IMG/VR virus record: IMGVR_UViG_2645728091_000017 | Location: 1 to 23,397 of that record | Direction: 5' to 3' (one strand) | Source: a virus | Taxonomy: Duplodnaviria > Heunggongvirae > Uroviricota > Caudoviricetes | Length of the DNA stretch: 23,397 bases | Part shown: piece after piece, positions 1 to 23,397 of the stretch | Layout: each line of letters opens with the position of its first letter | Position numbering within the stretch: the stretch's first letter is position 1 | Notes under the pieces: model-generated | The model's database searches: none | What the model saw: only the letters and a program-made list of their open reading frames with translations | What the model was told of the DNA's origin: nothing | Translations under genes and position numbers: made by a program

Positions 1-717
1 ATGCTGATTGTATCTGTTCTCAAATGCGGTAAAGAATTTACCCCCAAACACGCACAATGGCTGCATAGCCAATTTAAAGGCATACCTTCAATTTGCTTAA
101 CTGATGCTGGAAGTATCCCTGGTGTTGAAACCGCACCGTTAATGCATAACCTTCCAGGTTGGTGGTCTAAGATTGAGCTTTTTAATCCAAACCATCCGGT
201 AATAGGTGATAAGGATCTGCTTTATTTTGACGTTGATGTTGTCATAACTGGTGATATCAAAATCTTTGATGCGGCGAAAGAGTTCACTATGCTGCGTGAG
301 TTTAACCACCCTTCCAGGGTTAACTCATCCATTATGTTCATTCCTGCGTCTATCAAACAATATGTTTGGGATGCGTTCTGGACTGACCCCGAAAAAAATA
401 TGCATGAATGCCAAACAGAAGATAAATGGGGTGATCAGGGATTTCTGGGCAGCGTCATGAAACCTGTATTGTGGCAAGATATAATTCCCGGCTCTGTTGT
501 TAGTTACAAATGCCATATAGCCACACGCAAAATGATAGGTTACAACCCTGACTTGGCATCAGATTATGCTACTGGCAAAGTTCCTGATGATGTTTCAGTT
601 GTATGTTTTCACGGTAGTCCTCGCCCATGGCGAACAGGGTTCAGTTGGGTTCCTTCCTTTTCTGTACGCGATACCCTGTATGGTAAATTCAAAAATTTTA
701 AACTCAGTTTGAAGTAA
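1..717 (+). CDS. Hypothetical protein, AT-rich moron; possible DxD-motif glycosyltransferase-like enzyme (speculative). May be 5'-truncated by the window edge
   Basis: 238-codon ORF on the strand opposite the late operon, visibly lower GC than the structural genes, followed by a strong intrinsic terminator. Contains LLYFDVDVVITGD (D-x-D-like). No family recognised with confidence. Confidence 0.35.
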   Translation: MLIVSVLKCGKEFTPKHAQWLHSQFKGIPSICLTDAGSIPGVETAPLMHNLPGWWSKIELFNPNHPVIGDKDLLYFDVDVVITGDIKIFDAAKEFTMLREFNHPSRVNSSIMFIPASIKQYVWDAFWTDPEKNMHECQTEDKWGDQGFLGSVMKPVLWQDIIPGSVVSYKCHIATRKMIGYNPDLASDYATGKVPDDVSVVCFHGSPRPWRTGFSWVPSFSVRDTLYGKFKNFKLSLK

Positions 718-758
718 TTTTTTTCAGTTGTTCTATAAGAAAAAATTTCTATCCATCC

Positions 759-789
759 CGCGCCACATCTGATGTCGCGGTTTTTTTTT
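759..789 (+). terminator. Rho-independent terminator downstream of ORF 1..717
   Basis: Imperfect GC-rich hairpin CCGCG(CC)ACATC-T-GATGTCGCGG at 759..780 followed by a T9 run at 781..789. Confidence 0.6.
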
Positions 790-1193
790 ACAGAATACCC
801 CCCTTACTAACGATCCACAAACACCGCCTAAAATTTAATTTTTCTTTTATTTTCTGTGAGTTGTAATTTTACGCCGATCCCTCACAGATCCTTTTTACTG
901 AAAAAAAATGAAATTTCTTTCAATCATTTCAGTTTCTGTTCTCCGCAAAGCCGCCAGTAATGGTGCGGTCTGGCGCTCTGGTTTGTAGAAAAATAAAACT
1001 GAAAAAATTTCCAGATCCAGAAACCGCAGGCGGGTGCGGTGTAGTGCCGTTTTTGTCTGCGAAAGATTTATTTTGTCTGCATGTGGCTACCTCAGAGCGT
1101 CGCTGTGAATTTGATCTTATTGCGGTGTCGCAGTGGTTTCCCTAGTGTTGTCCCGCCTGCTGAGAGCGTTCTGTGCGGTCTGGTGGTGGGTAC

Positions 1194-1215
1194 AAAAAAA
1201 CCCGCACAATGCGGG
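1194..1215 (-). terminator. Rho-independent terminator for the minus-strand operon end
   Basis: On the minus strand, hairpin CCCGC-ATTGT-GCGGG followed by a T7 run (plus strand shows AAAAAAA then CCCGCACAATGCGGG), about 40 nt past the stop at 1258. Confidence 0.55.
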
Positions 1216-1257
1216 TTAAGGTGTGTTCAATTCATATCAACCGATATAAGAACGTAG

Positions 1258-1590
1258 TTACTGACAGGCTTTTTGTCCAATGTAGTATGCAATTGAGCGG
1301 TCAACTATAGGGGCCATATTTGGATCTGGTGCCGAGTTATTCATCTGCTCGATGGTCTCACCGTCTCCAAGATATTTAACTGTCCCGGCAGTACAGTCGT
1401 ACAGCCGCTTTGAATATGATGTTCCAGAAGGCCCCTTTCTTTCGGTTGTTATAGTAGCCATGCTGCCGTCGCGAGTCTTATCTAAAATCGTGTAACTAGC
1501 CTTCGTATCTGTTGGCACATAAACAACCTCAGCCGCAAACACATTGAATGAAACTGCTGCTCCTACAGCTAATATAATGAAATTTTTCAT
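1258..1590 (-). CDS. Small secreted or periplasmic protein of unknown function (moron at the distal end of the tail operon)
   Basis: Internal Met gives MKNFIILAVGAAVSFNVFAA-EVV, a typical Sec signal peptide, preceded by an AGGA/AGGG Shine-Dalgarno-like stretch. Mature part about 90 aa with two Cys. AT-richer than neighbouring genes. The ORF track's longer N-terminus (to 1650) lacks signal-peptide logic. Confidence 0.45.
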   Translation of the reverse strand: MKNFIILAVGAAVSFNVFAAEVVYVPTDTKASYTILDKTRDGSMATITTERKGPSGTSYSKRLYDCTAGTVKYLGDGETIEQMNNSAPDPNMAPIVDRSIAYYIGQKACQ

Positions 1591-1680
1591 ATCCCTATTC
1601 CTATCATTTGAGTATGCAATAATCCTATCAAGGAACTGAGAAAACGACAAACCTCGCGTTTTGTGGGCTGTCTGGAATGG

Positions 1681-3384
1681 TCAGGCAATGATGTTCTGGT
1701 ACTTGCTCCGGGTCTGTCCGGCCTTTGTCGCCGTCTGGGTAAATGCTCCGGCATTGGTTGGCGTACCAACACTGGGGTGCGAATGGCTTGCGCACTGCTG
1801 CGCCAGTTCTGCCAGTAAATCAATGGTGTCCAACATCATGGTCAGCGTGTTTATACTCTCACTGCCGATATGGACGGTTGGCCCCATAATCTGCTGACCG
1901 CCCGATGCCACCGATTTGCGTAATGCAGCAATCTTTTCAGTCAGGGTTCCCCCCACATCAACATCTACGGCTCCCGCCACATTAGTGGACTGTTTCCCGA
2001 TTATCTCAGTTTCATCATTCCCTTCAATACTGGCCAGCCTGTTACCTTTCACCGCCTGGCTATAGTCACCAGCACTTACCTGCTGGATGGCTCCGGCCAG
2101 CAGTGTGGCGGTTCCCAGTACCGTGGTTTTATCCGTGGCTTTCACCGTGGTTTCACGGCTGACCAGTTCGCGCTGTTCCGTATCGGCTTTTACGGTTCGC
2201 GCCATCGATGTTTCACTGATGGTCTGATCGGTCTGCCTTACCCAGTCACCCGCCTGAGTCACCCTCTGAGATACTTCTTCCCGCTGCTGCTGTAATTGCT
2301 CACCGGGTTTAACGTCCGGCAGGCTGGTACCATCCGGCAGCGTCTGCCTGATAAAGGGTTTATCCGGTCTGCCCCCCGTGAATGCAACCTCAACCAGCGT
2401 CCCTTCTGGCGGAAACTGAAACATACCCGAATCATTCCCGGCCATCGGTACCGGCAACGGCACCGCTGAATAAACAGGCGTCTGATTGTCCGGGTTTCCG
2501 TCTGCGTCAAGCAGCTGCACGTCCACGGCGTAACGTGGCCGGAAGGGATCGGCAAAGTTACCGCTTTTTACCGGCTCTGAATGCGCCACGACTCTGGTCA
2601 TCTTTGGCAAATGAAGCCCGGATGCCAGTTCCGGGTAATGGCTTTCAATCTGCCGTTGCGCCGGTGTTTTCTGCAAAGGTTTACCCGTTGCGCGGTTTCT
2701 CGGCGTCCATGTGATCGCCATCGTGTCATTCGTCAGGTGAACTTTAGTCACGCGTTCACCGTTCATCTCCACCCCTGGCCGCATAGTCTGGATCACTGGT
2801 AATGTCACAGAGTTACCGCCAGCAGCCCCCTGGCTGAACTCTGACGGGATTTCTACAGGACGACCGGCAAACAATGACTTTTCTGCGCCGCCGACGTAAA
2901 GCGAACCATCAGGCAACTGGTACCAGATGTAATCCTGGATACTGAACGCCCTGCCCAGATTGTTCAGCAACTGATAACCAGTACCGTTATGGGTAAAATG
3001 TGGGATGGGGGTATCGCTGTACTGTGCATCAGGCACACTGACTGTGATCCCGCTGTTTTCTTCCAGCCAGCCCGCAATTTCACGCAAAGTCGGGTGTTGA
3101 AACGAACATGGCCACATCCTCTCAAACACACCTGCCAGCTCACGAATGAACAGACGCTGAAAACCGTTTTCAGCGGGCTGCGATCGCTCCACATACCCCG
3201 TAAACCAGCGCAAAAGCAGATCGGTATACCCCACATCCAGCCGCACCAGTTTTCCGGTGTAATCGGTTGTTGTCTCTGCGGTGATGAAGCCCCGGCCGCA
3301 GCTGTTCAGCTCCAGTACCAGGCTGGCATCCACCAGGTGAACTTCATCCGTTGAAAGATAAAGGCGTTTTACTGGTTTCATCAT
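1681..3384 (-). CDS. Late-operon protein, 567 aa, function unassigned (position suggests a tail or baseplate component, possibly gpD-like hub)
   Basis: Long ORF with high GC; its start overlaps the stop of the upstream gene at 3384. No diagnostic motif recognised; assignment is positional only. Confidence 0.5.
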   Translation of the reverse strand: MMKPVKRLYLSTDEVHLVDASLVLELNSCGRGFITAETTTDYTGKLVRLDVGYTDLLLRWFTGYVERSQPAENGFQRLFIRELAGVFERMWPCSFQHPTLREIAGWLEENSGITVSVPDAQYSDTPIPHFTHNGTGYQLLNNLGRAFSIQDYIWYQLPDGSLYVGGAEKSLFAGRPVEIPSEFSQGAAGGNSVTLPVIQTMRPGVEMNGERVTKVHLTNDTMAITWTPRNRATGKPLQKTPAQRQIESHYPELASGLHLPKMTRVVAHSEPVKSGNFADPFRPRYAVDVQLLDADGNPDNQTPVYSAVPLPVPMAGNDSGMFQFPPEGTLVEVAFTGGRPDKPFIRQTLPDGTSLPDVKPGEQLQQQREEVSQRVTQAGDWVRQTDQTISETSMARTVKADTEQRELVSRETTVKATDKTTVLGTATLLAGAIQQVSAGDYSQAVKGNRLASIEGNDETEIIGKQSTNVAGAVDVDVGGTLTEKIAALRKSVASGGQQIMGPTVHIGSESINTLTMMLDTIDLLAELAQQCASHSHPSVGTPTNAGAFTQTATKAGQTRSKYQNIIA

Positions 3385-3929
3385 TAACCCAAAGCATCAT
3401 TGACGGGCTTCAGCACTTTGCGTTCAAACCACGTCAGTTTTTCTTCATCTTCTCCGGCAGACTGGCCACCGTTCTGTCCCGCACTACCGGCAGTCTGTTT
3501 TTTTGCGGTCGTCTTACCTGTTGCCCTGGCCTCTCGCTTTTCCTGCACGCTGATATGTTCCGCCAGTGTGAATGTCACCAGCCAGGACATTTTCCCGTCC
3601 TGCTGGGGTGCATCCAGCATTCCGCTGAACGTTGCTTCACGAAAGTTAACAGCACGGGCAACTTCATGCGCCACACGGTACTTCTGACGATTACCACTGG
3701 CATCGGTCGCACTGGCCAGCTCAAAAATACGCTTCAGAATTTCAGGCTGTTTAAAAGGTATTTCACCGCTGATCCGCAGTTCCTTTCCCTTTGCTCCCTG
3801 CTCTGATTTTGTTGTGGCGCTGGTCTGGCCGGACTGATCTTTATCCTGAAATTGCTGTGAAACAGTCACCCGCATGTTTTTCAGCTGGATGGCCTCGCCA
3901 TTAAGCGCCAGTGTCGGGATCGAAGTCAT
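3384..3929 (-). CDS. Late-operon protein, 181 aa, function unassigned (possible tail protein)
   Basis: ORF translationally coupled to both neighbours; charged and Gln/Ala-rich C-terminus. Family not recognised. Confidence 0.45.
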   Translation of the reverse strand: MTSIPTLALNGEAIQLKNMRVTVSQQFQDKDQSGQTSATTKSEQGAKGKELRISGEIPFKQPEILKRIFELASATDASGNRQKYRVAHEVARAVNFREATFSGMLDAPQQDGKMSWLVTFTLAEHISVQEKREARATGKTTAKKQTAGSAGQNGGQSAGEDEEKLTWFERKVLKPVNDALG

Positions 3930-4662
3930 GAATCATTCCCTTTATTCCATCAAGATTATCGCCAACCAGCATCATGGCAGCGGTGTAAACGGCAGACTGC
4001 TGCGGAATGTCCTTCATCAGTTCCAGTAACGTGGTGCCGGTATCTCCGCTGGCAGTAAAAACCCACGCTCTGGCACTCTTTCCCTGTAAATCATTCAGGC
4101 CGCTGGCCACATCTCTGATAAGCTGGTCACGCAGCTGCGTGAACTCGCCCAGCTGTTTTTTCAGCCCTTCGATATCAAACCCGGCACACGCCGCCTTTTG
4201 TGCCTGGCTGATTGCCATAGCAGATAAAGCTGCCCTGCTGGTTGGTACAGACAGTGGAATGGACGCAGGTAACGCTGCGGCGGCTTTCGCCGGGATCTGC
4301 ATCTTTTCAATAGCCAGCGCTGCGAAGGATTGCGCCAGCCGTTTTACCTGCGTGAATGCCGGGGCGGGGAAAATCCCGACCAGGTTATTCAAGCTGGCCA
4401 TAAAGTTTTCCTGCGTCTGTCCGGTGACCATCATAATCACCACGTCCGCATTCCCCCCCGTTCCGGCCAAGCGTTCAGCAAGATAGCGAACGGCATTAAC
4501 CGGGCTGAGATATGCCCCGTTCGCAGTCTGCTGTCCCAGCCCATAAATCCACGGATGCGCAGGGACGATCGAACAGTTCAGCGCAGCAACAGAATCCGTG
4601 AAGGCCAGACGTGCTTCACGCCACATTTCCAGGCACCTCCGGCCACACAATTTCCGGTGCAT
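3901..4662 (-). CDS. Late-operon protein, about 240-253 aa, function unassigned
   Basis: ORF immediately downstream of the tail fiber assembly gene in the same operon. True start may be the internal Met of MWREARLAF. Family not recognised. Confidence 0.45.
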   Translation of the reverse strand: MHRKLCGRRCLEMWREARLAFTDSVAALNCSIVPAHPWIYGLGQQTANGAYLSPVNAVRYLAERLAGTGGNADVVIMMVTGQTQENFMASLNNLVGIFPAPAFTQVKRLAQSFAALAIEKMQIPAKAAAALPASIPLSVPTSRAALSAMAISQAQKAACAGFDIEGLKKQLGEFTQLRDQLIRDVASGLNDLQGKSARAWVFTASGDTGTTLLELMKDIPQQSAVYTAAMMLVGDNLDGIKGMIHDFDPDTGA

Positions 4663-5207
4663 CTTCCGGTTGAATACGGTTCAGTAAAACGCGGTATTTT
4701 TTCCATGCGGTAAGCAGCAGTGCTTCTTCTTCGGTCGCCATGTCTAAATCAACGGCATCCTGCAATGTGGCAATGGCGTCACTGGCCTGTTTAAGCAGTC
4801 TTTTCTTTTCGGCATCTGCCTCGCTGACTAATGCAATTCGCATGGCCTCCGCATCATCCACCCACCCACGCCTTACCATTCCATTTTTGCCAGGCATTAG
4901 CCGGTGCTAACGTGGTTGTCCCTTCCGGGTACCCCCCTGGCTCGATGATCACCACTTCATTACCGTTTTCTGTATCAAACACCACCTCACCACGATGATC
5001 CTCACGGGAAATCCATCTTTGCTTCTCTGAATCAAAAATTGCCACAAACCCCGCTTTGATTACCGGTGGTTTTATTGTGGTGCAGTTGACTGGCAGTCCG
5101 GTATGCGCAGGTATAAAAGCATCACCCGAACCAATAAATTCATTCGTGTCTGAACGCAGGTTATAAACAGTAACTGTTTGATCGGTTTCACTCATTTTAA
5201 AAGTCAT
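4616..5207 (-). pseudogene. Tail fiber assembly protein (Tfa/gpG-like) split by a frameshift
   Basis: N-terminal part (4854..5207, MTFKMSETD...QKWNGKAWV) and C-terminal part (4616..4897, ...DDAEAMRIALVSEADAEKKRLL...) lie in different frames and together resemble one Tfa. The junction is in the repeat TGGGTGGGTGG (minus strand, about 4857..4868). Confidence 0.6.
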
Positions 5208-6781
5208 TATGCGAGTCTCACTATGTAGTTAAATGCAATATTCTTAACTGTCGTTTCTGTGTTACCCGACGCGGCGACGCTAATCGTGTGACTATGTGCG
5301 CCAATTGCTACGGTATGAGAGTGAGCGCCAATACCTACGGTGTGATTGTGTGCGCCAATAGCTACGGTGTGCGCATGGTTTCCCGCCGAACTTGTAGTAG
5401 TCGCGCCCTTATCCTGTCTGGGTACACCATAATCCGAACCGCCAGACTGCACACTAACGGCAAACCCGACAGTGTGCGTATGCGCCCCCGTTGTATTTGT
5501 CGTTTTCGTGCCATAGTCAAATGTGCTCGCCGTTTTAGTACCGTAATCAAATGAGGATGTTGATTTCGTCCCCAAATCGGTACTGGATGCACTGGCTGTG
5601 TGTGAGTGGGATTTATTACCATCATCTTCATAGGACAAAACTTCGCGGCCGTCTGGTTTCCCTTTGATTGTCCAGCGGCGCATGTCAGGAATAACACCCG
5701 ACGGATACGCGATGGCCAGTAAAGGATATGCAACCTTATCAAAAGATTGTCCCTGCATAATTGCCCACCCTACAGGCGGGATATTCGTTGGCCACGGAAG
5801 CGGCACACCAACCGGCAGAACATCACTACGACTTAAAACCGCCAGTTCACCCAGTTCCAGACTTTTTCTGGCTTTCGCTTTGTCGTTAACATCAGCAAGG
5901 TTTGCATCCTTACGCAAAAAATCGCTGCTGGCCTGCTGTTCTCCCAGGCTACCTTTTGGCCGTAGATCCGTGATGTTGCCATCCACATCAATGCTGGCCA
6001 CCGCAAACACATAATGCTGAACCCCGTTCTGAACGTAATCAGCAAGATTTGCAGCCACCGTGATTTTGCTCTGCACATTCCAGACACTGGTCAGCGTCCC
6101 TGTCCAGCACACATCCAGCCAGACTTTTACCGGCTTTGTCGTCACCGTAATATTCTGATTCGCAGCCAGTGACGCACGAAGTCCAGCCACATAACCCGTG
6201 CCTTTCGTGACAAAAAACTGATTGCCGGTTTTGGCTACCAGATACCCGTTACCAAAAAACGCAGCCGCACCATAGATATCCATATTTTCAAGGCGCTGGC
6301 GCTCATCCATTCCGGCCATACGCGCGGTGAAATCAATCTGCCAGGTCTCAGCGGGCGTATTAATCCCGGTTTCCGTTTGTGCGCCGTTGTACTCCATCAG
6401 AAACGAGCGGGTCAGCACGTTCCCCTGTTGCCCTTCTTTTGTTTTCAGTTTCTGCTGTGATGGTGCATGGACAATCATTGCCAGCGTACCGCTGGCCTTA
6501 TTGAGCAGACCGATCCAGTTAAAACTGAAATCACCCACATCTGCGCCCAGCACTACGGAATAAACCACCCCGTTTTCATTCACCACACCTGTGCGGGTAA
6601 CAGACTGCCGGTGAACAATCTGTGCTGTCGGGGGCAACGCTTCATTGCGATCAACAGGTGTATCCGGGTTTAAATCCGGCACACTGGCAAAAACAAATTC
6701 GTCCAGTAGTACCGGTTCACCCGTTGCGCCCTGCTGTGCTTTCCAGTTTTCAAACGCCAGTGTGATGGCTGTCTGTGACAT
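5207..6781 (-). CDS. Tail fiber protein (P2 gpH-like N-terminus; C-terminal tip with His-x-His repeats)
   Basis: 524 aa. Position between the baseplate genes and Tfa, with a 1-nt stop/start overlap (TAATG) with Tfa. C-terminus carries DYGTKT(A/T)S(T/S)F repeats and GAHxHTV(A/G)I repeats. Confidence 0.8.
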
Positions 6782-6791
6782 AAAAACCTCC

Positions 6792-7385
6792 TTACAAACT
6801 CGCGCTGAATATTGCGCTGCGGGCTTCCGTCCCTGCTAACGTCGCCGGGTAAACCATATATTCCCCCTGATCCCATCCAGCCCTGATAACCAGGCTTTCA
6901 GACGTGATCACCTCAAACTGATAACGGCGGCATGTTCGCCCGTACTGGCGGATTATCTGGATCAGCAGCTGCGTGTTGTCTGCAATCTGGCTGTCTGTAA
7001 CCCGAACAAGAATTACATCCCAGTCGATATCCGGTTGCCGTTCTAACAGCTCCACATAACCAATCCCCAGCCGTTCAAAGATATTGATAAACCCCTCTAC
7101 TGAACCGGCATCCCGCGCATTCACAAAGGCAAAAGCCACGCGTTTGCGGAACAGAGGCAACGGTTCACCATCAAAACGGGTTATATCCCGGTCATAAGCC
7201 AGCAGGTTCAGTAATGCCGGTGTACACGTCAGCGGATCAAACTGATTCGTTGGCCAGGTAACCCAGCCGTAAACCTCAGCCCAGAACCGCCGCGCCGTTT
7301 TCAGCAATTTCCCCGGTTCGCCTTTATTCATCCAGGAAGGCAAGACCATCCCGGCCAGCTTTTTCATGAACTCATTCATTCTCAA
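6792..7385 (-). CDS. Baseplate protein, P2 gpI-like tail protein I
   Basis: About 195 aa, located between the baseplate J-like gene and the tail fiber gene as in P2 (J-I-H order). Confidence 0.55.
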
Positions 7386-8558
7386 TATTCACCGTCAGTG
7401 ATTTCAGACGCGGCACGCTAAGTTCACTGGTAATGTCTCCCAGCGAAAATGTCAGTGATTCTGTCTGCGCAAAGGTTTTATGAATTTCCCGCCCCAGTTG
7501 CGAAAAGGAAAACCGTGAATATGGCCACGTCTTTCTGACGTCATAATCAGCATTTTCACGAAAGGCACAGCGGATCATGTTCTCAATGCCGCCCTTCAGC
7601 GTTTTCACCTCTTCGTCACTGAAGTTGTTTAGATTTTTGACATAAACAGTGACGGCCAGATCGTGAAGCGTTTCCGGCATGGGATAACACTGCATATCAT
7701 CACCGTGCCCGTGATGTCCCAGCGTGTTGATATAGTCATTCACCGCATCCACGAACGGCGCTGATGCCACCCCACTGTCCAGTAATAAAAAGGCGTTGGC
7801 TGTTCCTGGCCCCCTCGGTGCTTCATGCTCAAAGAAAATCCGATCTATACTCAGCCCGGCAACACTGGCGATCATTGAGCGATAGACCGCATCAGTGTGG
7901 TAATTCCCCACAAGATTAAACTGATTGCGGCAACGCTCGCGCAGTTCATCATCACTTTCCTCGTCAGCCCCCGGTACGGTCAGCCAGTTTTCCTCACTGA
8001 CCACATGGCTGATACCACTGACCGCCACCGGCAGAATGCGGTAATATCCAGGCGCAAGGTTATACGCGCCCCCGGTGCCGGTGGCTTTCACCGGCAGTAA
8101 TGCGCTGGCCGCACCGGAAGCGATCACCACATCCTCAGTGGTGGCCACCTCATAAACTCGCCCGTTAATGCGTTCTGTCTGGATAACCGTCCCGGCTTTC
8201 ACCGTCACCACAGCTTTTGCATCTTCTTTGAAGAAGCGGATCACCCCATGTGCAGCGCTCGCCGGTTTTGCCGTGACGTTCACCGCCCAGGCCAGCAGAC
8301 GCAACATGCTCCCGCTGGCTGTGGCCACAAACATATTGGCCAGCACGGTTAACACCAGAACGTCTTTAAGCCACATCACCGGGGCAGTCACAATGGCGGT
8401 GATTAATCGCCAGAACGGTGACATTCGGGATGTATTGGTGATAATTCCCTCATCTGCTGCAATTGCATTGAAGCGTTCCCGCACTTCGGCTTCCGTTACC
8501 GGCATACCGCTGTCTTTCACCACTTCTTCAAAATCAACCTGCGGTTTTTCCGTCATAA
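7372..8558 (-). CDS. Baseplate J-like protein (P2 gpJ / Mu gp47 family)
   Basis: About 395 aa with family-like composition, upstream of the gpI-like gene. Start is probably MTEKPQVDFEE, directly abutting the upstream stop; the ORF track extends it to 8610. Confidence 0.7.
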
Positions 8559-8882
8559 ATCCACCTGCGCAGAGATCCCGCCAAAATCGTATGTACTCGC
8601 GGTTACCCACAGCCGCTTCTGACTTTCTTCACTGATTTCCACCGTACCCGGCACAATGCGTTCATCATCTTCAATCAGTAATTCCATGCGGGTAAAAATA
8701 TCCGCTCTCATTGTCGGGCTACGTTCGGCGATTAATTCCGTCGCTAACCCGCTTTCAATAATGGAATGAATAATGTCCTGCCCGATACTTTTTCGGTTAT
8801 TACATAATTCAGGTTCATTACCGGTATTCAGAACAAAGTCACCGCCCTGAATCAGCAAGTCGATATAGAGAACATTACTCAT
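8553..8882 (-). CDS. Small baseplate protein (gpW/gp25-like or DUF2590-like)
   Basis: About 110 aa between the tape measure and baseplate J genes. Start MSNVLY overlaps the tape measure stop (ATGA) with GGAG 9 nt upstream. Confidence 0.5.
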   Translation of the reverse strand: MSNVLYIDLLIQGGDFVLNTGNEPELCNNRKSIGQDIIHSIIESGLATELIAERSPTMRADIFTRMELLIEDDERIVPGTVEISEESQKRLWVTASTYDFGGISAQVDL

Positions 8883-17796: not shown

Positions 17797-18600
17797 TTAC
17801 AGGAAATTAAATTTACCCGCTTTTTCTGAAATCTTACGCCCCGGTGTACGGGTGGATTTATTACCCAGATCGTTAAAACGTTTAACGATATCTTTTGCAT
17901 TATCACGAATAGCCGCAAATTCTTCGGTATCGACCACTTCCGCAATGGTATCCACATCACCCTGAACATCATTCAGCTGATTTTCAATTTTGGCCACACG
18001 GCCTTCCAGTTCGTTTACCGCGTTGGCCAGCGCCTGTAACTTATCATCACCCTGCGCGGCATCATCAGGCGGCGTTTCATCTTCAAACTTTGGCTTAATA
18101 CCAAACAGTTTCTGCCAGTTCTTCATTCTTGCTTCCTGTTTAATTTTTCCATCACGGGAAATTACACAGCTGTAATATCCCTGCTTTGTTAATTTATTGC
18201 GCCGACTACTAAAGCGCAGCCGTGTGGTGCCAACGCTAGCAGGTGTATCTGCTACCGCCAGCCCTTTCAGGTAAGTACGTCCGCTACCACGCCAGTTCTC
18301 ATCCGGTTCAATCGAGAAGAACAGGAGCTGATCTTCATGGTTGGCGAAAATTAAACGCATATTCGGGCAAAGGCTGACATAAAGCCGCGCCAGTCCGTCA
18401 TCGCCATCATGCCAGGTGGCCTCCAGCACCTCCCCAAAATTACCGCAATCATCCTCGTGTTCTGGCCAGATCAAAGCGACATAGTGGTTATAGTCATAGG
18501 TTTCCCCCATATCGATAATCCACTGGCGTTTAATTTCTCTGCCGTCAACGGTATCCCCTTCGGTAGCAACACACAGCCAGTCAGTTTTTAAATGCGACAT
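17797..18600 (-). CDS. O: Capsid scaffolding protein, P2 gpO-like
   Basis: 267 aa; N-terminal VATEGDTVDGREI motif resembles the P2 O N-terminus; coiled-coil acidic C-terminal half. Confidence 0.85.
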   Translation of the reverse strand: MSHLKTDWLCVATEGDTVDGREIKRQWIIDMGETYDYNHYVALIWPEHEDDCGNFGEVLEATWHDGDDGLARLYVSLCPNMRLIFANHEDQLLFFSIEPDENWRGSGRTYLKGLAVADTPASVGTTRLRFSSRRNKLTKQGYYSCVISRDGKIKQEARMKNWQKLFGIKPKFEDETPPDDAAQGDDKLQALANAVNELEGRVAKIENQLNDVQGDVDTIAEVVDTEEFAAIRDNAKDIVKRFNDLGNKSTRTPGRKISEKAGKFNFL

Positions 18601-18761
18601 ATCCCCCCTGATTTATTCACCGACGCTGCAAATCAATTATTGCCAAATAAAACCACCACCGCATCACGCTTTATTCTGAACAGTTCGGTTATCACGTATT
18701 ACCGAACAGACGCGAATTAACACCACCGTTTTTTCATAACAGCCACGGCATAATTATCCGC
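18601..18761. promoter_or_regulatory. Divergent late promoter region between O and P, with a 7-bp perfect dyad GTTCGGT-N11-ACCGAAC at 18683..18707
   Basis: 161-bp intergenic region between divergently transcribed O and P, as in P2 where divergent late promoters sit. The dyad is read directly from the sequence; its function as an activator site is inferred. Confidence 0.4.
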
Positions 18762-20478
18762 ATGGCTAAATACTCAGAAGAACTAAAAGGCGTTGTCCGC
18801 GCACTTTATTTGCGCCGCTATACGCCAAAAGAAATTGCATCAGAACTAAATCTGCCGAATGCGCGGATCGTTTACTACTGGGCTGAGAAATACAGCTGGG
18901 CTGATTTACTCAGTTTTGAAAGCACAGAGGAGGCAATTGAACGTCGCTACCAGCTGCTGGCCAGCCGCGATAATAAAACCGATCTAGACCTCAAAGAAAT
19001 GGACATGCTGATTGCCCACGCCACAAAGCTACGTGCTCAAAGCAATAAGCATAAAGAAAAGATGGCCAGCGGCCAGAGTAACGGGCAGGCAGCTGCGCGC
19101 GACAGCAACAGCGATGAACCGCGCCCCAAACGCAAAAACAGGAAAAACGATATTTCTTCTCTGACTCAGGCGGATTTTGACACCTGGGCGGAAGAACATC
19201 TTTTTGAATACCAGAAACACCTGCGCAGGAACATCGGCCAGCAGGTCAGGAACATCCTTAAAAGCCGCCAGATCGGTGCCACCTGGTACTTTGCATTTGA
19301 AGCCTTTGAAAACGCGGTCATGACAGGCGATCCGCAAATCTTCCTGTCTGCCTCCAAAGTCCAGGCGGAATACTTCCGGTCTTACATCGTCAACATTGCA
19401 GAACAGTATTTTGGCATCACGCTGACCGGCAACCCGATCCGCCTCAGCAACGGCGCTGAACTGCGTTTTCTCTCAACCAACAAAAACACGGCACAGTCCT
19501 ACAGTGGCCACCTGTACTGTGACGAATATTTCTGGGTGCCTAACTTCGCCAGGCTTAACGAAGTGGCCAGCGCAATGGCCACCCATGACAAATGGCGTAC
19601 CACCTACTTTTCAACGCCCTCAGCCAAAACGCACCAGGCTTACCCGTTCTGGACGGGTGAAGAATGGAAACAGGGCAGCAAAAAACGCGCGGCCGCCCAG
19701 TTCCCGTCCTTTGATGAAATGCGTAACGGCGGGCGGCTTCAACCTGGCCAACATCGAGAAGCTGCGCAACCGCTACAACACCGCCACCTTCAACATGCTC
19801 TATATGTGCGTGTTCGTAGACAGCAAGGATTCCGTATTCAGCTTTTCAGACCTGGAAGCCTGCGGCGTGGAGGTGGATACCTGGCAGGATCACAATCCGG
19901 ACGCTGCGCGGCCATTTGGTGACAGGCCAGTATGGGGAGGATTTGACCCGGCACGCAGCGGCGATTTGTCGTGTTTTGTGATTATTGCCCCGCCGATGTA
20001 CGCCGCAGAGAAATTCCGCGTTCTGAAGGTCATTAACTGGAAGGGCATGAACTTCCGCTATCAGGCCAGGCAGATCGAACTCCTGTTTAAAAAATACAAC
20101 TTCACCTATCTGGGAGTGGACGTTACCGGTATTGGCCAGGGTGTTTTTGACAACATCCAGCATTTTGCCATGCGCGTGGCCGTCGCCATTCGTTACGACA
20201 TGAACACAAAAAATCAGCTGGTACTGAAAGCGGCGGACGTGGTGGAAAGTCAGCGTATTGAATGGGACAAGAACCTGAAAGAGATCCCGGCCAGCTTTAT
20301 GGCTGTACGCCGCACCACCACGCAAAGCGGTAACGCCATGACATTTGTCGCTGACCGCAGCCAGGACACTGGCCACGCGGAGGCGTTCTGGGCAATTACC
20401 CACGCCCTGCATAACGAACCACTCAACTACGAAAACAAACCGAAATCCCGCTGGGGTGTAAGGAAAGAGGCTGCATGA
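18762..20478 (+). pseudogene. P: Terminase large (ATPase) subunit, P2 gpP-like, interrupted by a +1 frameshift
   Basis: N-terminal ORF (18762..19922) is terminase-like up to ...SFDEMRNG, then reads a nonsense tail. The downstream ORF (19504..20478) becomes terminase-like from GFNLANIEKLRNRY. Junction is at GGCGGGCGGC (19728..19737); removing one G restores a single reading frame of about 570 aa. Confidence 0.8.
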
Positions 20479-20530
20479 GTAAAAAAACCGCTTCGTTAAG
20501 CGCAACCCGCGCGGCGATAAGTCCAAAAAA

Positions 20531-21535
20531 ATGAGCATCATCACATTCGGCAAACCGGAACCTGTCCTGACCACCGGCACGGATTACCGCGACATCTGGT
20601 ACGACAATGCCGCAGATCACTTTACCCAGCCGATTGACCGGCTGGCACTGGCACAGCTTATCAATCTGAATGGTCAGCATGGCGGCATCATCCACGCCCG
20701 GAAAAATATGATTGTGTCTGATTATATGGGCGGTGGCCTGACTTACGACCAGCTGGAAGCCGCAGCGTTTGACTATACAACCTTCGGGGATATTGCGATT
20801 GGCAAAATCCGCAACGGCTGGGGGGATGTGATTGCCCTGGAACCTTTACCCGGCCTGTATATTCGCCGCCGTAAAGTCAGGGACAACGCCACAGACCAGC
20901 CCGGCGATTATGTGGTGTTACAGGATGGTGAACCGCAGGTATGGCCGCAGGAAGATATCATTTTTATCAAGATGTACGACCCGCAGCAGCATATCTACGG
21001 GCTGCCAGACTATATCGGTGGCGTACACTCGGCATTGCTTAACAGTGAAGCCGTGATTTTCCGCCGCCGCTACTACCACAACGGCGCTCATACTGGCGGC
21101 ATTCTCTATACACGCGATCCCAGCATGACGGATGAAATGGAAGAAGAAATTGAACAGCAGCTGCGTGACAGCAAAGGTATCGGCAACTTCTCGACCATTC
21201 TGGTGAACATACCTGGCGGGGATGGGGATGCAATCAAGTTCATTGAAATGGGGGATATCTCTGCAAAAGATGAATTTGCCAACATCAAAAACATCAGCGC
21301 ACAGGACATTCTCAACGCACACCGCTTTCCCGCTGGGTTGGCCGGAATTGTCCCGCAGAACACCGCTGGCCTGGGGGATGTTGAAAAGGCGGAAAGGATT
21401 TACAAGAAAAGCGAAATAGCACCTATTCAGCGCCGATTTATGACTGCCGTGAACAACGATCCCGAAATACCGAAACGTCTGCACCTTCACTTTGATTTAA
21501 GTTACACAGAATCAACGGATAAGGATGCGGCATGA
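20531..21535 (+). CDS. Q: Portal protein, P2 gpQ-like
   Basis: 334 aa directly downstream of P on the same strand; size and composition match P2-family portal proteins. Confidence 0.85.
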   Translation: MSIITFGKPEPVLTTGTDYRDIWYDNAADHFTQPIDRLALAQLINLNGQHGGIIHARKNMIVSDYMGGGLTYDQLEAAAFDYTTFGDIAIGKIRNGWGDVIALEPLPGLYIRRRKVRDNATDQPGDYVVLQDGEPQVWPQEDIIFIKMYDPQQHIYGLPDYIGGVHSALLNSEAVIFRRRYYHNGAHTGGILYTRDPSMTDEMEEEIEQQLRDSKGIGNFSTILVNIPGGDGDAIKFIEMGDISAKDEFANIKNISAQDILNAHRFPAGLAGIVPQNTAGLGDVEKAERIYKKSEIAPIQRRFMTAVNNDPEIPKRLHLHFDLSYTESTDKDAA

Positions 21536-21585
21536 GGCGAAAAAGGCTAAAATCCAAGCATCATTTAACAGCTGGAGCATGGAAT

Positions 21586-21855
21586 ATGCGAGTTCTGAAA
21601 ATCGAATGCCCGGAATGCGGCTCAAAGGCTGTTATTCGTAAAACAAACCGGAAGCACCGGCAGATTGCGGATATTTACTGCGCCTGTTCAGATGTGGAGT
21701 GTGGCCATACGTTTGTTATGAATCTGACGTTCTCCCACACTCTCAGCCCCAGCGCGAAAACAGGTGATGCGATGGTTCAAGTCCTACTTAACAACTTATC
21801 ACCGTCTCAAAAACAGATGGCACTGGATTTACTGAAAGCCACACCCGCGGCGTGA
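21586..21855 (+). CDS. ogr: Ogr/Delta-family zinc-finger late-gene transcriptional activator
   Basis: MRVLKIECPECG...YCACSDVECGHTF gives the Cys arrangement typical of P2 Ogr / P4 Delta; GGAG 8 nt upstream. An alternative upstream start at 21532 overlaps the Q stop (ATGA) with AAGGA upstream. Confidence 0.75.
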   Translation: MRVLKIECPECGSKAVIRKTNRKHRQIADIYCACSDVECGHTFVMNLTFSHTLSPSAKTGDAMVQVLLNNLSPSQKQMALDLLKATPAA

Positions 21856-22005
21856 GGATATCTCCTGTTTGAGTCATCACTTATGCACAGAATGCTCTTT
21901 CTAGACCCATGACAGTGATCTCTGATATCTTTTCATTATAAGATCAGTGCGTTAAATTTTTTGCATTATATTATTACCTAAAATTGGTGCAGGAGATCTC
22001 CTAGA
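21856..22005 (+). promoter_or_regulatory. AT-rich intergenic region upstream of the cargo gene, bracketed by GGATATCTCCT (21856..21866) and the palindrome AGGAGATCTCCT (21991..22002)
   Basis: Sharp drop in GC after the ogr stop. Sigma70-like hexamers (TTGCAT at 21961, TAAAAT at 21979) are present but with non-canonical spacing, so the promoter call is tentative. Confidence 0.35.
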
Positions 22006-23043
22006 ATGTTTGGTTCAAAGCTTGTAACTAAACTGTGGGAAACCACAGCAGAAAAAGGTATTGGTGCTTTATGTAAGCCCTGGCAAATGCGTAGAGAGGG
22101 AGTTGCCAGTTTAGAAATGGAAAGAAAAAAAATGTTAGTTCTGGCTCAAACAGAGATGGATGTCGAGAACATAAAAAGCGGAAAAGCCATCGTTTCGTTA
22201 AATGATCTAAACAATCCCAAATTGATTTCATTAGAAAATAAACAAGAGTATGATAATTCAGGTTCAATGGAGCCTTACATAGATTTCGATAACTTAAAAA
22301 ACGCAGTAAGTACTCAACTCATTGCAAATGAAGTTCAAAAAGAAATAAACATTGCCAAGTCATTATTTGTTGCTGAAGAAATACTTTCTGTTGATCAGTC
22401 TGAGCCTACTGCTGAAAATATCGAAAATGATTGGTTGCTAAGGTGGAGAGATAGTGCTGCGACAAGTAGTTCTGAGAAGCTACAGGATTTATGGGGAAGA
22501 ATACTTGCAGGTGAACTAAAAAGCCCGGGGTCGTATTCATTAAGAACTGTTGATTTCATCAAAAACCTGACACAAAAAGAAGCAAATAAAATACAAAAAC
22601 TATTCTCTTTCCTCTTTCTTGATAGAATTATCAAGGGGGAAAAAGGTAGTTCTAAATTCGACAATGAATACTTAGATAATGAACTGAACTATAATTTTTT
22701 ATCTGAGATGCAGTCACTCGGAATCATTGCTGGGGTTGAGTCAATGGGATTAGCCTCAACTTTCAAGTCTCTTAGTGAAGAAACCTTTTTTTATTATCAT
22801 ATGTATAATGATAAAGTAATGCAGATTAAACATGACGATCCAGAGAAAGAACTTAAACTAAGGGTTTTAATTCTAACGCCACTTGGCCATGAGTTAAAAA
22901 GTTTATGCCCTGCTACAATTGATAGCATTTATCTCAATCATGTTATTGATGCGATTAAATCATTAGATTTTAAAGTTATCATTGGTGATTGCATACGTAA
23001 AGAAAATGGGGAAATATACTCTAAAAATGAAGTAGAAGTTTAA
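22006..23043 (+). CDS. AT-rich cargo protein of unknown function, 345 aa; candidate single-gene anti-phage defence or exclusion protein
   Basis: Long ORF in markedly AT-rich DNA between the ogr-like gene and a hairpin terminator. AGGAG 8 nt before the ATG. Contains NDWLLRWRDSAATSSSEKLQDLWGRILAGELKSPGSYSLRTVDFIKNLTQKEANKIQKLF, which I recall as DUF2806-like (unverified). Not a virion, lysis or replication gene. Confidence 0.7.
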   Translation: MFGSKLVTKLWETTAEKGIGALCKPWQMRREGVASLEMERKKMLVLAQTEMDVENIKSGKAIVSLNDLNNPKLISLENKQEYDNSGSMEPYIDFDNLKNAVSTQLIANEVQKEINIAKSLFVAEEILSVDQSEPTAENIENDWLLRWRDSAATSSSEKLQDLWGRILAGELKSPGSYSLRTVDFIKNLTQKEANKIQKLFSFLFLDRIIKGEKGSSKFDNEYLDNELNYNFLSEMQSLGIIAGVESMGLASTFKSLSEETFFYYHMYNDKVMQIKHDDPEKELKLRVLILTPLGHELKSLCPATIDSIYLNHVIDAIKSLDFKVIIGDCIRKENGEIYSKNEVEV

Positions 23044-23063
23044 AAACGTAAAAAATCATATCC

Positions 23064-23095
23064 CCCTCACTTTTATCAAAATAAAGTGAGGGTTT
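23064..23095. terminator. Hairpin terminator between convergent genes (possibly bidirectional)
   Basis: Perfect 10-bp stem CCCTCACTTT / AAAGTGAGGG (23064..23073 and 23083..23092) with a 9-nt loop, followed by TTT on the plus strand. Confidence 0.5.
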
Positions 23096-23193
23096 AAGAG
23101 ATATAGATGAATTTATAGTCAACTTACTATTAATCATCTTAAACACTATAACATTCGGCACCTTACAACTGAGATTATAGTATTGTCAATGAG

Positions 23194-23397
23194 TTAACAT
23201 TCCCCATCAGATACTGGAAAGGCCCCTGACCTTGTTTTTTTTAAATCTTTTCTAAGATCGTGTCGCATTTCTCCTGCAATCTCACCAATCCAGGCCAAAG
23301 CGATTGTTTTCTCGCGCTGGTCACTTTCGTACACATGGGCAATTTTGGCCAATAACTCAATGCGCTCCAGCTGTGCCGACGCTTCCAAAAGATCCAT
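23194..23397 (-). CDS. C-terminal fragment of a minus-strand gene continuing beyond the window (unknown function)
   Basis: ORF open to the window edge, ending ...PVSDGEC at 23194; convergent with the cargo gene. No family recognised. Confidence 0.3.
   Translation of the reverse strand: MDLLEASAQLERIELLAKIAHVYESDQREKTIALAWIGEIAGEMRHDLRKDLKKTRSGAFPVSDGEC

Follow-up and report, generated by a model that had tools for sequence, protein, structure and literature searches.

The glycosyltransferase gene at the left end of the window

The window, by which we mean the whole 23,397-nt stretch of DNA analysed here, opens with a complete gene which very probably encodes a glycosyltransferase. The gene and the signals that belong to it are:

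1..717, plus strand, coding sequence of the glycosyltransferase (GT8-like GT-A; PHROG 1962 / P1 PmgQ family); complete, 238 aa plus stop
169..171, plus strand, codon of Lys57 in the PGWWSK motif; invariant in 74 homologues
229..237, plus strand, D77-V-D79, the DxD motif; predicted from conservation and GT8 alignment to bind metal and nucleotide-sugar
430..441, plus strand, G144-D145-Q146-G147 motif; aligned with the GDQG of glycogenin, D145 invariant
604..630, plus strand, C202-F-H204-G-S-P-R-P-W210; counterpart of the GT8 H(F/Y)xGxxKPW motif
661..714, plus strand, basic C-terminal extension SVRDTLYGKFKNFKLSLK, net charge +4; specific to the close subfamily (at least about 49% identity)
758..789, plus strand, intrinsic terminator of the gene; interrupted GC hairpin (758-780) followed by T9 (781-789)

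Base 1 of the window is the A of the ATG. All tail, lysis and capsid ORFs between 1258 and 17735 are on the minus strand, and the gene and the late operon therefore converge. The gene has 41.7% GC (GC3 37%), compared with 52.6% for the minus-strand late genes of 1258..17735; GC3 is 59% in the 567-aa tail gene which adjoins it. The first-pass annotation of this DNA, which described an AT-rich ORF on the strand opposite the late operon, was correct on both counts. It also allowed that the ORF might be truncated by the window, and proposed extending the sequence upstream. Locus L006, which matches window 1-1300 without a difference and is 99.84% identical across 10.7 kb, provides that extension: in-frame stop codons are found four (TGA) and six (TAA) codons before the ATG. 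The PHROG 1962 profile match also begins at profile position 1. Truncation is thus refuted.

The gene is intact and selectively maintained. Values of dN/dS are 0.02 against the 95%-identical copy in Combat13F7 and 0.09-0.15 against copies which are 54-75% identical at the protein level, so that the gene is under purifying selection. The identical protein is found in many assemblies. Together with the PHROG match and the number of homologues given below, the dN/dS values place the ORF well outside what would arise by chance.

The terminator hairpin (CCGCG-CC-ACAT-CTG-ATGT-CGCGG, 758-780) is preceded by an A-run at 740-746 which can pair with the U-run. Segment 715-800 folds with -16.8 kcal/mol (z = -4.06 against dinucleotide shuffles; 1 of 200 shuffles is as stable), bearing out the earlier description of a strong terminator belonging to the gene itself. 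A consensus terminator scanner makes no call on this hairpin, apparently because the stem is interrupted; on the other strand, it finds the terminator of the late operon at 1217-1199. No sigma-70 consensus promoter was found upstream of the ATG in a scan of L006. A search for Ogr-type late promoters (TGT-N12-ACA) gave four matches against 6.5 expected, none of them intergenic. Rfam models gave nothing near gathering scores in 700-1700.

Prophage boundary and attachment site

In every locus examined which carries the exact protein, the distance from the gene to the start of mntR is 374 nt, and the same tail genes come after it. Junctions were mapped by comparing three sequences: the left junction in L006, the right junction in a related element (L001), and K-12 locus L103, where the site is empty. 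The att core is 11 bp long (TATAATATAGC, positions 9732-9742 of L006) and ends 258 nt upstream of the ATG. To the left of the core the sequence equals that of K-12. To the right there is phage-specific sequence with ATGTCGCAAAAATGTCGC repeats, which recur beside the integrase gene at the other junction; such repeats are typical of integrase arm sites. The K-12 site is empty and has no such glycosyltransferase gene. In the phage record ESSI2_ev129 (Peduoviridae, Quadragintavirus), cI is followed by int, a cargo gene annotated as 'serine acetyltransferase', a conserved block matching window 809-1032, and the record end.

The prophage which contains the gene is P2-like (Peduoviridae, ESSI-2/Quadragintavirus-type) and has integrated between mntR and mntS. 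From the junction comparison and the gene order of ESSI2_ev129 it follows that the gene is phage cargo and not host DNA. The first-pass annotation had considered that it might be host chromosome beyond the prophage boundary, and the low GC content, the opposite orientation and the position at the window edge would all fit this. However, the att core lies upstream of the gene, phage-specific DNA with arm-type repeats separates the core from the ATG, the K-12 site is empty, and ESSI2_ev129 has its own cargo gene in the same slot. In addition, when 5426 complete E. coli genomes were searched with window 1-1300, only one gave a match over 80% or more of this segment. The probability that this is a host gene is close to nil.

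All 11 nt of the att core TATAATATAGC belong to the host rybA/mntS promoter: six form the -10 hexamer, and there are 5 nt more. The TATAAT is 7 nt upstream of the annotated 5' end of rybA/mntS in K-12. Since the core contains TATAAT, the left junction retains the upstream half of the host promoter together with a -10 box, facing the cargo gene on the same strand. An inverted repeat over the mntS start site (ATATAGC-CTGT-GCTATAT) is split by integration.

On the other side of the gene, the two convergent terminators enclose a non-coding block (809..1257) which is conserved, with 94-96% identity, in other E. coli prophages of this kind. Two phage records have an end inside it: Cronobacter phage ESSI-2 begins at the position equivalent to window 1030, and ESSI2_ev015 stops at window 1037. 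These record ends suggest that the genome terminus (cos) is located within the block. The near-repeats GGTGCGGTCTGGCGCT (962-977) and GGTGCGGTGTAGTGCC (1033-1048) flank the candidate cos.

Enzyme identity and conserved motifs

The protein matches PHROG 1962, annotated 'glycosyltransferase', with E = 6e-81 (residues 1-223 on profile positions 1-224 of 230). The PHROG 1962 / PmgQ family comprises 4,253 clusters at 50% identity (E up to 1e-10). A search of 5.8 billion proteins gave 283 homologues, and a single-protein search of genome contigs gave three loci. Among the 120 homologues listed, the only precomputed Pfam domain is one fused MptE-like domain. Scans of the protein found no family in Pfam at E up to 10 (PF01501 included), none in PADLOC at E up to 10, and none in NCBIfam.

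A family profile was built from 74 homologues and used both for conservation and for a search of the PDB. Against the PDB it matches the Skp1 alpha-galactosyltransferase AgtA (5e-7), glycogenins (about 4e-5) and Streptococcus pneumoniae GlyE (5e-3). In hhalign comparisons with the GT8 enzymes of the E. coli LPS outer core, WaaJ aligns with 80.7% probability (E = 1.3e-5) and WaaO with 35.9% (E = 3.8e-4). The fold is GT-A (Rossmann-like, nucleotide-sugar binding), and the nearest structures are those of GT8. Matches to strigolactone esterases (E about 0.05), obtained with single-sequence phmmer against the PDB, are spurious and were superseded by the profile search. The product is a soluble GT-A glycosyltransferase related to CAZy family GT8. 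We label it a GT8-like GT-A enzyme of a distinct family, not a demonstrated member of GT8, because no curated model recognises it and because Cys202 occupies the column of the canonical histidine.

The peptide that had been singled out as D-x-D-like, DKDLLYFDVDVVITGD, is residues 70-85. Among the 74 homologues D77 never varies, and D79 is conserved in at least 90%; D77-x-D79 aligns with the D-A-D of glycogenin, AgtA, WaaJ and WaaO. The glycosyltransferase and D-x-D reading is thus well supported by profile, fold and motif alignment. Lys57 aligns with a conserved lysine of glycogenin which contacts the UDP pyrophosphate. The family form of the C-terminal motif is VCFHGxPRPW, in which G205-x-P-R-P-W aligns with GxxKPW. 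The column of the canonical metal-binding histidine of GT8 holds Cys202 (at least 90% conserved), and a conserved histidine, His204 (at least 90%), is found two residues later.

A membrane-anchoring amphipathic helix was considered for the C-terminal tail and dropped: the tail is not significantly amphipathic (muH 0.32, p = 0.28 against shuffles), so membrane binding is unsupported by this test. The description as a conserved polybasic tail is retained.

Family branches and their genomic contexts

In tblastn searches of phage genomes, PmgQ of P1 and HdmD of P7 are 39.5-39.7% identical to the protein over 93% of the query. Closer matches are found in Chlobot (lambdoid, 75%), Chuche (P2-like, 52.5%) and C. 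rodentium phage phiNP (43.7%), all in genes annotated as 'glycosyltransferase'. We use branch A for members at least about 49% identical to the window protein. These have an extra C-terminal tail of about 18-20 aa which is rich in Lys and Arg (net charge +3 to +7); PmgQ-like and more distant members stop before it.

Branch A genes are solitary. They are found beside att and convergent on tail-fibre/tfa genes in the window, in Chlobot, in L026/27 and in a K. aerogenes Mu-like prophage (L113), and after the tail genes at the prophage end in Chuche, in L028-31 and in E. albertii (L110-112). The placement near the tail-fibre/att end of a prophage which the first-pass annotation had pointed to therefore recurs in several unrelated phage lineages. 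In three species, branch A genes stand alone on the chromosome, and the surrounding 7 kb or so contain no phage genes: in Shimwellia blattae beside copA, in Vitreoscilla massiliensis, and in V. stercoraria between rnr and rpoD-dnaG.

Contexts of the branch lacking the tail (branch B) were counted at 30 viral-contig or phage loci. Here the genes sit in late/structural operons. Neighbours include an MptE-like 'sialyltransferase' (phrog_4603) at 16 of the 30 loci, an FkbM methyltransferase at 12 and an HK97-type major capsid gene at 10, as well as head-closure Hc1 (13), Neck1 (11), head-tail adaptor Ad1 (10) and tail terminator (7) genes; PIG-L, GT1-like and other GT-A genes are also found nearby. 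In distant members (23-44% identity), for example in L013, L017 and Tetraselmis viridis virus S20, the gene has capsid genes on one side and head-tail connector genes on the other. Fusions of family members to MptE-like and sugar O-methyltransferase domains exist. P1 (pmgO, pmgP, ppp, pmgQ) and phiNP share the branch B pattern, and a member which is 48% identical to the window protein and lacks the tail (L032) is found in a cassette of this kind, with a P2-type portal gene upstream. The window gene departs from this pattern: it is solitary, and MptE-like or methyltransferase partners, which accompany only distant members, are absent from its surroundings.

A PmgQ-type cassette between the major capsid and connector genes is also seen in L021, L022, L034-L050 and P1 (L019), so that both uncultured and isolated phages are represented, and pmgO and pmgP of P1 belong to the MptE-like group of neighbours. 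With its MptE/Maf-like, FkbM methyltransferase, PIG-L and other glycosyltransferase partners, the PmgQ-type gene seems to belong to a virion-glycan cassette which is as yet undescribed. In the genome of Salmonella enterica strain s1 (CP191473.1), the gene is present twice, at separate loci (L117/L118), and the diverged products are 74% and 71% identical to the window protein; one is beside tail-fibre/tfa DNA and the other is beside FlhDC-like, LuxR-type regulator and GH19 lysozyme-like genes.

The cargo slot

The content of the att-proximal slot, which extends from the att site to the genome end, varies between prophages, and the slot is thus a cargo hotspot. In sister prophages integrated at mntR/mntS (L002, L104-L108, L109), other genes are found in it. 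Among them are a hexapeptide 'serine' acetyltransferase on its own; an OLD/Gabija-like ATPase (PADLOC HEC-04, 8e-33) combined with an acetyltransferase; a Shosta system (ShosA 2e-52, ShosT 5e-10); and PDC-S64 and other hypothetical genes plus the glycosyltransferase. The recurrent acetyltransferase has no match in PADLOC and may be another surface-modifying enzyme. A link between the glycosyltransferase and a particular type of tail-fibre tip was rejected. The tips next to glycosyltransferase genes are homologous in lambdoid, P2-like and other phages (46-80%), but those of sister prophages without the gene are equally similar (58-88%).

A 79%-identical homologue (L024/L025) follows homologues of portal and ogr, in the position equivalent to the gpQ-gpA hotspot which Rousset et al. 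2022 (PMC9122126) reported for P2-like phages. The window prophage has a second AT-rich accessory gene at that published defence hotspot, between portal/ogr and the replication gene gpA:

22006..23043, plus strand, DUF2806 gene; 34% GC, Pfam 1.2e-25

The DUF2806 protein has a weak Abi_alpha match in precomputed annotation; PADLOC gives no match.

Comparison with known systems

The closest named relatives, PmgQ and HdmD, also come from temperate enterobacterial phages. They belong to PHROG 1962 and are homologous to the window protein over residues 1-221 (39.5% identity, E about 2e-39). PmgQ differs in lacking the basic C-terminal tail and in its setting: pmgQ is in an operon with pmgO and pmgP (MptE-like) and ppp, whereas the gene in the window stands by itself next to att. 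The P1 operon is headed by the late promoter LPpmgL together with sigma-70 promoters with C1 operators. The name pmgQ carries the placeholder label 'putative morphogenetic function', and the gene is non-essential in P1 according to CRISPRi and an earlier study (PMC10695390). Beyond the P1 essentiality tables, a literature search on PmgQ/PmgO/PmgP function, phage glycosyltransferases and prophage integration at mntS gave nothing relevant.

The protein is 10-16% identical to GT8 enzymes (glycogenin, AgtA, N. meningitidis LgtC, GlyE, K. pneumoniae WbbM and WaaJ/WaaO). It differs from these in having no PF01501 match and in having Cys202 in place of the canonical histidine, with the conserved histidine at +2. 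WaaJ and WaaO (338 and 339 aa) are also longer than the window protein (238 aa).

Serotype-converting phage cassettes are found next to int-attP; examples are gtrABC of P22 and of the Shigella Sf phages, and the O-acetyltransferases Oac and NeuO. Genes located beside attP and at the tail-fibre end are classically receptor- or serotype-modifying. The arrangement in the window resembles these cassettes, which are accessory surface-modifying genes beside attP at the tail-fibre or tail-spike end; the hexapeptide acetyltransferase in the same slot of sister phages adds to the likeness. As with gtrABC, the gene is beside att, and the slot in ESSI2_ev129 directly follows int. In contrast to gtrABC, there is no GtrA flippase, GtrB (GT2) or membrane GtrC, none being detected by Pfam among the neighbouring genes. 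Being one soluble GT-A protein, the window enzyme would need to work on the cytoplasmic face.

The slot also resembles the hotspots of P2-like phages in being variable, in being flanked by conserved phage DNA, and in having Shosta and OLD-like ATPase occupants. It is, however, not the hotspot described in PMC9122126 (Rousset et al. 2022). The word 'glycosyltransferase' is absent from the main text of both hotspot papers, PMC9122126 included. The virion-glycosylation genes of mycobacteriophages and the capsid-glycan glycosyltransferases of chloroviruses (A64R of PBCV-1) differ from the window gene, which is outside the structural operon and has no partner enzymes.

Proposed role

The gene is a further member of a catalogued phage glycosyltransferase family located in a prophage cargo hotspot; it is an ordinary accessory gene. 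Two steps of its action can be proposed fairly safely from the biochemistry of GT8. D77 and D79, together with H204 or C202, would hold a divalent metal and bind a UDP-sugar, and the enzyme would transfer one hexose with retention of configuration. The acceptor is a more tentative matter. For branch A, the genomic context points to a host-cell component, because these genes survive free of phage in three species, are dispensable for virions with near-identical tails, and have no partner enzymes nearby. An envelope glycan intermediate on the cytoplasmic face, such as LPS outer core or a lipid-linked repeat unit, would be the likeliest acceptor. It is the most economical choice because the closest enzymes from the same host include WaaJ and WaaO and because genes at the attP/tail-fibre end classically modify receptors. 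Production would take place in the lysogen, where transcription reading through from the host mntS promoter might drive the gene, although promoter capture is a hypothesis only. The added sugar could alter a surface receptor, leading to lysogenic conversion or to the exclusion of competing phages. Lysogenic conversion by modification of surface polysaccharide, the role suggested in the first-pass annotation, would be favoured by the cargo slot and by the homologues which stand alone on chromosomes. Taken as a whole, the chain from a GT8-like cargo enzyme to a modified host envelope glycan in the lysogen is a tentative proposal which falls a little short of probable.

Several other roles can be considered. 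The enzyme might instead add sugar to a capsid, tail or tail-fibre protein of the phage during lytic growth, and the virion glycan might then alter stability, host range or immune recognition. Glycosyltransferases of some mycobacteriophages have been reported to glycosylate virion proteins; we know of no virion glycan in P2-like or P1 phages. In distant members, the capsid and connector neighbours, together with MptE/Maf-like, FkbM, PIG-L and other glycosyltransferase genes, suggest virion glycosylation for at least part of the family. For branch B it is well motivated, judging by gene neighbourhood: the 30 loci without the tail have capsid, connector, MptE-like and FkbM neighbours, family members are fused to MptE-like or sugar O-methyltransferase domains, and in P1 a late promoter heads the operon in which pmgO, pmgP and ppp precede pmgQ. 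The close subfamily also adjoins tail-fibre and tfa genes in several lineages. The window gene, however, is alone and convergent, and is separated from the late operon by about 470 nt which include its own terminator and that of the operon. Sister prophages with nearly the same tail genes carry defence genes or acetyltransferases instead, and close homologues persist as solitary chromosomal genes without a phage. Virion glycosylation is thus unlikely to be the role of this particular gene. It is likewise improbable that the acceptor is a protein, nucleic acid or small molecule of the host or of an invading phage, with the enzyme acting as a defence or counter-defence effector. The location in a hotspot is what suggests such a role, but the protein has no match in PADLOC and no sensor or partner domain, and the partners found across the family, both by fusion and by neighbourhood, are glycan-building enzymes. 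DNA glycosylation was set aside, as genes of a hydroxymethyl-base pathway are absent and the family partners are glycan-building enzymes; P2-like phages are not known to carry a hydroxymethylated base able to accept a sugar.

The gene might also be a decaying, non-functional passenger in a defective prophage. Frameshifts in the large terminase gene and in the tail-fibre assembly gene are consistent with this, as is the lack of a clear promoter in the scans. Against this, the ORF is intact with all conserved motifs, dN/dS is 0.02-0.15, and the identical protein recurs across many assemblies; decay is therefore very unlikely. A broader scheme can be drawn for the family. PmgQ proteins might form the core of a widespread, unrecognised virion-glycosylation cassette, inserted between capsid and connector genes together with a Maf/MptE-like transferase and a sugar methyltransferase, in phages of Gram-negative bacteria including P1; the tailed subfamily would then be derived from it as a lone gene in att-proximal and defence hotspots, glycosylating host receptors and, in this prophage, driven by a captured mntS promoter. 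In all its parts together, this scheme is speculative and rather doubtful.

If the acceptor is indeed an envelope glycan, as we propose, the gene would provide a one-gene cytoplasmic route to lysogenic conversion or receptor masking, unlike gtrABC, and such a route would share hotspots with anti-phage defence systems. The gene is also a handle on a very large family of phage glycosyltransferases which includes pmgO-pmgQ of P1. The contexts of that family suggest that virion glycosylation may be common outside the actinobacteriophages; this family-level picture is a more interesting lead than the single gene.

Other features of the prophage

Two further genes of the window prophage are split:

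18762..20478, plus strand, large terminase gene, split by a frameshift; residues 1-333 in frame 3 (18762-19757) and 338-591 in frame 1 (19714-20475)
4616..4897 and 4854..5207, minus strand, tail-fibre assembly gene, present as two ORFs

Residues of the terminase are numbered by an intact 591-aa homologue, which was used as the reference. The split may mean that the prophage is defective, or it may be an indel error in the assembly. The tail-fibre assembly gene is a single intact gene of 195 aa in L006. Across the 10.7 kb shared by the window and L006 there is a single gap opening, at which the window has 4 extra nt.

Follow-up and report, generated by a model that had tools for sequence, protein, structure and literature searches.

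The 23,397-nt stretch of DNA analysed here, which we call the window, joins P2-like head and packaging genes to a contractile tail arranged differently from that of P2, and so raises the question of what kind of element it is. The initial annotation saw in it a mosaic of a P2-type head and a different tail module, and possibly a domesticated prophage kept for its cargo. We consider it highly probable that the window is instead the late-gene half of a classified P2-family prophage of the HP1 type, genus Quadragintavirus, residing in Escherichia, which was recently crippled and is decaying.

The same high confidence applies to its placement: the window would be the attL-proximal 23 kb of a temperate Peduoviridae prophage of about 33 kb in total, inserted between mntR and mntS of the Escherichia chromosome. 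Some 375 nt separate mntR, on the left, from the first base of the window, and E. coli prophages at mntR|mntS have the gene order of the window. At just 96.6% identity to an E. coli reference, the host flank places the host lineage only approximately. The element's own integrase and att sites fall beyond both the window and the fetched loci.

Layout and expression of the late region

The six proteins Q, P, O, N, M and L match the Pfam families Phage_portal, Terminase_5/6N/6C, Phage_GPO, Phage_cap_P2, Phage_term_smal and Phage_GPL and align with their P2 counterparts at 27-46% identity, in agreement with the P2-family head and packaging genes recognised initially (Table 1). M, N and O (16005..18600) are 34-39% identical to HP1 and 27-29% to P2. 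The ogr gene follows Q as in HP1, where an unannotated homologue lies directly 3' of Q. At the far end of the window, the small conserved gene precedes replication gene A in relatives and marks the start of the early region.

Read on the minus strand, the tail genes run R, S-like, sheath (DUF2586), tube (HP1_Orf24), holin, M15 endolysin, Rz/Rz1, chaperone, tape measure, DUF2590, J, I-like, fibre, fibre chaperone, orf33-like, HP1_ORF34 and hub-spike. This order is indeed unlike that of P2 and encloses the lysis cassette, as had been noted. The block from tube to gpL (12416..15651) shows 30-60% identity to HP1 orf24, orf23, orf22 and orf20, the gpI-like, gpJ and DUF2590 genes (6792..8882) show 50-60% identity to HP1 orf30, orf29 and orf28, and the fibre is 45% identical to the N-terminal part of HP1 orf31. 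The VgrG-like hub-spike aligns with HP1 orf35 over its full length (41% identity); it contains an OB fold together with gp5_C repeats and has an HSH apex motif at its C-terminus. The break between the tail chaperone and DUF6890 was considered as a further lesion and rejected: the slippery heptamer A_AAA_AAC (11043-11037), immediately 5' of the chaperone's TGA stop, makes it a normal programmed -1 frameshift, analogous to P2 E/E'.

The dyad between O and P occurs once in the window and in none of 100 shuffles, and it is a candidate site at which the late activator of the Ogr type could bind. If P2 and HP1 are taken as models, this activator would switch on a late promoter with two divergent arms, one expressing P, Q and ogr. 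The other arm would serve a single long operon, O-N-M-(HxH minigene)-L-R-S-sheath-tube-lysis-chaperone-tape measure-baseplate-fibre-spike-110-aa gene, closed by the strong intrinsic terminator.

Table 1. Features of the window, with the matches or comparisons on which each assignment rests
Feature	Position	Strand	Basis
GT-A/GT8-like glycosyltransferase, 238 aa	1..717	+	phrog_1962 'glycosyltransferase' moron, E 6e-81
Intrinsic terminator	1199..1217	-	AACCCGCATTGTGCGGGTT then TTTTTGT
110-aa protein gene, late-operon distal end	1258..1590 (also given as 1261..1590)	-	phrog_13843, E 3e-47
Baseplate hub-spike, HP1 orf35 homologue	1681..3384	-	PF04717, PF06715, phrog_2258
HP1 orf34 homologue, baseplate	3384-3929	-	PF25759 HP1_ORF34, E 5e-54; tblastn to HP1 orf34
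HP1 orf33 homologue, baseplate	3901-4626	-	tblastn to HP1 orf33
Tail-fibre assembly chaperone, inactivated	4616..5207	-	alignments to intact alleles
Tail fibre, collar domain and C-terminal HxH repeats	5207..6781	-	PF12571, PF07484, PF03335
gpI-like baseplate wedge gene	6792-7379	-	PF09684 (weak)
gpJ baseplate wedge gene	7372-8556	-	PF04865
DUF2590 baseplate wedge gene	8553-8882	-	PF10761
Tape measure protein	8879..10846	-	PF10145; 31% identity to HP1 orf27
DUF6890, programmed -1 frameshift extension of tail chaperone	10846-11037	-	PF10963, PF21830 (jointly with chaperone); frames read
Tail assembly chaperone	11034-11291	-	PF10963, PF21830 (jointly with extension)
Lysis cassette as a whole	11278..12406	-	HP1 cassette occupies same position
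Rz1 lipoprotein, overlaps Rz	11278-11466	-	PF23793, phrog_1152 (jointly for cassette)
Rz	11438-11776	-	PF23793, phrog_1152 (jointly for cassette)
M15 endolysin	11776-12117	-	PF13539
Holin	12104-12406	-	PF04550; 54% identical to P2 gpY
Tail tube	12416-12871	-	PF10772
Sheath	12868-13995	-	PF10758
gpS-like neck protein	13992-14699	-	PF05069 (weak)
gpR tail terminator	14696-15202	-	PF06891
gpL head completion protein	15199-15651	-	PF05926
HxH repeat minigene between M and L, 82-aa protein	15750..15998	-	PF03335, E 1.5e-10
M small terminase	16005-16709	-	PF05944
N major capsid	16713-17735	-	PF05125
O scaffold/protease	17797-18600	-	PF05929
Perfect dyad GTTCGG-N13-CCGAAC, divergent O|P promoter region	18683..18707	.	
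Large terminase P, inactivated	18762..20478	+	Terminase_5/6N/6C matches; alignments to intact alleles
Portal Q, start frameshifted	20475..21535	+	Phage_portal match; A-run comparison
Ogr/Delta-type zinc-finger late activator	21532..21855	+	PF04606, E 9e-20
DUF2806 (Abi-alpha-like) protein, 345 aa, gpQ-gpA interval	22006..23043	+	PF10987, E 1e-25
Small conserved hypothetical gene	23194..23397	-	73% identity to WP_040080381 of XYEH3934

Accessory genes at variable positions

Cargo had been proposed at three positions, and genes at the distal end of the operon, between M and L and after ogr are indeed absent or replaced in close relatives. As part of the reading that we hold highly probable, the cargo positions, namely the att site, the late-operon end, M|L and portal/ogr|gpA, correspond to recognised variable hotspots of P2-like phages. 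The outermost prophage gene adjoins attL and encodes a GT8-like glycosyltransferase, a position taken by a serine acetyltransferase in relatives. Its D77-x-D79 motif is invariant in the alignment, its AlphaFold model has a pLDDT of 96.5, and the best Foldseek PDB matches are the GT8 enzymes glycogenin, LgtC and GlyE (E ~1e-7, TM 0.5-0.59). The protein probably modifies surface polysaccharide.

The 110-aa protein is 100% identical to WP_000787654 of E. coli XYEH3934, and its gene occurs in some relatives. An N-terminal signal-like segment, MKNFIILAVGAAVSFNVFA, predicts that it is secreted. The minigene between M and L encodes G-A-H-[ST]-H-S-x repeats, with HxH motifs, from a 21-nt tandem repeat whose copy number differs among strains; the product is 75, 78 or 82 aa long in relatives, or absent. 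AAGGA and the ATG are placed 6 nt past the M stop codon, and the repeat units differ by synonymous AGT/TCT serine switching and third-position variation.

The DUF2806 gene, with a GC content of about 35%, is preceded by an AGGAG ribosome-binding site of its own and has a hairpin 3' of its stop codon. It is missing in most relatives and occupies the same place in E. coli mip270. The protein has a weak precomputed Abi_alpha match and was not recognised by the PADLOC models; a DUF2806 protein, 'Belisama', has been reported as an anti-phage system (bioRxiv 10.1101/2024.07.02.601686), and the gpA-gpQ interval of P2-like phages is a variable hotspot (PMC9122126). We regard the gene as a candidate abortive-infection or defence gene.

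Three lesions and the competing readings

Two structural genes had appeared frameshifted, and alignment with 99.9%-identical intact alleles confirmed both and added a third, the portal. Terminase P has lost 59 nt at 19728|19729, a deletion that lies between imperfect direct repeats of 11 nt, GCGG(A/G)CGGCTT, and places its ATPase and nuclease domains in separate frames; the intact protein has 591 aa in ev129, XYEH3934 and the 99.9%-identical locus L017. The tail-fibre chaperone, one 195-aa ORF in ev129, XYEH3934 and the 99.9%-identical L016, carries a 4-nt tandem duplication (CCAC three times instead of twice at 4858-4869, plus strand) and is split into fragments of 117 and 93 aa. In portal Q, an A7 run replaces A8 at 20481-20487 (codons 4-5) and frameshifts the conserved MSKKK start, with which P2 gpQ likewise begins; the sole in-frame start left is the internal ATG at 20531, which lacks an obvious Shine-Dalgarno sequence. 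Each lesion sits at a direct repeat or homopolymer, and measured against those alleles all three are slippage events.

The exact shortened 386-aa terminase product was found on 18 public contigs from several independent samples and the exact 117-aa chaperone fragment on 21. GCA_002460965.1 has the same lesions and differs from the window by one mismatch in 15,207 nt, and several SRA and metagenome samples share them. Recurrence in at least eight independent public samples overall, together with the 99.9%-identical intact alleles, indicates that the lesions are real and recent. The 27 other window genes that could be matched to the XYEH3934 prophage are all full length (amino-acid identity 73-100%, and at least 91% for 26 of the 27). 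The early genes on the contig that bears the lesions, A, Dam, Fil, cII and cox-like, do not differ in length from those of intact relatives, and CI extends past the end of the fetched locus. The lesions thus support an element defective for virion production, a phenotype that we infer from sequence: the prophage would presumably still be inducible, replicate and lyse the cell, while neither packaging DNA nor forming infectious particles. Conceivably the portal is translated from the internal ATG, and it is formally possible that the terminase acts in split form or that a co-resident phage provides complementation.

That a P2-type head and packaging module recently recombined with an unrelated, for example Mu-like, contractile tail is very improbable. 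In its favour, the tail differs from that of P2 in gene order, and in tblastn P2 matched only two tail or lysis genes of the window, the holin and, in its C-terminal part, the fibre chaperone (tfa). The holin, moreover, is closer to P2 than most head and packaging proteins are, a sign of local exchange within the lysis cassette. Against a foreign tail, HP1 is colinear with head and tail alike, Quadragintavirus isolates have the same layout, and most head proteins are nearer to HP1-type phages (34-52% for HP1) than to P2. Phage records with this sheath type number 76 and are without exception, judged by name and genome size, HP1/K139/phiO18P/ESSI-2-type peduoviruses of 29-38 kb, and the nearest relatives of the capsid belong to the same group (P2 capsid, only 26.5%). 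Remote Pfam matches to P2 gpR, gpS, gpI, gpJ and gpV mark the tail as diverged P2-family rather than foreign, and the comparison with Mu revealed no relationship beyond the C-terminal part of the fibre chaperone. The capsid and sheath rank lists already point to congruent head and tail phylogenies; their identity ranks are partly incongruent (capsid against sheath, 57% vs 43% for Vibrio phage 1.202.O and 34% vs 53% for HP1), so that an ancient module exchange within the HP1-type group is possible.

Domestication, in which a host clone keeps the crippled element for beneficial cargo and the lesions were selected as stopping virion production, is also unlikely. Selection on the cargo is plausible. 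In favour of domestication, the glycosyltransferase, DUF2806, 110-aa and HxH genes are intact, exact cargo alleles are more widespread (glycosyltransferase in 265 index blocks, DUF2806 on 51 contigs) than the lesions (18-21 contigs), and two independently degraded relatives at the same site, L006 without the whole late region and L017 without the tail module, retain the glycosyltransferase. All three independent lesions fall in virion genes, which is unsurprising in a window consisting mostly of such genes. The lesions are very young, however, lesion-bearing copies lying 1-2 mismatches from the window over 9-15 kb, and with lysis, replication and regulatory genes intact, induction should still kill the cell, unlike in domesticated elements. 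Sub-lineage L024 has a further break in the spike gene, as neutral decay predicts, and independent relatives at the same chromosomal site carry other, unrelated deletions; with the youth of the lesions and the intactness of the other genes, this is the signature of ongoing neutral decay. Sequencing or assembly errors in a fully functional prophage have next to no probability: an A8 homopolymer, where the portal has lost its one base, is a typical error site, but a 59-nt deletion and a 4-nt duplication are atypical of read errors, identical shortened proteins recur in isolate, SRA-derived and metagenome assemblies of different projects, and the portal is called as 334 aa in all lesion-bearing contigs reaching its start. 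Just as improbable is a tailocin or co-opted contractile particle that kept tail and lysis as a bacteriocin and lost packaging. Intact tail genes with an embedded lysis cassette and the lesioned terminase and portal would fit, yet the fibre chaperone, required for functional fibres, is broken, the genes for capsid, scaffold, small terminase and head completion remain intact, as do those for replication and immunity, and the lesions are only as old as the clone. An early-stage defective prophage, neither mosaic nor domesticated, is thus very likely what the window represents.

Relation to known phages

The closest phages are ESSI2_ev129, ev015 and ev040, plaque-forming temperate coliphages isolated from infant viromes (PMC6969025) and classified in Peduoviridae, Quadragintavirus. 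They are 93.5-95.4% identical to the window at the nucleotide level over 85-89% of its length (about 94% over 87%), overall just under the 95% species line. Together with the E. coli prophages at mntR|mntS, they share the late-region gene order and the variable att-proximal, M-L and Q-A positions. They differ in that the isolates lack the three inactivating lesions, that the Q-ogr segment of ev129 is only about 87% identical, and that ESSI2 phages and related prophages encode the serine acetyltransferase in place of the glycosyltransferase, the window having a DUF2806 gene in addition. The 110-aa gene is present in the mntR|mntS prophages and absent from ev129.

Haemophilus phage HP1 (Peduoviridae, Hpunavirus) is colinear with the window gene for gene throughout the late region, from Q,P | O to the spike, and homologues exist for 20 of the 24 late genes, among them the ogr-like ORF that follows Q. 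The synteny extends to its relatives K139, phiO18P, F108 and Cronobacter phage ESSI-2; amino-acid identity to this group, HP1 included, is 28-60%, and several Pfam families of the tail are named after HP1 (HP1_ORF34, Phage_HP1_Orf24), alongside DUF2586, DUF2590 and TAC_10. HP1 differs in its host clade, in the C-terminus of the fibre and its chaperone, and in lacking the HxH minigene between M and L. Its lysis genes are replaced, as neither the P2 gpY-like holin nor the M15 peptidase endolysin of the window finds a BLAST match in HP1 hol and lys.

P2 (Peduovirus) shares with the window the Q,P,O,N,M,L head set, divergent P and O promoters, an Ogr-type activator, a -1 frameshift tail chaperone, the gpA-gpQ variable hotspot and remote homology in R, S, I, J and V. 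Yet the late genes of P2 form four operons, in which the lysis genes lie between X and R and the baseplate and fibre genes come ahead of sheath and tube, and ogr follows D; its tail proteins are undetectable by BLAST and even head identity is only 27-46%. As in the defence and moron hotspots described for P2-like prophages (Rousset et al. 2022, PMC9122126; bioRxiv 10.64898/2026.02.27.708500), the window has a variable low-GC gene in the interval that runs from the portal to replication gene A, and it shares with them further variable sites near the gpL region and the att site. In the window, by contrast, ogr separates the portal from the hotspot, the DUF2806 occupant lies outside the PADLOC models, and the M-L site holds a repeat minigene rather than a known defence system.

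Gene content and expression of the late region

The window carries the late genes of a known kind of phage, an HP1-type, Quadragintavirus-like member of the Peduoviridae that has recently been inactivated and bears cargo at known hotspots. A six-frame ORF listing and Pfam, PHROG and NCBIfam scans of the window revealed a compact late-gene region (see table), with a P2-type head and packaging set (Pfam PF04860, PF06056/PF03237/PF17289, PF05929, PF05125, PF05944, PF05926) and divergent transcription of P and O. Ogr is encoded within the window, and gpA, cII, a cox-like gene and CI are found on the same contig in the lesion-bearing lineage (locus L008), while an integrase was observed solely in close relatives, at a position outside both the window and the fetched locus. 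A tRNA scan of the window returned 0 genes, and the window therefore holds no tRNA attachment site; Rfam at gathering threshold gave 0 families in the window.

Features of the window, in window coordinates; lesions were located by alignment to intact alleles
Feature	Position	Strand	Remark
Large terminase P	18762-20478	+
Portal Q	20475-21535	+
Ogr/Delta zinc-finger activator	21532-21855	+
O scaffold, N capsid, M small terminase		-	first minus-strand genes, transcribed away from P
82-aa minigene	15750-15998	-	after M
L head completion, gpR, gpS-like protein		-	after minigene
Sheath (DUF2586), tube (HP1_Orf24)		-	after gpS-like protein
Holin; M15 endolysin; Rz, Rz1	12104-12406; 11776-12117	-	after tube
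Tail chaperone (TAC_10) with DUF6890 extension (predicted), tape measure		-	after lysis cassette
A_AAA_AAC heptamer	11043-11037	-	end of chaperone ORF
DUF2590, gpJ, gpI-like protein		-	after tape measure
Tail fibre and assembly chaperone		-	after gpI-like protein
orf33-like protein, HP1_ORF34, 567-aa VgrG-like hub-spike	1681-3384 (hub-spike)	-	after fibre chaperone
110-aa gene	1261-1590	-	last of minus-strand series
Strong intrinsic terminator	1217-1199	-	downstream of 110-aa gene
Conserved segment	809-1215		may contain cos
238-aa gene	1-717		convergent with late operon
345-aa gene	22006-23043		low GC (~35%)
Dyad in O/P spacer	18683-18707		candidate operator
Lesion, terminase P	19728/19729	+	59 nt missing
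Lesion, tail-fibre assembly gene	4858-4869		CCAC x3 for x2
Lesion, portal Q	20481-20487	+	A7 for A8, codons 4-5

The hub-spike resembles a fused gpD/gpV (VgrG-like) protein, and its C-terminus is a CASHSHPS motif, similar to the iron-binding HxH apex of P2-type spikes. A conserved segment of ~400 nt without a convincing ORF separates the glycosyltransferase gene from the 110-aa gene and matches both ends of the linear record of Escherichia phage ESSI2_ev129 (ev129). The cos site of HP1 lies at the equivalent position, beyond the spike gene, and this segment may contain cos.

The chaperone ORF ends in GTA AAA AAC TGA, with the heptamer directly ahead of the stop codon, and the -1 frame continues as DUF6890 to the start of the tape measure gene. 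A mutational origin of this overlap, which would have made it a fourth apparent frameshift of that kind, was rejected because A_AAA_AAC is a canonical programmed -1 frameshift sequence of the X_XXY_YYZ type; heptamer and overlapping -1 ORF both fit the programmed -1 frameshifts in the tail chaperones of P2 (E/E') and lambda (G/GT). A predicted programmed -1 frameshift thus joins the TAC_10 chaperone to DUF6890. The arrangement suggests that DUF6890, a gene of its own with a CTG start codon in RefSeq, corresponds in HP1-type tail chaperones to the frameshift extension, the counterpart of E' or T.

The spacer between O and P measures 160 nt and contains a perfect dyad, GTTCGG-N13-CCGAAC, which is unique in the window and represents a candidate operator for this phage's Ogr-type activator; it differs from the P2 site, TGT-N12-ACA. 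By analogy with P2 and HP1, Ogr would activate a divergent late promoter in this spacer. One arm of this promoter would serve P-Q-ogr and the other, on the minus strand, a single operon of ~17 kb that has almost no intergenic gaps and would end at the intrinsic terminator, whereas the late genes of P2 are organized in four operons. Scans for sigma-70 promoters gave fewer matches than shuffled sequence and were uninformative.

Lesions and prophage decay

We defined three lesions by comparison with ev129 and with the prophage of E. coli XYEH3934, then with public contigs 99.8-99.9% identical to the window. The initial annotation had noted two apparently frameshifted structural genes; structural genes are indeed broken, and a lesion in portal Q adds to those in terminase P and the fibre chaperone. 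In the intact terminase allele, the 59-nt segment is flanked by imperfect 11-nt direct repeats, GCGG(A/G)CGGCTT, and its loss has put the ATPase domain (Terminase_6N) out of frame with the nuclease domain (Terminase_6C). The duplication in the fibre chaperone gene cuts the 195-aa protein into pieces of 117 and 93 aa. The MSKKK start of the portal is conserved with P2 gpQ and is therefore the genuine one; the sole in-frame start left is an internal ATG at 20531 without an evident Shine-Dalgarno sequence. All three lesions are classic slippage events.

Exact copies of the truncated terminase product are present on 18 contigs, and the 117-aa chaperone fragment is matched exactly on 21; the sources include the GenBank assembly GCA_002460965.1, two metagenomes and several SRA-derived assemblies that are independent of one another. 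Since identical truncated products recur in independent assemblies, the lesions are real, and sequencing errors were rejected as their origin. Both lesions occur together on one GenBank contig, whose sequence has a single mismatch to the window across 15,207 nt, and the lesions occur solely within a near-clonal lineage (at most 2 mismatches over 9-15 kb). The 90% cluster of the window's terminase comprises 1,212 member sequences, and most among the members listed have the full 591 aa. With inactivating mutations, verified as real, in virion-essential genes, the element is, as judged from its sequence, a defective (cryptic) prophage with a predicted loss of function. Induction of the lesion-bearing copy would still lead to excision, replication and lysis, but because terminase function and the fibre chaperone would be missing and the portal impaired, infectious particles would not be formed.

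The other window genes that were matched to the XYEH3934 prophage are all full length (27/27), and 26 of the 27 are 91-100% identical to their counterparts there; the exception, at 73%, is a short hypothetical gene located where the window ends on the right. Early genes on the lesion-bearing contig have intact-prophage lengths (A 673 aa, Dam 286, Fil 57, cII 167, cox-like 73), CI extends past the end of the fetched locus, and the lysis cassette is intact. Other copies have lost different parts: in E. coli Combat13F7 (L006, NZ_CP019245 73420-86501), the whole late region is gone, while the glycosyltransferase, extra cargo genes and early genes are kept, and in GCA_040341555.1 (L017) everything from mid-spike to L is gone, with P and Q intact. 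A metagenome contig (L024, ERZ28588494) combines the window's fibre-chaperone lesion with an additional break that splits the spike gene, its terminase being outside the fetched locus. Loci L008-L012 were compared through their gene tables, and P2 was included as L005. These independent routes at the mntR-mntS site look like ongoing, largely neutral prophage decay.

The initial annotation had instead proposed a domesticated prophage kept for its cargo. The glycosyltransferase survives in both large-deletion remnants, which is compatible with selection on cargo, although two cases prove nothing. Decay differs between copies at the same site, and relatives have been eroded by unrelated deletions; lysis and early genes are intact here, the 27 other matched genes are full length and the lesions are near-clonal. 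We regard domestication for cargo as very unlikely. Domestication as such and conversion into a tailocin, in which autonomous phage functions (head, replication, integration or lysis control) would be lost and one module kept intact by purifying selection across diverged hosts, were rejected on similar grounds, since the head, lysis and early genes examined are intact apart from the three lesions, and the fibre chaperone, which belongs to the tail side, is among the broken genes, with lesions in the near-clonal lineage only. The host clone might alternatively keep a crippled prophage as the carrier of four accessory functions, with the HxH minigene between M and L encoding an independent metal-binding protein, fibre- or needle-like and of a type so far uncharacterised in P2-family phages, and with the three lesions selected to stop virion production; this we regard as unlikely.

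The mntR-mntS site offers a clean natural series, which leads from intact phages through the three-lesion copy to copies that have lost either the tail module or all of the late region, and which could serve to examine how fast, and in which sequence of steps, prophages are inactivated. The host flank to the left of the window, present on a near-identical contig (L021, 15208-20354; mntR, ybiR, ldtB, ybiT), is 96.6% identical to E. coli XYEH3934. This is low for a within-species comparison, and the host may therefore belong to a divergent Escherichia lineage. Both prophage borders in XYEH3934 carry an AT-rich TATA(A/T)TATAGC, a candidate att core.

Accessory genes

Cargo had been proposed at three positions, at the distal end of the operon, between M and L and downstream of ogr, and this holds, as close relatives lack these segments or carry others in their place. 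The product of 1-717 matches a PHROG moron glycosyltransferase family but no Pfam or NCBIfam sequence model. Its AlphaFold model (38-sequence alignment) reaches a pLDDT of 96.5, its best PDB matches are the GT8 enzymes glycogenin, LgtC and GlyE (Foldseek, probability 1.00), and in the same alignment an invariant D77 and a nearly invariant D79 form a DxD motif. The protein is thus a predicted GT8-like glycosyltransferase of GT-A fold, a Rossmann-like class marked by a DxD motif for metal and nucleotide-sugar binding, and modification of a surface polysaccharide is a reasonable, putative function. Relatives of the window prophage carry a serine acetyltransferase in its place. The 110-aa product, a member of an uncharacterised PHROG, has a signal-like segment at its N-terminus. 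PDB sequence searches with this protein, the glycosyltransferase and the DUF2806 protein gave nothing significant, PADLOC returned 0 matches for five cargo and flanking proteins, and NCBIfam on the cargo gave only a sub-threshold TIGR03899 match for the DUF2806 protein. In the HP1-type lineage, too, the gpA-portal hotspot of P2-like phages is in use, and here it holds the 345-aa DUF2806/Abi-alpha-like gene. Its product is a candidate member of the 'Belisama' defence proteins, which are defined by a DUF2806 domain, a single-gene system and demonstrated anti-phage activity.

The minigene starts 6 nt past the stop codon of M, is preceded by AAGGA and encodes MKESHLQG-(GAH[ST]HSx)n-GAHTHTFNTEH, which matches the phage tail fibre repeat family PF03335. 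It is composed of a 21-nt tandem repeat with a copy number that varies among strains, yielding 82 aa in the window, 78 aa in ev129 and 75 aa in GCA_002460965.1. Repeat units differ mainly at third codon positions, with switching between AGT and TCT serine codons, and the coding frame is the sole open frame with a start codon; the minigene is therefore under protein-level constraint, which indicates that it encodes a real protein. Its distribution was established by DNA search, as a protein homologue search of a large database gave a single fragment, probably because of composition filtering. It is absent from most E. coli relatives and from the plaque-forming Escherichia phages ESSI2_ev040 (ev040) and ESSI2_ev015 (ev015), and is therefore dispensable for plaque formation. 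Its only annotation is 'tail fiber protein', in ev129. HxH motifs of phage fibres and spikes bind iron, and by analogy the product may, speculatively, form a metal-binding trimeric fibre. The locus draws attention to an uncharacterised HxH repeat minigene with protein-level conservation.

Relationship to P2, HP1 and isolated phages

The region had initially been read as a mosaic of P2-type head genes and a different contractile tail. Its head and packaging genes do belong to the P2 family, as they match P2-family Pfam models and the head proteins are 27-46% identical to those of P2 at the amino-acid level (tblastn). The tail order is, as noted, unlike that of P2 (X-lysis-R-S / V-W-J-I-H-G / FI-FII-E-T-U-D-ogr), with an internal lysis cassette between tube and chaperone, and P2 tail proteins gave no tblastn match apart from the holin and, in its C-terminal part, the fibre chaperone. 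Membership in the genus Peduovirus (P2, 186) was rejected on this gene order and the lack of BLAST-level similarity of the tail proteins.

The annotated order of the Haemophilus phage HP1, in contrast, is identical (Q, P / O, N, M, L through orf21 to orf35), with hol-lys-Rz likewise between tube and chaperone. Almost every late protein has a colinear HP1 match in tblastn, including 15 tail genes when read against the HP1 annotation, and an unannotated ogr-like ORF directly follows HP1 Q. The HP1-type tail order R-S-sheath(DUF2586)-tube(HP1_Orf24)-lysis-chaperone-TMP-DUF2590-J-I-fibre-tfa-orf33-orf34-orf35, which marks the Hpunavirus, K139, phiO18P and ESSI-2 group, is present, with HP1-named Pfam families, and amino-acid identity to HP1 is 34-52% for head and packaging proteins and 28-60% for tail proteins. 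A sheath of the DUF2586 type was found in 76 phage records, each of which is a 29-38-kb peduovirus of the HP1, HP2, F108, K139, Kappa, phiO18P, ESSI-2 or SW3 type, and the best relatives of the capsid are ESSI-2 (81%), Vibrio 1.202.O (57%), SW5 (54%) and K139 (48%), with P2 at only 26.5%. Capsid and sheath relatives from one set, colinearity with HP1 and the same layout in isolated Quadragintavirus phages speak against a mosaic and argue that head and tail have a common history inside the HP1-type branch of the P2 family.

Only three locally exchanged pieces were detected, namely the holin, the M15 endolysin and the C-terminus of the fibre chaperone. Such small-scale mosaicism is ordinary among phages, and within the late region it is the lysis cassette that was truly exchanged. 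At 54%, the identity of the holin to P2 gpY exceeds that of most head and packaging proteins to P2, and HP1 offers no match to it. The endolysin is of the M15 peptidase type, not a lysozyme. A Mu-like tail was rejected, as Mu matches just a 64-residue C-terminal region of the fibre chaperone, and the suggested comparison with Mu-like phages revealed no relationship beyond it. No transposase was found in the window or on the contig.

Megablast against a phage collection identified ev129, ev015 and ev040, members of the Peduoviridae genus Quadragintavirus, as 93.5-93.9% identical across 85-87% of the window, with the same gene order. They are plaque-forming temperate coliphages that were obtained from the faecal viromes of infants (PMC6969025). 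In the Q-ogr segment, identity to ev129 is 86.9%. The same prophage extends from mntR to mntS in E. coli chromosomes, with identities up to 95.4% and the order cargo, tail, head, P-Q-ogr, A and early genes, CI-int. ICTV delimits genera at 70% or more nucleotide identity over the genome to a member species, and species at 95% or more over the full length. The window half alone lies above the genus value for that half, while its identity and coverage led us to reject assignment to the species of ev129, ev015 or ev040. The impression of a P2 head with a foreign tail arises whenever an HP1-type peduovirus is compared with P2 alone; this layout has been in databases since the HP1 genome, and now represents a named genus with isolated phages.

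Follow-up and report, generated by a model that had tools for sequence, protein, structure and literature searches.

An optional single-gene cassette behind the tail operon of an ESSI-2-like prophage encodes a putative periplasmic protein with a predicted Protein E/PseM-type fold

The window analysed here is a 23,397-nt stretch of phage DNA in which, on the minus strand, a small gene follows the gene for the baseplate central spike, the last one of the tail operon (Table 1). The preliminary description had, without naming a strand, placed an AT-richer ORF for a precursor of roughly 110 aa after the last late gene, and both parts of this hold: the ORF (1590..1258) starts 90 nt downstream of the spike gene, and its GC content, 43.8%, is lower than that of the spike gene (54.7%) and of the late region at 1681-15000 (52.6%). 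As listed, the ORF covers 1258..1650 and starts at a TTG, which would give 130 aa; translation from the in-frame ATG at 1590 yields a product of exactly 110 aa, and it is this ATG that is the start of RefSeq WP_000787654.1 and is common to 49 aligned homologs. We therefore rejected the TTG version, because RefSeq and all homologs begin at the ATG. A chance ORF can be ruled out as well, because the protein matches phrog_13843 of the PHROGs over its full length (residues 1-110 of 110, E 1.9e-47), has 80 close homologs, and shows a dN/dS of 0.15-0.19 when compared to homologs with 80-84% amino-acid identity. Judged from these substitution rates, the mature domain of 91 aa is under purifying selection. 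Rfam and tRNA scans found no RNA genes within the window.

Table 1. Positions of the cassette and of its neighbour in the window
Feature	Position	Strand	Remarks
Downstream intrinsic terminator T2	1190..1217	-	AACCCGCATTGTGCGGGTT then U-run; 8-bp stem, 5 GC pairs
Moron CDS, 110-aa precursor	1258..1590	-	Stop codon 1260..1258; phrog_13843 match
Predicted signal peptide, residues 1-19	1534..1590	-	MKNFIILAVGAAVSFNVFA; predicted cleavage VFA|AE
Shine-Dalgarno-like AGGA	1599..1602	-	8 nt 5' of the ATG; conserved in the cassette alignment
Best candidate moron promoter	1622..1650	-	TTGTCG (1650..1645), 17-nt spacer, TAGGAT (1627..1622); consensus level only
Upstream terminator T1	1640..1668	-	Spike gene/moron interval; from alignments and folding
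Last tail gene, baseplate central spike, 567 aa	1681..3384	-	phrog_2258, E 4e-279; Gp5_C, Phage_base_V

The gene forms a self-contained single-gene cassette of ~450 bp (window 1190-1668) that is flanked by two similar terminator hairpins, with no other gene between them. The strong terminator previously noted at the gene end is T2: its hairpin (1217..1199), followed by U7, folds with -13.2 kcal/mol (z -3.5), and none of 200 shuffled sequences folds as well. T1 has decayed in the window through two substitutions (-6.4 kcal/mol, z 0.05); it is intact in E. coli 1919D3 (-17.0 kcal/mol, z -3.8) and also in Salmonella/Citrobacter-type cassettes, and in most alleles it separates the moron gene from the late operon. 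The best candidate promoter matches the consensus weakly, at 4 of 6 positions in each hexamer, and the promoter scan returned 2 sites where 1.9 are expected, and is thus not significant alone. The diverged L033/L043 cassettes have a 14-nt duplication downstream, yet both hexamers and the 17 nt between them are preserved. A second candidate, which came from the scan, TTGATA-17-AATGAT (1631..1603), would remove the ribosome-binding site.

The host prophage is ESSI-2-like (Peduoviridae) and adjoins mntR in E. coli. Close ESSI-2-like prophages, ESSI2_ev015 and that of E. coli EH09-18-41, lack the ORF by an exact indel, and in them the spike gene is followed immediately by the terminator, while MFDS1016424 carries a different cargo in the same slot, encoding a cytoplasmic protein of 84 aa. 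Among 5426 complete E. coli genomes, 13 carry the gene and 476 have a related spike region. The gene is thus optional, with sharp boundaries and a base composition unlike that of the neighbouring phage genes. The exact indel, the flanking hairpins together with the promoter-like element, the low GC content and the occurrence of the gene in unrelated phages and islands support the view, already taken in the preliminary description, that this is a moron at the end of the tail operon, and we are confident that the cassette is a moron and that its product is exported. Morons are a main route by which prophages change the phenotype of their hosts, and most of them have no assigned function; the element is of an ordinary kind, and carries an uncharacterised protein family.

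Clustered at 50% identity, this family has 636 representatives. Identical copies of the window protein are found on at least 1000 enterobacterial contigs, where all of them are annotated as hypothetical, and Thiobacillus, Methylophilus, Shewanella, plant-associated Pseudomonas and environmental metagenomes also have close members of the family. In the 49 aligned homologs, which span Enterobacteriaceae, Pseudomonas and Thiobacillus, 21 positions are invariant. Relatives reside in siphophages, P1-like and P2-like phages, integrative elements, defence islands and at chromosomal junctions. About 50 siphophage loci have the gene 43 nt in front of the tape-measure gene, in a moron slot that is also that of HK97 gene 15 and that is shared with further cargo of envelope type, among it a protein that is weakly Cor-like and hydrophobic at its N-terminus; in four loci its neighbours on either side are a lambda-H-like tape-measure gene and a gpM-like gene. 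In a lambdoid prophage of P. putida it follows the S24 repressor gene by 72 nt on the same strand, and in a P2-like prophage it belongs to the accessory region that separates the portal gene from ogr. Defence-type neighbours in islands are McrBC and a TIR gene of the CAP12/PycTIR type. No neighbour gene is conserved in 79 viral loci or elsewhere, and we rejected a toxin-immunity or other two-gene system since the neighbours differ in every context. The family is large and unannotated, and it moves, always as a single stand-alone gene, between temperate phages that are unrelated to one another, integrative elements and defence islands. phrog_13843 itself is without function or fold assignment, and the link to the Protein E/PseM fold and the survey of contexts are new here. 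When 141 diverse members were used as a profile against 5.8 billion proteins, no annotated bridging relative was retrieved, and none of 144 profile matches carried PF16747. Literature searches gave no match for the accessions or phrog_13843, nor for TdeM or Adhesin_E in a phage context.

The precursor is predicted to have the features of a substrate of the Sec pathway and signal peptidase I. Within residues 1-19, K2 makes the n-region basic, 12 residues form a hydrophobic core with a mean hydropathy of 2.9, and V-F-A occupies positions -3 to -1; while the call is a heuristic reading of n/h/c regions and cleavage site, these regions and an AxA-type site are present in all 49 family members despite sequence divergence there, in agreement with the signal peptide that had been reported for this ORF. 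In the AlphaFold model, residues 1-20 have a pLDDT of 56-57, as compared to 95-98 beyond. The precursor lacks a lipobox, with no cysteine in or beside the signal peptide. A lipobox is present in one family member, and long family members have a zinc ribbon and membrane segments in place of the signal peptide; the membrane-anchored long members and the one lipobox variant are consistent with an extracytoplasmic domain. One of the long members also contains a fused SH3_3 domain, and domains of this type are often wall-binding. The mature protein has 91 aa, a computed mass of 9.9 kDa and a computed pI of 5.2. The two cysteines noted in the preliminary description, C66 and C109, are the only ones of the precursor and are both invariant in alignment A1; in the larger set A4, with 141 sequences, C66 is invariant and C109 is present in at least 90%.

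The AlphaFold model has a mean pLDDT of 89.9, rising to ~97 over the mature part, for which a curved antiparallel β-sheet with a C-terminal helix is predicted with high confidence; one strand (56-65) is followed by C66 and the helix (100-108) by C109, so that, also at high confidence, the two cysteines are placed to tether the helix to the sheet by a predicted disulfide. The homology and structure searches proposed in the preliminary description both gave results: next to the 80 close homologs, the fold points to the Protein E/PseM group. The top Foldseek matches in the PDB are chains of Protein E (probability up to 0.98) and PseM (0.80), and the top match in BFVD is a 'Surface-adhesin protein E' of a podovirus (1.00). 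Based on the model, we consider a Protein E/PseM-type fold likely, and the mature domain is predicted with high confidence to be the minimal core of the fold of H. influenzae Protein E and P. aeruginosa PseM (PA0989).

Sequence searches are less direct. Pfam and NCBIfam gave nothing significant for the window protein, which also does not match Adhesin_E (PF16747) and thus lies below the gathering threshold; this is nonetheless the most recurrent sub-threshold Pfam match, found in 27 of 141 relatives (best E 0.0019), and in 3 of 49 in the smaller set (best E 0.02). Alignment by hhalign with a Pasteurellaceae Protein E alignment gave a probability of 26.6% over 23 residues only, which is suggestive but not proof; the Protein E alignment is shallow (Neff ~2.3), since the word-indexed search gave close Protein E relatives only. 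One single-sequence and two profile searches of the PDB retrieved neither Protein E nor PseM. The sole PDB sequence match was 6xi1, through the 'Flagellin hook IN motif family', a short repeated motif; we treat it as spurious because each stretch is individually insignificant and the entry is missing from the fold-search lists.

Protein E is a vaccine antigen and adhesin, and is said to bind vitronectin, laminin and plasminogen. Protein E (PF16747; PDB 3ZH5/6GUS) has the invariant C99 and C148 at places equivalent to C66 and C109, and it shares with the window protein an N-terminal strand motif, P-T-D-x-[KR]-x-x-Y; the antiparallel sheet with a disulfide-bonded C-terminal helix that characterises the Protein E family is found in our predicted model. 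Protein E differs in being a lipoprotein with an invariant lipobox C16, in having ~144 mature residues instead of 91, and in being a core gene of Pasteurellaceae, whereas the window family is borne by phages and islands across environmental proteobacteria. We consider it unlikely that the window protein binds vitronectin, laminin or plasminogen in the manner of Protein E.

PseM (also TdeM; PDB 9M3L) was reported as a T6SS-dependent periplasmic endolytic muramidase with a Sec signal peptide, a periplasmic location and peptidoglycan activity, and was presented in 2025 as a 'unique' fold without structural homolog (PMC12494544). Its disulfide connects Cys87 after β5 to Cys134 at the end of α3, and its substrate-binding residues are given as Tyr36, Arg90, Glu120 and Arg128; it is toxic in the E. 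coli periplasm and requires the immunity protein PA0990, and its catalytic residues are not firmly defined, as activity was lost only in a quadruple mutant (PMC12494544). For the window protein the same combination is predicted: a Sec signal peptide, a periplasmic location, and the core fold with a β5-α3 type disulfide, which would link the position directly behind a core strand with the end of the helix that packs on the sheet. The two proteins have 8% identity, and mature PseM is longer, with 159 residues; while PseM runs to residue 186, the window protein has a single residue beyond C109, the counterpart of Cys134, and therefore lacks β8 and α5/α6, which in PseM make up the dimer and a substrate crevice proposed from docking. 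PseM is a toxin, and nothing about the window protein suggests toxin character; there is also no PA0990-like or Nudix gene near the ORF. The present comparison suggests that Protein E and PseM share a fold, which was not remarked upon by the authors of the PseM study.

Classical phage morons that act at the envelope are HK97 gp15, T4 Sp (Spackle), Cor and lambda Bor/Lom. By analogy, the cassette is likewise an optional single gene with its own terminator, a deviant base composition and an insertion in the tail region, and its product, too, is predicted to go to the envelope of the lysogen. We detected no sequence or fold similarity between the window protein and any of these five. gp15 is an inner-membrane protein, Cor and Bor are lipoproteins and Lom is an outer-membrane barrel; the window protein differs from them in being predicted to be soluble in the periplasm, and the classical morons are far less conserved across hosts than its family.

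Our best explanation is that the moron cassette encodes an exported protein with the Protein E/PseM fold that is envelope-protective in the lysogen; as a whole this account is plausible but tentative, and the protective role, taken by itself, is a possibility that we hold with some doubt. The gene would be transcribed in the lysogen from its own weak candidate promoter just downstream of T1, and since T1 has decayed, the window allele may also receive read-through from the late operon. The protein would be exported, oxidised in the periplasm and remain soluble there, and would bind some conserved constituent of the envelope, the most plausible candidates being peptidoglycan and conserved proteins of the periplasm or outer membrane. 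Our best guess is that this would protect the lysogen at its envelope, by superinfection exclusion or resistance to cell-wall attack, rather than serve phage morphogenesis. Points for a lysogen-side role are the contexts of S24 repressor, P2-like accessory region, defence islands and siphophage moron slot, as well as PseM and the SH3_3 fusion; for the defence islands and moron slots, the argument is one of guilt by association. Fast evolution is usual among known exclusion proteins; in contrast, the present family shows unusual conservation, which is compatible with a host target, but also with an enzyme. The PADLOC defence models contain no family that matches the window protein at E <= 1.

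Several other functions can be considered for such a protein. One is that of a small peptidoglycan hydrolase like PseM, used for help in lysis, competition or wall remodelling, which we regard as unlikely: the protein stops at the helix cysteine, before the elements that form the PseM crevice, no adjacent or conserved partner gene corresponds to the PA0990 that toxic PseM needs, the gene is stably carried in the many contigs mentioned above, and PseM itself offers only loosely defined catalytic residues to compare with. We would give a similarly low likelihood to the inhibitor option named in the preliminary description, in which the protein would act in the periplasm against lysozymes or other enzymes that degrade the wall, in the way of Ivy/PliC or T4 Spackle. 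Such a role would be in line with a small, soluble, disulfide-bonded periplasmic protein, as predicted, with a gene beside those for the tail tip (spike and tape measure), the products of which cross the wall, and with a conservation that would suit a conserved enzyme target; no sequence or fold similarity was found to the known lysozyme inhibitors (Ivy, MliC/PliC, PliG, PliI) or to exclusion proteins.

The likeness to Protein E raises the question of a lysogenic-conversion factor that binds matrix or complement proteins of an animal host and aids colonisation or serum resistance, and the predicted fold, the weak Adhesin_E matches of relatives and the presence of clinical and animal E. coli isolates among the carriers would agree with this. 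The absence of a lipobox, unlike in C16-anchored Protein E, together with a signal-peptidase-I site predicts a protein that is soluble in the periplasm and not surface-exposed, and the family also occurs in Thiobacillus, Methylophilus, Shewanella and others, where vertebrate matrix proteins are irrelevant, so that we find this function quite improbable. Least probable, and to our minds very unlikely, is a tail-assembly or virion component, as might be proposed from the location in the tail module of three unrelated phage types: behind the spike gene here, closely in front of the tape-measure gene in the siphophages, and between the lambda-H-like and gpM-like genes. The gene is missing from very close relatives with otherwise the same tail genes, its product has a predicted Sec signal peptide, a terminator cuts it off from the operon in most alleles, and it is also found behind a prophage repressor, in non-phage islands and at chromosomal junctions.

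Returning to the envelope-protective reading, we speculate that the family may be a large, unrecognised one in which a minimal periplasmic domain of the Protein E/PseM fold serves as a mobile single-gene envelope-protection module; in this general form we consider the idea rather unlikely. Such a module might bind peptidoglycan or a conserved periplasmic component, and block the passage of the tail tip or tape measure, or wall-degrading effectors. If the protein does not block phage entry or wall attack, it would be an ordinary accessory gene; if it does, this would bear on the host range of phage therapy in lysogens of E. coli, Klebsiella and Salmonella. The structural placing beside Protein E and PseM gives the family its first testable frame, that of a periplasmic, disulfide-stabilised envelope binder. 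If true, the module would represent a new class of superinfection-exclusion or envelope-defence protein, and would join an adhesin, Protein E, and a toxin, PseM, in one superfamily with a phage-borne branch.

The small open reading frame (ORF) lies directly downstream of the spike gene, the final gene of the tail operon, in keeping with the operon-end position proposed in the preliminary description. The operon matches that of ESSI-2-like Peduoviridae, including Escherichia phages ESSI2_ev015, ev129, ev239 and ev040, and ESSI-2-like prophages adjoin mntR/ybiR in E. coli chromosomes. The ATG at 1590 is the start used by RefSeq for the identical E. coli protein WP_000787654.1 and is common to all 49 aligned homologs; it gives exactly 110 aa, where roughly that length had been expected, with exactly two cysteines, C66 and C109. 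The ORF is indeed AT-richer (43.8% GC, compared with 54.7% in the spike gene and 52.6% across the late region), and the terminator at its end is a strong one.

Features of the prophage end (window positions) and sites of relatives elsewhere (positions of the named locus)
Feature or carrier	Position	Strand	Description
Glycosyltransferase-like moron, 238 aa	1-717	+	Convergent with the small ORF; phrog_1962, E 6e-81
~400-bp stretch between the two morons	~800-1190		Includes a 61-aa ORF (960-1145, + strand); conserved whether or not relatives carry the small ORF
Intrinsic terminator T2	1217..1199	-	40 nt past the ORF end; 8-bp stem, U7, -13.2 kcal/mol, z -3.5
Moron ORF, longest version	1650..1258	-	TTG start
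Moron coding sequence, 110 aa	1590..1258	-	In-frame ATG at 1590; protein MKNFIILAVGAAVSFNVFAAEVVYVPTDTKASY...IGQKACQ
Second candidate promoter	1631..1603	-	From scan; consensus-level match; would eliminate the AGGA ribosome-binding site
Promoter-like TTGTCG-17-TAGGAT	1650..1622	-	Directly after T1; consensus-level match only
Terminator hairpin T1	1640-1668	-	Between spike gene and moron
Baseplate central-spike gene, 567 aa	1681..3384	-	Upstream of the moron; phrog_2258, E 4e-279; Gp5_C repeats; Phage_base_V OB domain
Klebsiella-type siphophages (~50 of 79 analysed loci)			43 nt before tape-measure gene; end of variable moron region after DUF6246 gene
Lambda-like siphophages (4 loci)			Between lambda-H-like tape-measure gene and gpM-like gene
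ESSI-2-like phages (~18 loci)			Spike slot
P1-like phage D6			Between ddrB/DUF4145 and portal gene
P2-like prophage			Between portal/AntA genes and ogr
P. putida lambdoid prophage			Same strand as the S24 repressor gene, 72 nt after it
Small integrase/resolvase element			Carries family gene
Pseudomonas mobile region			Alongside KilA-N and CsrA genes
Defence island, locus L021	2296-12544		340-aa zinc-ribbon/TM/SH3_3 form; right after McrB/McrC, before two caspase-like (Peptidase_C14) proteins
Shewanella, locus L025	5098-6342		22 nt after CAP12/PycTIR-type TIR gene
P. capsici			Variable chromosomal junction

Far from being absent or degraded in all relatives, the protein belongs to phrog_13843, which it matches over its full length (E 1.9e-47), with 80 close homologs of ~110 aa in Escherichia, Salmonella, Citrobacter, Klebsiella, Yokenella, Pseudomonas, Thiobacillus and metagenomes, and dN/dS is 0.15-0.19 against homologs with 80-84% amino-acid identity. 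An exhaustive profile search extended the family to 636 cluster representatives at 50% identity; the identical sequence occurs on at least 1000 contigs, always annotated as 'hypothetical protein'. The E. coli prophage copy shares ~50% identity with Thiobacillus or metagenomic copies, and the 49-sequence alignment contains 21 invariant positions, including both cysteines and the block T-x-R-x-G-x-S-G-T-S-Y-S-x-R-x-Y-x-C...V-K-Y-L-G. On this evidence the ORF is a real gene.

The signal peptide noted earlier is also predicted here: residues 1-19 open with a basic n-region, which is followed by a hydrophobic core of 12 residues and by V-F-A at positions -3 to -1, an architecture kept by all 49 relatives (one with a lipobox instead) although the sequence there diverges freely. 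AlphaFold pLDDT rises from 56-57 over residues 1-20 to 95-98 thereafter. The two invariant cysteines in the 91-residue domain would fit an oxidising compartment. Many relatives are 180-340 aa long and carry the domain at or near the C-terminus (P0101, P0113, P0134, P0151, P0127, P0097); in these longer members the signal peptide is replaced by an N-terminal zinc ribbon with membrane segments or by DUF4124, an SH3_3 domain being a further N-terminal partner. The conserved domain then stands at the C-terminal end, presumably outside the cytoplasm, a further line of evidence for the signal peptide. Two long relatives bear an additional C-terminal domain.

Alignment of close relatives reveals a precise presence/absence polymorphism. 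ESSI2_ev015 and E. coli EH09-18-41 have a terminator directly after the spike gene and no moron; ~450 bp are inserted between the two in the window and E. coli 1919D3, and an unrelated 84-aa cytoplasmic protein fills the slot in E. coli MFDS1016424. The cassette is bounded by two similar hairpins, T1 just past the spike gene and T2 beyond the ORF, and the lone hairpin of the ORF-less phages resembles a T2-left/T1-right hybrid, which suggests that the cassette was gained or lost by recombination at the terminators. The gene is present in 13 of 5426 complete E. coli genomes, each time in the spike slot, a related spike region being found in 476. This rarity, the exact insertion, the flanking hairpins and the lower GC all bear out the reading as a moron.

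Both 1919D3 (-17.0 kcal/mol, z -3.8) and the diverged Salmonella/Citrobacter-type cassettes have an intact T1; in the window it has decayed by two substitutions (-6.4 kcal/mol, z 0.05). E. coli AHB29 has one substitution (window 1640-1668 compared with 6825-6877 of locus L002 and with locus L020). The series looks like stepwise decay, so that read-through from the late operon should rise and may, in the window, supplement the cassette's own promoter, if there is one. The promoter-like TTGTCG-17-TAGGAT is kept in ~80%-identity cassettes despite a 14-nt duplication immediately downstream, and would give a 25-nt leader in which an AGGA ribosome-binding site precedes the ATG by 8 nt; candidate sites in the promoter scan were no more numerous than in shuffles. 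Two copies of GATAGGA, spaced by 23 nt, lie upstream of the ATG (1597-1628, minus strand), and Salmonella/Citrobacter-type cassettes have the 14-nt tandem duplication TTAGGATTGTTGC/GATAGGATTATTGC at the matching place (loci L033/L043, ~3940-3990); this region could be a regulator-binding site.

On the other side of T2, related prophages differ in what occupies the slot of the glycosyltransferase-like gene, whose product had no match in Pfam and NCBIfam searches: they have a gene for a serine O-acetyltransferase, for an AAA ATPase or for a hypothetical protein of 411 aa. This variability marks the prophage end as a cargo hot spot, which may include surface-polysaccharide modification genes. Rfam and tRNA scans gave no match in the stretch between the two morons; homologs of its 61-aa ORF form a cluster (c15, up to 105 aa) and lie convergently downstream of the moron gene in 8 IMG/VR loci. 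The stretch may be a small gene, a regulatory region or a sequence related to att.

Relatives are encoded on 113 viral IMG/VR contigs, in the varied sites listed in the table. The defence-island and Shewanella copies are non-phage and lie in defence-type neighbourhoods. In the Klebsiella-type siphophages a wide choice of alternative cargo genes occupies the moron region ahead of the tape-measure gene (slots in loci L045-L106), among them those for a 209-aa lipoprotein and a 155-aa lipoprotein-like protein with a hydrophobic N-terminus (locus L065, 3417-3884; phrog_3135) that weakly matches Cor superinfection exclusion (E 2.7e-4). Comparison of neighbours across loci found no conserved family shared, so the gene stands alone. 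The moron protein is a strongly constrained small protein, predicted to be exported, and is encoded by an optional, mobile, stand-alone gene.

The AlphaFold2 model built from the 49-sequence alignment (mean pLDDT 89.9, ~97 over the mature part, pTM 0.76) has strands at 21-23, 32-41, 44-53, 56-65 and 70-77, followed by helices at 80-85 and 100-108. A Foldseek search of the PDB placed chains of H. influenzae Protein E (probability up to 0.98) and P. aeruginosa PseM (0.80) on top, at E-values of only 0.1-0.4; the top BFVD match was a podovirus 'Surface-adhesin protein E' (E 9.5e-3, probability 1.00, TM 0.59), and three independent structure libraries concur. In the model, C66 comes just after strand 56-65 and C109 closes helix 100-108, topological places matching those of the invariant C99/C148 of Protein E, whose disulfide reportedly anchors that protein's C-terminal helix to its sheet (Singh et al. 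2013). Sequence comparison gives a weak though repeated link to Protein E: of the sub-threshold Pfam matches in relatives, Adhesin_E is the most frequent (3 of 49 sequences in the smaller set, 27 of 141 in the larger, best E 0.0019), and hhalign aligns only the first-strand motif (VPTDxKAxYxxL vs PPTDxRxGYxRL, 26.6% probability). The moron protein itself does not qualify for PF16747 under Pfam's criterion. We conclude from the model that it has the minimal core of a Protein E/PseM-type fold; homology is likely, not proven. Since PseM (9M3L) and Protein E (3ZH5) together head the matches for a single query model and have equivalent disulfides, these two probably have a common fold, PseM having been described by its authors as without structural homolog (PMC12494544). 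The family profile also matched PDB 6xi1, 'Flagellin hook IN motif family', residues 63-82 aligning with a short motif repeated four times (Y-N/D-x5-V-x-Y-L-G-x-G-x-T; summed E 4.6e-8, each stretch insignificant); as 6xi1 is absent from the fold searches, this is probably coincidental.

As a type of element, a moron that closes an operon and encodes a secreted product is ordinary, and the interpretation given in the preliminary description stands. New here are the family's large size and total lack of annotation, its placement, by predicted structure, beside Protein E and PseM, and its promiscuous spread over phage types with a recurrent site beside tail-tip genes.

As for the protein's role, a structural tail component is contradicted by the predicted signal peptide, by the absence of the gene from near-identical phages and by family genes in non-tail contexts. 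The likeness to Protein E might suggest an adhesin, which is unlikely given that the moron protein has no lipid anchor and that many carrier hosts are environmental. A lysozyme inhibitor is possible in principle; sequence-family and fold searches found neither homology nor fold similarity to one. We consider a hydrolase or toxin like PseM less likely: PseM has C-terminal elements that build its dimer and proposed substrate crevice, whereas the moron protein ends at the cysteine of its helix, without these elements, and no immunity partner is found among neighbours in the window or other loci.

Our best guess, a tentative one, is an envelope-binding protein that protects the lysogen. The family gene accompanies lysogeny-expressed and defence loci as well as envelope-type morons in tail regions. 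PseM, the sole functionally studied periplasmic relative by fold, has a reported activity on peptidoglycan (PMC12494544), and one long family member carries a fusion to SH3_3, domains of this type often being wall binders. The unusual conservation, in hosts ranging from enterics to environmental beta- and gamma-proteobacteria, argues against a vertebrate ligand or a fast-evolving phage protein and points to a target common to Gram-negative envelopes. We speculate that the moron protein would act in the lysogen's periplasm, where it would bind the envelope and protect the cell, either through superinfection exclusion or by making it resistant to attack on its wall.

Follow-up and report, generated by a model that had tools for sequence, protein, structure and literature searches.

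Predicted T4 gp37-type receptor-binding tip at the end of a P2-like prophage tail fiber

The C-terminal ~200 residues of a tail fiber encoded by a P2-like prophage are very probably a homolog of the T4 gp37 receptor-binding tip, in which a metal-stapled stem would carry a variable receptor knob. The gene lies in a viral sequence of 23,397 nucleotides (IMG/VR record IMGVR_UViG_2645728091_000017), the whole stretch of DNA analyzed here and referred to as the window. A preliminary description of the window had assigned to the end of this gene (5207..5620, corresponding to fiber aa 388-524 plus the stop codon) two repeat families, a gp37-like tip with His-x-His (HxH) motifs, and a role in host range. 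The gene and its parts are as follows.

5207..6781, minus strand: tail fiber gene, 524 aa (open reading frame and translation, Pfam, PHROG tail fiber families)
5612..5818, minus strand: collar domain, first part, aa 322-390 (PF07484 and 2XGF alignment), equivalent to T4 gp37 D10 residues 811-881 by the domain limits in PMC6957217
5474..5611, minus strand: outgoing stem arm, aa 391-436, consisting of HSH, three D(L/Y)GTK decapeptides and GAHTH
aa 392-394, minus strand: HSH, from the translation
5489..5578, minus strand: the three D(L/Y)GTK decapeptides, aa 402-431, with copies of 10 residues each starting at 402, 412 and 422
aa 432-438, minus strand: GAHTHTV, with histidines 434 and 436
5387..5473, minus strand: hypervariable tip loop, aa 437-465, 29 non-repeat residues, corresponding to ~932-959 of T4, its tip subdomain
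5276..5383, minus strand: returning stem arm, aa 467-502, four tandem nonapeptides G(A/N)HxHT(V/I)x(I/V) (27 residues followed by GAHSHTISV), with HxH at 469, 478, 487 and 496
5210..5260, minus strand: C-terminal return into the collar, aa 508-524, closing with a 14-residue end; T4 D10 takes in 1010-1026

Pfam placed a Phage_tail_fib domain (PF12571) at fiber aa 3-158 (E=3.9e-32) and a Collar domain (PF07484) at aa 325-371 (E=3.9e-9). Homologs of Baseplate_J and Tail_P2_I directly adjoin the gene upstream, the latter with a Pfam score of 19.3 bits that is slightly under the 20.6 cutoff. The fiber thus has the marks of the P2 type, namely the N-terminal PF12571 domain and a gene position after baseplate J and I. 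It is a mosaic that joins a P2-like N-terminal baseplate-attachment part to a T4 gp37-type C-terminal tip, and the prophage carrying it is a P2-like E. coli prophage (Peduoviridae, ESSI2/Quadragintavirus type).

Both repeat families are present in the translation, D(L/Y)GTK decapeptides followed by GAHxHTV nonapeptides, much as the preliminary description had them; the 29-residue unique loop interrupting the repeats had not been singled out there. All 12 histidines of the last 137 fiber residues fall within HxH pairs (n=6). Shuffled controls contained a mean of 0.95 such pairs, and six were reached in 1 of 20,000 shuffles. Tandem Repeats Finder called 3.2 copies of a 27-nt unit at 5286..5371 and left the decapeptide repeats uncalled, their copies being too diverged at the DNA level. 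In six-frame translation of the window, GAHxH and GNHxH were confined to the fiber and one small ORF considered below, and the six other matches to G.H.H were each isolated singles.

The tip is related in sequence to T4 gp37. A phmmer search of PDB chains matched fiber aa 322-524 with T4 gp37 (2XGF, D10 and D11) at E=1e-69, and the alignment is collinear over ~203 residues (query residues 15-217 versus chain residues 29-242). Identity by tblastn was ~56% to T4 gp37 and 71% to gp37 of the Salmonella T-even phage Lv5cm. At the C-terminal end, 13 residues match T4 gp37 exactly and are invariant in 9 of 9 aligned fibers. T4 gp37 contains seven HxH motifs (H883, H915, H929, H966, H980, H989 and H998), six of which align one to one with the fiber: H392/394 and H434/436 pair with T4 H883/885 and H929/931, and the returning-arm motifs at 469, 478, 487 and 496 pair with H966/968, H980/982, H989/991 and H998/1000. 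The H915 motif (GGH915TH) is missing from the window fiber, which has a third DYGTK decapeptide in its place; this three-decapeptide form is the majority form among homologs. The repeats are kept in homologs: across 50 sequences, none of the six HxH pairs varies, nor do positions D, G, K and F in the decapeptide. T4 also shares the Collar, the DLGTK/DYGTK segment, a tip loop of near-equal length (32 versus 34 residues between flanking histidines) and a homologous chaperone gene (gp38) directly downstream, the window copy of which is frameshifted. The proposed gp37-like tip with His-x-His motifs is therefore upheld by direct homology and by the Collar and Phage_fiber (PF03335) matches and, judged from the sequences, the relation is one of homology beyond resemblance.

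Differences from T4 are also apparent. The tip loop is unrelated in sequence, the returning arm carries a 5-residue deletion, and the tip is carried by a P2-like N-terminal part of 300 aa, whereas that of T4 sits on a 1026-aa gp37 shaft. With one metal site fewer than the seven of T4, and with this shortened returning arm, the stem would differ somewhat from T4 in geometry. An AlphaFold2 monomer model of aa 308-524, built with a 50-sequence alignment, was uninformative (mean pLDDT 55.6, pTM 0.20), a low score being expected of an obligate intertwined trimer.

According to PMC6957217, the collar of T4 gp37 spans residues 811-881 and 1010-1026, the stem 882-931 and 960-1009, and the tip 932-959. 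That paper and PMC11705849, both citing Bartual 2010, describe seven irons held by HxH motifs and identify H929 and H931 as essential. From homology we infer metal binding and trimer geometry for the fiber tip and, by the same analogy, receptor contact. Three chains would exit the globular collar, extend away from it as the D(L/Y)GTK-repeat arm, build a small tip knob from aa 437-465, and come back as the GAHxHTV-repeat arm to finish in the collar. Given the out-and-back chain path in the T4 crystal structure, the two repeat families would make up the antiparallel arms of a single trimeric stem with six strands. With three chains, every HxH motif would supply six imidazoles to a single axial metal ion (iron in T4), yielding six predicted sites per trimer versus seven in T4. 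Folding would require a Tfa/gp38-type chaperone encoded directly downstream. Since one repeat family corresponds to the outgoing arm of the T4 stem and the other to its returning arm, both appear to be scaffold, rigid and conserved, and a distal variable knob would touch the receptor and set host range. The T4 receptor is OmpC and/or LPS.

Comparison with close relatives locates the variation. Four Escherichia phages of the Peduoviridae (ESSI2_ev129, ev239, ev015 and ev040) share the gene order and a 524-aa fiber, already annotated in them as a tail fiber protein. The window fiber is 99% identical to theirs over the N-terminal aa 1-300; in the repeats the figure is 91-100%, and for the last 217 residues taken together it is 81-88%. 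Over loop aa 437-465, identity falls to 62% with ev129 and ev239 and to 21% with ev015 and ev040; 23 of 29 loop codons differ non-synonymously from ev015. The loop is also a gapped, unalignable block in an alignment of T4, lambda-like and P2-like fibers. Thus, the tip subdomain between the stem arms matches T4 in position and length and is the most variable segment among the relatives. The T4 tip subdomain binds LPS and OmpC, as demonstrated experimentally, including by mutagenesis, in PMC6957217. By analogy, loop aa 437-465 is likely the receptor-contact surface and host-range determinant. The earlier assignment of host range to this region holds for the region as a whole and fails for the repeats, which are an invariant scaffold around variation that sits in the loop. 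The determinant is accordingly narrowed from a 414-bp span to an 87-bp candidate loop at 5387..5473, with flanking repeats as conserved boundaries for recombination and swaps. The practical use of this result lies in annotation and engineering.

The tip module is widespread, with 1601 protein clusters at E<1e-10 and 306 phage records (T-even, lambdoid and P2-like) at a coverage of at least 80%. The lambdoid Stf and Tfa of HK629 (Ur-lambda type) share the collar, stem, tip and downstream Tfa at 54-61% identity and differ by extra HxH units, a far longer tip insertion and another N-terminal attachment part. The tip is already known in kind, as is the sharing of this module by T-even, lambdoid and P2-like phages. 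It adds a further allele to a module already solved in T4 with respect to structure, metal sites, chaperone need and receptor surface.

Whether the window copy still functions depends in part on the gene immediately downstream of the fiber.

4616..5207, minus strand: tfa, tail fiber assembly chaperone, T4 gp38 homolog (DNA alignment, PHROG 105)

DNA alignment with tfa of ev129 revealed a 4-bp GTGG duplication at ~4866..4869 that splits the window gene in two: an N-terminal ORF of 117 aa (4854..5207) and a C-terminal ORF lying out of frame with it (4616..4897). Each piece matches PHROG 105, at profile positions 12-126 and 124-204 respectively. The gene is intact in ev129 (195 aa, 98% identical to window tfa) and in the other relatives. 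In Tfa chaperones the N-terminal domain binds the fiber and the C-terminal helical domain mediates trimerisation (PMC9608196), and it is the latter conserved domain that the duplication parts from the former. In addition, compared with ev129 and with an IMG/VR relative, terL has lost ~59 nt, a deletion that shifts its reading frame. These lesions give considerable weight, a little short of even, to the possibility that the tip is an inactive relic in a defective prophage, where an intact fiber ORF enters no particle and sets no current host range. Genome matches point the same way. E. coli H131, the only E. coli genome match aligning in one piece, covers the 1101-bp query with 1097 bp and is thus 4 bp shorter, and all E. 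coli genome matches listed carry an annotated tail fiber assembly protein. On the other side, the fiber ORF retains its whole length and shows no sign of decay, the tfa and terL lesions could have arisen as errors of assembly or sequencing, and the fiber gene could still be donated to other phages through recombination. Given the two frameshifts, the prophage may be defective and its fiber may never be assembled; the sequence suggests that a working phage is improbable. Inactivity would bear on the state of the window copy, not on the identity of the module as a gp37-type tip.

In phages of the T2/S16 type, the distal end of the long fiber is likewise followed by a gene named gp38, whose glycine-rich adhesin product stays at the tip (PDB 6F45, PMC9608196). 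By that precedent the fiber end would be a docking platform only, with an attached downstream protein as the true adhesin setting host range. We regard this arrangement as improbable here. The downstream gene does share PHROG 105 with T-even gp38 proteins, and in Ur-lambda and Mu, Tfa stays on the mature virion and aids receptor recognition (PMC9608196). However, the downstream protein of the window resembles T4 gp38 and lambda Tfa, both chaperones, and aligns over its full extent with T4 gp38 and with Tfa families (ev129 Tfa against T4 gp38: 26% identity, E=1e-19), and a search of it for a glycine-rich adhesin that would cap the fiber returned no adhesin family match. Moreover, the fiber retains a full stem, tip and C-terminal end of T4 type, and its close relatives differ chiefly in the fiber loop, tfa being nearly identical between the window and ev129. 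The idea that the HxH repeats chiefly carry iron as bait for siderophore receptors, a "Ferrojan horse" discussed for HxH-bearing fibers (PMC11705849), is almost certainly incorrect for this fiber, as PMC6957217 has the T4 histidines buried on the axis and required for folding and the receptor-binding residues on the tip rather than the HxH stem, and nothing in the window supports a siderophore-receptor link.

The HxH motif of the fiber tip recurs in one other place in the window.

15750..15998, minus strand: stand-alone ORF of 82 aa composed of 7-aa GAHxHS(V/A/L) units, with 8 HxH and 2 AYNH, between the terminase small subunit gene gpM and the head-tail adaptor gene gpL

As the preliminary description had noted, this ORF, nearly all GAHxHS(V/A/L), shares its motif with the fiber tip, and both match PF03335 (40.5 bits for the ORF and 24.7 bits for the tip; Pfam gathering threshold 20). 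Codon usage also differs as reported, with a His CAT:CAC ratio of 18:2 in the small ORF versus 4:8 in the fiber tip; GC3 is 0.35 versus 0.46. The period of the ORF is 7 aa, and not 9. Comparison of 5207..5620 with 15750..15998 at the DNA level, as had been suggested, revealed negligible similarity, the best match being 22 bp at 86%. This match, the different periods (9 versus 7 aa) and the divergent codon use led us to reject a recent duplication between fiber tip and ORF, which appear to be related through the motif only.

The small ORF is a length-variable accessory gene. Nine alleles of 32-82 aa have common N- and C-terminal ends. Its start lies 6 nt past the gpM stop codon and is accompanied by an AAGGA ribosome-binding site, and synonymous codons are varied at Gly, Ala and Ser, including AGT and TCT serines. 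GC3 in the neighboring gpM and capsid genes is 0.59-0.60, and the lower value of the small ORF suggests a foreign origin. Relatives with the same fiber and without the small ORF exist, and the slot between gpM and gpL is in some cases empty and in others occupied by an unrelated gene of 63-65 aa. The antisense frames are nearly as open as the sense frame, and an AlphaFold2 model of the 82-aa ORF was uninformative (pLDDT 49, no secondary structure). The absent-ORF relatives, the replaceable slot, the open antisense frames and the uninformative model were counted against an essential role.

Searches with the small ORF were largely unproductive. A homolog search recovered one 47-aa fragment only, tblastn against phages recovered ev129 only, and scanning a single genome of each species for the exact pattern gave zero matches. 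PDB matches were of low complexity only (SF3A2 and, at E=7e-4, the stem of T4 gp37). A known defence gene was rejected on the basis of zero PADLOC or NCBIfam matches. We also rejected a histidine-sensing leader peptide or attenuator: no terminator-like site lies downstream on the minus strand, the z-score of the downstream RNA fold is -0.94, and the same intergenic sequence occurs in relatives lacking the ORF.

Set against other PF03335 proteins, the 82-aa ORF is the repeat alone, without collar, tip or attachment domain; elsewhere in IMG/VR, 7-aa-period HxH arrays lie within longer ORFs (292-586 aa). We tentatively suggest, as a possibility of rather low probability, that the ORF encodes an expressed accessory protein made of HxH heptads only, a free-standing, length-polymorphic, metal-coordinating mini-stem produced from the late head-gene operon and serving, for example, as a capsid-attached fibril or as a metal buffer or donor in virion assembly. 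If true, the HxH repeat of tail fibers would here serve on its own, a use apparently undescribed. The small ORF, itself only mildly novel, is the one element of the window that could repay experiment.

The tail fiber is a 524-aa protein (window 5207..6781, minus strand), and the span 5207..5620 corresponds to its residues 388-524 plus the stop codon. Translation, a histidine count and Tandem Repeats Finder, which detected a 27-nt period at 5286..5371, confirmed the preliminary description of this end as decapeptides followed by HxH nonapeptides.

Elements of the fiber C-terminus (minus strand)
aa 392-394: HSH
aa 402-431: decapeptides (20 + 10 residues)
aa 432-438: GAHTHTV (histidines 434 and 436)
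aa 437-465: unique non-repeat stretch
aa 467-502: nonapeptides (27 residues and GAHSHTISV)
after aa 502: C-terminal tail, closing with a 14-residue end sequence

All 12 histidines in the last 137 residues sit in HxH pairs. Shuffling predicted 0.95 pairs versus the six observed, a number attained in 1 of 20,000 shuffles. The remaining 387 residues contain three histidines.

The resemblance to T4 gp37 that was initially proposed proved to be true homology. A phmmer search of all PDB chains aligned the fiber collinearly with the T4 gp37 tip (2XGF, E=1e-69) from aa 322 to the final residue. By tblastn, the tip was about 56% identical to T4 and 71% identical to its gp37 counterpart in a Salmonella T-even phage; for lambdoid side tail fibers and a further P2-like fiber the figure was 54-61%. 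In total, 306 phage records had at least 80% query coverage. Pfam assigned a Phage Tail Collar domain and Phage_fiber repeat to the C-terminal half and a P2-type Phage_tail_fib domain to the N-terminus. The tip module matched 1601 clusters in a large protein database (E<1e-10). Collectively, these searches establish homology with T4 gp37 and indicate that the module is very common. The original finding is accurate and its interpretation correct; its object is a known, already annotated and widely distributed module. To this the present analysis adds a map of scaffold versus loop, a predicted count of six metal sites where T4 has seven, the finding that the chaperone and terminase genes are broken, and a stand-alone HxH mini-ORF.

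In PMC6957217, the T4 gp37 D10 (collar) domain comprises residues 811-881 and 1010-1026, the stem 882-931 and 960-1009, and the tip 932-959; both this paper and PMC11705849 describe seven irons along the needle. T4 HxH motifs start at H883, H915, H929, H966, H980, H989 and H998, and six of the seven align with fiber H392, H434, H469, H478, H487 and H496. Where T4 has a GGH915TH unit, the window fiber has a third DYGTK decapeptide, and its returning arm is 5 residues shorter. This three-decapeptide, six-HxH form is the majority among 50 homologs, in which all HxH histidines and the decapeptide D, G, K and F positions are invariant. By homology with T4, decapeptides would form the outgoing arm and nonapeptides the returning arm of one hairpin per chain. 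Hairpins from three chains would then build a six-stranded stem held by six axial metal ions.

Escherichia phages ESSI2_ev129, ev239, ev015 and ev040 (Peduoviridae; Quadragintavirus and Evevirus) share 91-93% DNA identity with the window over the fiber region. Their fibers are likewise 524 aa, which allowed gap-free comparison.

Amino acid identity of the four ESSI2_ev fibers to the window fiber
aa 1-300: 99%
collar: 87-88%
outgoing arm (aa 391-436): 93-96%
tip loop (aa 437-465): 62% (ev129, ev239); 21% (ev015, ev040)
returning arm (aa 467-502): 91-100%

Variability peaks in the loop, where non-synonymous differences from ev015 affect 23 of 29 codons. The same segment is an unalignable block across T4, lambda-like and P2-like fibers, and corresponds to the T4 gp37 tip subdomain, whose surface residues contact LPS and OmpC as judged by mutagenesis and binding assays (PMC6957217). 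Given this variation and the match to the T4 receptor-binding tip, the proposal that the region sets host range probably holds for the loop (window 5387..5473), but not for the repeats, which appear to be scaffold and are 91-100% identical. Synonymous divergence jumps past about aa 300, suggesting that the C-terminal module is exchanged as a cassette; T-even and lambdoid phages also match at the DNA level, in line with such exchange.

The window represents the late-gene region of a P2-like E. coli prophage. Prophages of this type are rare: among 5426 complete E. coli genomes, about 25-36 contain matches, none identical. Structural genes lie on the minus strand.

Gene content of the window
minus strand, tail side: gp5-like spike, HP1 ORF34-like baseplate protein, tfa, tail fiber, P2 I-like and J-like baseplate proteins, tape measure, sheath, tail terminator
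minus strand, head side: adaptor gpL, small terminase gpM, major capsid, scaffold
plus strand: large terminase and portal

The gene following the fiber encodes Tfa (PHROG 105), a family that includes T4 gp38; the intact 195-aa Tfa of ESSI2_ev129 is 26% identical to gp38 over its whole length (E=1e-19). In the window, tfa (4616..5207, minus strand) is frameshifted by a 4-bp GTGG tandem duplication at about 4866..4869, so that the N-terminal product stops at 117 aa and the C-terminal part lies out of frame. In the single E. coli genome that matches this region in one piece, the match is 4 bp shorter than the window. Chaperones of the Tfa type bind the fiber with their N-terminal domain and drive trimerisation through conserved helices in the C-terminal domain (PMC9608196). 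Because these domains are now in separate frames, the split tfa is probably non-functional. Likewise, terL (18762..20478, plus strand) lacks about 59 nt near 19730 that ev129 and an IMG/VR relative have; this deletion shifts the frame, and the gene consists of two overlapping ORFs of 386 and 324 aa versus 591 aa in ev129. Both lesions suggest a decaying or defective prophage, or assembly errors; despite them, the fiber ORF itself is intact.

Two minus-strand genes (3901..4662 and 3384..3929) separate tfa from the spike gene. One encodes a 253-aa PHROG 1677 protein and the other an HP1 ORF34-type baseplate protein, so the fiber-tfa cassette has baseplate genes on either side. In the P2-like Salmonella phage SEN5 (L016, 1452..2276), a macro-domain protein gene lies between the gp37-type fiber and tfa, seemingly an unusual position for such a gene. 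Just beyond the spike gene, on the opposite strand, a 238-aa ORF (1..717, plus strand) matches a PHROG 1962 glycosyltransferase (moron/host-takeover category) and is a possible cargo gene for surface modification of the seroconversion type.

The 82-aa small ORF (15750..15998, minus strand) opens with MKESHLQ, continues with ten repeats, each about 7 residues long, of which eight are GAHxHS-type and two AYNH, and closes with TFNTEH. It passes the Pfam PF03335 (Phage_fiber) threshold, as does the fiber tip, bearing out the motif said to be common to both. The two have no meaningful shared DNA and, as described, differ in codon usage, with CAT encoding 18 of 20 histidines in the small ORF versus 4 of 12 in the tip. 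GC3 is 0.35 versus 0.59-0.60 in the nearby gpM and capsid genes. The ORF starts 6 nt past the gpM stop and is preceded by an AAGGA ribosome-binding site. Phage ev129, four E. coli genomes, three IMG/VR contigs and the window together supply nine alleles, which share identical ends and measure 32, 32, 53, 53, 61, 68, 78, 78 and 82 residues. Gly, Ala and Ser positions use varied synonymous codons (AGT and TCT among them), which speaks for selection acting on the protein, although antisense frames are nearly as open. Roles as an attenuator or a known defence gene were tested and not supported. In other relatives the gpM-gpL slot is vacant or holds an unrelated 63-65-aa protein (PHROG 8618, labelled 'L33'). 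The junction (window 15703..16004; L002 1149..1346; L033 852..1043; L008 453..548) is a three-state cargo slot: empty, PHROG 8618 or HxH ORF. Prophages lacking the HxH ORF carry the same fiber; thus, the ORF is accessory and the fiber does not require it. Elsewhere in IMG/VR, HxH arrays of 7-aa period occur only within open reading frames of 292-586 aa.

Follow-up and report, generated by a model that had tools for sequence, protein, structure and literature searches.

A four-base tandem duplication splits the tail fibre assembly gene of a P2-like Escherichia coli prophage

Two adjacent ORFs of the window (the whole stretch of 23,397 nucleotides that was analysed) look like the two ends of a single tail fibre assembly gene (tfa), which raises the questions of whether this gene is really broken, which event broke it, and whether the break reflects the decay of a prophage or an error in the sequence. 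The window corresponds to the late-gene region of a P2-like (Peduoviridae, Quadragintavirus-type) E. coli prophage that is integrated beside mntR/ybiR/ldtB. The first-pass annotation of this DNA had placed a break in tfa at 4850-4900, had proposed either a 4-bp tandem duplication or a 1-nt indel as its origin and, considering also what it called a terminase frameshift, had left open either a decaying prophage or systematic indel errors at G-rich repeats. We found that the break is real, that it lies on the minus strand and that these coordinates span it (Table 1).

One gene in two reading frames

On the minus strand, the break reads, 5' to 3', ...TGG CAA AAA TGG AAT GGT AAG GCG TGG GTG GGT GGA TGA TGC GGA GGC..., and the repeat that had been quoted for this site, TGGGTGGGTGG, is the minus-strand reading. 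The 5' fragment is made of 115 native codons followed by Gly-Gly and TGA; the frame is thus shifted at codon 116 and translation stops two codons later. Past the break, the +1 frame reads ...RRGWVDDAEAMRIALVSEADAEKKRLL... (in a longer reading, ...GWVDDAEAMRIALVSEADAEKKRLL...) until a stop at 4616. Gene callers start this 3' fragment at the GTG at 4859-4861, giving 81 aa, and its frame is open back to an ATG at 4895-4897, giving 93 aa; the two fragments overlap by 8 nt (GTGGATGA). Since the two ORFs match positions 12-126 and 127-204 of the PHROG 105 profile, that is, consecutive halves of one family, they correspond to a broken gene and not to two chance ORFs. The (GTGG)3 tract at the break occurs once in the window, compared to 0.00 occurrences expected from 100 dinucleotide-preserving shuffles, and it was absent from the Tandem Repeats Finder output, even at score 30.

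A megablast search using window positions 4600-5220 as the query matched 35-36 complete E. coli genomes and 8 phage records, the latter corresponding to four ESSI2 Quadragintavirus phages. Every listed full-length match to the tfa region had 617 (616) bases where the window has 621 (620). In four annotated relatives, tfa is one CDS of 588 nt encoding 195 aa and overlapping the stop of the tail fibre gene, and the same layout is found in XYEH3934. When the window was aligned with phage ESSI2_ev015 and with E. coli XYEH3934, MFDS1019527 and 2018-18.25PC, the sole indel in tfa was a gain of 4 bp in the window, with which whole-window comparisons agreed. In three of the four relatives aligned, this site is GCGTGGGTGGATGATG, i.e. 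(GTGG)2, where the window has GCGTGGGTGGGTGGATGATG, and the more distant EC42405 (80%) has AAATGGGAGGATGATG, with no repeat there. In silico deletion of one GTGG unit (4 nt) restored a tfa ORF of 195 aa, whose product is found verbatim in E. coli (e.g. HBN1781062.1; 12 contigs).

Since relatives carry (GTGG)2 and since the removal of 4 nt gives back a known protein, the tfa lesion is a +4 bp tandem duplication. The first of the two origins proposed earlier is therefore the right one, the alignment with relatives showing exactly +4 bp, from (GTGG)2 to (GTGG)3, and the 1-nt indel is not, the alignment gap being of 4 bp. Any of the three units could be the new copy, as the alignment does not distinguish them. 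It had also been considered that relatives might encode the two halves as separate genes, and this did not hold either: every close relative has Tfa in one ORF. Searches for exact copies of the duplicated junction gave no match in species-representative genomes or JGI metagenomes; these searches carry no weight, E. coli being one genome in the species-representative set and the lineage being rare.

The repaired Tfa matches Pfam PF02413 (Caudo_TAP; E = 2.4e-35, 122 bits for a cutoff of 22.1) and PHROG 105 'tail fiber assembly' (1.6e-82). The C fragment alone reaches 103 bits on PF02413, and the N fragment has a precomputed match to PF28596 (Caudo_TAP_N). Lambda Tfa, P2 gpG and Mu gpU are tail fibre assembly proteins of the PF02413 family, to which the repaired Tfa also belongs: lambda Tfa is 55.5% identical to the repaired protein over residues 1-191, and Mu gpU (PDB 5YVQ_B) aligns with residues 103-191 of the repaired protein, gpU residues 84-174 aligning with the 3' fragment. 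In 416 of the 480 matching phage records, lambda included, one tblastn piece covers at least 80% of the repaired Tfa. Unlike lambda Tfa, P2 gpG and Mu gpU, however, the window gene can yield only fragments of 117 aa and 81-93 aa. A Tfa of ~175-200 aa with both domains joined in one piece is encoded by sister prophages (see below) and relatives and not by the window copy, which, being split into 117 aa and 81/93 aa, is a pseudogene of this family rather than an intact member.

PMC9608196, citing North et al. 2019, describes Tfa proteins as modular: fibre binding is the task of a variable N-terminal domain, and trimerisation and assembly depend on a conserved helical domain at the C-terminus. 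The break in the window lies at the junction of these two domains. Because it parts the N domain from the C domain, no normal one-piece Tfa chaperone can be made, and the chaperone function of the split Tfa has presumably been lost.

The tfa gene follows the tail fibre gene immediately and in the same orientation, an arrangement common to all relatives, and the tail fibre protein has Pfam Phage_tail_fib, Collar and Phage_fiber domains. At the 3' end of the tail fibre gene, window positions 5286-5371 contain about three 27-nt repeats coding for GAHxHTVxI-type units (the Pfam Phage_fiber repeat), and similarity to ESSI2_ev015 and XYEH3934 breaks down around 5359-5473. These sequences suggest variation of the receptor-binding tip at this end of the gene.

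Table 1. Features of the window considered here (positions in the window; lengths of products in amino acids)
Feature	Position	Strand	Remarks
238-aa ORF at prophage end	1-717	+	PHROG 1962 'glycosyltransferase' (moron category)
tfa pseudogene (tail fibre assembly protein / chaperone)	4616..5207	-	592 nt here, 588 nt (195 aa) in relatives
3' tfa fragment	4616..4861	-	conserved C-terminal helical domain (Caudo_TAP)
5' tfa fragment	4854..5207	-	117 aa, ends ...QKWNGKAWVGG-stop
(GTGG)3 tract	4858..4869	-	one 4-nt unit more than the (GTGG)2 of relatives
Tail fibre gene, presumed Tfa client	5207..6781	-	524 aa, intact; stop overlaps tfa start
terL (large terminase) pseudogene	18762..20478	+	59-bp deletion, junction 19729..19739
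Portal gene	20475..21535	+	1-nt deletion A8>A7 at 20481..20487, codons 3-5
345-aa DUF2806 protein ORF	22006-23043	+	weak precomputed Abi_alpha match

Two further lesions and the intact sister prophages

Two sister prophages, L031 (GCA_036604525.1) and L033 (ERZ28624499), were reached via their identical tape-measure protein. Over ~20.9 kb, each shares 99.87% identity with the window (~21 substitutions), and both encode a Tfa of 195 aa, a TerL of 591 aa and a portal protein of 353 aa. Apart from a deletion that belongs to L031 itself, the only frame-breaking differences between the window and these sisters are +4 in tfa, -59 in terL and -1 in the portal gene.

In terL, the deletion removes one copy of the 11-nt direct repeat GCGG(A/G)CGGCTT together with the 48 bp between the two copies: where the sister has GCGGACGGCTT-(48 bp)-GCGGGCGGCTT, a single copy is left in the window, at 19729-19739. 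Codons beyond residue ~326 are out of frame, and the called products are of 386 aa and 203 aa compared to 591 aa in the sisters. A broken terminase was thus correctly noticed in the first-pass annotation, but the lesion is a 59-bp direct-repeat deletion and not a small indel. In the portal gene, the native start (ATG 20475) leads to a dead-end peptide of 19 aa, and a restart at ATG 20531 gives a product of 334 aa compared to 353 aa in the sisters. The remaining late genes of the window have the same lengths as in relatives. When compared to L033, the window therefore carries several inactivating lesions in virion genes (tfa +4, terL -59, portal -1), as defective prophages do.

The split tfa, the split terL and the 334-aa portal gene co-occur on the same contigs. 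Among 24 contigs obtained by the tape-measure look-up, 19 carried the lesions and 5 were intact, and no intermediates with one or two lesions were displayed among these 24. The deletion proper to L031 is a 1-nt loss in an A-run of the baseplate J gene (window ~7506), where no protein is called; it is an independent decay event of the same prophage in another lineage.

Between the head-completion and small-terminase genes, window positions 15791-15977 contain about nine imperfect 21-nt tandem repeats (consensus TATGGGTATGTGCACCCACAC), whose copy number varies within the lineage, one contig (L032) having one unit fewer. The sisters are unaligned across 15829-15925, inside this array, a length difference that is unrelated to the three lesions.

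Function, sequencing error and switching as alternative readings

If tfa still worked despite its break, this could be through a programmed +1/-2 ribosomal frameshift or through two coupled polypeptides that jointly chaperone the fibre. The position of the break between the variable N and the conserved C domains would suit such a gene, as would the overlap of the stop with the GTG start (GTGGATGA). Half-length Tfa ORFs also recur in (pro)phage genomes, since PHROGs contains an N-only (phrog_7290) and a C-only (phrog_3792) Tfa family, and C-terminal-only ORFs starting from the homologous codon are found in another Tfa family. The split is not conserved, however: tfa is one ORF in every relative, including the 99.87% identical sisters. 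Programmed frameshifting was excluded, as the two-frame layout is found in none of the listed E. coli matches, the 8 phage records or the sisters, and as, by direct reading, no P-site codon in GCG TGG GTG GGT GGA TGA re-pairs in the +1 frame. Concerning coupled translation, Shine-Dalgarno-like elements are badly spaced, with an AAGG ~10 nt upstream of the GTG and a GGGTGG that abuts it, and the C-only allele P0007 (see below) is a multi-kb deletion remnant rather than a designed split. In addition, terL is broken in the same lineage, so virions would gain nothing from a working Tfa. Altogether, we consider it very improbable that this tfa still works. Some coupled translation of the C-terminal piece across the 8-nt overlap may take place, but that N and C domains made as coupled polypeptides still assemble fibres, leaving the tail module usable, for example in a tailocin-like particle, is a long shot; if it was true, a two-piece Tfa could keep an otherwise intact tail module in use after the loss of head genes.

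The cluster of 81-aa C-terminal fragments also holds other tfa alleles. Allele P0007 comes from three independent deletions of 14.7, 10.8 and 3.6 kb (contigs L017, L018 and L019), with 2-7 nt of microhomology, in a background that is ~100% identical to the XYEH3934 prophage; their end points lie upstream of one and the same GTG (Tfa codon 116), at distances of 37, 66 and 12 nt, respectively. For allele P0002, the frameshifted 122-aa product points to a 7-nt deletion. A fragile site in the middle of tfa, as these deletions and the duplication might together suggest, was discarded: a look-up with the 81-aa product retrieves only lesions that end within ~100 nt before that GTG, and this retrieval bias explains the clustering. 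An unbiased look-up with the 110-aa end gene of this prophage family, which is indexed in 2528 blocks, gave scattered endpoints among the 10 contexts shown (including L036-L044), about six of which lacked most late genes and resembled different deletion remnants, as judged from their gene tables. The prophage family is simply degraded very often, and a hot spot is not required.

Systematic error would mean that an indel was introduced at a G-rich repeat, that the true sequence is (GTGG)2 and that the gene is intact. The tfa and terL lesions both sit at G-rich direct repeats and the portal lesion sits in a homopolymer, as this would predict, but a clean gain of 4 nt or a clean loss of 59 nt is rare as a sequencing error, and the lesions turned out to be widely shared. 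A public collection has the 117-aa product, residue for residue, in 34 blocks, from which 24 contigs were read. The split tfa allele occurs on no fewer than 18 independent contigs, which come from NCBI isolates, Logan reassemblies and ENA metagenomes, with unrelated sources and pipelines, and which lie at 0-2 substitutions from the window. Five such loci were fetched, from an NCBI isolate (GCA_002460965.1), three Logan reassemblies (ERR6043917, DRR567781 and ERR6058174) and an ENA metagenome (ERZ28588494): they were 99.98-99.99% identical to the window (1-2 substitutions), with (GTGG)3 in all five. Similarly, GCA_019502985.1 matched the window at 100.000% identity along 20,846 nt, and (GTGG)3 was present in 10/10 loci of the window lineage that contain the site (L007-L011, L024, L026-L028 and L034; 99.98-100% identity to the window).

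Intact alleles were recovered by the same kind of approach. Of 24 contigs retrieved with the identical tail-fibre protein, 18 had a split tfa and 6 an intact one, and one intact contig (L025) differed from the window by 2 substitutions and the 4-nt unit over ~3 kb. Both alleles were even recovered within one ENA metagenome scaffold series, in which tfa is intact in ERZ28624499 and split in ERZ28588494 and ERZ28649066, and this also argues against an artefact. Since the listed complete E. coli genomes with this tfa (617/621 or 616/620 bases) are all without the extra unit, the site is not generally error-prone. An artefact is thus hardly credible and, between the two explanations initially left open, it is decay that stands and systematic indel error that falls, the three lesions recurring together across independent assemblies and metagenomes. 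On assembled population data, the tfa lesion is best read as an inherited mutation that marks a lineage, and not as a systematic error.

Just as implausible is a contingency locus in which (GTGG)n acts as a phase-variable on/off switch of tail-fibre assembly: a coding tetranucleotide repeat does shift the frame when a unit is gained or lost, and states of 2 and 3 units are both found in near-identical prophages, but there are only 2-3 units, the lineage shows no length heterogeneity (3 units in 10/10 loci), EC42405 has no repeat at the site, and the sisters with 2 units are also set apart by ~21 substitutions and two other lesions, so that the two states correspond to separate lineages and not to switching. 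Known tetranucleotide switches have much longer tracts, typically of five or more units.

Early decay of the prophage and its known counterparts

We therefore favour the view that the tfa break is an ordinary step of early prophage decay through replication slippage, with a probability of roughly 0.93, and the earlier reading of a decaying prophage with a 4-bp tandem duplication proved correct. According to this model, slipped-strand mispairing would have added one GTGG unit to the GTGGGTGG tract and inactivated tfa, the frame shift at codon 116 releasing the N-terminal fibre-binding domain without the C-terminal trimerisation domain. The same lineage has two more lesions of the slippage type, the 59-bp direct-repeat deletion in terL and the A8>A7 change in the portal gene. 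With these, the prophage would have lost DNA packaging and would be drifting to a cryptic state. The three lesions are a gain of a repeat unit (tfa), a deletion between direct repeats (terL) and the loss of one base in a homopolymer (portal), all presumably classical products of replication slippage. The data show directly that tfa is broken, that this state is derived and inherited and that it occurs together with the two other lesions; that slippage was the cause, that Tfa no longer functions and that selection no longer acts on virion genes is what we infer.

Cargo genes may matter for the fate of such an element. Window positions 21856-23269, ~1.4 kb between the ogr-like and replication genes, have no counterpart in the XYEH3934-type relative, and the DUF2806 ORF located there had no PHROG match; PADLOC recognised none of the cargo ORFs. 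As a putative defence or moron cargo, this ORF may favour the retention of a decaying prophage. At the other end, the 238-aa ORF had no Pfam match, and relatives have at this position either an acetyltransferase or another cargo made of several genes (DNA_processg_A / DUF6680). This end of the prophage appears to be a swappable cargo slot, possibly serving surface modification.

For annotation, these results mean that one tfa pseudogene should replace two small genes and that the prophage deserves a label as defective (terL, portal, tfa). They also provide a clean, dated case of the first steps of decay, with three slippage-type lesions set against the ~21 substitutions that separate the window and an intact sister. 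Events of this kind are already known, and they involve no new mechanism and no new biology.

One counterpart is the stf gene of laboratory lambda PaPa, in which a single frameshift, reportedly described by Hendrix and Duda (1992; reference 18 of PMC9608196), separates the side-tail-fibre gene into two ORFs. As in the window, a small frameshift of the slippage type has turned one member of the fibre/chaperone gene pair into two neighbouring ORFs, and the split is recognised by comparison with an intact relative. Lambda PaPa is viable with its split stf, side fibres being dispensable. In lambda PaPa, however, a 1-nt change affects the fibre gene itself, whereas in the window a 4-nt duplication affects the chaperone gene and terL is also lost. 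The second counterpart is provided by cryptic or defective E. coli prophages (e.g. those of K-12), which carry tfa and stf pseudogenes and remnants. In these elements, as in the prophage family of the window, virion genes are progressively lost by frameshifts and deletions and the element stays in the chromosome; unlike them, the window represents a very early stage of this process, with three small lesions in ~21 kb.

Follow-up and report, generated by a model that had tools for sequence, protein, structure and literature searches.

A conserved four-unit repeat array between the predicted divergent late promoters of a P2-family prophage as candidate operator of an Ogr-like zinc-finger protein of the HP1/K139/ESSI-2 branch

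The stretch of viral DNA analysed here at its full length of 23,397 nucleotides, in the following called the window, is a P2-family (Peduoviridae) prophage with ESSI2_ev129 (88%), ev040 (83%), Cronobacter ESSI-2 (76%) and, at about 74%, ev239 and Yersinia YenM_324 as nearest phages. On the minus strand, an almost gapless block begins with the gpO-type capsid scaffold gene as the first leftward late gene (17797-18600; PF05929, 1.2e-34; phrog_73) and continues with gpN capsid, gpM small terminase, gpL, gpR and gpS-like genes as well as sheath, tube, lysis, tape-measure, baseplate and fibre genes. The plus strand carries the gpP-type large terminase gene as the first rightward gene (18762-20478, split in two open reading frames), followed by the gpQ portal gene (20531-21535) and an open reading frame with a PF04606 zinc finger (21532-21855). 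A dyad noticed in a preliminary description of this DNA had been assigned to the region between the divergent O and P genes, and its neighbours are indeed the genes of the gpO scaffold and of the large terminase gpP. The minus-strand late gene block is closed at its distal end by a strong intrinsic terminator with an 8-bp stem and a T-run (1199-1217, minus strand), the sole strong minus-strand terminator found within positions 1-18700, which likely ends a leftward unit of approximately 17.4 kb. As the late genes orf17-orf39 of phage K139 also run to one annotated terminator, no more than two late transcription units seem to exist in this lineage, and one repeat array in the O-P gap would serve both.

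With respect to the state of this particular prophage, the two large terminase reading frames (18762-19922 and 19504-20478) show a 59-bp frameshifting deletion near 19729 relative to ESSI2_ev129, and the closest E. coli copies, with an identity of about 98%, exceed the query in length by 59 bp. Owing to the split terminase, the prophage is probably packaging-defective. A glycosyltransferase-type moron (phrog_1962) occupies positions 1-717, and a 345-aa DUF2806 open reading frame (22006-23043) follows the zinc-finger gene where ev129, ESSI-2 and YenM_324 possess a small open reading frame and a replication gene on the opposite strand, and the prophage may have lost its early region or had it replaced. 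The prophage type is rare in E. coli, with matches to positions 18450-19900 in 46 of 5,426 complete genomes, all of them chromosomal and with a best identity of 97.8%.

In the O-P gap (18601-18761), a pattern search of the window locates GTTCGGTTATCACGTATTACCGAAC, which is of the form GTTCGGT-N11-ACCGAAC, at 18683-18707. The perfect 7-bp inverted repeat with its 11-bp spacer is thereby borne out as the sole match in the window, unique even if up to three mismatches are allowed, and its distance from the P start, previously given as about 55 nt, amounts to 54 nt from the end of the right arm to the ATG at 18762. Dyad symmetry continues inward to arms of 10 bp with one mismatch, GTTCGGTTAT and GTTCGGTAAT, arranged around CACGT. 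The half-sites had been described as unlike the TGT-N12-ACA of P2, and the entire O-P gap is in fact devoid of any TGT and holds neither of the P2/186-type dyads TGT-N12-ACA and TGTTGT...ACAACA; the four matches to TGT-N12-ACA in the window are all intragenic, with 6.5 expected by chance. The dyad could formally fold into a perfect stem of 7 bp with a loop of 11 nt, but that it acts as a nucleic acid structure such as a hairpin, terminator or cruciform, or represents a chance palindrome, is barely plausible. Only 0.03 chance matches are expected in the window at up to two mismatches, conservation of the arms is at the sequence level and lacks compensatory changes while the loop varies, there is no T-run and no terminator is called, and as the element is located upstream of both predicted transcription starts it would not be transcribed.

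The 7-bp dyad had been put forward as a possible cognate site of the Ogr-like activator. While it exists as such, the unit that is conserved is TTCGG(W)TAT, embedded in a four-unit array of 43 bp. The dyad constitutes the inner pair of TTCTG-N5-TTCGG-N13-CCGAA-N5-GCGAA at 18674-18716, with the inner TTCGG at 18684-18688 and the inner CCGAA at 18702-18706, an outer left unit TTCTG (18674-18678) located 10 bp upstream of the former and an outer right unit GCGAA (18712-18716) located 10 bp downstream of the latter. Written in full, the proposed operator of the Ogr-like activator reads TTCTG-aacag-TTCGGTTAT-cacgt-ATTACCGAA-cagac-GCGAA. Alignment of the O-P gaps of six phages displays an invariant core TTCGG...CCGAA together with the TAT that opens the former 'spacer' (T at spacer position 2) around a centre of 13 or 14 bp, and the outermost G/C and innermost T/A of the 7-bp arms vary among relatives.

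To assess conservation more widely, 80 genomic loci were fetched via the Ogr-like protein; divergent O and P genes are present in 47 sources (46 loci and the window), which represent 46 distinct sequence contexts. Across these 46 O-P gaps, the inner TTCGG/CCGAA is conserved to 87-100% per position, with 100% at most positions, the outer left TTC (positions -9 to -7) to 96/85/96% and the outer right GAA (+13 to +15) to 96/98/93%, as compared with a majority base of just 35-50% at the positions neighbouring the array units. The consensus TTCkG-N5-TTCGGWTAT-N5/6-ATAWCCGAA-N5-CmGAA places the outer units exactly 10 bp outside the inner arms, a phasing that is kept across bacterial orders. The array ranges from Enterobacterales to Vibrio and Photobacterium, K139 included, and in the Vibrio/Photobacterium loci that carry it the first 120 residues of P are merely 39-50% identical. 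Conservation among relatives, on which the proposed function of the dyad hinged, is thus strongly confirmed. In Salmonella phage SI7 (L090, 2722-2765), the array is intact solely in its O-proximal half (24.7 bits), and its P-proximal half is degenerate (ATCGG...GTGGC) though an Ogr-like gene is present.

On the other hand, the expectation of further copies upstream of other late operons was disappointed with all three search forms, namely the dyad with up to three mismatches, TTCGG-N12-15-CCGAA and a weight matrix of the half-array. TTCGG-N12-15-CCGAA occurs once in the window and once per relative, including the complete ev129 and ESSI-2, and always in the O-P gap. With the weight matrix, the site scores 44.7 bits in the window and 43-46 bits in ev129, ESSI-2 and K139, and the next-best site per genome reaches at most about 1 bit (less than 0 bits in the window) at a shuffle maximum of 11.3; the model was trained on the sites that it scores, which makes the high self-scores circular and leaves the absence of second copies as the informative part. 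The array is consequently single in the window and in the complete ev129, ESSI-2 and K139 genomes, in none of which a further copy precedes the tail operons, where P2 has pV and pF and 186 has pJ. We relate this absence of second copies to the apparent organization of the lineage in two late units sharing one site.

A promoter scan of positions 18500-18900 did not detect a sigma-70-type -35/-10 pair. In the rightward direction, for the P-Q-ogr unit, the hexamer CATAAT (18749-18754, plus strand) is the predicted -10 element with a predicted start at approximately 18761, and the hexamer at the -35 position, CCGTTT (18726-18731, plus strand), is weak with one out of six matches to TTGACA. In the leftward direction, for the O-N-M-L-tail-lysis unit, AATAAT (18636-18641, minus strand) is the predicted -10 element with a predicted start at approximately 18629, preceded by the likewise weak ATGCGG at the -35 position (18659-18664, minus strand), which includes a conserved GCA at 18661-18663 (C 93%). 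The O-P gap thus displays the lack of a functional sigma-70 -35 element that is characteristic of activator-dependent promoters. The single array is equidistant, with 54 bp, from the two -10 boxes, in line with one site shared between both promoters, as annotated in P2 and 186.

The same geometry is found in relatives. Counted from the first base of the proximal inner unit, the P-side hexamer that best resembles a -10 box begins at +48 in 39 of 46 sequences, being CATAAT in 33 and TATGAT in seven of the 46; on the O side, the best hexamer begins at the identical offset of +48 in 42 of 46. The distance from the -10 element to the nearer half of the array is fixed at 47 bp for N13 and N14 centres alike. 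As the offset does not depend on the width of the centre, each promoter is phased to its own array half. If transcription starts 7 nt after the predicted -10 element, as assumed throughout, the inner unit would be located at about -57, the outer unit at about -47 and the dyad axis at about -66. The proximal unit pair would be located at approximately -52 from the predicted start, compared with -55/-56 for the dyad of P2, the starts in the window being those that follow from the -10 prediction.

An alternative to an operator of four units is that the inner inverted pair alone is the activator site, occupied by one symmetric dimer at about -66 from both starts, one helical turn further out than the -55 of P2, with the outer units being incidental or contacts for the alpha C-terminal domain of the polymerase. 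Conservation is highest in the inner units, which continue into the 9-bp palindrome TTCGGWTAT/ATAWCCGAA; the centre-to-centre spacing of these 9-mers, 14-15 bp, is similar to TGT-N12-ACA; and the predicted starts are approximately 132 bp apart, about two helical turns more than the 111 bp of P2. Nevertheless, we consider this alternative unlikely, since the outer TTC/GAA is conserved to 85-98% with exact 10-bp phasing across orders, since the centre of HP2 is flanked by two units on one side but by three on the opposite one, since the -10 element follows the proximal half and not the axis upon a change of the centre from N13 to N14, and since SI7 retains one half-array.

The predicted starts also have consequences for the transcripts. 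On the O side, the predicted start leaves a normal leader of 29 nt with AGGGGGG in front of the O start codon at 18600. On the P side, CATAAT is separated from the P start codon at 18762 by just 7 nt, a Shine-Dalgarno sequence is lacking, and the predicted transcription start falls at or next to the start codon, so that the terminase mRNA is predicted to be leaderless or near-leaderless. As leaderless mRNA is unusual, the P-side -10 assignment may be off. K139 similarly has TATGAT followed by 6 nt and then the ATG, and relatives from Xenorhabdus have around 30 nt more between the -10-like box and the P start.

The proposed activator is encoded by the Ogr/Delta-family zinc-finger gene at 21532-21855 on the plus strand, with 107 aa or, from M19 at 21586, 89 aa. 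The identification of an Ogr-like protein at 21586-21855 in the preliminary description was correct, with a longer start at 21532 and a PF04606 zinc finger of the type CX2CX22CX4C. In alignment with P2 Ogr the cysteines C26, C29, C52 and C57 of this zinc-binding motif (PMC3931495) are invariant. The shorter M19 start is annotated in several phage records, and the N-terminal extension of 18 residues is conserved in Enterobacterales relatives and absent from the Vibrio and HP2 proteins. The window protein scores 70.8 bits against PF04606 (cut-off 26.3), K139 Orf13 55.8, the HP2 protein 49.0 and P2 Ogr 76.9 bits. Its identity to K139 Orf13 is 56%. With 24% identity to P2 Ogr, and as P2 Ogr alone matches the NCBIfam Ogr equivalog NF007241 (177.6 bits) and the window, K139 and HP2 proteins do not, the protein belongs to a separate subfamily. 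A solved structure for a member of the Ogr/Delta protein family was not found.

The gene is the third in the rightward unit, a position after the portal gene which is the arrangement of K139 (PMC8537503). In the sequence ATGA its start codon overlaps the stop codon of Q, suggestive of translational coupling to the portal gene, and the promoter scan did not find a sigma-70-like promoter on the plus strand upstream of it. In HP2 (L089, NC_003315), an open reading frame of 86 aa with a PF04606 match of 49 bits and 39% identity to the window protein is located directly downstream of the portal gene (approximately 9290-9553, minus strand), where RefSeq has no gene call.

The association of the array with this Ogr subfamily holds in both search directions, from the protein to the array and from the motif to the gene. 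For the reverse search, IMG/VR was scanned with the motif only (17 specified bases, N13 form), which gave at least 119 stretches. Among the matches listed, 118 are found beside P and/or O starts, that is 112 between divergent P and O genes and six at a locus edge adjoining P or O, with one stray. Presence of an Ogr-like gene was checked in 55 of the listed matches, those with at least 3.7 kb of DNA stored beyond the P start. An Ogr-like gene is located on the same strand 2.5-4.5 kb downstream of the P start in 47 of the 55 and at 4.7-5.1 kb in four more, so that, besides the window, 51 of the 55 motif-selected loci have it downstream of P-Q; no Ogr-like match was obtained in the remaining four, which have enough DNA. 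As negative controls, P2 and 186 with canonical Ogr and B have best array scores of 4.7 and 6.4 bits, respectively, equivalent to chance level.

This distribution also bears on whether another regulator binds the array, be it a CII-like activator, the immunity repressor, Cox or a host factor such as CRP, FNR, IHF or LexA, all of which we regard as improbable. To our knowledge, TTCGG-N13-CCGAA does not resemble the consensus sequences of CRP, FNR, LexA or IHF. CII-like proteins are likewise encoded by ESSI-2-type phages and K139, but the CII of 186 is 44% identical to that of ev129 and 186 does not have the array, HP2 has the array but no CII homologue, and the array is the same although K139 CII is just 22-25% identical to the CII-like proteins of ev129 and ESSI-2. 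Furthermore, a CII-like gene was not found in SI7 or in the stored DNA of loci L042, L070 and L084. The CII-like protein as array binder was therefore rejected on distribution. As for the immunity repressor and Cox, the gene types differ across phages while the site is invariant (PMC3448106).

Six loci without P and O in the stored DNA (L042, L070, L072 and L084-L086) carry the array upstream of the Ogr-like gene at a distance of 260-320 bp. Its position in L042 (5736-5778) is between the Ogr-like gene and a divergent gpR/sheath tail operon, and in L084 between the Ogr-like gene and a divergent lysozyme/LysC lysis cassette, with a CI repressor gene downstream; the coordinates are approximately 5697-5741 in L084, L085 and L086 and approximately 5676-5719 in L070 and L072. 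The presence of the array beside the Ogr-like gene in loci without P and O indicates that it travels with the late operons and the activator gene and not with the packaging genes. These loci could be deletion remnants, tailocin-like elements or satellites. The array adjoins the large terminase gene and phased repeats resemble sites of protein assembly, so that a packaging or replication signal, i.e. cos or a terminase-binding site, was considered. This we judge very improbable: the array is kept next to the Ogr-like gene and tail or lysis operons where P and O are missing from the stored locus, its symmetric phasing to the -10 boxes has no packaging rationale, cos of HP1 and HP2 is reported beside attP (PMC2771037), and in P2 and 186 the O-P gap is where the activator site is located, with cos lying past the portal gene. 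A P2/186-type cos 19-mer or junction was not detected in the window.

Seven other loci (L041, L043, L044, L047, L049, L059 and L060) encode more divergent Ogr-like proteins (50-62% identity). Their Ogr-like gene is located approximately 4.5 kb downstream of a capsid-then-scaffold gene pair on one strand, the reverse of the order in P2. A divergent terminase gene, a divergent O-P gap and the TTCGG array are absent from such loci with N-O order on the plus strand (L041, L043 and others), which possibly represent a different element type, for example a satellite.

Cumulatively, we propose, with a probability of roughly 0.75, that the array is a four-unit, 43-bp operator located between divergent activator-dependent late promoters and most likely bound by the Ogr-like protein of the phage. 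On sequence grounds, it is most likely a lineage-specific operator of the HP1/K139-type Ogr subfamily and represents a known switch with a varied sequence. On the axis of symmetry of the two late promoters, with P-Q-ogr on one side and O-N-M-L plus tail and lysis genes on the other, the array would most likely be occupied by several protomers of the Ogr-like protein (21532-21855). The two sides of the array are inverted relative to each other, the units within each side are direct repeats, and the centre varies between N13, N14 and, in HP2, N24, which is unusual for the site of a rigid dimer. By analogy with P2 Ogr, the bound protein would recruit or stabilize sigma-70 RNA polymerase at both promoters, presumably through contact with the alpha C-terminal domain; P2 Ogr acts via RNA polymerase's alpha subunit, as ogr mutations suppress rpoA109 (PMC11434276, citing King et al. 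1992). As the activator gene is part of the rightward unit, activation would feed back positively and become self-reinforcing.

A more far-reaching scenario is that the HP1/K139 branch of Ogr proteins switched DNA specificity along with binding mode, with several protomers on two to three 10-bp-phased TTCGGATAT units per side in place of a TGT...ACA dyad at each late promoter, and that a single array runs the whole late programme in both directions as a self-amplifying all-or-none switch with a leaderless terminase mRNA. Taken as a whole, this scenario is tentative and rather doubtful.

That a small zinc-finger protein activates the late genes of P2-like phages is textbook knowledge, but the details have been worked out for the P2/186/P4 branch only. 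The HP1/K139/ESSI-2 branch, prophages of which reside in Vibrio cholerae, Haemophilus, Xenorhabdus, Cronobacter, Salmonella and E. coli, hereby gains a precise, testable operator and a candidate protein-DNA pair. A specificity different from P2 combined with one site per genome would make this a natural Ogr subfamily pair in which to investigate minimal zinc-finger DNA reading, and a compact bidirectional late promoter can be of use in engineering. There are also gains for annotation, as in K139 sigma-70 boxes have been drawn over array units and in HP2 the ogr gene call is missing.

With respect to known systems, one close counterpart is the repeat_region 12555-12610 of HP2 (NC_003315), annotated as 'most likely contains promoters for late genes'. 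It has the same location, the 9-bp unit TTYGGATAT, 10-bp phasing and overall dyad symmetry, but differs from the window by having five units (two on one side and three on the other), and a centre (N24) that is wider by approximately 10 bp; the record names no activator. In K139 (AF125163), the gap between orf16 and orf17 holds TTCCG-N5-TTCGG-N14-CCGAA-N5-CCGAA with symmetric -10 boxes as in the window, and the 'zinc-finger protein' Orf13 adjoining the portal gene is an ogr homologue (PMC8537503). The K139 record shows putative sigma-70 -35/-10 boxes, some of which overlap array units, and no annotated activator site. In the region 15488-15562 of K139 (L087), the P16 boxes are located on array units (-10 at 15488-15493, -35 at 15514-15519), and the conserved -10-like TATGAT nearer to the orf16 start is unannotated. 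Prior recognition thus consists of the 'repeat region' note of HP2 and the naming of K139 Orf13 as an ogr homologue. An earlier description of the array motif was not found in the literature searched, in which text matches to the motif were confined to primers and which did not include the K139 genome paper (Kapfhammer et al. 2002); as the authors of the phiRSY1 study cite that paper for the P2 consensus, it possibly contains an earlier discussion of the K139 late promoters.

The Ogr motifs predicted in the P2-like phages Smp131 and phiRSY1/phiRSA1 are of the TGT/ACA type. The P2 consensus is TGT-N12-ACA (PMC3931495); from sequence, TGT-N12-ACA has been predicted upstream of the late operons of Smp131, with one dyad assigned to both PP' and PO', and TGTTGT-N13-ACAACA upstream of those of phiRSY1/phiRSA1 (PMC3931495, PMC5694545). 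Unlike the array of the window, the Smp131 and phiRSY1/phiRSA1 motifs are found at three or four late operons per genome.

In P2 itself (NC_001895), one 'activator binding site; pO, pP' is annotated at 3057-3087; the mapped starts, 3016 and 3127, are 55-56 bp away from it. P2 resembles the window in that one site of the dyad type occupies the axis between the divergent P and O promoters, which have a poor -35 element, and in having a phage PF04606 zinc finger as activator, which for the window protein is the candidate role. The two differ in sequence (TGT-N12-ACA type as opposed to TTCGGWTAT units), in architecture (one dyad as opposed to four phased units), in geometry (an axis 55-56 bp from mapped starts as opposed to about 66 bp from predicted ones) and in copy number, with additional P2 sites at pV and pF and a single array in the window. 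Also, ogr of P2 adjoins attP, whereas the Ogr-like gene of the window follows the portal gene. In 186 (NC_001317), one annotated site (3798-3817) of the B protein, a C4 zinc-finger homologue of Ogr, activates the divergent p12 and pV. It differs by its sequence GTTGTG...TCCA without a TTCGG array (best score 6.4 bits) and by an extra copy at pJ, and the B gene has its own CI-repressed promoter. Both P2 and 186 have one annotated site for the two divergent promoters together, and a single shared site is thus the norm of the family. The window follows this norm with a different sequence, so that its layout mirrors P2 and 186 and entails no new principle.

What the first reader, a model, noticed from the sequence alone, without database searches (positions are those of the whole stretch)
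19700..19760. Large terminase gene interrupted by a single-base insertion in a GGC repeat
The terminase reading frame breaks at GGCGGGCGGC (19728..19737). The upstream frame gives ...FDEMRNG then nonsense; the +1 frame continues with GFNLANIEKLRNRY... Deleting one G would restore a full-length P2-type large terminase. If real, the prophage cannot package DNA and is cryptic, which would make retention of its cargo genes notable. It could also be a sequencing or assembly error.
Basis: seen in the sequence. Interest (0 to 1): 0.55.

Follow-up and report, generated by a model that had tools for sequence, protein, structure and literature searches.

The report
Terminase gene broken by 59-bp deletion
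The large-terminase gene of a P2-like prophage in E. coli is truly broken, but by a 59-base deletion between two short repeats and not by one extra base; this is an ordinary, very recent case of prophage decay inherited by one bacterial lineage.

Summary
Near-isogenic intact prophages read AACG[GCGGACGGCTT + 48 bp]GCGGGCGGCTT. The window has lost the bracketed 59 bp, one copy of an 11-nt imperfect direct repeat plus the spacer. The string GGCGGGCGGC is native sequence with no extra G. Removing one G would give a 571-aa protein that lacks 20 residues (GRLCPDGQWRYVITMEDAIA). These lie inside the ATPase domain and include a motif invariant in 19 homologues and conserved in P2 gpP.

It is not an assembly error. 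The exact truncated product is on at least 18 contigs from NCBI, SRA (SRR/ERR/DRR) and ENA assemblies, and 13 retrieved copies differ from the window by 0-2 SNPs. Two more slippage lesions travel with it: A8->A7 just after the portal start, and a 4-bp tandem duplication splitting the tail-fibre assembly gene. Repairing each lesion in silico gives a protein that exists exactly in public data. dN/dS of 0.03 and zero substitutions over 3.7 kb against an intact sibling show the inactivation is very recent. Retention of the cargo gene (DUF2806/Abi-alpha-like, in the known gpA-gpQ hotspot) therefore says nothing about selection. This is ordinary prophage decay and of low interest.

The parts
18762..19728 (+). 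terL 5' part in its authentic frame, residues 1-322 plus the first base of codon 323. It carries Terminase_5 and the first ~182 of 215 positions of the Terminase_6N ATPase domain.
   Evidence: 4 aa differences from EcPF15 TerL and 2 from P0001.
19729..19739 (+). Retained repeat copy R2 (GCGGGCGGCTT). The deletion junction lies between 19728 and 19729. Intact siblings have R1 (GCGGACGGCTT) plus 48 bp inserted here.
   Evidence: repeat family D10, spacing 59.
19729..19922 (+). Out-of-frame tail of the N-terminal fragment, about 64 nonsense codons up to stop TGA 19920-19922. The called product of 18762..19922 is 386 aa.
19729..20478 (+). terL 3' part in its authentic frame (+1 relative to the 5' part), residues 343-591 of the intact protein. 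It holds the end of Terminase_6N and the Terminase_6C nuclease domain. Gene callers report a 203-aa fragment at 19867..20478.
   Evidence: 0 aa differences from EcPF15 in this part.
20475..20534 (+). Original portal start ATG (overlapping the terL stop) followed by an A7 run (20481-20487) where siblings have A8. It now encodes a 19-codon nonsense ORF (MSKKTASLSATRAAISPKK*) whose TGA overlaps ATG 20531.
20531..21535 (+). Portal ORF from the internal ATG, 334 aa instead of 353 aa, lacking the 19 N-terminal residues.
4616..5207 (-). Tail-fibre assembly gene split by a 4-bp tandem duplication at 4866-4869: + strand (CCAC)2->3, coding strand (GTGG)2->3. Fragments are 4854..5207 (117 aa, Caudo_TAP_N) and 4616..4897 (Caudo_TAP).
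22006..23043 (+). Cargo gene: 345-aa DUF2806 (weak Abi_alpha) protein, 34% GC, inserted between ogr and the gpA side. This is the variable hotspot of P2-like phages. It is context for the finding, not part of the lesion.

Best explanation
A P2-like (Peduoviridae, ESSI-2/Quadragintavirus-type) prophage is integrated between mntS and mntR of an E. coli lineage. Its large-terminase gene suffered a 59-bp deletion by slipped-strand mispairing, or another RecA-independent short-homology event, between two 11-nt imperfect direct repeats 59 bp apart (R1 GCGGACGGCTT, R2 GCGGGCGGCTT). R1 and the 48-bp spacer were lost and R2 was kept. The deletion removes residues ~324-343 (GRLCPDGQWRYVITMEDAIA) inside the ATPase domain and shifts the frame. 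The result is a 386-aa N-terminal fragment with a nonsense tail, and a nuclease domain with no upstream translation. The lesion is inherited clonally together with two other slippage-type lesions, portal A8->A7 and a tfa 4-bp duplication. The prophage is therefore a very recently inactivated, packaging-defective remnant. Shown: the lesions, their nature, their inheritance, their recency and the intact sibling alleles. Inferred: the slippage mechanism (from the repeat signature), loss of TerL function and inability to form infectious particles.
For: The 59-bp gap is flanked by the repeats in 2 distant and 6 near-isogenic intact genes, and the repeat pair is found independently with spacing 59. 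All full-length hits in E. coli genomes and phages are about 60 nt longer than the query. The best 120 homologues are 583-639 aa and none is near 570. The deleted motif CPDGQWRY.IT.EDAI is invariant in 19 homologues of 75-95% identity, is conserved in P2 gpP, and lies inside Terminase_6N, residues 164-385 of the intact protein. The exact 386-aa product is on 18 contigs, the 203-aa fragment on 19, the 334-aa portal on 20 and the 117-aa tfa fragment on 21, coming from NCBI, Logan SRR/ERR/DRR runs and ENA metagenomes. The junction and the A7 run are identical in L004-L008 and L018, and 13 copies of the broken lineage differ from the window by 0-2 SNPs. The repaired TerL (591 aa), portal (353 aa) and Tfa (195 aa) each exist as exact sequences, on 962, 33 and 12 contigs. 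Intact sibling L017 has 0 substitutions over 3.67 kb. dN/dS against EcPF15 is 0.03, compared with 0.05-0.06 between intact genes. The other 25 prophage genes compared are full length.
Against: No raw reads were inspected. No experiment shows loss of packaging. The retained repeat carries the R2 base at the one mismatched position, so exact homology at the breakpoint is only 4 nt (GCGG), and the precise molecular route (replication slippage or another microhomology-mediated route) cannot be told apart. Similar short repeats are common in the gene (15 families), so the repeat pair is a signature and not a hotspot. The portal lesion may be tolerated, because a coupled restart at ATG 20531 could give a portal lacking 19 N-terminal residues.
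Confidence: 0.93

Rival explanations
1. Single-base insertion of a G in a GGC repeat. Removing it would restore a full-length functional terminase.
For: Locally, reading 19728-19737 alone, a +1 shift reconnects two terminase-like frames.
Against: Every intact homologue contains GCGGGCGGC unchanged and in frame. The window lacks 59 bp upstream of that string. The one-G repair gives 571 aa instead of 591 and lacks an invariant ATPase-domain motif.
Confidence: 0.01
2. A sequencing or assembly artefact in this one assembly, with the real genome carrying an intact terL.
For: The portal lesion is a homopolymer-length change, a typical error type.
Against: A 59-bp loss and a 4-bp duplication are not typical read errors. 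The identical junction, A7 run and tfa duplication recur in independent assemblies made by different centres and assemblers, including NCBI GCA_002460965.1, GCA_019502985.1 and GCA_048120765.1, Logan SRR/ERR/DRR runs and ENA metagenomes. Intact alleles with the same repeats are assembled intact by the same pipelines. An 11-nt repeat is too short to collapse in an assembly graph (inference).
Confidence: 0.02
3. The split is functional. Either programmed recoding (+1/-2 frameshift) yields a shortened TerL, or the ATPase and nuclease halves work as separate polypeptides.
For: Both halves retain recognisable Pfam domains and show no further damage. The dN/dS of 0.03 would also fit continued constraint.
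Against: The arrangement is absent from all homologues. The missing segment is invariant in the family. No slippery motif is evident at GGC GGG CGG CTT (sequence inspection). The lesion co-occurs with two other frame-disrupting lesions in morphogenesis genes. The low dN/dS is explained by recency, since there are 0 substitutions against an intact sibling.
Confidence: 0.02
4. Selected inactivation or domestication. Loss of virion functions was favoured in this clone, removing the risk of lytic death while the immunity and defence cargo was kept.
For: Three independent lesions all hit virion genes, while the lysogeny/replication module and the DUF2806 cargo are intact. A sibling lineage lost the tail and lysis module by a separate 13-kb deletion. 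The broken lineage has been sampled about 20 times.
Against: About 85% of the window is virion genes, so three random indels would mostly land there anyway. The event is too recent to detect differential retention. The intact TerL allele is far more common, 962 against 18 contigs.
Confidence: 0.12

Closest known systems
Phage P2 gpP (large terminase, NP_046758) and the P-Q / O-N-M packaging-head gene cluster
   Same: 43% identity over 567 aa (E = 3e-153). Same Terminase_5 + Terminase_6N + Terminase_6C architecture and the same ~590-aa length in intact alleles. Same gene order: terL followed by portal, divergent from scaffold-capsid-small terminase.
   Different: The window copy is a pseudogene, with a 59-bp deletion and frameshift. 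The phage belongs to the ESSI-2/Quadragintavirus-like branch of Peduoviridae (88% DNA identity to ESSI2_ev129), not to Peduovirus P2 itself.
Spontaneous deletions between short direct repeats (slipped-strand mispairing, as classically described for E. coli lacI deletions; from general knowledge, not retrieved here)
   Same: The deleted segment is bounded in the ancestor by an 11-nt 10/11 direct repeat. One copy plus the spacer is lost and one copy is retained.
   Different: The repeat is imperfect. The retained copy carries the R2 base, so exact homology at the breakpoint is only 4 nt.
Defective or cryptic prophages of Enterobacteriaceae (prophage decay and domestication)
   Same: Inactivating indels in morphogenesis genes, vertical inheritance in a host clone, and an alternative large-deletion derivative in a sibling lineage.
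   Different: This is a very early stage. Only 3 small lesions are present, every other gene is intact, and near-isogenic intact siblings are still circulating.
gpA-gpQ variable defence hotspot of P2-like phages (Rousset et al. 2022, PMC9122126) and the DUF2806/Abi-alpha-like anti-phage protein 'Belisama' (bioRxiv 10.1101/2024.07.02.601686)
   Same: The low-GC DUF2806 ORF lies between portal/ogr and the gpA side, which is the described hotspot. It has the same Pfam domain as Belisama.
   Different: No defence activity was tested for this protein, and it has no PADLOC v2 hit. It is context only and not part of the terL lesion.

Membership tests
P2 gpP-type large terminase (TerL) | Significant full-length sequence similarity to P2 gpP | tested here: met
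   The intact sibling allele against NP_046758 gives 43% identity over 567 aa, E = 3e-153. The window copy is 568/570 identical to that allele outside the deletion.
P2 gpP-type large terminase (TerL) | Domain architecture Terminase_5 + Terminase_6N (ATPase) + Terminase_6C (nuclease) | tested here: met
   All three domains are found. In the window they are split over two frames, and Terminase_6N is cut at profile position 182 of 215.
P2 gpP-type large terminase (TerL) | P2-type synteny: terL then portal on one strand, divergent from the scaffold, capsid and small-terminase genes | tested here: met
P2 gpP-type large terminase (TerL) | One uninterrupted ORF of ~590 aa (a functional gene) | tested here: not met
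   A 59-bp deletion with frameshift gives 386-aa and 203-aa fragments. The copy is therefore a pseudogene of this family.
P2 gpP-type large terminase (TerL) | ATPase and nuclease activity, DNA packaging | not testable with these tools
   Needs biochemistry or an induction assay. The structure model was unusable (pLDDT 41).
Deletion by slippage between short direct repeats | The ancestral sequence has direct repeats exactly bounding the deleted segment, and the derivative keeps one copy | tested here: met
   R1 GCGGACGGCTT and R2 GCGGGCGGCTT lie 59 nt apart in 6 near-isogenic intact siblings. The window keeps one copy.
Sequencing or assembly artefact | The lesion is confined to one assembly and absent from independent data of the same lineage | tested here: not met
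   The identical junction occurs in at least 18 contigs from NCBI, Logan and ENA sources.
Programmed translational recoding site | The frame shift is conserved among homologues | tested here: not met
   All 120 best homologues are single ORFs of 583-639 aa. The junction pattern has 0 matches in three collections, against 56 for the intact pattern.
Intact (plaque-forming) P2-like prophage | A complete set of uninterrupted morphogenesis genes | tested here: not met
   terL, the portal start and tfa are disrupted, while the other 25 genes compared are full length.

The most novel reading that the evidence does not exclude
The three slippage lesions are not neutral decay but the first steps of selected 'grounding' of a P2-like prophage in a successful E. 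coli clone. Virion production is abolished, while immunity, replication genes and an Abi-alpha-like (DUF2806) defence cargo in the gpA-gpQ hotspot are kept. A sibling lineage reaches the same end through a 13-kb deletion of the tail and lysis genes.
Probability: 0.12. Interest if true: 0.35.

Novelty: already known. Interest (0 to 1): 0.1.

Why it matters
It matters little beyond correct annotation. The terL locus should be annotated as a pseudogene caused by a 59-bp deletion, and the prophage as defective, with three lesions. The case is a clean natural example of very early prophage decay. The broken lineage and near-isogenic intact siblings co-exist in public data, so the exact ancestral sequence and the mutational mechanism (short-repeat slippage in all three lesions) can be read directly. 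It also shows that a locally plausible one-base frameshift can be a larger deletion, which only comparison with homologues reveals.

Tried and rejected
1. AlphaFold2 model of an intact homologue from a 19-sequence alignment: mean pLDDT 41, so it was unusable and no fold search was run.
2. Sequence and profile searches of the PDB to place the deleted segment in a solved TerL structure: nothing for the single protein, and only weak nuclease-domain hits (E about 0.4) for the profile. Pfam domain boundaries were used instead.
3. PADLOC scan of the cargo ORF and the left-end ORFs: no hits.
This was solved through the cargo protein and the tail-fibre protein.
5. Junction-pattern scans of species-representative genomes, IMG/VR and JGI metagenomes: 0 matches, so the deletion is not recurrent there. 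A positive control found 56 intact matches.
6. My first in-silico repair placed the insertion one base off, at 19729|19730. It was corrected to 19728|19729.
7. Considered and rejected: a programmed frameshift, a functional split terminase, and a tailocin-like domestication. The last was rejected because tfa is also broken and the head genes are intact.

Full report
**Observation.** The ORF starting at ATG 18762 reads ...SFDEMRNG and then runs out of frame to a stop at 19920-19922, giving 386 aa. The +1 frame reads GFNLANIEKLRNRY... and continues to 20478.

**What the lesion is.** Megablast of 18700-20600 against phage records and complete E. coli genomes gave full-length matches that all come in two pieces and span about 60 more bases than the query, 1961 against 1901.
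- Alignment with an intact E. coli prophage gene (EcPF15, 97.4% identity) and with phage ESSI2_ev129 (88%; Peduoviridae, Quadragintavirus) shows a clean 59-bp gap in the window right after ...ATGCGTAACG.
- Six near-isogenic intact siblings, retrieved later, all read AACG[GCGGACGGCTT TGCCCGGATGGTCAGTGGCGCTATGTCATCACGATGGAGGATGCCATT]GCGGGCGGCTT. The window and another copy of its lineage (L018) lack the bracketed 59 bp.
- The lost segment is one copy (R1) of an 11-nt 10/11 direct repeat plus the 48-bp spacer, and the second copy (R2, window 19729-19739) is kept. A repeat search on an intact gene finds this pair independently with a spacing of exactly 59 (family D10).
- This is the classical signature of slipped-strand or short-homology deletion. 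That attribution rests on established knowledge, so the mechanism is inferred and not observed.
- Fifteen similar short repeat families occur in the gene, so the pair is a signature and not a special hotspot.
It encodes Ala-Gly-Gly in every intact gene.

**Consequence for the protein.** Intact alleles are 591 aa with Terminase_5 (13-63), Terminase_6N (164-385) and Terminase_6C (412-571).
- The deletion removes residues ~324-343 (GRLCPDGQWRYVITMEDAIA) inside the ATPase domain and shifts the frame.
- In the window, the Terminase_6N match stops at profile position 182 of 215, and the nuclease domain lies in the other frame.
- Removing one G would restore the frame but would give a 571-aa protein without these 20 residues.
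- The motif CPDGQWRY[VI]IT[ML]EDAI is invariant in 19 homologues of 75-95% identity. It is also recognisable in P2 gpP as LCADGQWRQIVTIEDAL, at 43% overall identity and E = 3e-153.
- None of the best 120 database homologues is shorter than 583 aa.
- I could not place the segment in a solved structure. The AlphaFold model was unusable (pLDDT 41), and the PDB searches gave nothing useful.

**Not an artefact.** The exact 386-aa product is encoded on contigs from an NCBI assembly (GCA_002460965.1), from Logan assemblies of SRR, ERR and DRR runs, and from ENA metagenomes.
- Exact-sequence look-ups count 18 contigs for the N-terminal fragment and 19 for the 203-aa C-terminal fragment.
- Five such loci carry the identical junction at 99.85-100% identity to the window.
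- In total, 13 retrieved copies of the broken lineage differ from the window by 0-2 SNPs, plus one in-frame 21-bp deletion elsewhere in L004.
- The window has variant bases at 2598 and 15731 that most copies lack. L025 and L026 share the 2598 T.
- Intact alleles with the same repeats are assembled intact by the same pipelines.
- The degenerate junction pattern has 0 matches in species-representative genomes, IMG/VR and JGI metagenomes, while the intact pattern has 56 matches in IMG/VR. The deletion is a private allele of one lineage and is neither a normal variant nor a recurrent event.

**Surroundings.** The window is most of a P2-like prophage. It contains the tail, lysis and head genes, terL, portal, ogr and a cargo gene.
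- The flanking host DNA is 99.9% identical to E. coli, closest to the O127:H6 E2348/69 lineage. The element lies between mntR and mntS.
- A gene-by-gene comparison with an intact relative shows 25 genes at full length (73-100% amino-acid identity) and three disrupted genes: terL, portal and tfa.
- Portal: the A8 run just after the start codon is A7 in the window (20481-20487). The old start now opens a 19-codon nonsense ORF whose TGA overlaps ATG 20531, so a 334-aa portal lacking 19 N-terminal residues could still be made by coupled re-initiation. P2 gpQ also has about 20 residues ahead of the equivalent Lys-Met. Whether the truncation is tolerated is unknown.
- Tail-fibre assembly gene (tfa): a 4-bp tandem duplication at 4866-4869, coding strand (GTGG)2->3, splits the 195-aa protein. 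A 99.86%-identical sibling (L024) has the unduplicated sequence.
- The broken products occur on closely matching numbers of contigs (18, 19, 20 and 21). All three lesions are on the same NCBI contig. They therefore travel together.

**Recency.** Repairing each lesion in silico yields proteins that exist as exact sequences in public data.

|---|---|---|
| TerL | 591 aa | 962 |
| Portal | 353 aa | 33 |
| Tfa | 195 aa | 12 |

- Sibling L017 (GCA_036604525.1) has intact terL and portal. It has zero substitutions relative to the window over 19729-23397 apart from the A-run.
- The contig of L016 is also the longest contig carrying the repaired Tfa, so that genome appears to hold a fully intact sibling.
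- Against EcPF15, the window's terL has 40 synonymous and 4 nonsynonymous differences, a dN/dS of 0.03. Intact-versus-intact comparisons give 0.05-0.06. There is thus no trace of relaxed constraint.
- The inactivation is very young. Retention of the remaining genes, cargo included, is the default expectation and is not evidence of selection.

**Cargo.** The ORF at 22006-23043 (345 aa, 34% GC against about 52% for the prophage) is a DUF2806 protein with weak Abi_alpha similarity.
- It lies between portal/ogr and the gpA side. This is the variable defence hotspot described for P2-like phages (PMC9122126).
- A DUF2806/Abi-alpha-like protein has been reported as the anti-phage system Belisama (bioRxiv 10.1101/2024.07.02.601686).
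- PADLOC v2 has no hit for it.
- The identical protein is on 51 contigs, including the siblings with intact terL. It is therefore not specific to the defective lineage.

**Rivals.**
- A one-base insertion is excluded by the alignments.
- An artefact is excluded by independent recurrence.
- Programmed recoding or a functional split terminase is very unlikely. The arrangement has no conservation among homologues, an invariant motif is lost, no slippery site is evident, and the lesion is accompanied by two other lesions.
- Selected inactivation cannot be excluded but has no positive support. Most of the window is virion genes, so random indels would land there anyway.

**Verdict.** This is a 59-bp short-repeat deletion in a P2-type terL, one of three co-inherited slippage lesions in a freshly defunct E. 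coli prophage. It is an ordinary phenomenon of low interest, useful mainly for correct annotation and as a tidy example of early prophage decay.

Noticed in passing
window 20475-20534: The portal gene's A8 run just after its start codon is A7 in this lineage. The old ATG now opens a 19-codon nonsense ORF whose TGA overlaps the next in-frame ATG (20531), so a 334-aa portal lacking 19 N-terminal residues may still be translated by coupling. NCBI annotates the 334-aa form as 'phage portal protein'.
   Followed up: yes
window 4866-4869 (gene 4616-5207, minus strand): A 4-bp tandem duplication, (CCAC)2->3 on the + strand, splits the tail-fibre assembly gene into 117-aa and ~81-93-aa pieces. A 99.86%-identical sibling (L024) has the intact 195-aa gene.
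   Followed up: yes
window 22006-23043: A low-GC (34%) 345-aa DUF2806 / weak Abi_alpha ORF is inserted between ogr and the gpA side, the known defence hotspot of P2-like phages. It is absent from relative L003. The identical protein is on 51 contigs across E. coli, Salmonella and Citrobacter. It has no PADLOC hit.
   Followed up: partly
L019 (GCA_015190325.1) versus window 2640..15944: A sibling prophage at the same site, with 14 similar places not shown, has intact terL and portal but has lost about 13.3 kb, covering the whole tail, lysis and head-completion module. This is an independent route of decay of the same element.
   Followed up: partly
window 1-717 (+) and 809-1260: The 238-aa ORF at the prophage/mntR boundary has no Pfam or PADLOC hit. 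It replaces the serine acetyltransferase gene found at the same position in relative L003, so this may be a second variable cargo position at the tail-side end of the prophage. GC is about 42%.
   Followed up: partly
window 15750-15998 (minus strand; variable region 15749-16005): The small ORF (82 aa) between the head-completion gene and gpM lies in a stretch that does not align with L003. It is length-variable among siblings (32, 75, 82, 83 and 97 aa called), and L004 has an in-frame 21-bp deletion at 15879-15899.
   Followed up: no
L012 (ENA ERZ28588494), equivalent to window ~2180: One metagenome copy of the broken lineage has an extra C that splits the 567-aa gene (window 1681-3384) into 410 + 154 aa. 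This is either further decay or a metagenome assembly error.
   Followed up: no
L020 and L021/L022 (siblings), right of the window: Sibling prophages differ in the early region. The RNase_T exonuclease gene is split in L020, the exonuclease is absent in L021, and L022 lacks the methylase/DUF3850/exonuclease block while carrying an extra KAP_NTPase-like gene next to the integrase gene. This shows modular variation of accessory genes.
   Followed up: no

Follow-up and report, generated by a model that had tools for sequence, protein, structure and literature searches.

Judging by its sequence, the open reading frame at 21532-21855 (+ strand, 107 aa) of the 23,397-nt stretch of DNA analyzed here, hereafter the window, encodes an Ogr/Delta-family zinc-finger protein of a P2-family prophage. 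Our preferred reading, to which we assign a probability of about 0.65, is that this protein is a late activator expressed by two routes, namely from a promoter of its own and by read-through from an activator-dependent late promoter upstream of the terminase and portal genes (P and Q homologues).

The Ogr-like protein and the placement of its gene

The features of the Ogr-like protein considered here are the following:

21532-21855, + strand: long Ogr-like frame, 107 aa, which would be made by coupling to portal translation
21586-21855, + strand: short Ogr-like form, 89 aa, beginning MRVLKIECPEC
21604-21744, + strand: zinc-finger domain, followed by a conserved FSHTLSPSAKT motif and a helical tail

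The 107-aa frame matches the Pfam profile PF04606 (Ogr_Delta) with an E-value of 9.2e-20 and 70.8 bits, for a Pfam cutoff of 26.3 bits, and the profile is fully covered (positions 1-47 of 47, at residues 25-71). Ogr_Delta is the only profile above its own Pfam threshold, by a margin of 44 bits, and the protein also matches phrog_603, a 'transcriptional regulator' family, with an E-value of 1e-43. Counted from the translation, the cysteines of the 89-aa form are C8-X2-C11-X22-C34-X4-C39, with an extra one at position 32; this spacing is exactly CX2CX22CX4C, the cysteine motif of Ogr/Delta activators (PMC3931495). The first-pass annotation of this DNA had called the gene Ogr/Delta-type and had left that assignment to a homology search, which, together with the exact cysteine motif, bears it out. 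P2 Ogr (72 aa) and 186 B, members of the same family and carriers of the same motif, activate late promoters lacking a -35 element via an upstream dyad (PMC3931495, PMC3152322). The window protein has about 35 additional C-terminal residues when compared to P2 Ogr. Members of the family are expected to bind zinc and the dyad and to activate transcription via the alpha subunit of RNA polymerase. A sequence search of the PDB returned no match to the Ogr-like protein, with no solved structure for any relative, and an AlphaFold model built on a 19-sequence alignment reached a pLDDT of 50 and was unusable. The surrounding genes are of P2 type, with Pfam matches to Phage_cap_P2, Phage_GPO, a gpP-like terminase and a portal protein, in addition to a scaffold gene.

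It had also been noted that the zinc-finger gene follows Q directly, which holds in the window, and this placement had been set against that in P2. Comparison with related prophages shows that it is not unusual: among related loci spanning more than 20 enterobacterial genera, 145 of 162 have a portal gene ending no more than about 100 nt ahead of their ogr homologue, and the portal-then-ogr layout recurs in Vibrio phage K139, Aeromonas phage phiO18P and Haemophilus phage HP1. An ogr-like gene behind the portal gene has been described for K139 and Smhb1 (PMC8537503). On this synteny, the portal-proximal ogr is the standard layout in a large branch of the P2 family; it is already known and not novel. 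The value of the observation is mainly one of annotation, 'ogr after portal' being normal in a widespread enterobacterial group of P2-family prophages.

By nucleotide identity, the window represents an ESSI-2-like prophage (genus Quadragintavirus, family Peduoviridae). From the end of the terminase gene across the portal gene and into ogr, it shares 86-88% identity with three phages of this genus, ESSI2_ev129, ev040 and ev015 (through ogr for ev129, to mid-ogr for ev040 and ev015), and its identity to an E. coli prophage whose product PGAP names Ogr/Delta-like zinc finger protein is 94.8%. The ESSI-2-like phages (Cronobacter ESSI-2 and Escherichia ESSI2_ev129, ev040 and ev015) and the E. coli prophage encoding WP_032246131.1 have this gene at the corresponding position, with 91-94% identity between the proteins, and the ESSI-2-like order is terminase, portal, ogr, then a small ORF in convergent orientation and the gene for the replication endonuclease. 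The latter lies beyond the window end; its position downstream of ogr is seen in L001 and L002, two related prophages seen end to end. Unlike the ESSI-2-like phages, the window carries a 1.4-kb DUF2806 island after ogr, and in it the terminase gene is broken and the portal gene frameshifted at its 5' end.

More distant homologues also lie between portal and replication genes, namely K139 Orf13, Kappa kp19, phiO18P gp19 and those of HP2, HP1 and Salinivibrio SMHB1. Their identity to the window protein is 39-56% by tblastn (46-52% in the alignment for K139 and phiO18P), and the K139 and phiO18P proteins share with it the FSHTLSPSA[KR]T motif and the C-terminal tail. The K139 homologue is annotated with a putative promoter of its own, P13. 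Neither of these two phages has the overlap of portal stop and ogr start described below: in K139, orf14 lies between the portal and the ogr-like gene, and in phiO18P a 66-nt gap follows the portal gene. Moreover, both carry a CTGT-N8-ACAG SOS-box-like site upstream, which is absent in the window. Homologues are also found in P4-like satellite loci (L143, L159 and L137; 55-62% identical by tblastn, and 53-54% in the alignment for L143 and L159), where they adjoin an alpha-type primase, with no portal gene and no N-terminal extension. The delta protein of P4 itself, which falls in the same Pfam family, is a tandem double finger.

Start signals at the portal/ogr junction

Both starts of the Ogr-like frame are accompanied by sequence elements at the end of the portal gene and just behind it:

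20475-21535, + strand: portal gene (Q homologue), Pfam Phage_portal PF04860, E 3e-18
21521-21525, + strand: Shine-Dalgarno (SD)-like element AAGGA, within the final codons of the portal gene and 6 nt ahead of ATG 21532
21525-21553, + strand: candidate sigma-70-type ogr promoter, with a weak -35 ATGCGG (21525-21530), a 17-nt spacer and -10 TAAAAT (21548-21553)
21574-21577, + strand: GGAG, SD for the internal start, eight nt upstream of ATG 21586

The upstream in-frame start proposed in the first-pass annotation, said to overlap the Q stop, is indeed present: ATG 21532-21534 overlaps the portal TGA 21533-21535 as ATGA. Of 89 distinct junctions, 81 carry a start codon at the portal stop or next to it, as ATGA, TAATG or TGATG overlaps or as other nearby starts, and this start is kept although the last portal codon varies. 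The 18-codon extension that it opens contains an in-frame stop in none of 21 diverged lineages, as compared to 11 and 8 lineages in the other two frames and to a mean of 9.6 (minimum 3) in 2000 shuffling trials. Among the extension-bearing lineages, the spacing is 29, 32 or 38 nt, the differences always being multiples of three. A G-rich element occupies the AAGGA position in 20 of the 21 lineages, the exception being the one from Providencia that has no upstream start. Moreover, a consensus promoter and terminator scan of 18400-23397 detected no terminator between Q and ogr, the terminator-like matches inside the portal and ogr genes being on the wrong strand, and RNA folding revealed no stable hairpin at the junction (z-score +0.34). 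Since the upstream start is conserved and its frame is kept open in diverged lineages, these data argue for translational coupling of portal and ogr.

The peptide sequence of the extension is poorly conserved across lineages, so that the 107-aa form may have no function of its own. Variability is flat over codon positions in the extension, whereas in the gene body it is confined to third positions. We also considered -1 slippage on A AAA AAG, in the A-run of the extension, and rejected it: this heptamer fits the reading frame of neither portal nor ogr, and in the window the run has only five A's.

Conservation is also observed at the elements preceding the internal start. Of 91 distinct junctions, 87 have TAAAAT unchanged and the remaining four a one-base variant of it, and the hexamer is invariant at all three codon positions, whereas gene-body third positions vary freely. 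The hexamer 17 nt upstream of it has the consensus GTGAAA across lineages; that of the window, ATGCGG, matches TTGACA at two of six positions, and it was because of this weak -35 that the consensus scan of 18400-23397, which called nothing at the Q/ogr junction, missed the site. The G-rich/GTGA element is compatible with a -35 role as well as with that of an SD sequence, and the two are not separable in silico. No late-type dyad was found upstream of the ogr TAAAAT, and the candidate promoter is consequently not of the late class. At the GGAG position, the lineages keep a purine-rich element even when the residues that it encodes differ. In alignment A1, M19-R20-V21 of the long form do not vary, MRV or MRI being the N-terminus of the homologues in K139, phiO18P and the P4-like satellites, which have no extension. 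In addition, the Providencia loci L152 and L153 retain both promoter hexamers while their extension frame is closed, by the TAA within the TAAAAT hexamer itself, so that TAAAAT, SD and internal ATG are all kept without an upstream ORF. We read the conserved TAAAAT, GGAG and ATG 21586 as a putative own promoter and internal start for an 89-aa protein, with transcription predicted to start near 21560, downstream of ATG 21532.

It had been proposed that ogr may be coupled to the portal gene. The conserved overlap, the open frame and the lack of a terminator speak in favor of this, but the conserved promoter and internal-start signals make coupling at most one of two routes. Dual starts would also explain the two lengths under which the Ogr-like protein appears in databases: the ESSI2_ev129 record annotates the 89-aa form, while PGAP and most gene callers pick a form of 103-108 aa, the 107-aa form being PGAP annotation WP_032246131.1.

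The late promoter region and the two proposed routes

A candidate site of action for the activator was found between the divergent O and P genes, in the following region:

18636-18641, - strand: AATAAT, -10-like hexamer of a leftward late promoter (PO analogue), 42 nt from one dyad arm
18684-18706, strandless: dyad TTCGGTTATCACGTATTACCGAA, a perfect match to TTCGG-N13-CCGAA
18749-18754, + strand: CATAAT, -10-like hexamer of a rightward late promoter (PP analogue), proposed to drive P, Q and, by read-through, ogr
18762-20478, + strand: terminase large subunit gene (P homologue), with Pfam Terminase_6N, Terminase_5 and Terminase_6C matches split over two ORFs

TTCGG-N13-CCGAA occurs a single time in the window, as it does in the complete phage genome L001; its arms are conserved across lineages, its spacer is variable and its position is fixed. 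CATAAT lies exactly 42 nt from the dyad arm, GCATAAT being present in nearly all lineages, with no evident -35 element and with the P ATG (18762) only 7 nt downstream; from symmetry with it, we infer the PO hexamer. The dyad is centered near -66 of the putative late promoters, and dyad and -10 at fixed spacing are conserved from E. coli to Vibrio, K139 showing, as does the window, this architecture between terminase and scaffold genes, with a TTCGG-N14-CCGAA dyad. We regard the dyad as a candidate binding site of the Ogr-like activator, the protein being presumed to bind there. Like P2 late promoters, those proposed here show no evident -35 element and have an upstream dyad, but its sequence and spacing differ, as the P2 site, TGT-N12-ACA, lies at about -55. 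The P2 consensus was rejected as a site in the ESSI-2-like lineage, because its four matches in the window (6.5 expected) are all in genes and none is intergenic. In P4-like satellite loci, TTCGG-N13-CCGAA was not found within the 10 kb examined.

According to our preferred reading, the Ogr-like protein would activate late transcription (head, tail, lysis and packaging genes). Through the first route, the weak sigma-70-type promoter in the Q/ogr junction would start transcripts near 21560, translatable only from GGAG/ATG 21586, and the resulting 89-aa protein would first switch on late transcription by acting at the single O/P dyad, turning on the divergent promoters without -35 elements. Through the second, the rightward P-Q transcript would run into ogr, with no terminator in between, and ribosomes ending portal translation at TGA 21533-21535 could start at ATG 21532, with AAGGA 6 nt upstream, yielding the 107-aa form with its basic, loosely constrained 18-residue extension. 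The outcome would be a positive feedback loop with the same topology as that of P2, where ogr lies at the end of the F operon. Such a topology would not be new: the P2 record has -35/-10 signals for ogr and a 'rho-independent terminator for ogr transcript and F operon', and P2 ogr is, like that of the window, the last gene downstream of a late operon. The two differ in that the P2 gene lies behind tail gene D, next to attP and after an 80-nt gap, whereas window ogr follows the portal gene with an overlapping start.

Each of the two routes could instead be the only one. If ogr were solely an independent gene, with an 89-aa product and its own promoter, ATGA would have no role and late read-through would be negligible. 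The Pfam domain beginning at residue 25 of the long form, the MRV/MRI N-terminus in K139, phiO18P and satellite homologues, the flat codon-position variability and poorly conserved peptide of the extension, the Providencia loci that lack it and the short form in the phage records all agree with this. We nevertheless find it rather unlikely, given an extension free of stops in 21 of 21 lineages (9.6 expected with a stop), a portal stop closely accompanied by a start codon in 81 of 89 junctions despite the variable last portal codon, a conserved SD-like element upstream of ATG 21532 and a Q-ogr interval with no terminator. Conversely, ogr could be just the last cistron of a P-Q operon, with no promoter of its own and solely a coupled 107-aa product, TAAAAT, GGAG and ATG 21586 being mere codons (L-K-S, G and M). 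The conserved overlap and open frame, the 103-108-aa form chosen by PGAP and most gene callers and the absence of a junction promoter from the consensus scan would fit such an arrangement, which we judge improbable all the same: third codon positions of TAAAAT are invariant where those of the gene body vary freely, TAAAAT, SD and ATG persist in Providencia despite the closed frame, an activator needing a self-activated promoter could not start the loop, and the P2 and K139 homologues are annotated with promoters of their own.

A role other than late activation, such as restriction alleviation, antirepression or transposase-like DNA binding by a zinc ribbon, appears very improbable. It could draw on weak, sub-threshold Pfam matches (Lar_restr_allev, Zn_ribbon_ISL3 and others), on some database names of the 'transposase-like' or 'DUF1610' kind, and on an identity to P2 Ogr of only 28% over 39 residues of the finger. 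Against it stand the full-profile match to Ogr_Delta as the only one above threshold, a cysteine spacing exactly that of Ogr, the lack of any second annotated Ogr-type gene in L001 or L002, close homologues in P4-like satellites, in which we infer that a delta-type transactivator is to be expected, and the presence of a conserved, activator-type late promoter region without a -35 element.

Beyond the two routes themselves, a timed isoform switch can be imagined, in which only the 89-aa form would be made early, and the coupled 107-aa form, bearing a basic N-terminal arm, MRRKRLKSKHHLTAGAWN, would appear late and behave differently as an activator. We consider such a switch quite doubtful; no description of a two-isoform Ogr was found in the literature searched. 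If true, the arm might affect, e.g., DNA affinity, promoter choice or stability, and the feedback would be qualitative as well as quantitative. For ESSI-2-like phages, our reading predicts an ogr promoter with its -10 at 21548-21553, a start codon coupled to the portal stop and a single bidirectional TTCGG-N13-CCGAA late control site unlike the P2 consensus. If confirmed, the dual-start design would represent a compact late switch under independent and self-reinforcing control, refining known P2 biology with no new principle.

Condition of the window and its 3' side

The copy of this region in the window has suffered two lesions and an insertion. Comparison with L001 and L002 showed that a 59-nt deletion near 19737, between GGCTT microhomologies, inactivates the terminase gene, with a premature stop at 19922. 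Moreover, the A-run at 20481-20487 has lost one base (A7, as compared to A8 in L002), leaving the ancestral portal start at 20475 out of frame and the gene open only from ATG 20531; in L002, the portal start overlaps the terminase stop. Through polarity, both lesions would lower the expression of what lies downstream, so that the route by read-through and coupling is probably weakened in this window. They probably also leave the prophage defective in packaging.

Two features lie on the 3' side of ogr:

21856-23262, + strand: inserted cargo island, GC 0.33-0.44, with a DUF2806 gene at 22006-23043
23194-23397, - strand: small convergent ORF, 67 aa, phrog_698, which normally abuts the ogr 3' end

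The claim that ogr marks the boundary with a cargo island proved correct, as similarity to 67 related loci ends exactly at the ogr stop (21855/21856) and resumes near 23263. An insertion after ogr is seen in only 7 of 77 related loci, and the DUF2806 protein had no PADLOC or PHROGs match. The first 150 nt after ogr contain no clear terminator in the window (folding z-score -0.76), while in ESSI2_ev129 the terminator CCCCCATTACTGGGGGTTTTGTTTT directly follows the ogr stop. Upstream of the small convergent ORF, just past the window end, L001 and L002 carry a CTGT-N8-ACAG SOS-box. Regarding the cos site, no convincing match was obtained; between the small ORF and gene A of L001 lies GTGCTTTTTCCTGCC, which we take to resemble the complement of the P2 cohesive end, with roughly 11-12 of 19 positions matching by hand.

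Identity and position of the ogr gene

In the prophage window, open reading frames and Pfam matches place the head genes, which are of P2 type, on the minus strand, and the terminase and portal genes on the plus strand. The first-pass annotation had proposed that a zinc-finger gene of the Ogr/Delta type lies straight after the portal gene Q, with an upstream in-frame start overlapping the Q stop. Both observations were confirmed; the ogr ATG (21532-21534) overlaps the portal TGA (21533-21535) in an ATGA.

16713-17735, minus strand: major capsid gene (Pfam Phage_cap_P2, E 2e-98)
17797-18600, minus strand: scaffold gene O (Pfam Phage_GPO)
21532-21855, plus strand: long form of ogr (107 aa), directly behind the portal ORF ending at 21535

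Family membership holds as well: the ogr reading frame is intact, its product covers the entire Pfam Ogr_Delta profile (E 9.2e-20; 70.8 bits, cutoff 26.3), and its cysteines are arranged as CX2CX22CX4C, exactly the spacing that defines the Ogr family (PMC3931495). A second in-frame ATG at 21586, preceded by GGAG (21574-21577), would give an 89-aa protein starting seven residues ahead of the finger. PGAP labels the 107-aa form 'Ogr/Delta-like zinc finger protein', and the record of Escherichia phage ESSI2_ev129 carries the 89-aa form.

The region is 86-88% identical to phages ESSI2_ev129, ev040 and ev015 (Peduoviridae, genus Quadragintavirus), and 94.8% identical to a prophage adjoining mntS in two E. 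coli genomes; a relative was found in 30 of 5426 complete E. coli genomes. The ev129 genome runs from tail and head genes (minus strand) through terminase, portal, a 'transcriptional regulator' (the 89-aa form), a small convergent ORF and the replication endonuclease to a 186-like immunity region and the integrase. Moreover, a survey of 80 viral contigs and 80 GTDB species genome loci, encoding relatives of 50-98% identity, showed by tblastn that 145 of 162 loci have a portal homologue on the same strand whose end precedes the short-form ATG by 45-102 nt (mostly 54 nt). These 145 represent over 20 genera, among them Escherichia, Xenorhabdus, Yersinia, Morganella and Providencia; the remaining loci are either P4-like satellites or other phage arrangements adjoining gene A. 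The order terminase, portal, Ogr-like gene is also that of Vibrio phage K139 (Orf13, annotated 'zinc-finger protein', with putative promoter P13), Aeromonas phiO18P and Haemophilus HP1. Because all of these share the layout, the position behind the portal gene is a known, ancient alternative to that in P2 and 186, and the synteny comparison shows it not to be unusual; the literature already describes it for K139 and Smhb1 (PMC8537503). The gene was correctly spotted, but it is an ordinary feature: its family and its conserved position were both known, and public records already annotate it.

In HP1 (L164 2959-3216, NC_001697), the Ogr-like ORF between Q and terminator T31 is missing from the record annotation and seems to be broken by a frameshift; the homologue is intact in HP2. 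Just upstream of the portal-adjacent gene, K139 (L163 2938-2953) and phiO18P (L165 2932-2947) carry perfect CTGT-N8-ACAG SOS-box-like sites, CTGTACAAAAACACAG and CTGTATAAAAACACAG respectively, a hint that the late activator is under LexA control in these phages; the corresponding position upstream of ogr in the window has no such site.

In the P4-like satellites, the Ogr-like gene adjoins an alpha-type primase and an integrase. Copies in Pectobacterium (L143 4995-5354), Kosakonia (L159 5004-5276) and Yersinia (L137 5019-5366) share 55-62% identity with the protein of the window by tblastn. L143 and L159 have a Toprim/DUF927 primase upstream (Pfam) and a P4-type integrase downstream (Pfam-confirmed in L143), and L137 has a similar primase-like N-terminus. 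These satellites presumably exploit the ESSI-2-like helper lineage.

Overlapping start signals at the portal-ogr junction

Among 89 distinct junctions, the start at the portal stop is ATGA in 63, TAATG or TGATG in 10, and a GTG or TTG in that position in 6, with another nearby start in 2, and it is kept despite a variable last portal codon (GCA, AAA, GAA, GTA and others). In 20 of 21 diverged lineages the upstream ATG follows, at a distance of 4-9 nt, a G-rich element resembling a Shine-Dalgarno sequence (AAGGA, 21521-21525, in the window). In the segment from the hexamer TAAAAT to the short-form ATG, 21 lineages with less than 70% identity have no stop in the Ogr frame, versus stops in 11 and 8 lineages in the other two frames; composition-matched shuffles gave a mean of 9.6 lineages with a stop, the lowest count over 2000 trials being 3. 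The spacing across this segment is 29, 32 or 38 nt, so that lineages differ by whole codons, except in Providencia (36 nt), where a TAA inside the hexamer itself shuts the Ogr frame.

The signals for the short form overlap those for the long form and are conserved too. Inside the extension, 87 of 91 distinct junctions carry an exact TAAAAT (21548-21553) and the remaining 4 depart from it by one base. This hexamer is unchanging at all three codon positions; the consensus hexamer 17 nt upstream of it is GTGAAA. The gene body varies freely at third positions and not at first and second, and variability in the extension is flat (summed 5.4, 4.5 and 6.7 for positions 1, 2 and 3). GGAG and the start ATG-CGx-GTx (M19-R20-V21) are conserved, and MRV or MRI is the N-terminus of homologues in K139, phiO18P and the satellites. 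Providencia loci lack the upstream start and have a closed frame, yet retain GTGAAA-17-TAAAAT, GGAG and the ATG.

The suggested coupling of ogr to the portal gene therefore stands in part: 81 of 89 junctions have a start at or beside the portal stop and the frame is open in 21 of 21 lineages, but the short-form start signals are equally a conserved feature. In our reading of these sequences, the 89-aa protein would be the universal product, with its own promoter embedded in the junction, and most portal-adjacent lineages would also keep a translatable, portal-coupled extension of 18 codons whose peptide sequence hardly matters. Comparative evidence for this dual-start junction, a predicted portal-coupled start overlapping a predicted internal promoter, is a modest addition.

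Candidate late promoter and possible read-through into ogr

No P2 consensus (TGT-N12-ACA) occurs in the intergenic DNA of the window. The O/P intergenic region holds these elements:

18684-18706: dyad TTCGG-N13-CCGAA, single perfect match
18749-18754: -10-like CATAAT towards P, 42 nt from the dyad
18636-18641: -10-like AATAAT towards O, 42 nt from the dyad

The dyad arms are conserved among lineages and the spacer is variable, both conserved hexamers lie at exactly this distance, and there is no second copy of the dyad in the window or the whole ev129 genome. K139 has the same design (TTCGG-N14-CCGAA, 43 nt, then TATGAT). Promoters that depend on Ogr are expected to look like this, with a dyad upstream and the -35 element lacking (PMC3152322), but the dyad differs from that of P2 in sequence and spacing; we infer that the Ogr-like protein would bind it. 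With its single dyad and K139-like layout, 18636-18762 is a candidate late promoter region, symmetric and bidirectional. Only 7 nt separate CATAAT from the P start codon, so the terminase mRNA would be nearly leaderless.

Terminator scanning and RNA folding found no terminator and no significant RNA structure at the Q-ogr junction, and in ev129 a canonical hairpin and U-tract follow the ogr stop. It is therefore plausible that the late P-Q transcript reads through into ogr, giving the positive feedback put forward initially. Late co-transcription of ogr with FETUD was reportedly described by Birkeland et al. in 1991. The P2 RefSeq record gives ogr its own -35 and -10 signals, located between D and ogr, and annotates a 'rho-independent terminator for ogr transcript and F operon'; given this, read-through feedback would be no new principle.

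State of this copy and its cargo

Relative to ev129 and a related E. coli prophage (L002), the terminase gene (18762-20478) lacks 59 nt between GGCTT microhomologies (19729-19745), a deletion that splits the large subunit gene into ORFs 18762-19922 and 19504-20478. In addition, the portal 5' A-run (20481-20487) is A7 versus A8 in L002, so that the ancestral start at 20475, overlapping the terminase stop, is out of frame and ATG 20531 is the sole open start. Both changes are unique to the window among about 160 related loci, and A7 may be either a genuine mutation or an artefact of sequencing a homopolymer. Provided that the sequence is correct, the prophage would be packaging-defective, and polarity would lower Q and ogr expression from the late promoter.

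The proposal that ogr marks the boundary with a cargo island is confirmed by the loss of similarity to 67 loci at 21855/21856 and its return near 23263. A small convergent ORF lies -14 to +52 nt from the ogr stop in 70 of 77 loci, and the other 7, the window among them, have a 0.9-1.4 kb insertion at the ogr 3' side. The island (GC 33-37%) encodes a DUF2806 protein (22006-23043, E 1e-25) with no match in PADLOC or PHROG. The 120-nt leader that separates the ogr stop from the start of this gene lies between inverted repeats AGGATATCTCCTG and CAGGAGATCTCCT. The small convergent ORF (23194-23397, minus strand; 67 aa, phrog_698, no Pfam match) is preceded, just past the window end, by a LexA-box-like AACTGTATATGCATACAGTA (L002 23021-23040; ev129, L001, about 20655-20675), and may, by analogy with 186 Tum, be an SOS-induced antirepressor.

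Between the small terminase and head-completion genes, an 82-aa His-rich ORF (15753-15998, minus strand) has GAH(T/S)HS(V/A) repeats and a Pfam Phage_fiber repeat (E 1.5e-10); its ev129 counterpart is annotated 'tail fiber protein'. At the tail-distal end, the low-GC ORF 1-717 matches phrog_1962 (glycosyltransferase, moron category, E 6e-81) and is probably a second cargo gene, possibly with a role in O-antigen modification.

Follow-up and report, generated by a model that had tools for sequence, protein, structure and literature searches.

The window analyzed here, a stretch of 23,397 nucleotides from a tailed-phage record, poses the question of what a single gene contributes to a P2-family prophage in which it sits within an AT-rich island immediately beyond the ogr gene. 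In the initial annotation, which was made from the sequence alone, this island was regarded as accessory cargo at a known type of hotspot, and its gene as a candidate novel anti-phage or exclusion gene. The question has several parts: how far the island extends, whether related prophages carry it, to which family its protein belongs, and which of the conceivable roles for such a protein agrees best with the evidence.

Extent and Composition of the Island

The abrupt fall in GC content that had been noted at the ogr stop is confirmed by calculation. The foreign segment has a GC content of 0.340, as compared with 0.516 for positions 1..21855 (z = −6.35); windows of the same size elsewhere have a mean of 0.520, a standard deviation of 0.028, and a minimum of 0.422. 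At third codon positions, the GC content is 0.28 in the island ORF versus 0.59 in the portal gene. In a BLAST comparison with a relative whose corresponding slot is empty (L002), homology ends at 21855, the ogr stop codon, and picks up again at 23270, and the foreign segment is therefore that given in Table 1. The left edge coincides with the one first proposed, but the right edge lies about 170 bp past the earlier end coordinate of 23100, and the foreign segment replaces the last ∼25 codons of a small convergent ORF. The two junctions carry nearly identical 10-mers, and the 9/10 match between the junction windows was attained in 46 of 5,000 shuffles; the pair is a possible recombination microhomology, although this is a single observation. 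Scans of the island for Rfam families and tRNAs gave no matches.

Table 1. Features at and around the AT-rich island in the window
Feature	Position	Strand	Remarks
ogr/delta-like zinc-finger late activator	21532..21855	+	Pfam Ogr_Delta, E = 9.2e-20; phrog_603 transcriptional regulator, E = 1e-43
AT-rich cargo segment	21856..23269		1,414 bp; in place of ∼52 bp of empty-slot relatives
10-mer ATATCTCCTG	21858..21867	+	Left junction; near-identical copy ATTTCTCCTG at right junction, 23267-23276; direct-repeat family D15
AGGAG ribosome-binding site	21991..21995	+	10 nt 5′ of ATG; direct sequence reading; inside 12-nt palindrome AGGAGATCTCCT
345-aa DUF2806 protein gene	22006..23043	+	Intact, uninterrupted; candidate single-gene abortive-infection or exclusion protein
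Stem-loop 3′ of ORF	23064..23092	+	10-bp stem CCCTCACTTT/AAAGTGAGGG, 9-nt loop, then TTT
Conserved small phage gene, Tum/DinI-like	23194..23397	-	Partial; neighbor of cargo; 3′ end, 23194-23269, inside replaced segment

The Host Prophage and Its Cargo Slot

The element that carries the island is a P2-family prophage (Peduoviridae) of the ESSI2/186-like type. The gene order in the window is portal (20531..21535), ogr, and island, ogr being the last conserved backbone gene to the left of the island, and a locus that is ∼95% identical (L001) runs on to the small ORF and then to a replication endonuclease. The island thus has portal-ogr on one side and replication gene A on the other, a position within the gpA-gpQ interval, which is an anti-phage hotspot of P2-like phages (Rousset et al. 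2022, PMC9122126). In the hotspot tables of the same study, this backbone is entered with "Ogr_Delta" on its own and also with "Ogr_Delta + putAbiC + hypothetical," and a DUF2806 gene is among the P2-hotspot arrangements already tabulated there (Rousset et al. 2022, PMC9122126). It should be noted that the P2 cos consensus, at up to three mismatches, is absent from the window and that the adjacency of the interval to cos is taken from its definition in the literature.

The distribution of the island upholds its reading as accessory cargo. Of 29 related E. coli prophages, 27 lack it and two carry it, and the slot is empty in ∼70 of the 79 evaluable IMG/VR relatives (∼89%); because it is empty in most relatives, the gpA-gpQ slot of the ESSI2-like lineage is a low-occupancy hotspot. 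Where it is filled in the IMG/VR relatives, the cargo differs, as had been expected of such a hotspot, and comprises five DUF2806 alleles with amino acid identities of 54-89%, two putAbiC genes (PF16872, E = 1.9e-12 for the slot protein), one IS element, and, in one relative, two unknown ORFs. The DUF2806 alleles of the slot diverge, with amino acid identities of 54-96% overall, and in a comparison with the locus L004 the portal and ogr backbone has 95% nucleotide identity but the DUF2806 gene has 70%. The breakpoints also vary among these alleles, and in one locus (L080) the gene is on the opposite side of the small ORF. The segment is therefore accessory and is swapped as a cassette. A hairpin that follows ogr in empty-slot relatives (GCCCCCATTCTGGGGGC in L002) is missing in the window allele and is retained 5′ of the DUF2806 gene in the L091 allele, and a conserved AT-rich block upstream of the gene moves with the cassette, suggesting that this block is the cassette's own control region.

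The partial ORF that converges on the island gene had been put forward as a possible second component of the system. This ORF matches phrog_698 (E = 5.9e-21), with an additional weak match to the DinI family, and in nearly all related loci it is preceded, ∼25 bp 5′ of its start, by a LexA box, CTGT-N8-ACAG. It is a core phage gene that appears to be SOS-regulated, and, as it is conserved and also kept in empty-slot relatives, a two-gene system was rejected.

The Island Gene and Its Predicted Product

The island has one intact ORF, which, as described in the initial annotation, encodes 345 residues and has its own ribosome-binding site. A 5′ leader that would hide this site through the palindromes AGGATATCTCCT and AGGAGATCTCCT was considered and rejected, since the fold is no better than those of shuffled sequences (z = −1.3). 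The description of the 3′ flank as a hairpin terminator stands in its first part: the hairpin is stable as folded RNA (−17.6 kcal/mol, z = −4.56), but the terminator scan found no terminator and left this hairpin uncalled because its T-run is short (three T's) and its loop is long, and a function as a terminator, though non-canonical, is plausible. A promoter scan of the + strand upstream of the ORF found no consensus sigma-70 promoter, and a promoter of the gene's own and its expression in the lysogen therefore stay putative.

The gene product is a soluble DUF2806 protein of 39 kDa with a pI of 5.1 and no transmembrane segment; its maximum Kyte-Doolittle hydrophobicity in a 19-residue window is 1.12. 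A membrane-anchored superinfection-exclusion protein was rejected because there is no hydrophobic segment, and the label "membrane-fusion protein" that is attached to some database homologues is unsupported here. An AF2 model of the protein has a pLDDT of 78, and no PDB sequence was matched in a profile search, even at E ≤ 10. The helical core (residues 105-200) contains the motifs DDWLxRWRD, LWGRxLAGE, and PGSYSLRT. It may be speculated that this core, together with the conserved N-terminal helices (residues 1-60), constitutes the effector or signaling part of the molecule; an equally speculative assignment would make the more variable C-terminal α/β, winged-helix-like region (residues ∼205-345) the sensor.

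Family Membership, Distribution, and Selection

A resemblance to DUF2806 that had been proposed from the central motif proved to be correct. Pfam DUF2806 (PF10987) matches residues 109-313 (E = 1.2e-25; 91 bits, with a cutoff of 24.5) and covers profile positions 11-220 of 221; the same profile is matched by all 59 of the aligned homologues. The homologues (n = 308) align from end to end and share 26 invariant residues, a conserved N-terminal extension, and an architecture of ∼340 residues. The invariant positions include D142, W143, W147, R148, E170, and R180. The island protein is a bona fide member of the DUF2806 family. The match to NCBIfam TIGR03899 is partial, limited to residues 108-201, and falls below the curated cutoff (73.9 vs 155.65 bits). 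A PHROGs scan of the ORF gave no match, and no model of PADLOC, in a 2023 database that is older than the report on Belisama discussed below, was matched at E ≤ 1.

Relatives of the DUF2806 protein have a patchy distribution (135 among 100,044 species genomes) that extends over many phyla and is linked to mobile elements. They occur, for example, in integron-like arrays of Xanthomonas and Stutzerimonas and at the flank of a filamentous prophage in Vibrio cholerae; the V. cholerae proteins P0126 and P0143 are rare variants. Some distant homologues, such as the one in Aeromonas, are in ordinary chromosomal surroundings. The phage genomes in GenBank contain no close homologue, the single match being to a Sinorhizobium phage at 26% identity.

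The gene is under purifying selection, with a dN/dS of 0.076 relative to the L001 allele (dS 0.24). Contigs of E. coli, Salmonella, and Citrobacter, 51 in all, encode the exact island protein, a full-length ORF is conserved in all of the slot alleles, and the gene is still intact in degraded P2-like remnants of Cronobacter and Rahnella. In the window itself, the gene is adjoined by a frameshifted terminase gene, and the prophage is apparently defective.

Comparison with Known Defense Systems

The family cannot be called uncharacterized, as had been supposed, since Belisama, a DUF2806 system of the V. cholerae N16961 superintegron, is a validated single-gene anti-phage defense (Darracq et al., bioRxiv 10.1101/2024.07.02.601686). 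Overexpression of Belisama is toxic, and infection at high multiplicity leads to unrecoverable lysis with no phage amplification (bioRxiv 10.1101/2024.07.02.601686). The island gene is similar in being a single gene, in its Pfam DUF2806 domain, and in forming a mobile one-gene module; an integron cassette array is also the context of P0110, a Vibrio superintegron-cassette protein that is homologous with the island protein over 99% of its length (36% identity). The likeness to Belisama is drawn here from the shared domain and from P0110. The two differ in location, the island gene being in a prophage hotspot of the P2 family in Enterobacteriaceae, whereas Belisama is in an integron cassette. 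Users of DefenseFinder already report Belisama-type matches inside prophages.

AbiAlpha (EF2833), from prophage 6 of Enterococcus faecalis V583, is a prophage-encoded abortive-infection protein that brings about premature lysis, and its authors noted a similarity to PF10987 (PMC6356687); two papers, the AbiAlpha report included, have pointed out that DUF2806 and AbiAlpha are related. Pfam Abi_alpha (PF14337, cutoff 29 bits) is also matched by 8 of the 59 DUF2806 family members, and residues ∼150-301 of the slot allele P0004 (69% identical) and of P0002 score 29.4 and 25.7 bits, respectively. The island protein gives no match to this profile at E ≤ 1, and the relation is therefore one at the superfamily level rather than one of membership. 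Both AbiAlpha and the island protein are accessory single proteins encoded by prophages and have no recognizable catalytic domain, but AbiAlpha has 272 residues and lacks the ∼100-residue N-terminal extension that is conserved in the DUF2806 family, and it differs also in its Gram-positive hosts and Picovirinae target. A 285-residue protein labeled "Abi_alpha" in the P2-hotspot table of Rousset et al. was considered as a bridge between the two groups and rejected, as hhalign against the family alignment gave a probability of 0.1; this protein does not match Pfam Abi_alpha.

The island shares with the cargo of P2-like hotspots, such as old and tin, its place in the interval from gene A to the portal gene Q, an AT-rich foreign composition, and polymorphism among close prophages in both presence and cassette type, with an Abi gene among the alternative occupants, but its protein has no sequence similarity to old or tin. 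In comparison with P2 proper, the ESSI2-like interval also houses ogr and the apparently SOS-regulated small gene, and the largely empty state of its slot represents a far lower occupancy and diversity than are reported for P2.

Proposed Role and Alternatives

The evidence agrees best with an anti-phage role for the island gene. The island is a mobile single-gene cargo cassette, and its gene probably encodes a prophage factor for abortive infection or exclusion, akin to Belisama and AbiAlpha, which is the most likely of the explanations considered; the anti-phage phenotype and the outcome in death or lysis are predicted for the island protein by homology only. The DUF2806 protein would be produced in the lysogen and would be switched on when a heterologous phage infects the cell, by some product or consequence of that infection. 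Once activated, it would make the infected cell lyse prematurely or die before the invader could mature, and this death would protect sister lysogens and, hence, the prophage that they carry.

It is unlikely that the gene is instead a moron with a role outside defense, encoding, for example, a winged-helix-containing regulator, a lysogenic-conversion factor, or a selfish toxin-like addiction gene at a hotspot that merely tolerates insertions. It is very unlikely that the gene helps the prophage through its own lytic development or in competition with satellites, for example as a lysis-timing accessory or as an anti-defense or anti-P4 factor, and is transcribed together with the late P-Q-ogr operon instead of in the lysogen. 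The gene is directly 3′ of terminase, portal, and ogr on the same strand, and the loss of the post-ogr hairpin from the window allele makes read-through into it possible, but the L091 allele retains this hairpin, and the AT-rich block upstream of the gene moves along with the cassette. Similarly, the lack of an independent consensus promoter and the effect of AbiAlpha on lysis timing (PMC6356687) are in keeping with such a role, but ∼89% of related phages have no DUF2806 gene, which is therefore dispensable for development, and its intact state in remnants that are past virion production argues for a benefit to the host or lysogen and not to the virion. That the segment is inert, H-NS-silenced foreign DNA that hitch-hikes without a current function is scarcely credible, since its low GC content, the lack of a recognizable promoter, and the apparently defective state of the neighboring prophage have to be set against the low dN/dS, the full-length ORF kept in all slot alleles and 308 homologues with their invariant residues, and the occurrence of the exact protein in three genera.

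Within the abortive-infection reading, it is quite unlikely that the enterobacterial prophage DUF2806 clade represents a mechanistically new kind of one-protein switch, in which the sensing of a phage component would be converted into forced premature lysis, for example through the holin or lysis clock of the invader. Such a switch would have a fold with no solved counterpart, consisting of the helical core and the winged-helix-like C-terminal domain, and would contain no nuclease, NADase, pore, or kinase module. If this were true, the tractable P2-like prophage system of E. coli could reveal how the Belisama/AbiAlpha superfamily works.

The gene is thus a plausible anti-phage gene but not a fundamentally new one; its designation as novel in the initial annotation is superseded by the publication of Belisama, by the noted link to AbiAlpha, and by the listing of DUF2806 in the P2-hotspot table. 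The gene belongs to no new category; its family, its hotspot, and the logic of such systems have been published. If it is active, it would add a prophage-borne representative from E. coli and Salmonella to the DUF2806 family and would indicate that the same one-gene defense module moves among integron cassettes, the flanks of filamentous phages, and the hotspots of tailed prophages. An active version in a P2-like prophage that is well understood, whose host is a model organism, and for which empty-slot and allelic variants occur naturally, would also be a convenient entry to the trigger and the killing step.

A further DUF2806 gene on a mobile element of E. coli and Salmonella is that of IncX4 plasmids, which has been found disrupted by an mcr-1-pap2 cassette (PMC8221240). 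It belongs to the same Pfam family as the island gene but to a different subfamily, with 28% identity over 66% of the query.

The DUF2806 gene and its AT-rich island

The window carries a Peduoviridae prophage that is 186-like (ESSI2/Quadragintavirus type), in which minus-strand P2-type capsid and scaffold genes are followed by plus-strand terminase, portal, and Ogr/Delta zinc-finger genes. The GC content is 0.50-0.55 across the structural genes but 0.29-0.37 from about 21950 onward, and the island downstream of ogr (21856..23269) has a GC content of 0.340, as opposed to 0.516 for 1..21855 (z = −6.35 relative to same-size windows elsewhere in the window, for which the mean is 0.520, the S.D. 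0.028, and the minimum 0.422); GC3 is 0.28 in the cargo ORF and 0.59 in the portal gene. The compositional break described in the initial annotation is therefore real. In a comparison with an empty-slot relative (L002), homology ends at the ogr stop codon and restarts at 23270, within the 3' end of a small convergent ORF. Near-identical 10-mers at the two junctions, a match equalled in 46 of 5,000 shuffles, are suggestive of microhomology for cassette exchange, but represent a single case. A 12-nt palindrome is present twice, at the left junction and across the ribosome-binding site; because the predicted leader fold is no better than that of shuffled sequence (z = −1.3), no function is assigned to the two copies.

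Features of the window, with those of the island and its flanks
Feature	Position	Strand	Remarks
238-aa ORF at window edge	1..717	+	in lower-GC stretch 1..1650
130-aa ORF, signal-peptide-like N terminus	1258..1650	-	in lower-GC stretch 1..1650
Large terminase gene, split	18762..20478	+	overlapping frames 18762..19922 and 19504..20478
Portal (gpQ)	20531..21535	+	
Ogr/Delta zinc-finger gene	21532..21855	+	
Palindrome AGGATATCTCCT	21855-21866		left junction
Junction 10-mer ATATCTCCTG	21858-21867		
Palindrome AGGAGATCTCCT	21991-22002		spans ribosome-binding site
Cargo ORF (DUF2806)	22006..23043	+	345 aa, intact
Stem-loop	23064-23092		10-bp stem, tail only TTT
Small convergent ORF	23194..23397	-	phrog_698, E = 5.9e-21; weak DinI family match
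Junction 10-mer ATTTCTCCTG	23267-23276		

The single ORF does have a ribosome-binding site of its own, as annotated (AGGAG, 10 nt 5' of the ATG), whereas the hairpin terminator assigned to it stands only as a stable stem-loop (−17.6 kcal/mol, z = −4.6) with a short tail, which a consensus terminator scan does not call. A consensus scan also found no sigma-70-like promoter upstream of the gene on the + strand. The resemblance to DUF2806 proteins suggested in the initial annotation is correct: residues 109-313 match Pfam PF10987 (E = 1.2e-25; 91 bits, cutoff 24.5). NCBIfam TIGR03899 gives a partial match that scores under the family cutoff, and nothing in PADLOC 2.0 or PHROGs is matched. Conservation across the family extends along the whole length of about 340 aa and includes 26 invariant residues, an N-terminal motif (KLWET..EKGIG..KPWQ.RREG), and core motifs (DDWLxRWRD and LWGRxLAGE.K.PGSYSLRT), and the identical protein is found on 51 contigs from Escherichia coli, Salmonella, and Citrobacter. 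An AlphaFold2 model built from a 59-sequence alignment (mean pLDDT 78, pTM 0.71) has high confidence between about residues 105 and 345 and low confidence at residues 30-100; it predicts three N-terminal helices, a variable linker (residues 60-95), a long helix (94-128), a helical core containing the invariant motifs, and a C-terminal α/β region ending in a helix-helix-β-hairpin.

Location in the gpA-gpQ hotspot and cassette exchange

The gene order past the window end can be read from L001, a prophage of E. coli strain mip270_05 with about 95% identity to the window: the DUF2806 gene is followed there by the small convergent ORF, then by gpA (replication endonuclease), CII, Fil, CI, and the integrase. 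This places the island between gpA and gpQ. In P2-like phages this interval has been defined as an anti-phage hotspot close to cos, and in P2 itself it holds old and tin (Rousset et al. 2022, PMC9122126); the location in a P2-family cargo hotspot proposed in the initial annotation is thus borne out. No match to the P2 cos consensus was found in the window, and cos was not located. The supplementary tables of the same paper (PMC9122126) contain this backbone as "Ogr_Delta" alone (WP_089708991, the ogr protein of L002) and as "Ogr_Delta + putAbiC + hypothetical," and one hotspot arrangement ends in DUF2806.

Comparison of related prophages, which had been proposed earlier, shows that the contents of the slot differ. 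The island is present in only 2 of 29 complete E. coli genomes with the portal-ogr backbone, both of the same strain lineage; about 20 of the 29 give a two-piece match with a record span of 1,536 rather than 2,898 bp, and the island is therefore simply absent from them. Where the slot is empty, ogr and the small ORF meet or overlap at their 3' ends, around a GC-rich hairpin. With Ogr as the seed, a survey of IMG/VR yielded 80 loci, of which 79 were scored evaluable: about 70 are empty (300-330 bp from ogr end to gpA end), five carry DUF2806 alleles (89, 69, 63, 58, and 54% amino acid identity to the window protein), two carry a 263-aa AT-rich minus-strand putAbiC protein (PF16872, E = 1.9e-12; weak PADLOC AbiP), one an ISL3 transposase, and one two ORFs of unknown type. 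In Citrobacter and other hosts, the slot contains yet another allele (P0002, 71% identity). The DUF2806 alleles reflect cassette replacement at the hotspot and not vertical divergence, because the window and the P0002 locus (L004) share 95% nucleotide identity in portal and ogr but only 70% in the DUF2806 gene, with synonymous sites saturated, island breakpoints vary among alleles, and one locus (L080) has the gene on the opposite side of the small ORF. In one relative (L067 4011-5133), two minus-strand ORFs lie between the small SOS gene and gpA, one of 234 aa and one of 141 aa whose N terminus contains a hydrophobic segment; neither has a significant Pfam or PADLOC match, and they represent another candidate hotspot occupant.

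The small convergent ORF had been suggested as a second component of the cargo. This is wrong: it is a core gene, present also in empty-slot relatives, and a LexA box (CTGT-N8-ACAG; for example TACTGTATGCATATACAGT, L001 10921-10940, just past the window end at 23397) lies about 25 bp 5' of its start in almost all related loci, whether or not the slot is filled. The exchange of the island takes in only the last ∼25 codons of the ORF. Coliphage 186 has its LexA-controlled Tum antirepressor at the equivalent position, and the analogy suggests a Tum-like core SOS-induction gene conserved across the ESSI2-like lineage.

Relationship to Belisama and AbiAlpha

Belisama, a single-gene DUF2806 system among Vibrio cholerae superintegron cassettes, confers protection from phage, becomes toxic on over-induction, and at high multiplicity of infection gives "strong and unrecoverable culture lysis" without phage amplification; its homologues occur in 70 genera, and its authors report detectable Abi-alpha homology (bioRxiv 10.1101/2024.07.02.601686). 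Belisama inside a prophage has already been reported by DefenseFinder users. AbiAlpha (EF2833, 272 aa), an abortive-infection protein encoded by prophage 6 of Enterococcus faecalis V583, causes infected cells to lyse about 10 min early, and its discoverers pointed out its similarity to PF10987 (PMC6356687). Pfam Abi_alpha is matched by 8 of 59 family members, among them a slot allele (P0004, 69% identical; residues 150-301, 29.4 bits, cutoff 29), and is not reached by the window protein; the kinship is thus at the superfamily level, in accord with the published remarks.

DUF2806 relatives are rare and patchily distributed (135 among 100,044 species genomes, in many phyla), and no close homologue of the window protein was found among deposited phage genomes. 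Like Belisama, a full-length homologue (P0110, 36% identity over 99%) resides in a typical Vibrio superintegron array, and others are in integron-like arrays of Xanthomonas and Stutzerimonas. The IncX4-plasmid gene disrupted by mcr-1 belongs to a distant subfamily (28% identity over 66%). In V. cholerae (L175/L176 1-6017), a 338-aa DUF2806 gene directly follows a Zot/DUF2523 filamentous-prophage module and a GIY-YIG ORF, next to matP, lon, and fabA; filamentous phages, or elements integrated next to them, may thus be another vehicle for such cargo. Aeromonas veronii (L181) has two different DUF2806 genes within 4 kb (286 aa, 3478-4338; 344 aa, 7001-8035) in otherwise ordinary chromosomal surroundings.

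Retention and probable function

The cargo gene is under purifying selection (dN 0.018, dS 0.240, dN/dS 0.076 relative to the L001 allele). The large terminase gene of the window is split by a frameshift, 59 bp near 19731 being missing relative to the unbroken 591-aa ORF of two relatives; the prophage is probably defective in packaging, or the deletion is an assembly error. DUF2806 genes are likewise intact in decayed P2-like remnants of Cronobacter, with truncated terminase and capsid genes, and of Rahnella, with only ogr and a portal fragment left. Intact cargo in prophages no longer able to package argues for a benefit to the host or lysogen.

We infer an anti-phage phenotype, and the gene probably encodes an abortive-infection or exclusion factor of the Belisama/AbiAlpha kind that acts as a single protein. 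Made in the lysogen, this protein would kill or prematurely lyse cells that a competing phage infects; the assignment of sensing and killing to particular regions is speculative. The gene could instead be a non-defence moron or a regulator, which we consider unlikely. A role in the phage's own late functions, by cotranscription with P-Q-ogr, would fit the lack of a detected promoter and of a terminator after ogr in the window allele, but 89% of relatives do without the gene and dead prophages retain it, which makes this role less likely still. That the island is inert DNA is contradicted by the dN/dS and is highly improbable. The initial annotation of a novel anti-phage or exclusion gene was thus right in kind but not as to novelty, since Belisama is validated and the hotspot published; beside one validated DUF2806 member and a validated distant relative, what would be new is this candidate member. 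The gene is chiefly valuable because it offers tractable access, in E. coli, to the mechanism of DUF2806 and Abi_alpha proteins.

Other possible accessory sites

Beyond the baseplate spike gene (1681..3384), a second stretch of lower GC content (0.38-0.46) at 1..1650 could be another cargo site or a prophage/host junction; its two ORFs have no Pfam match. Elsewhere in the backbone, L002 has a 594-aa P-loop NTPase (15402-17186) where L004 and L005 have a 186-aa bPH_3+SHOCT protein (L004 15348-15908) and L001 has nothing at the compared position (15862-15864). This variable site looks like a second accessory hotspot, to which the cI-int hotspot of K139-like Vibrio phages (Rousset et al., PMC9122126) would be an analogue.
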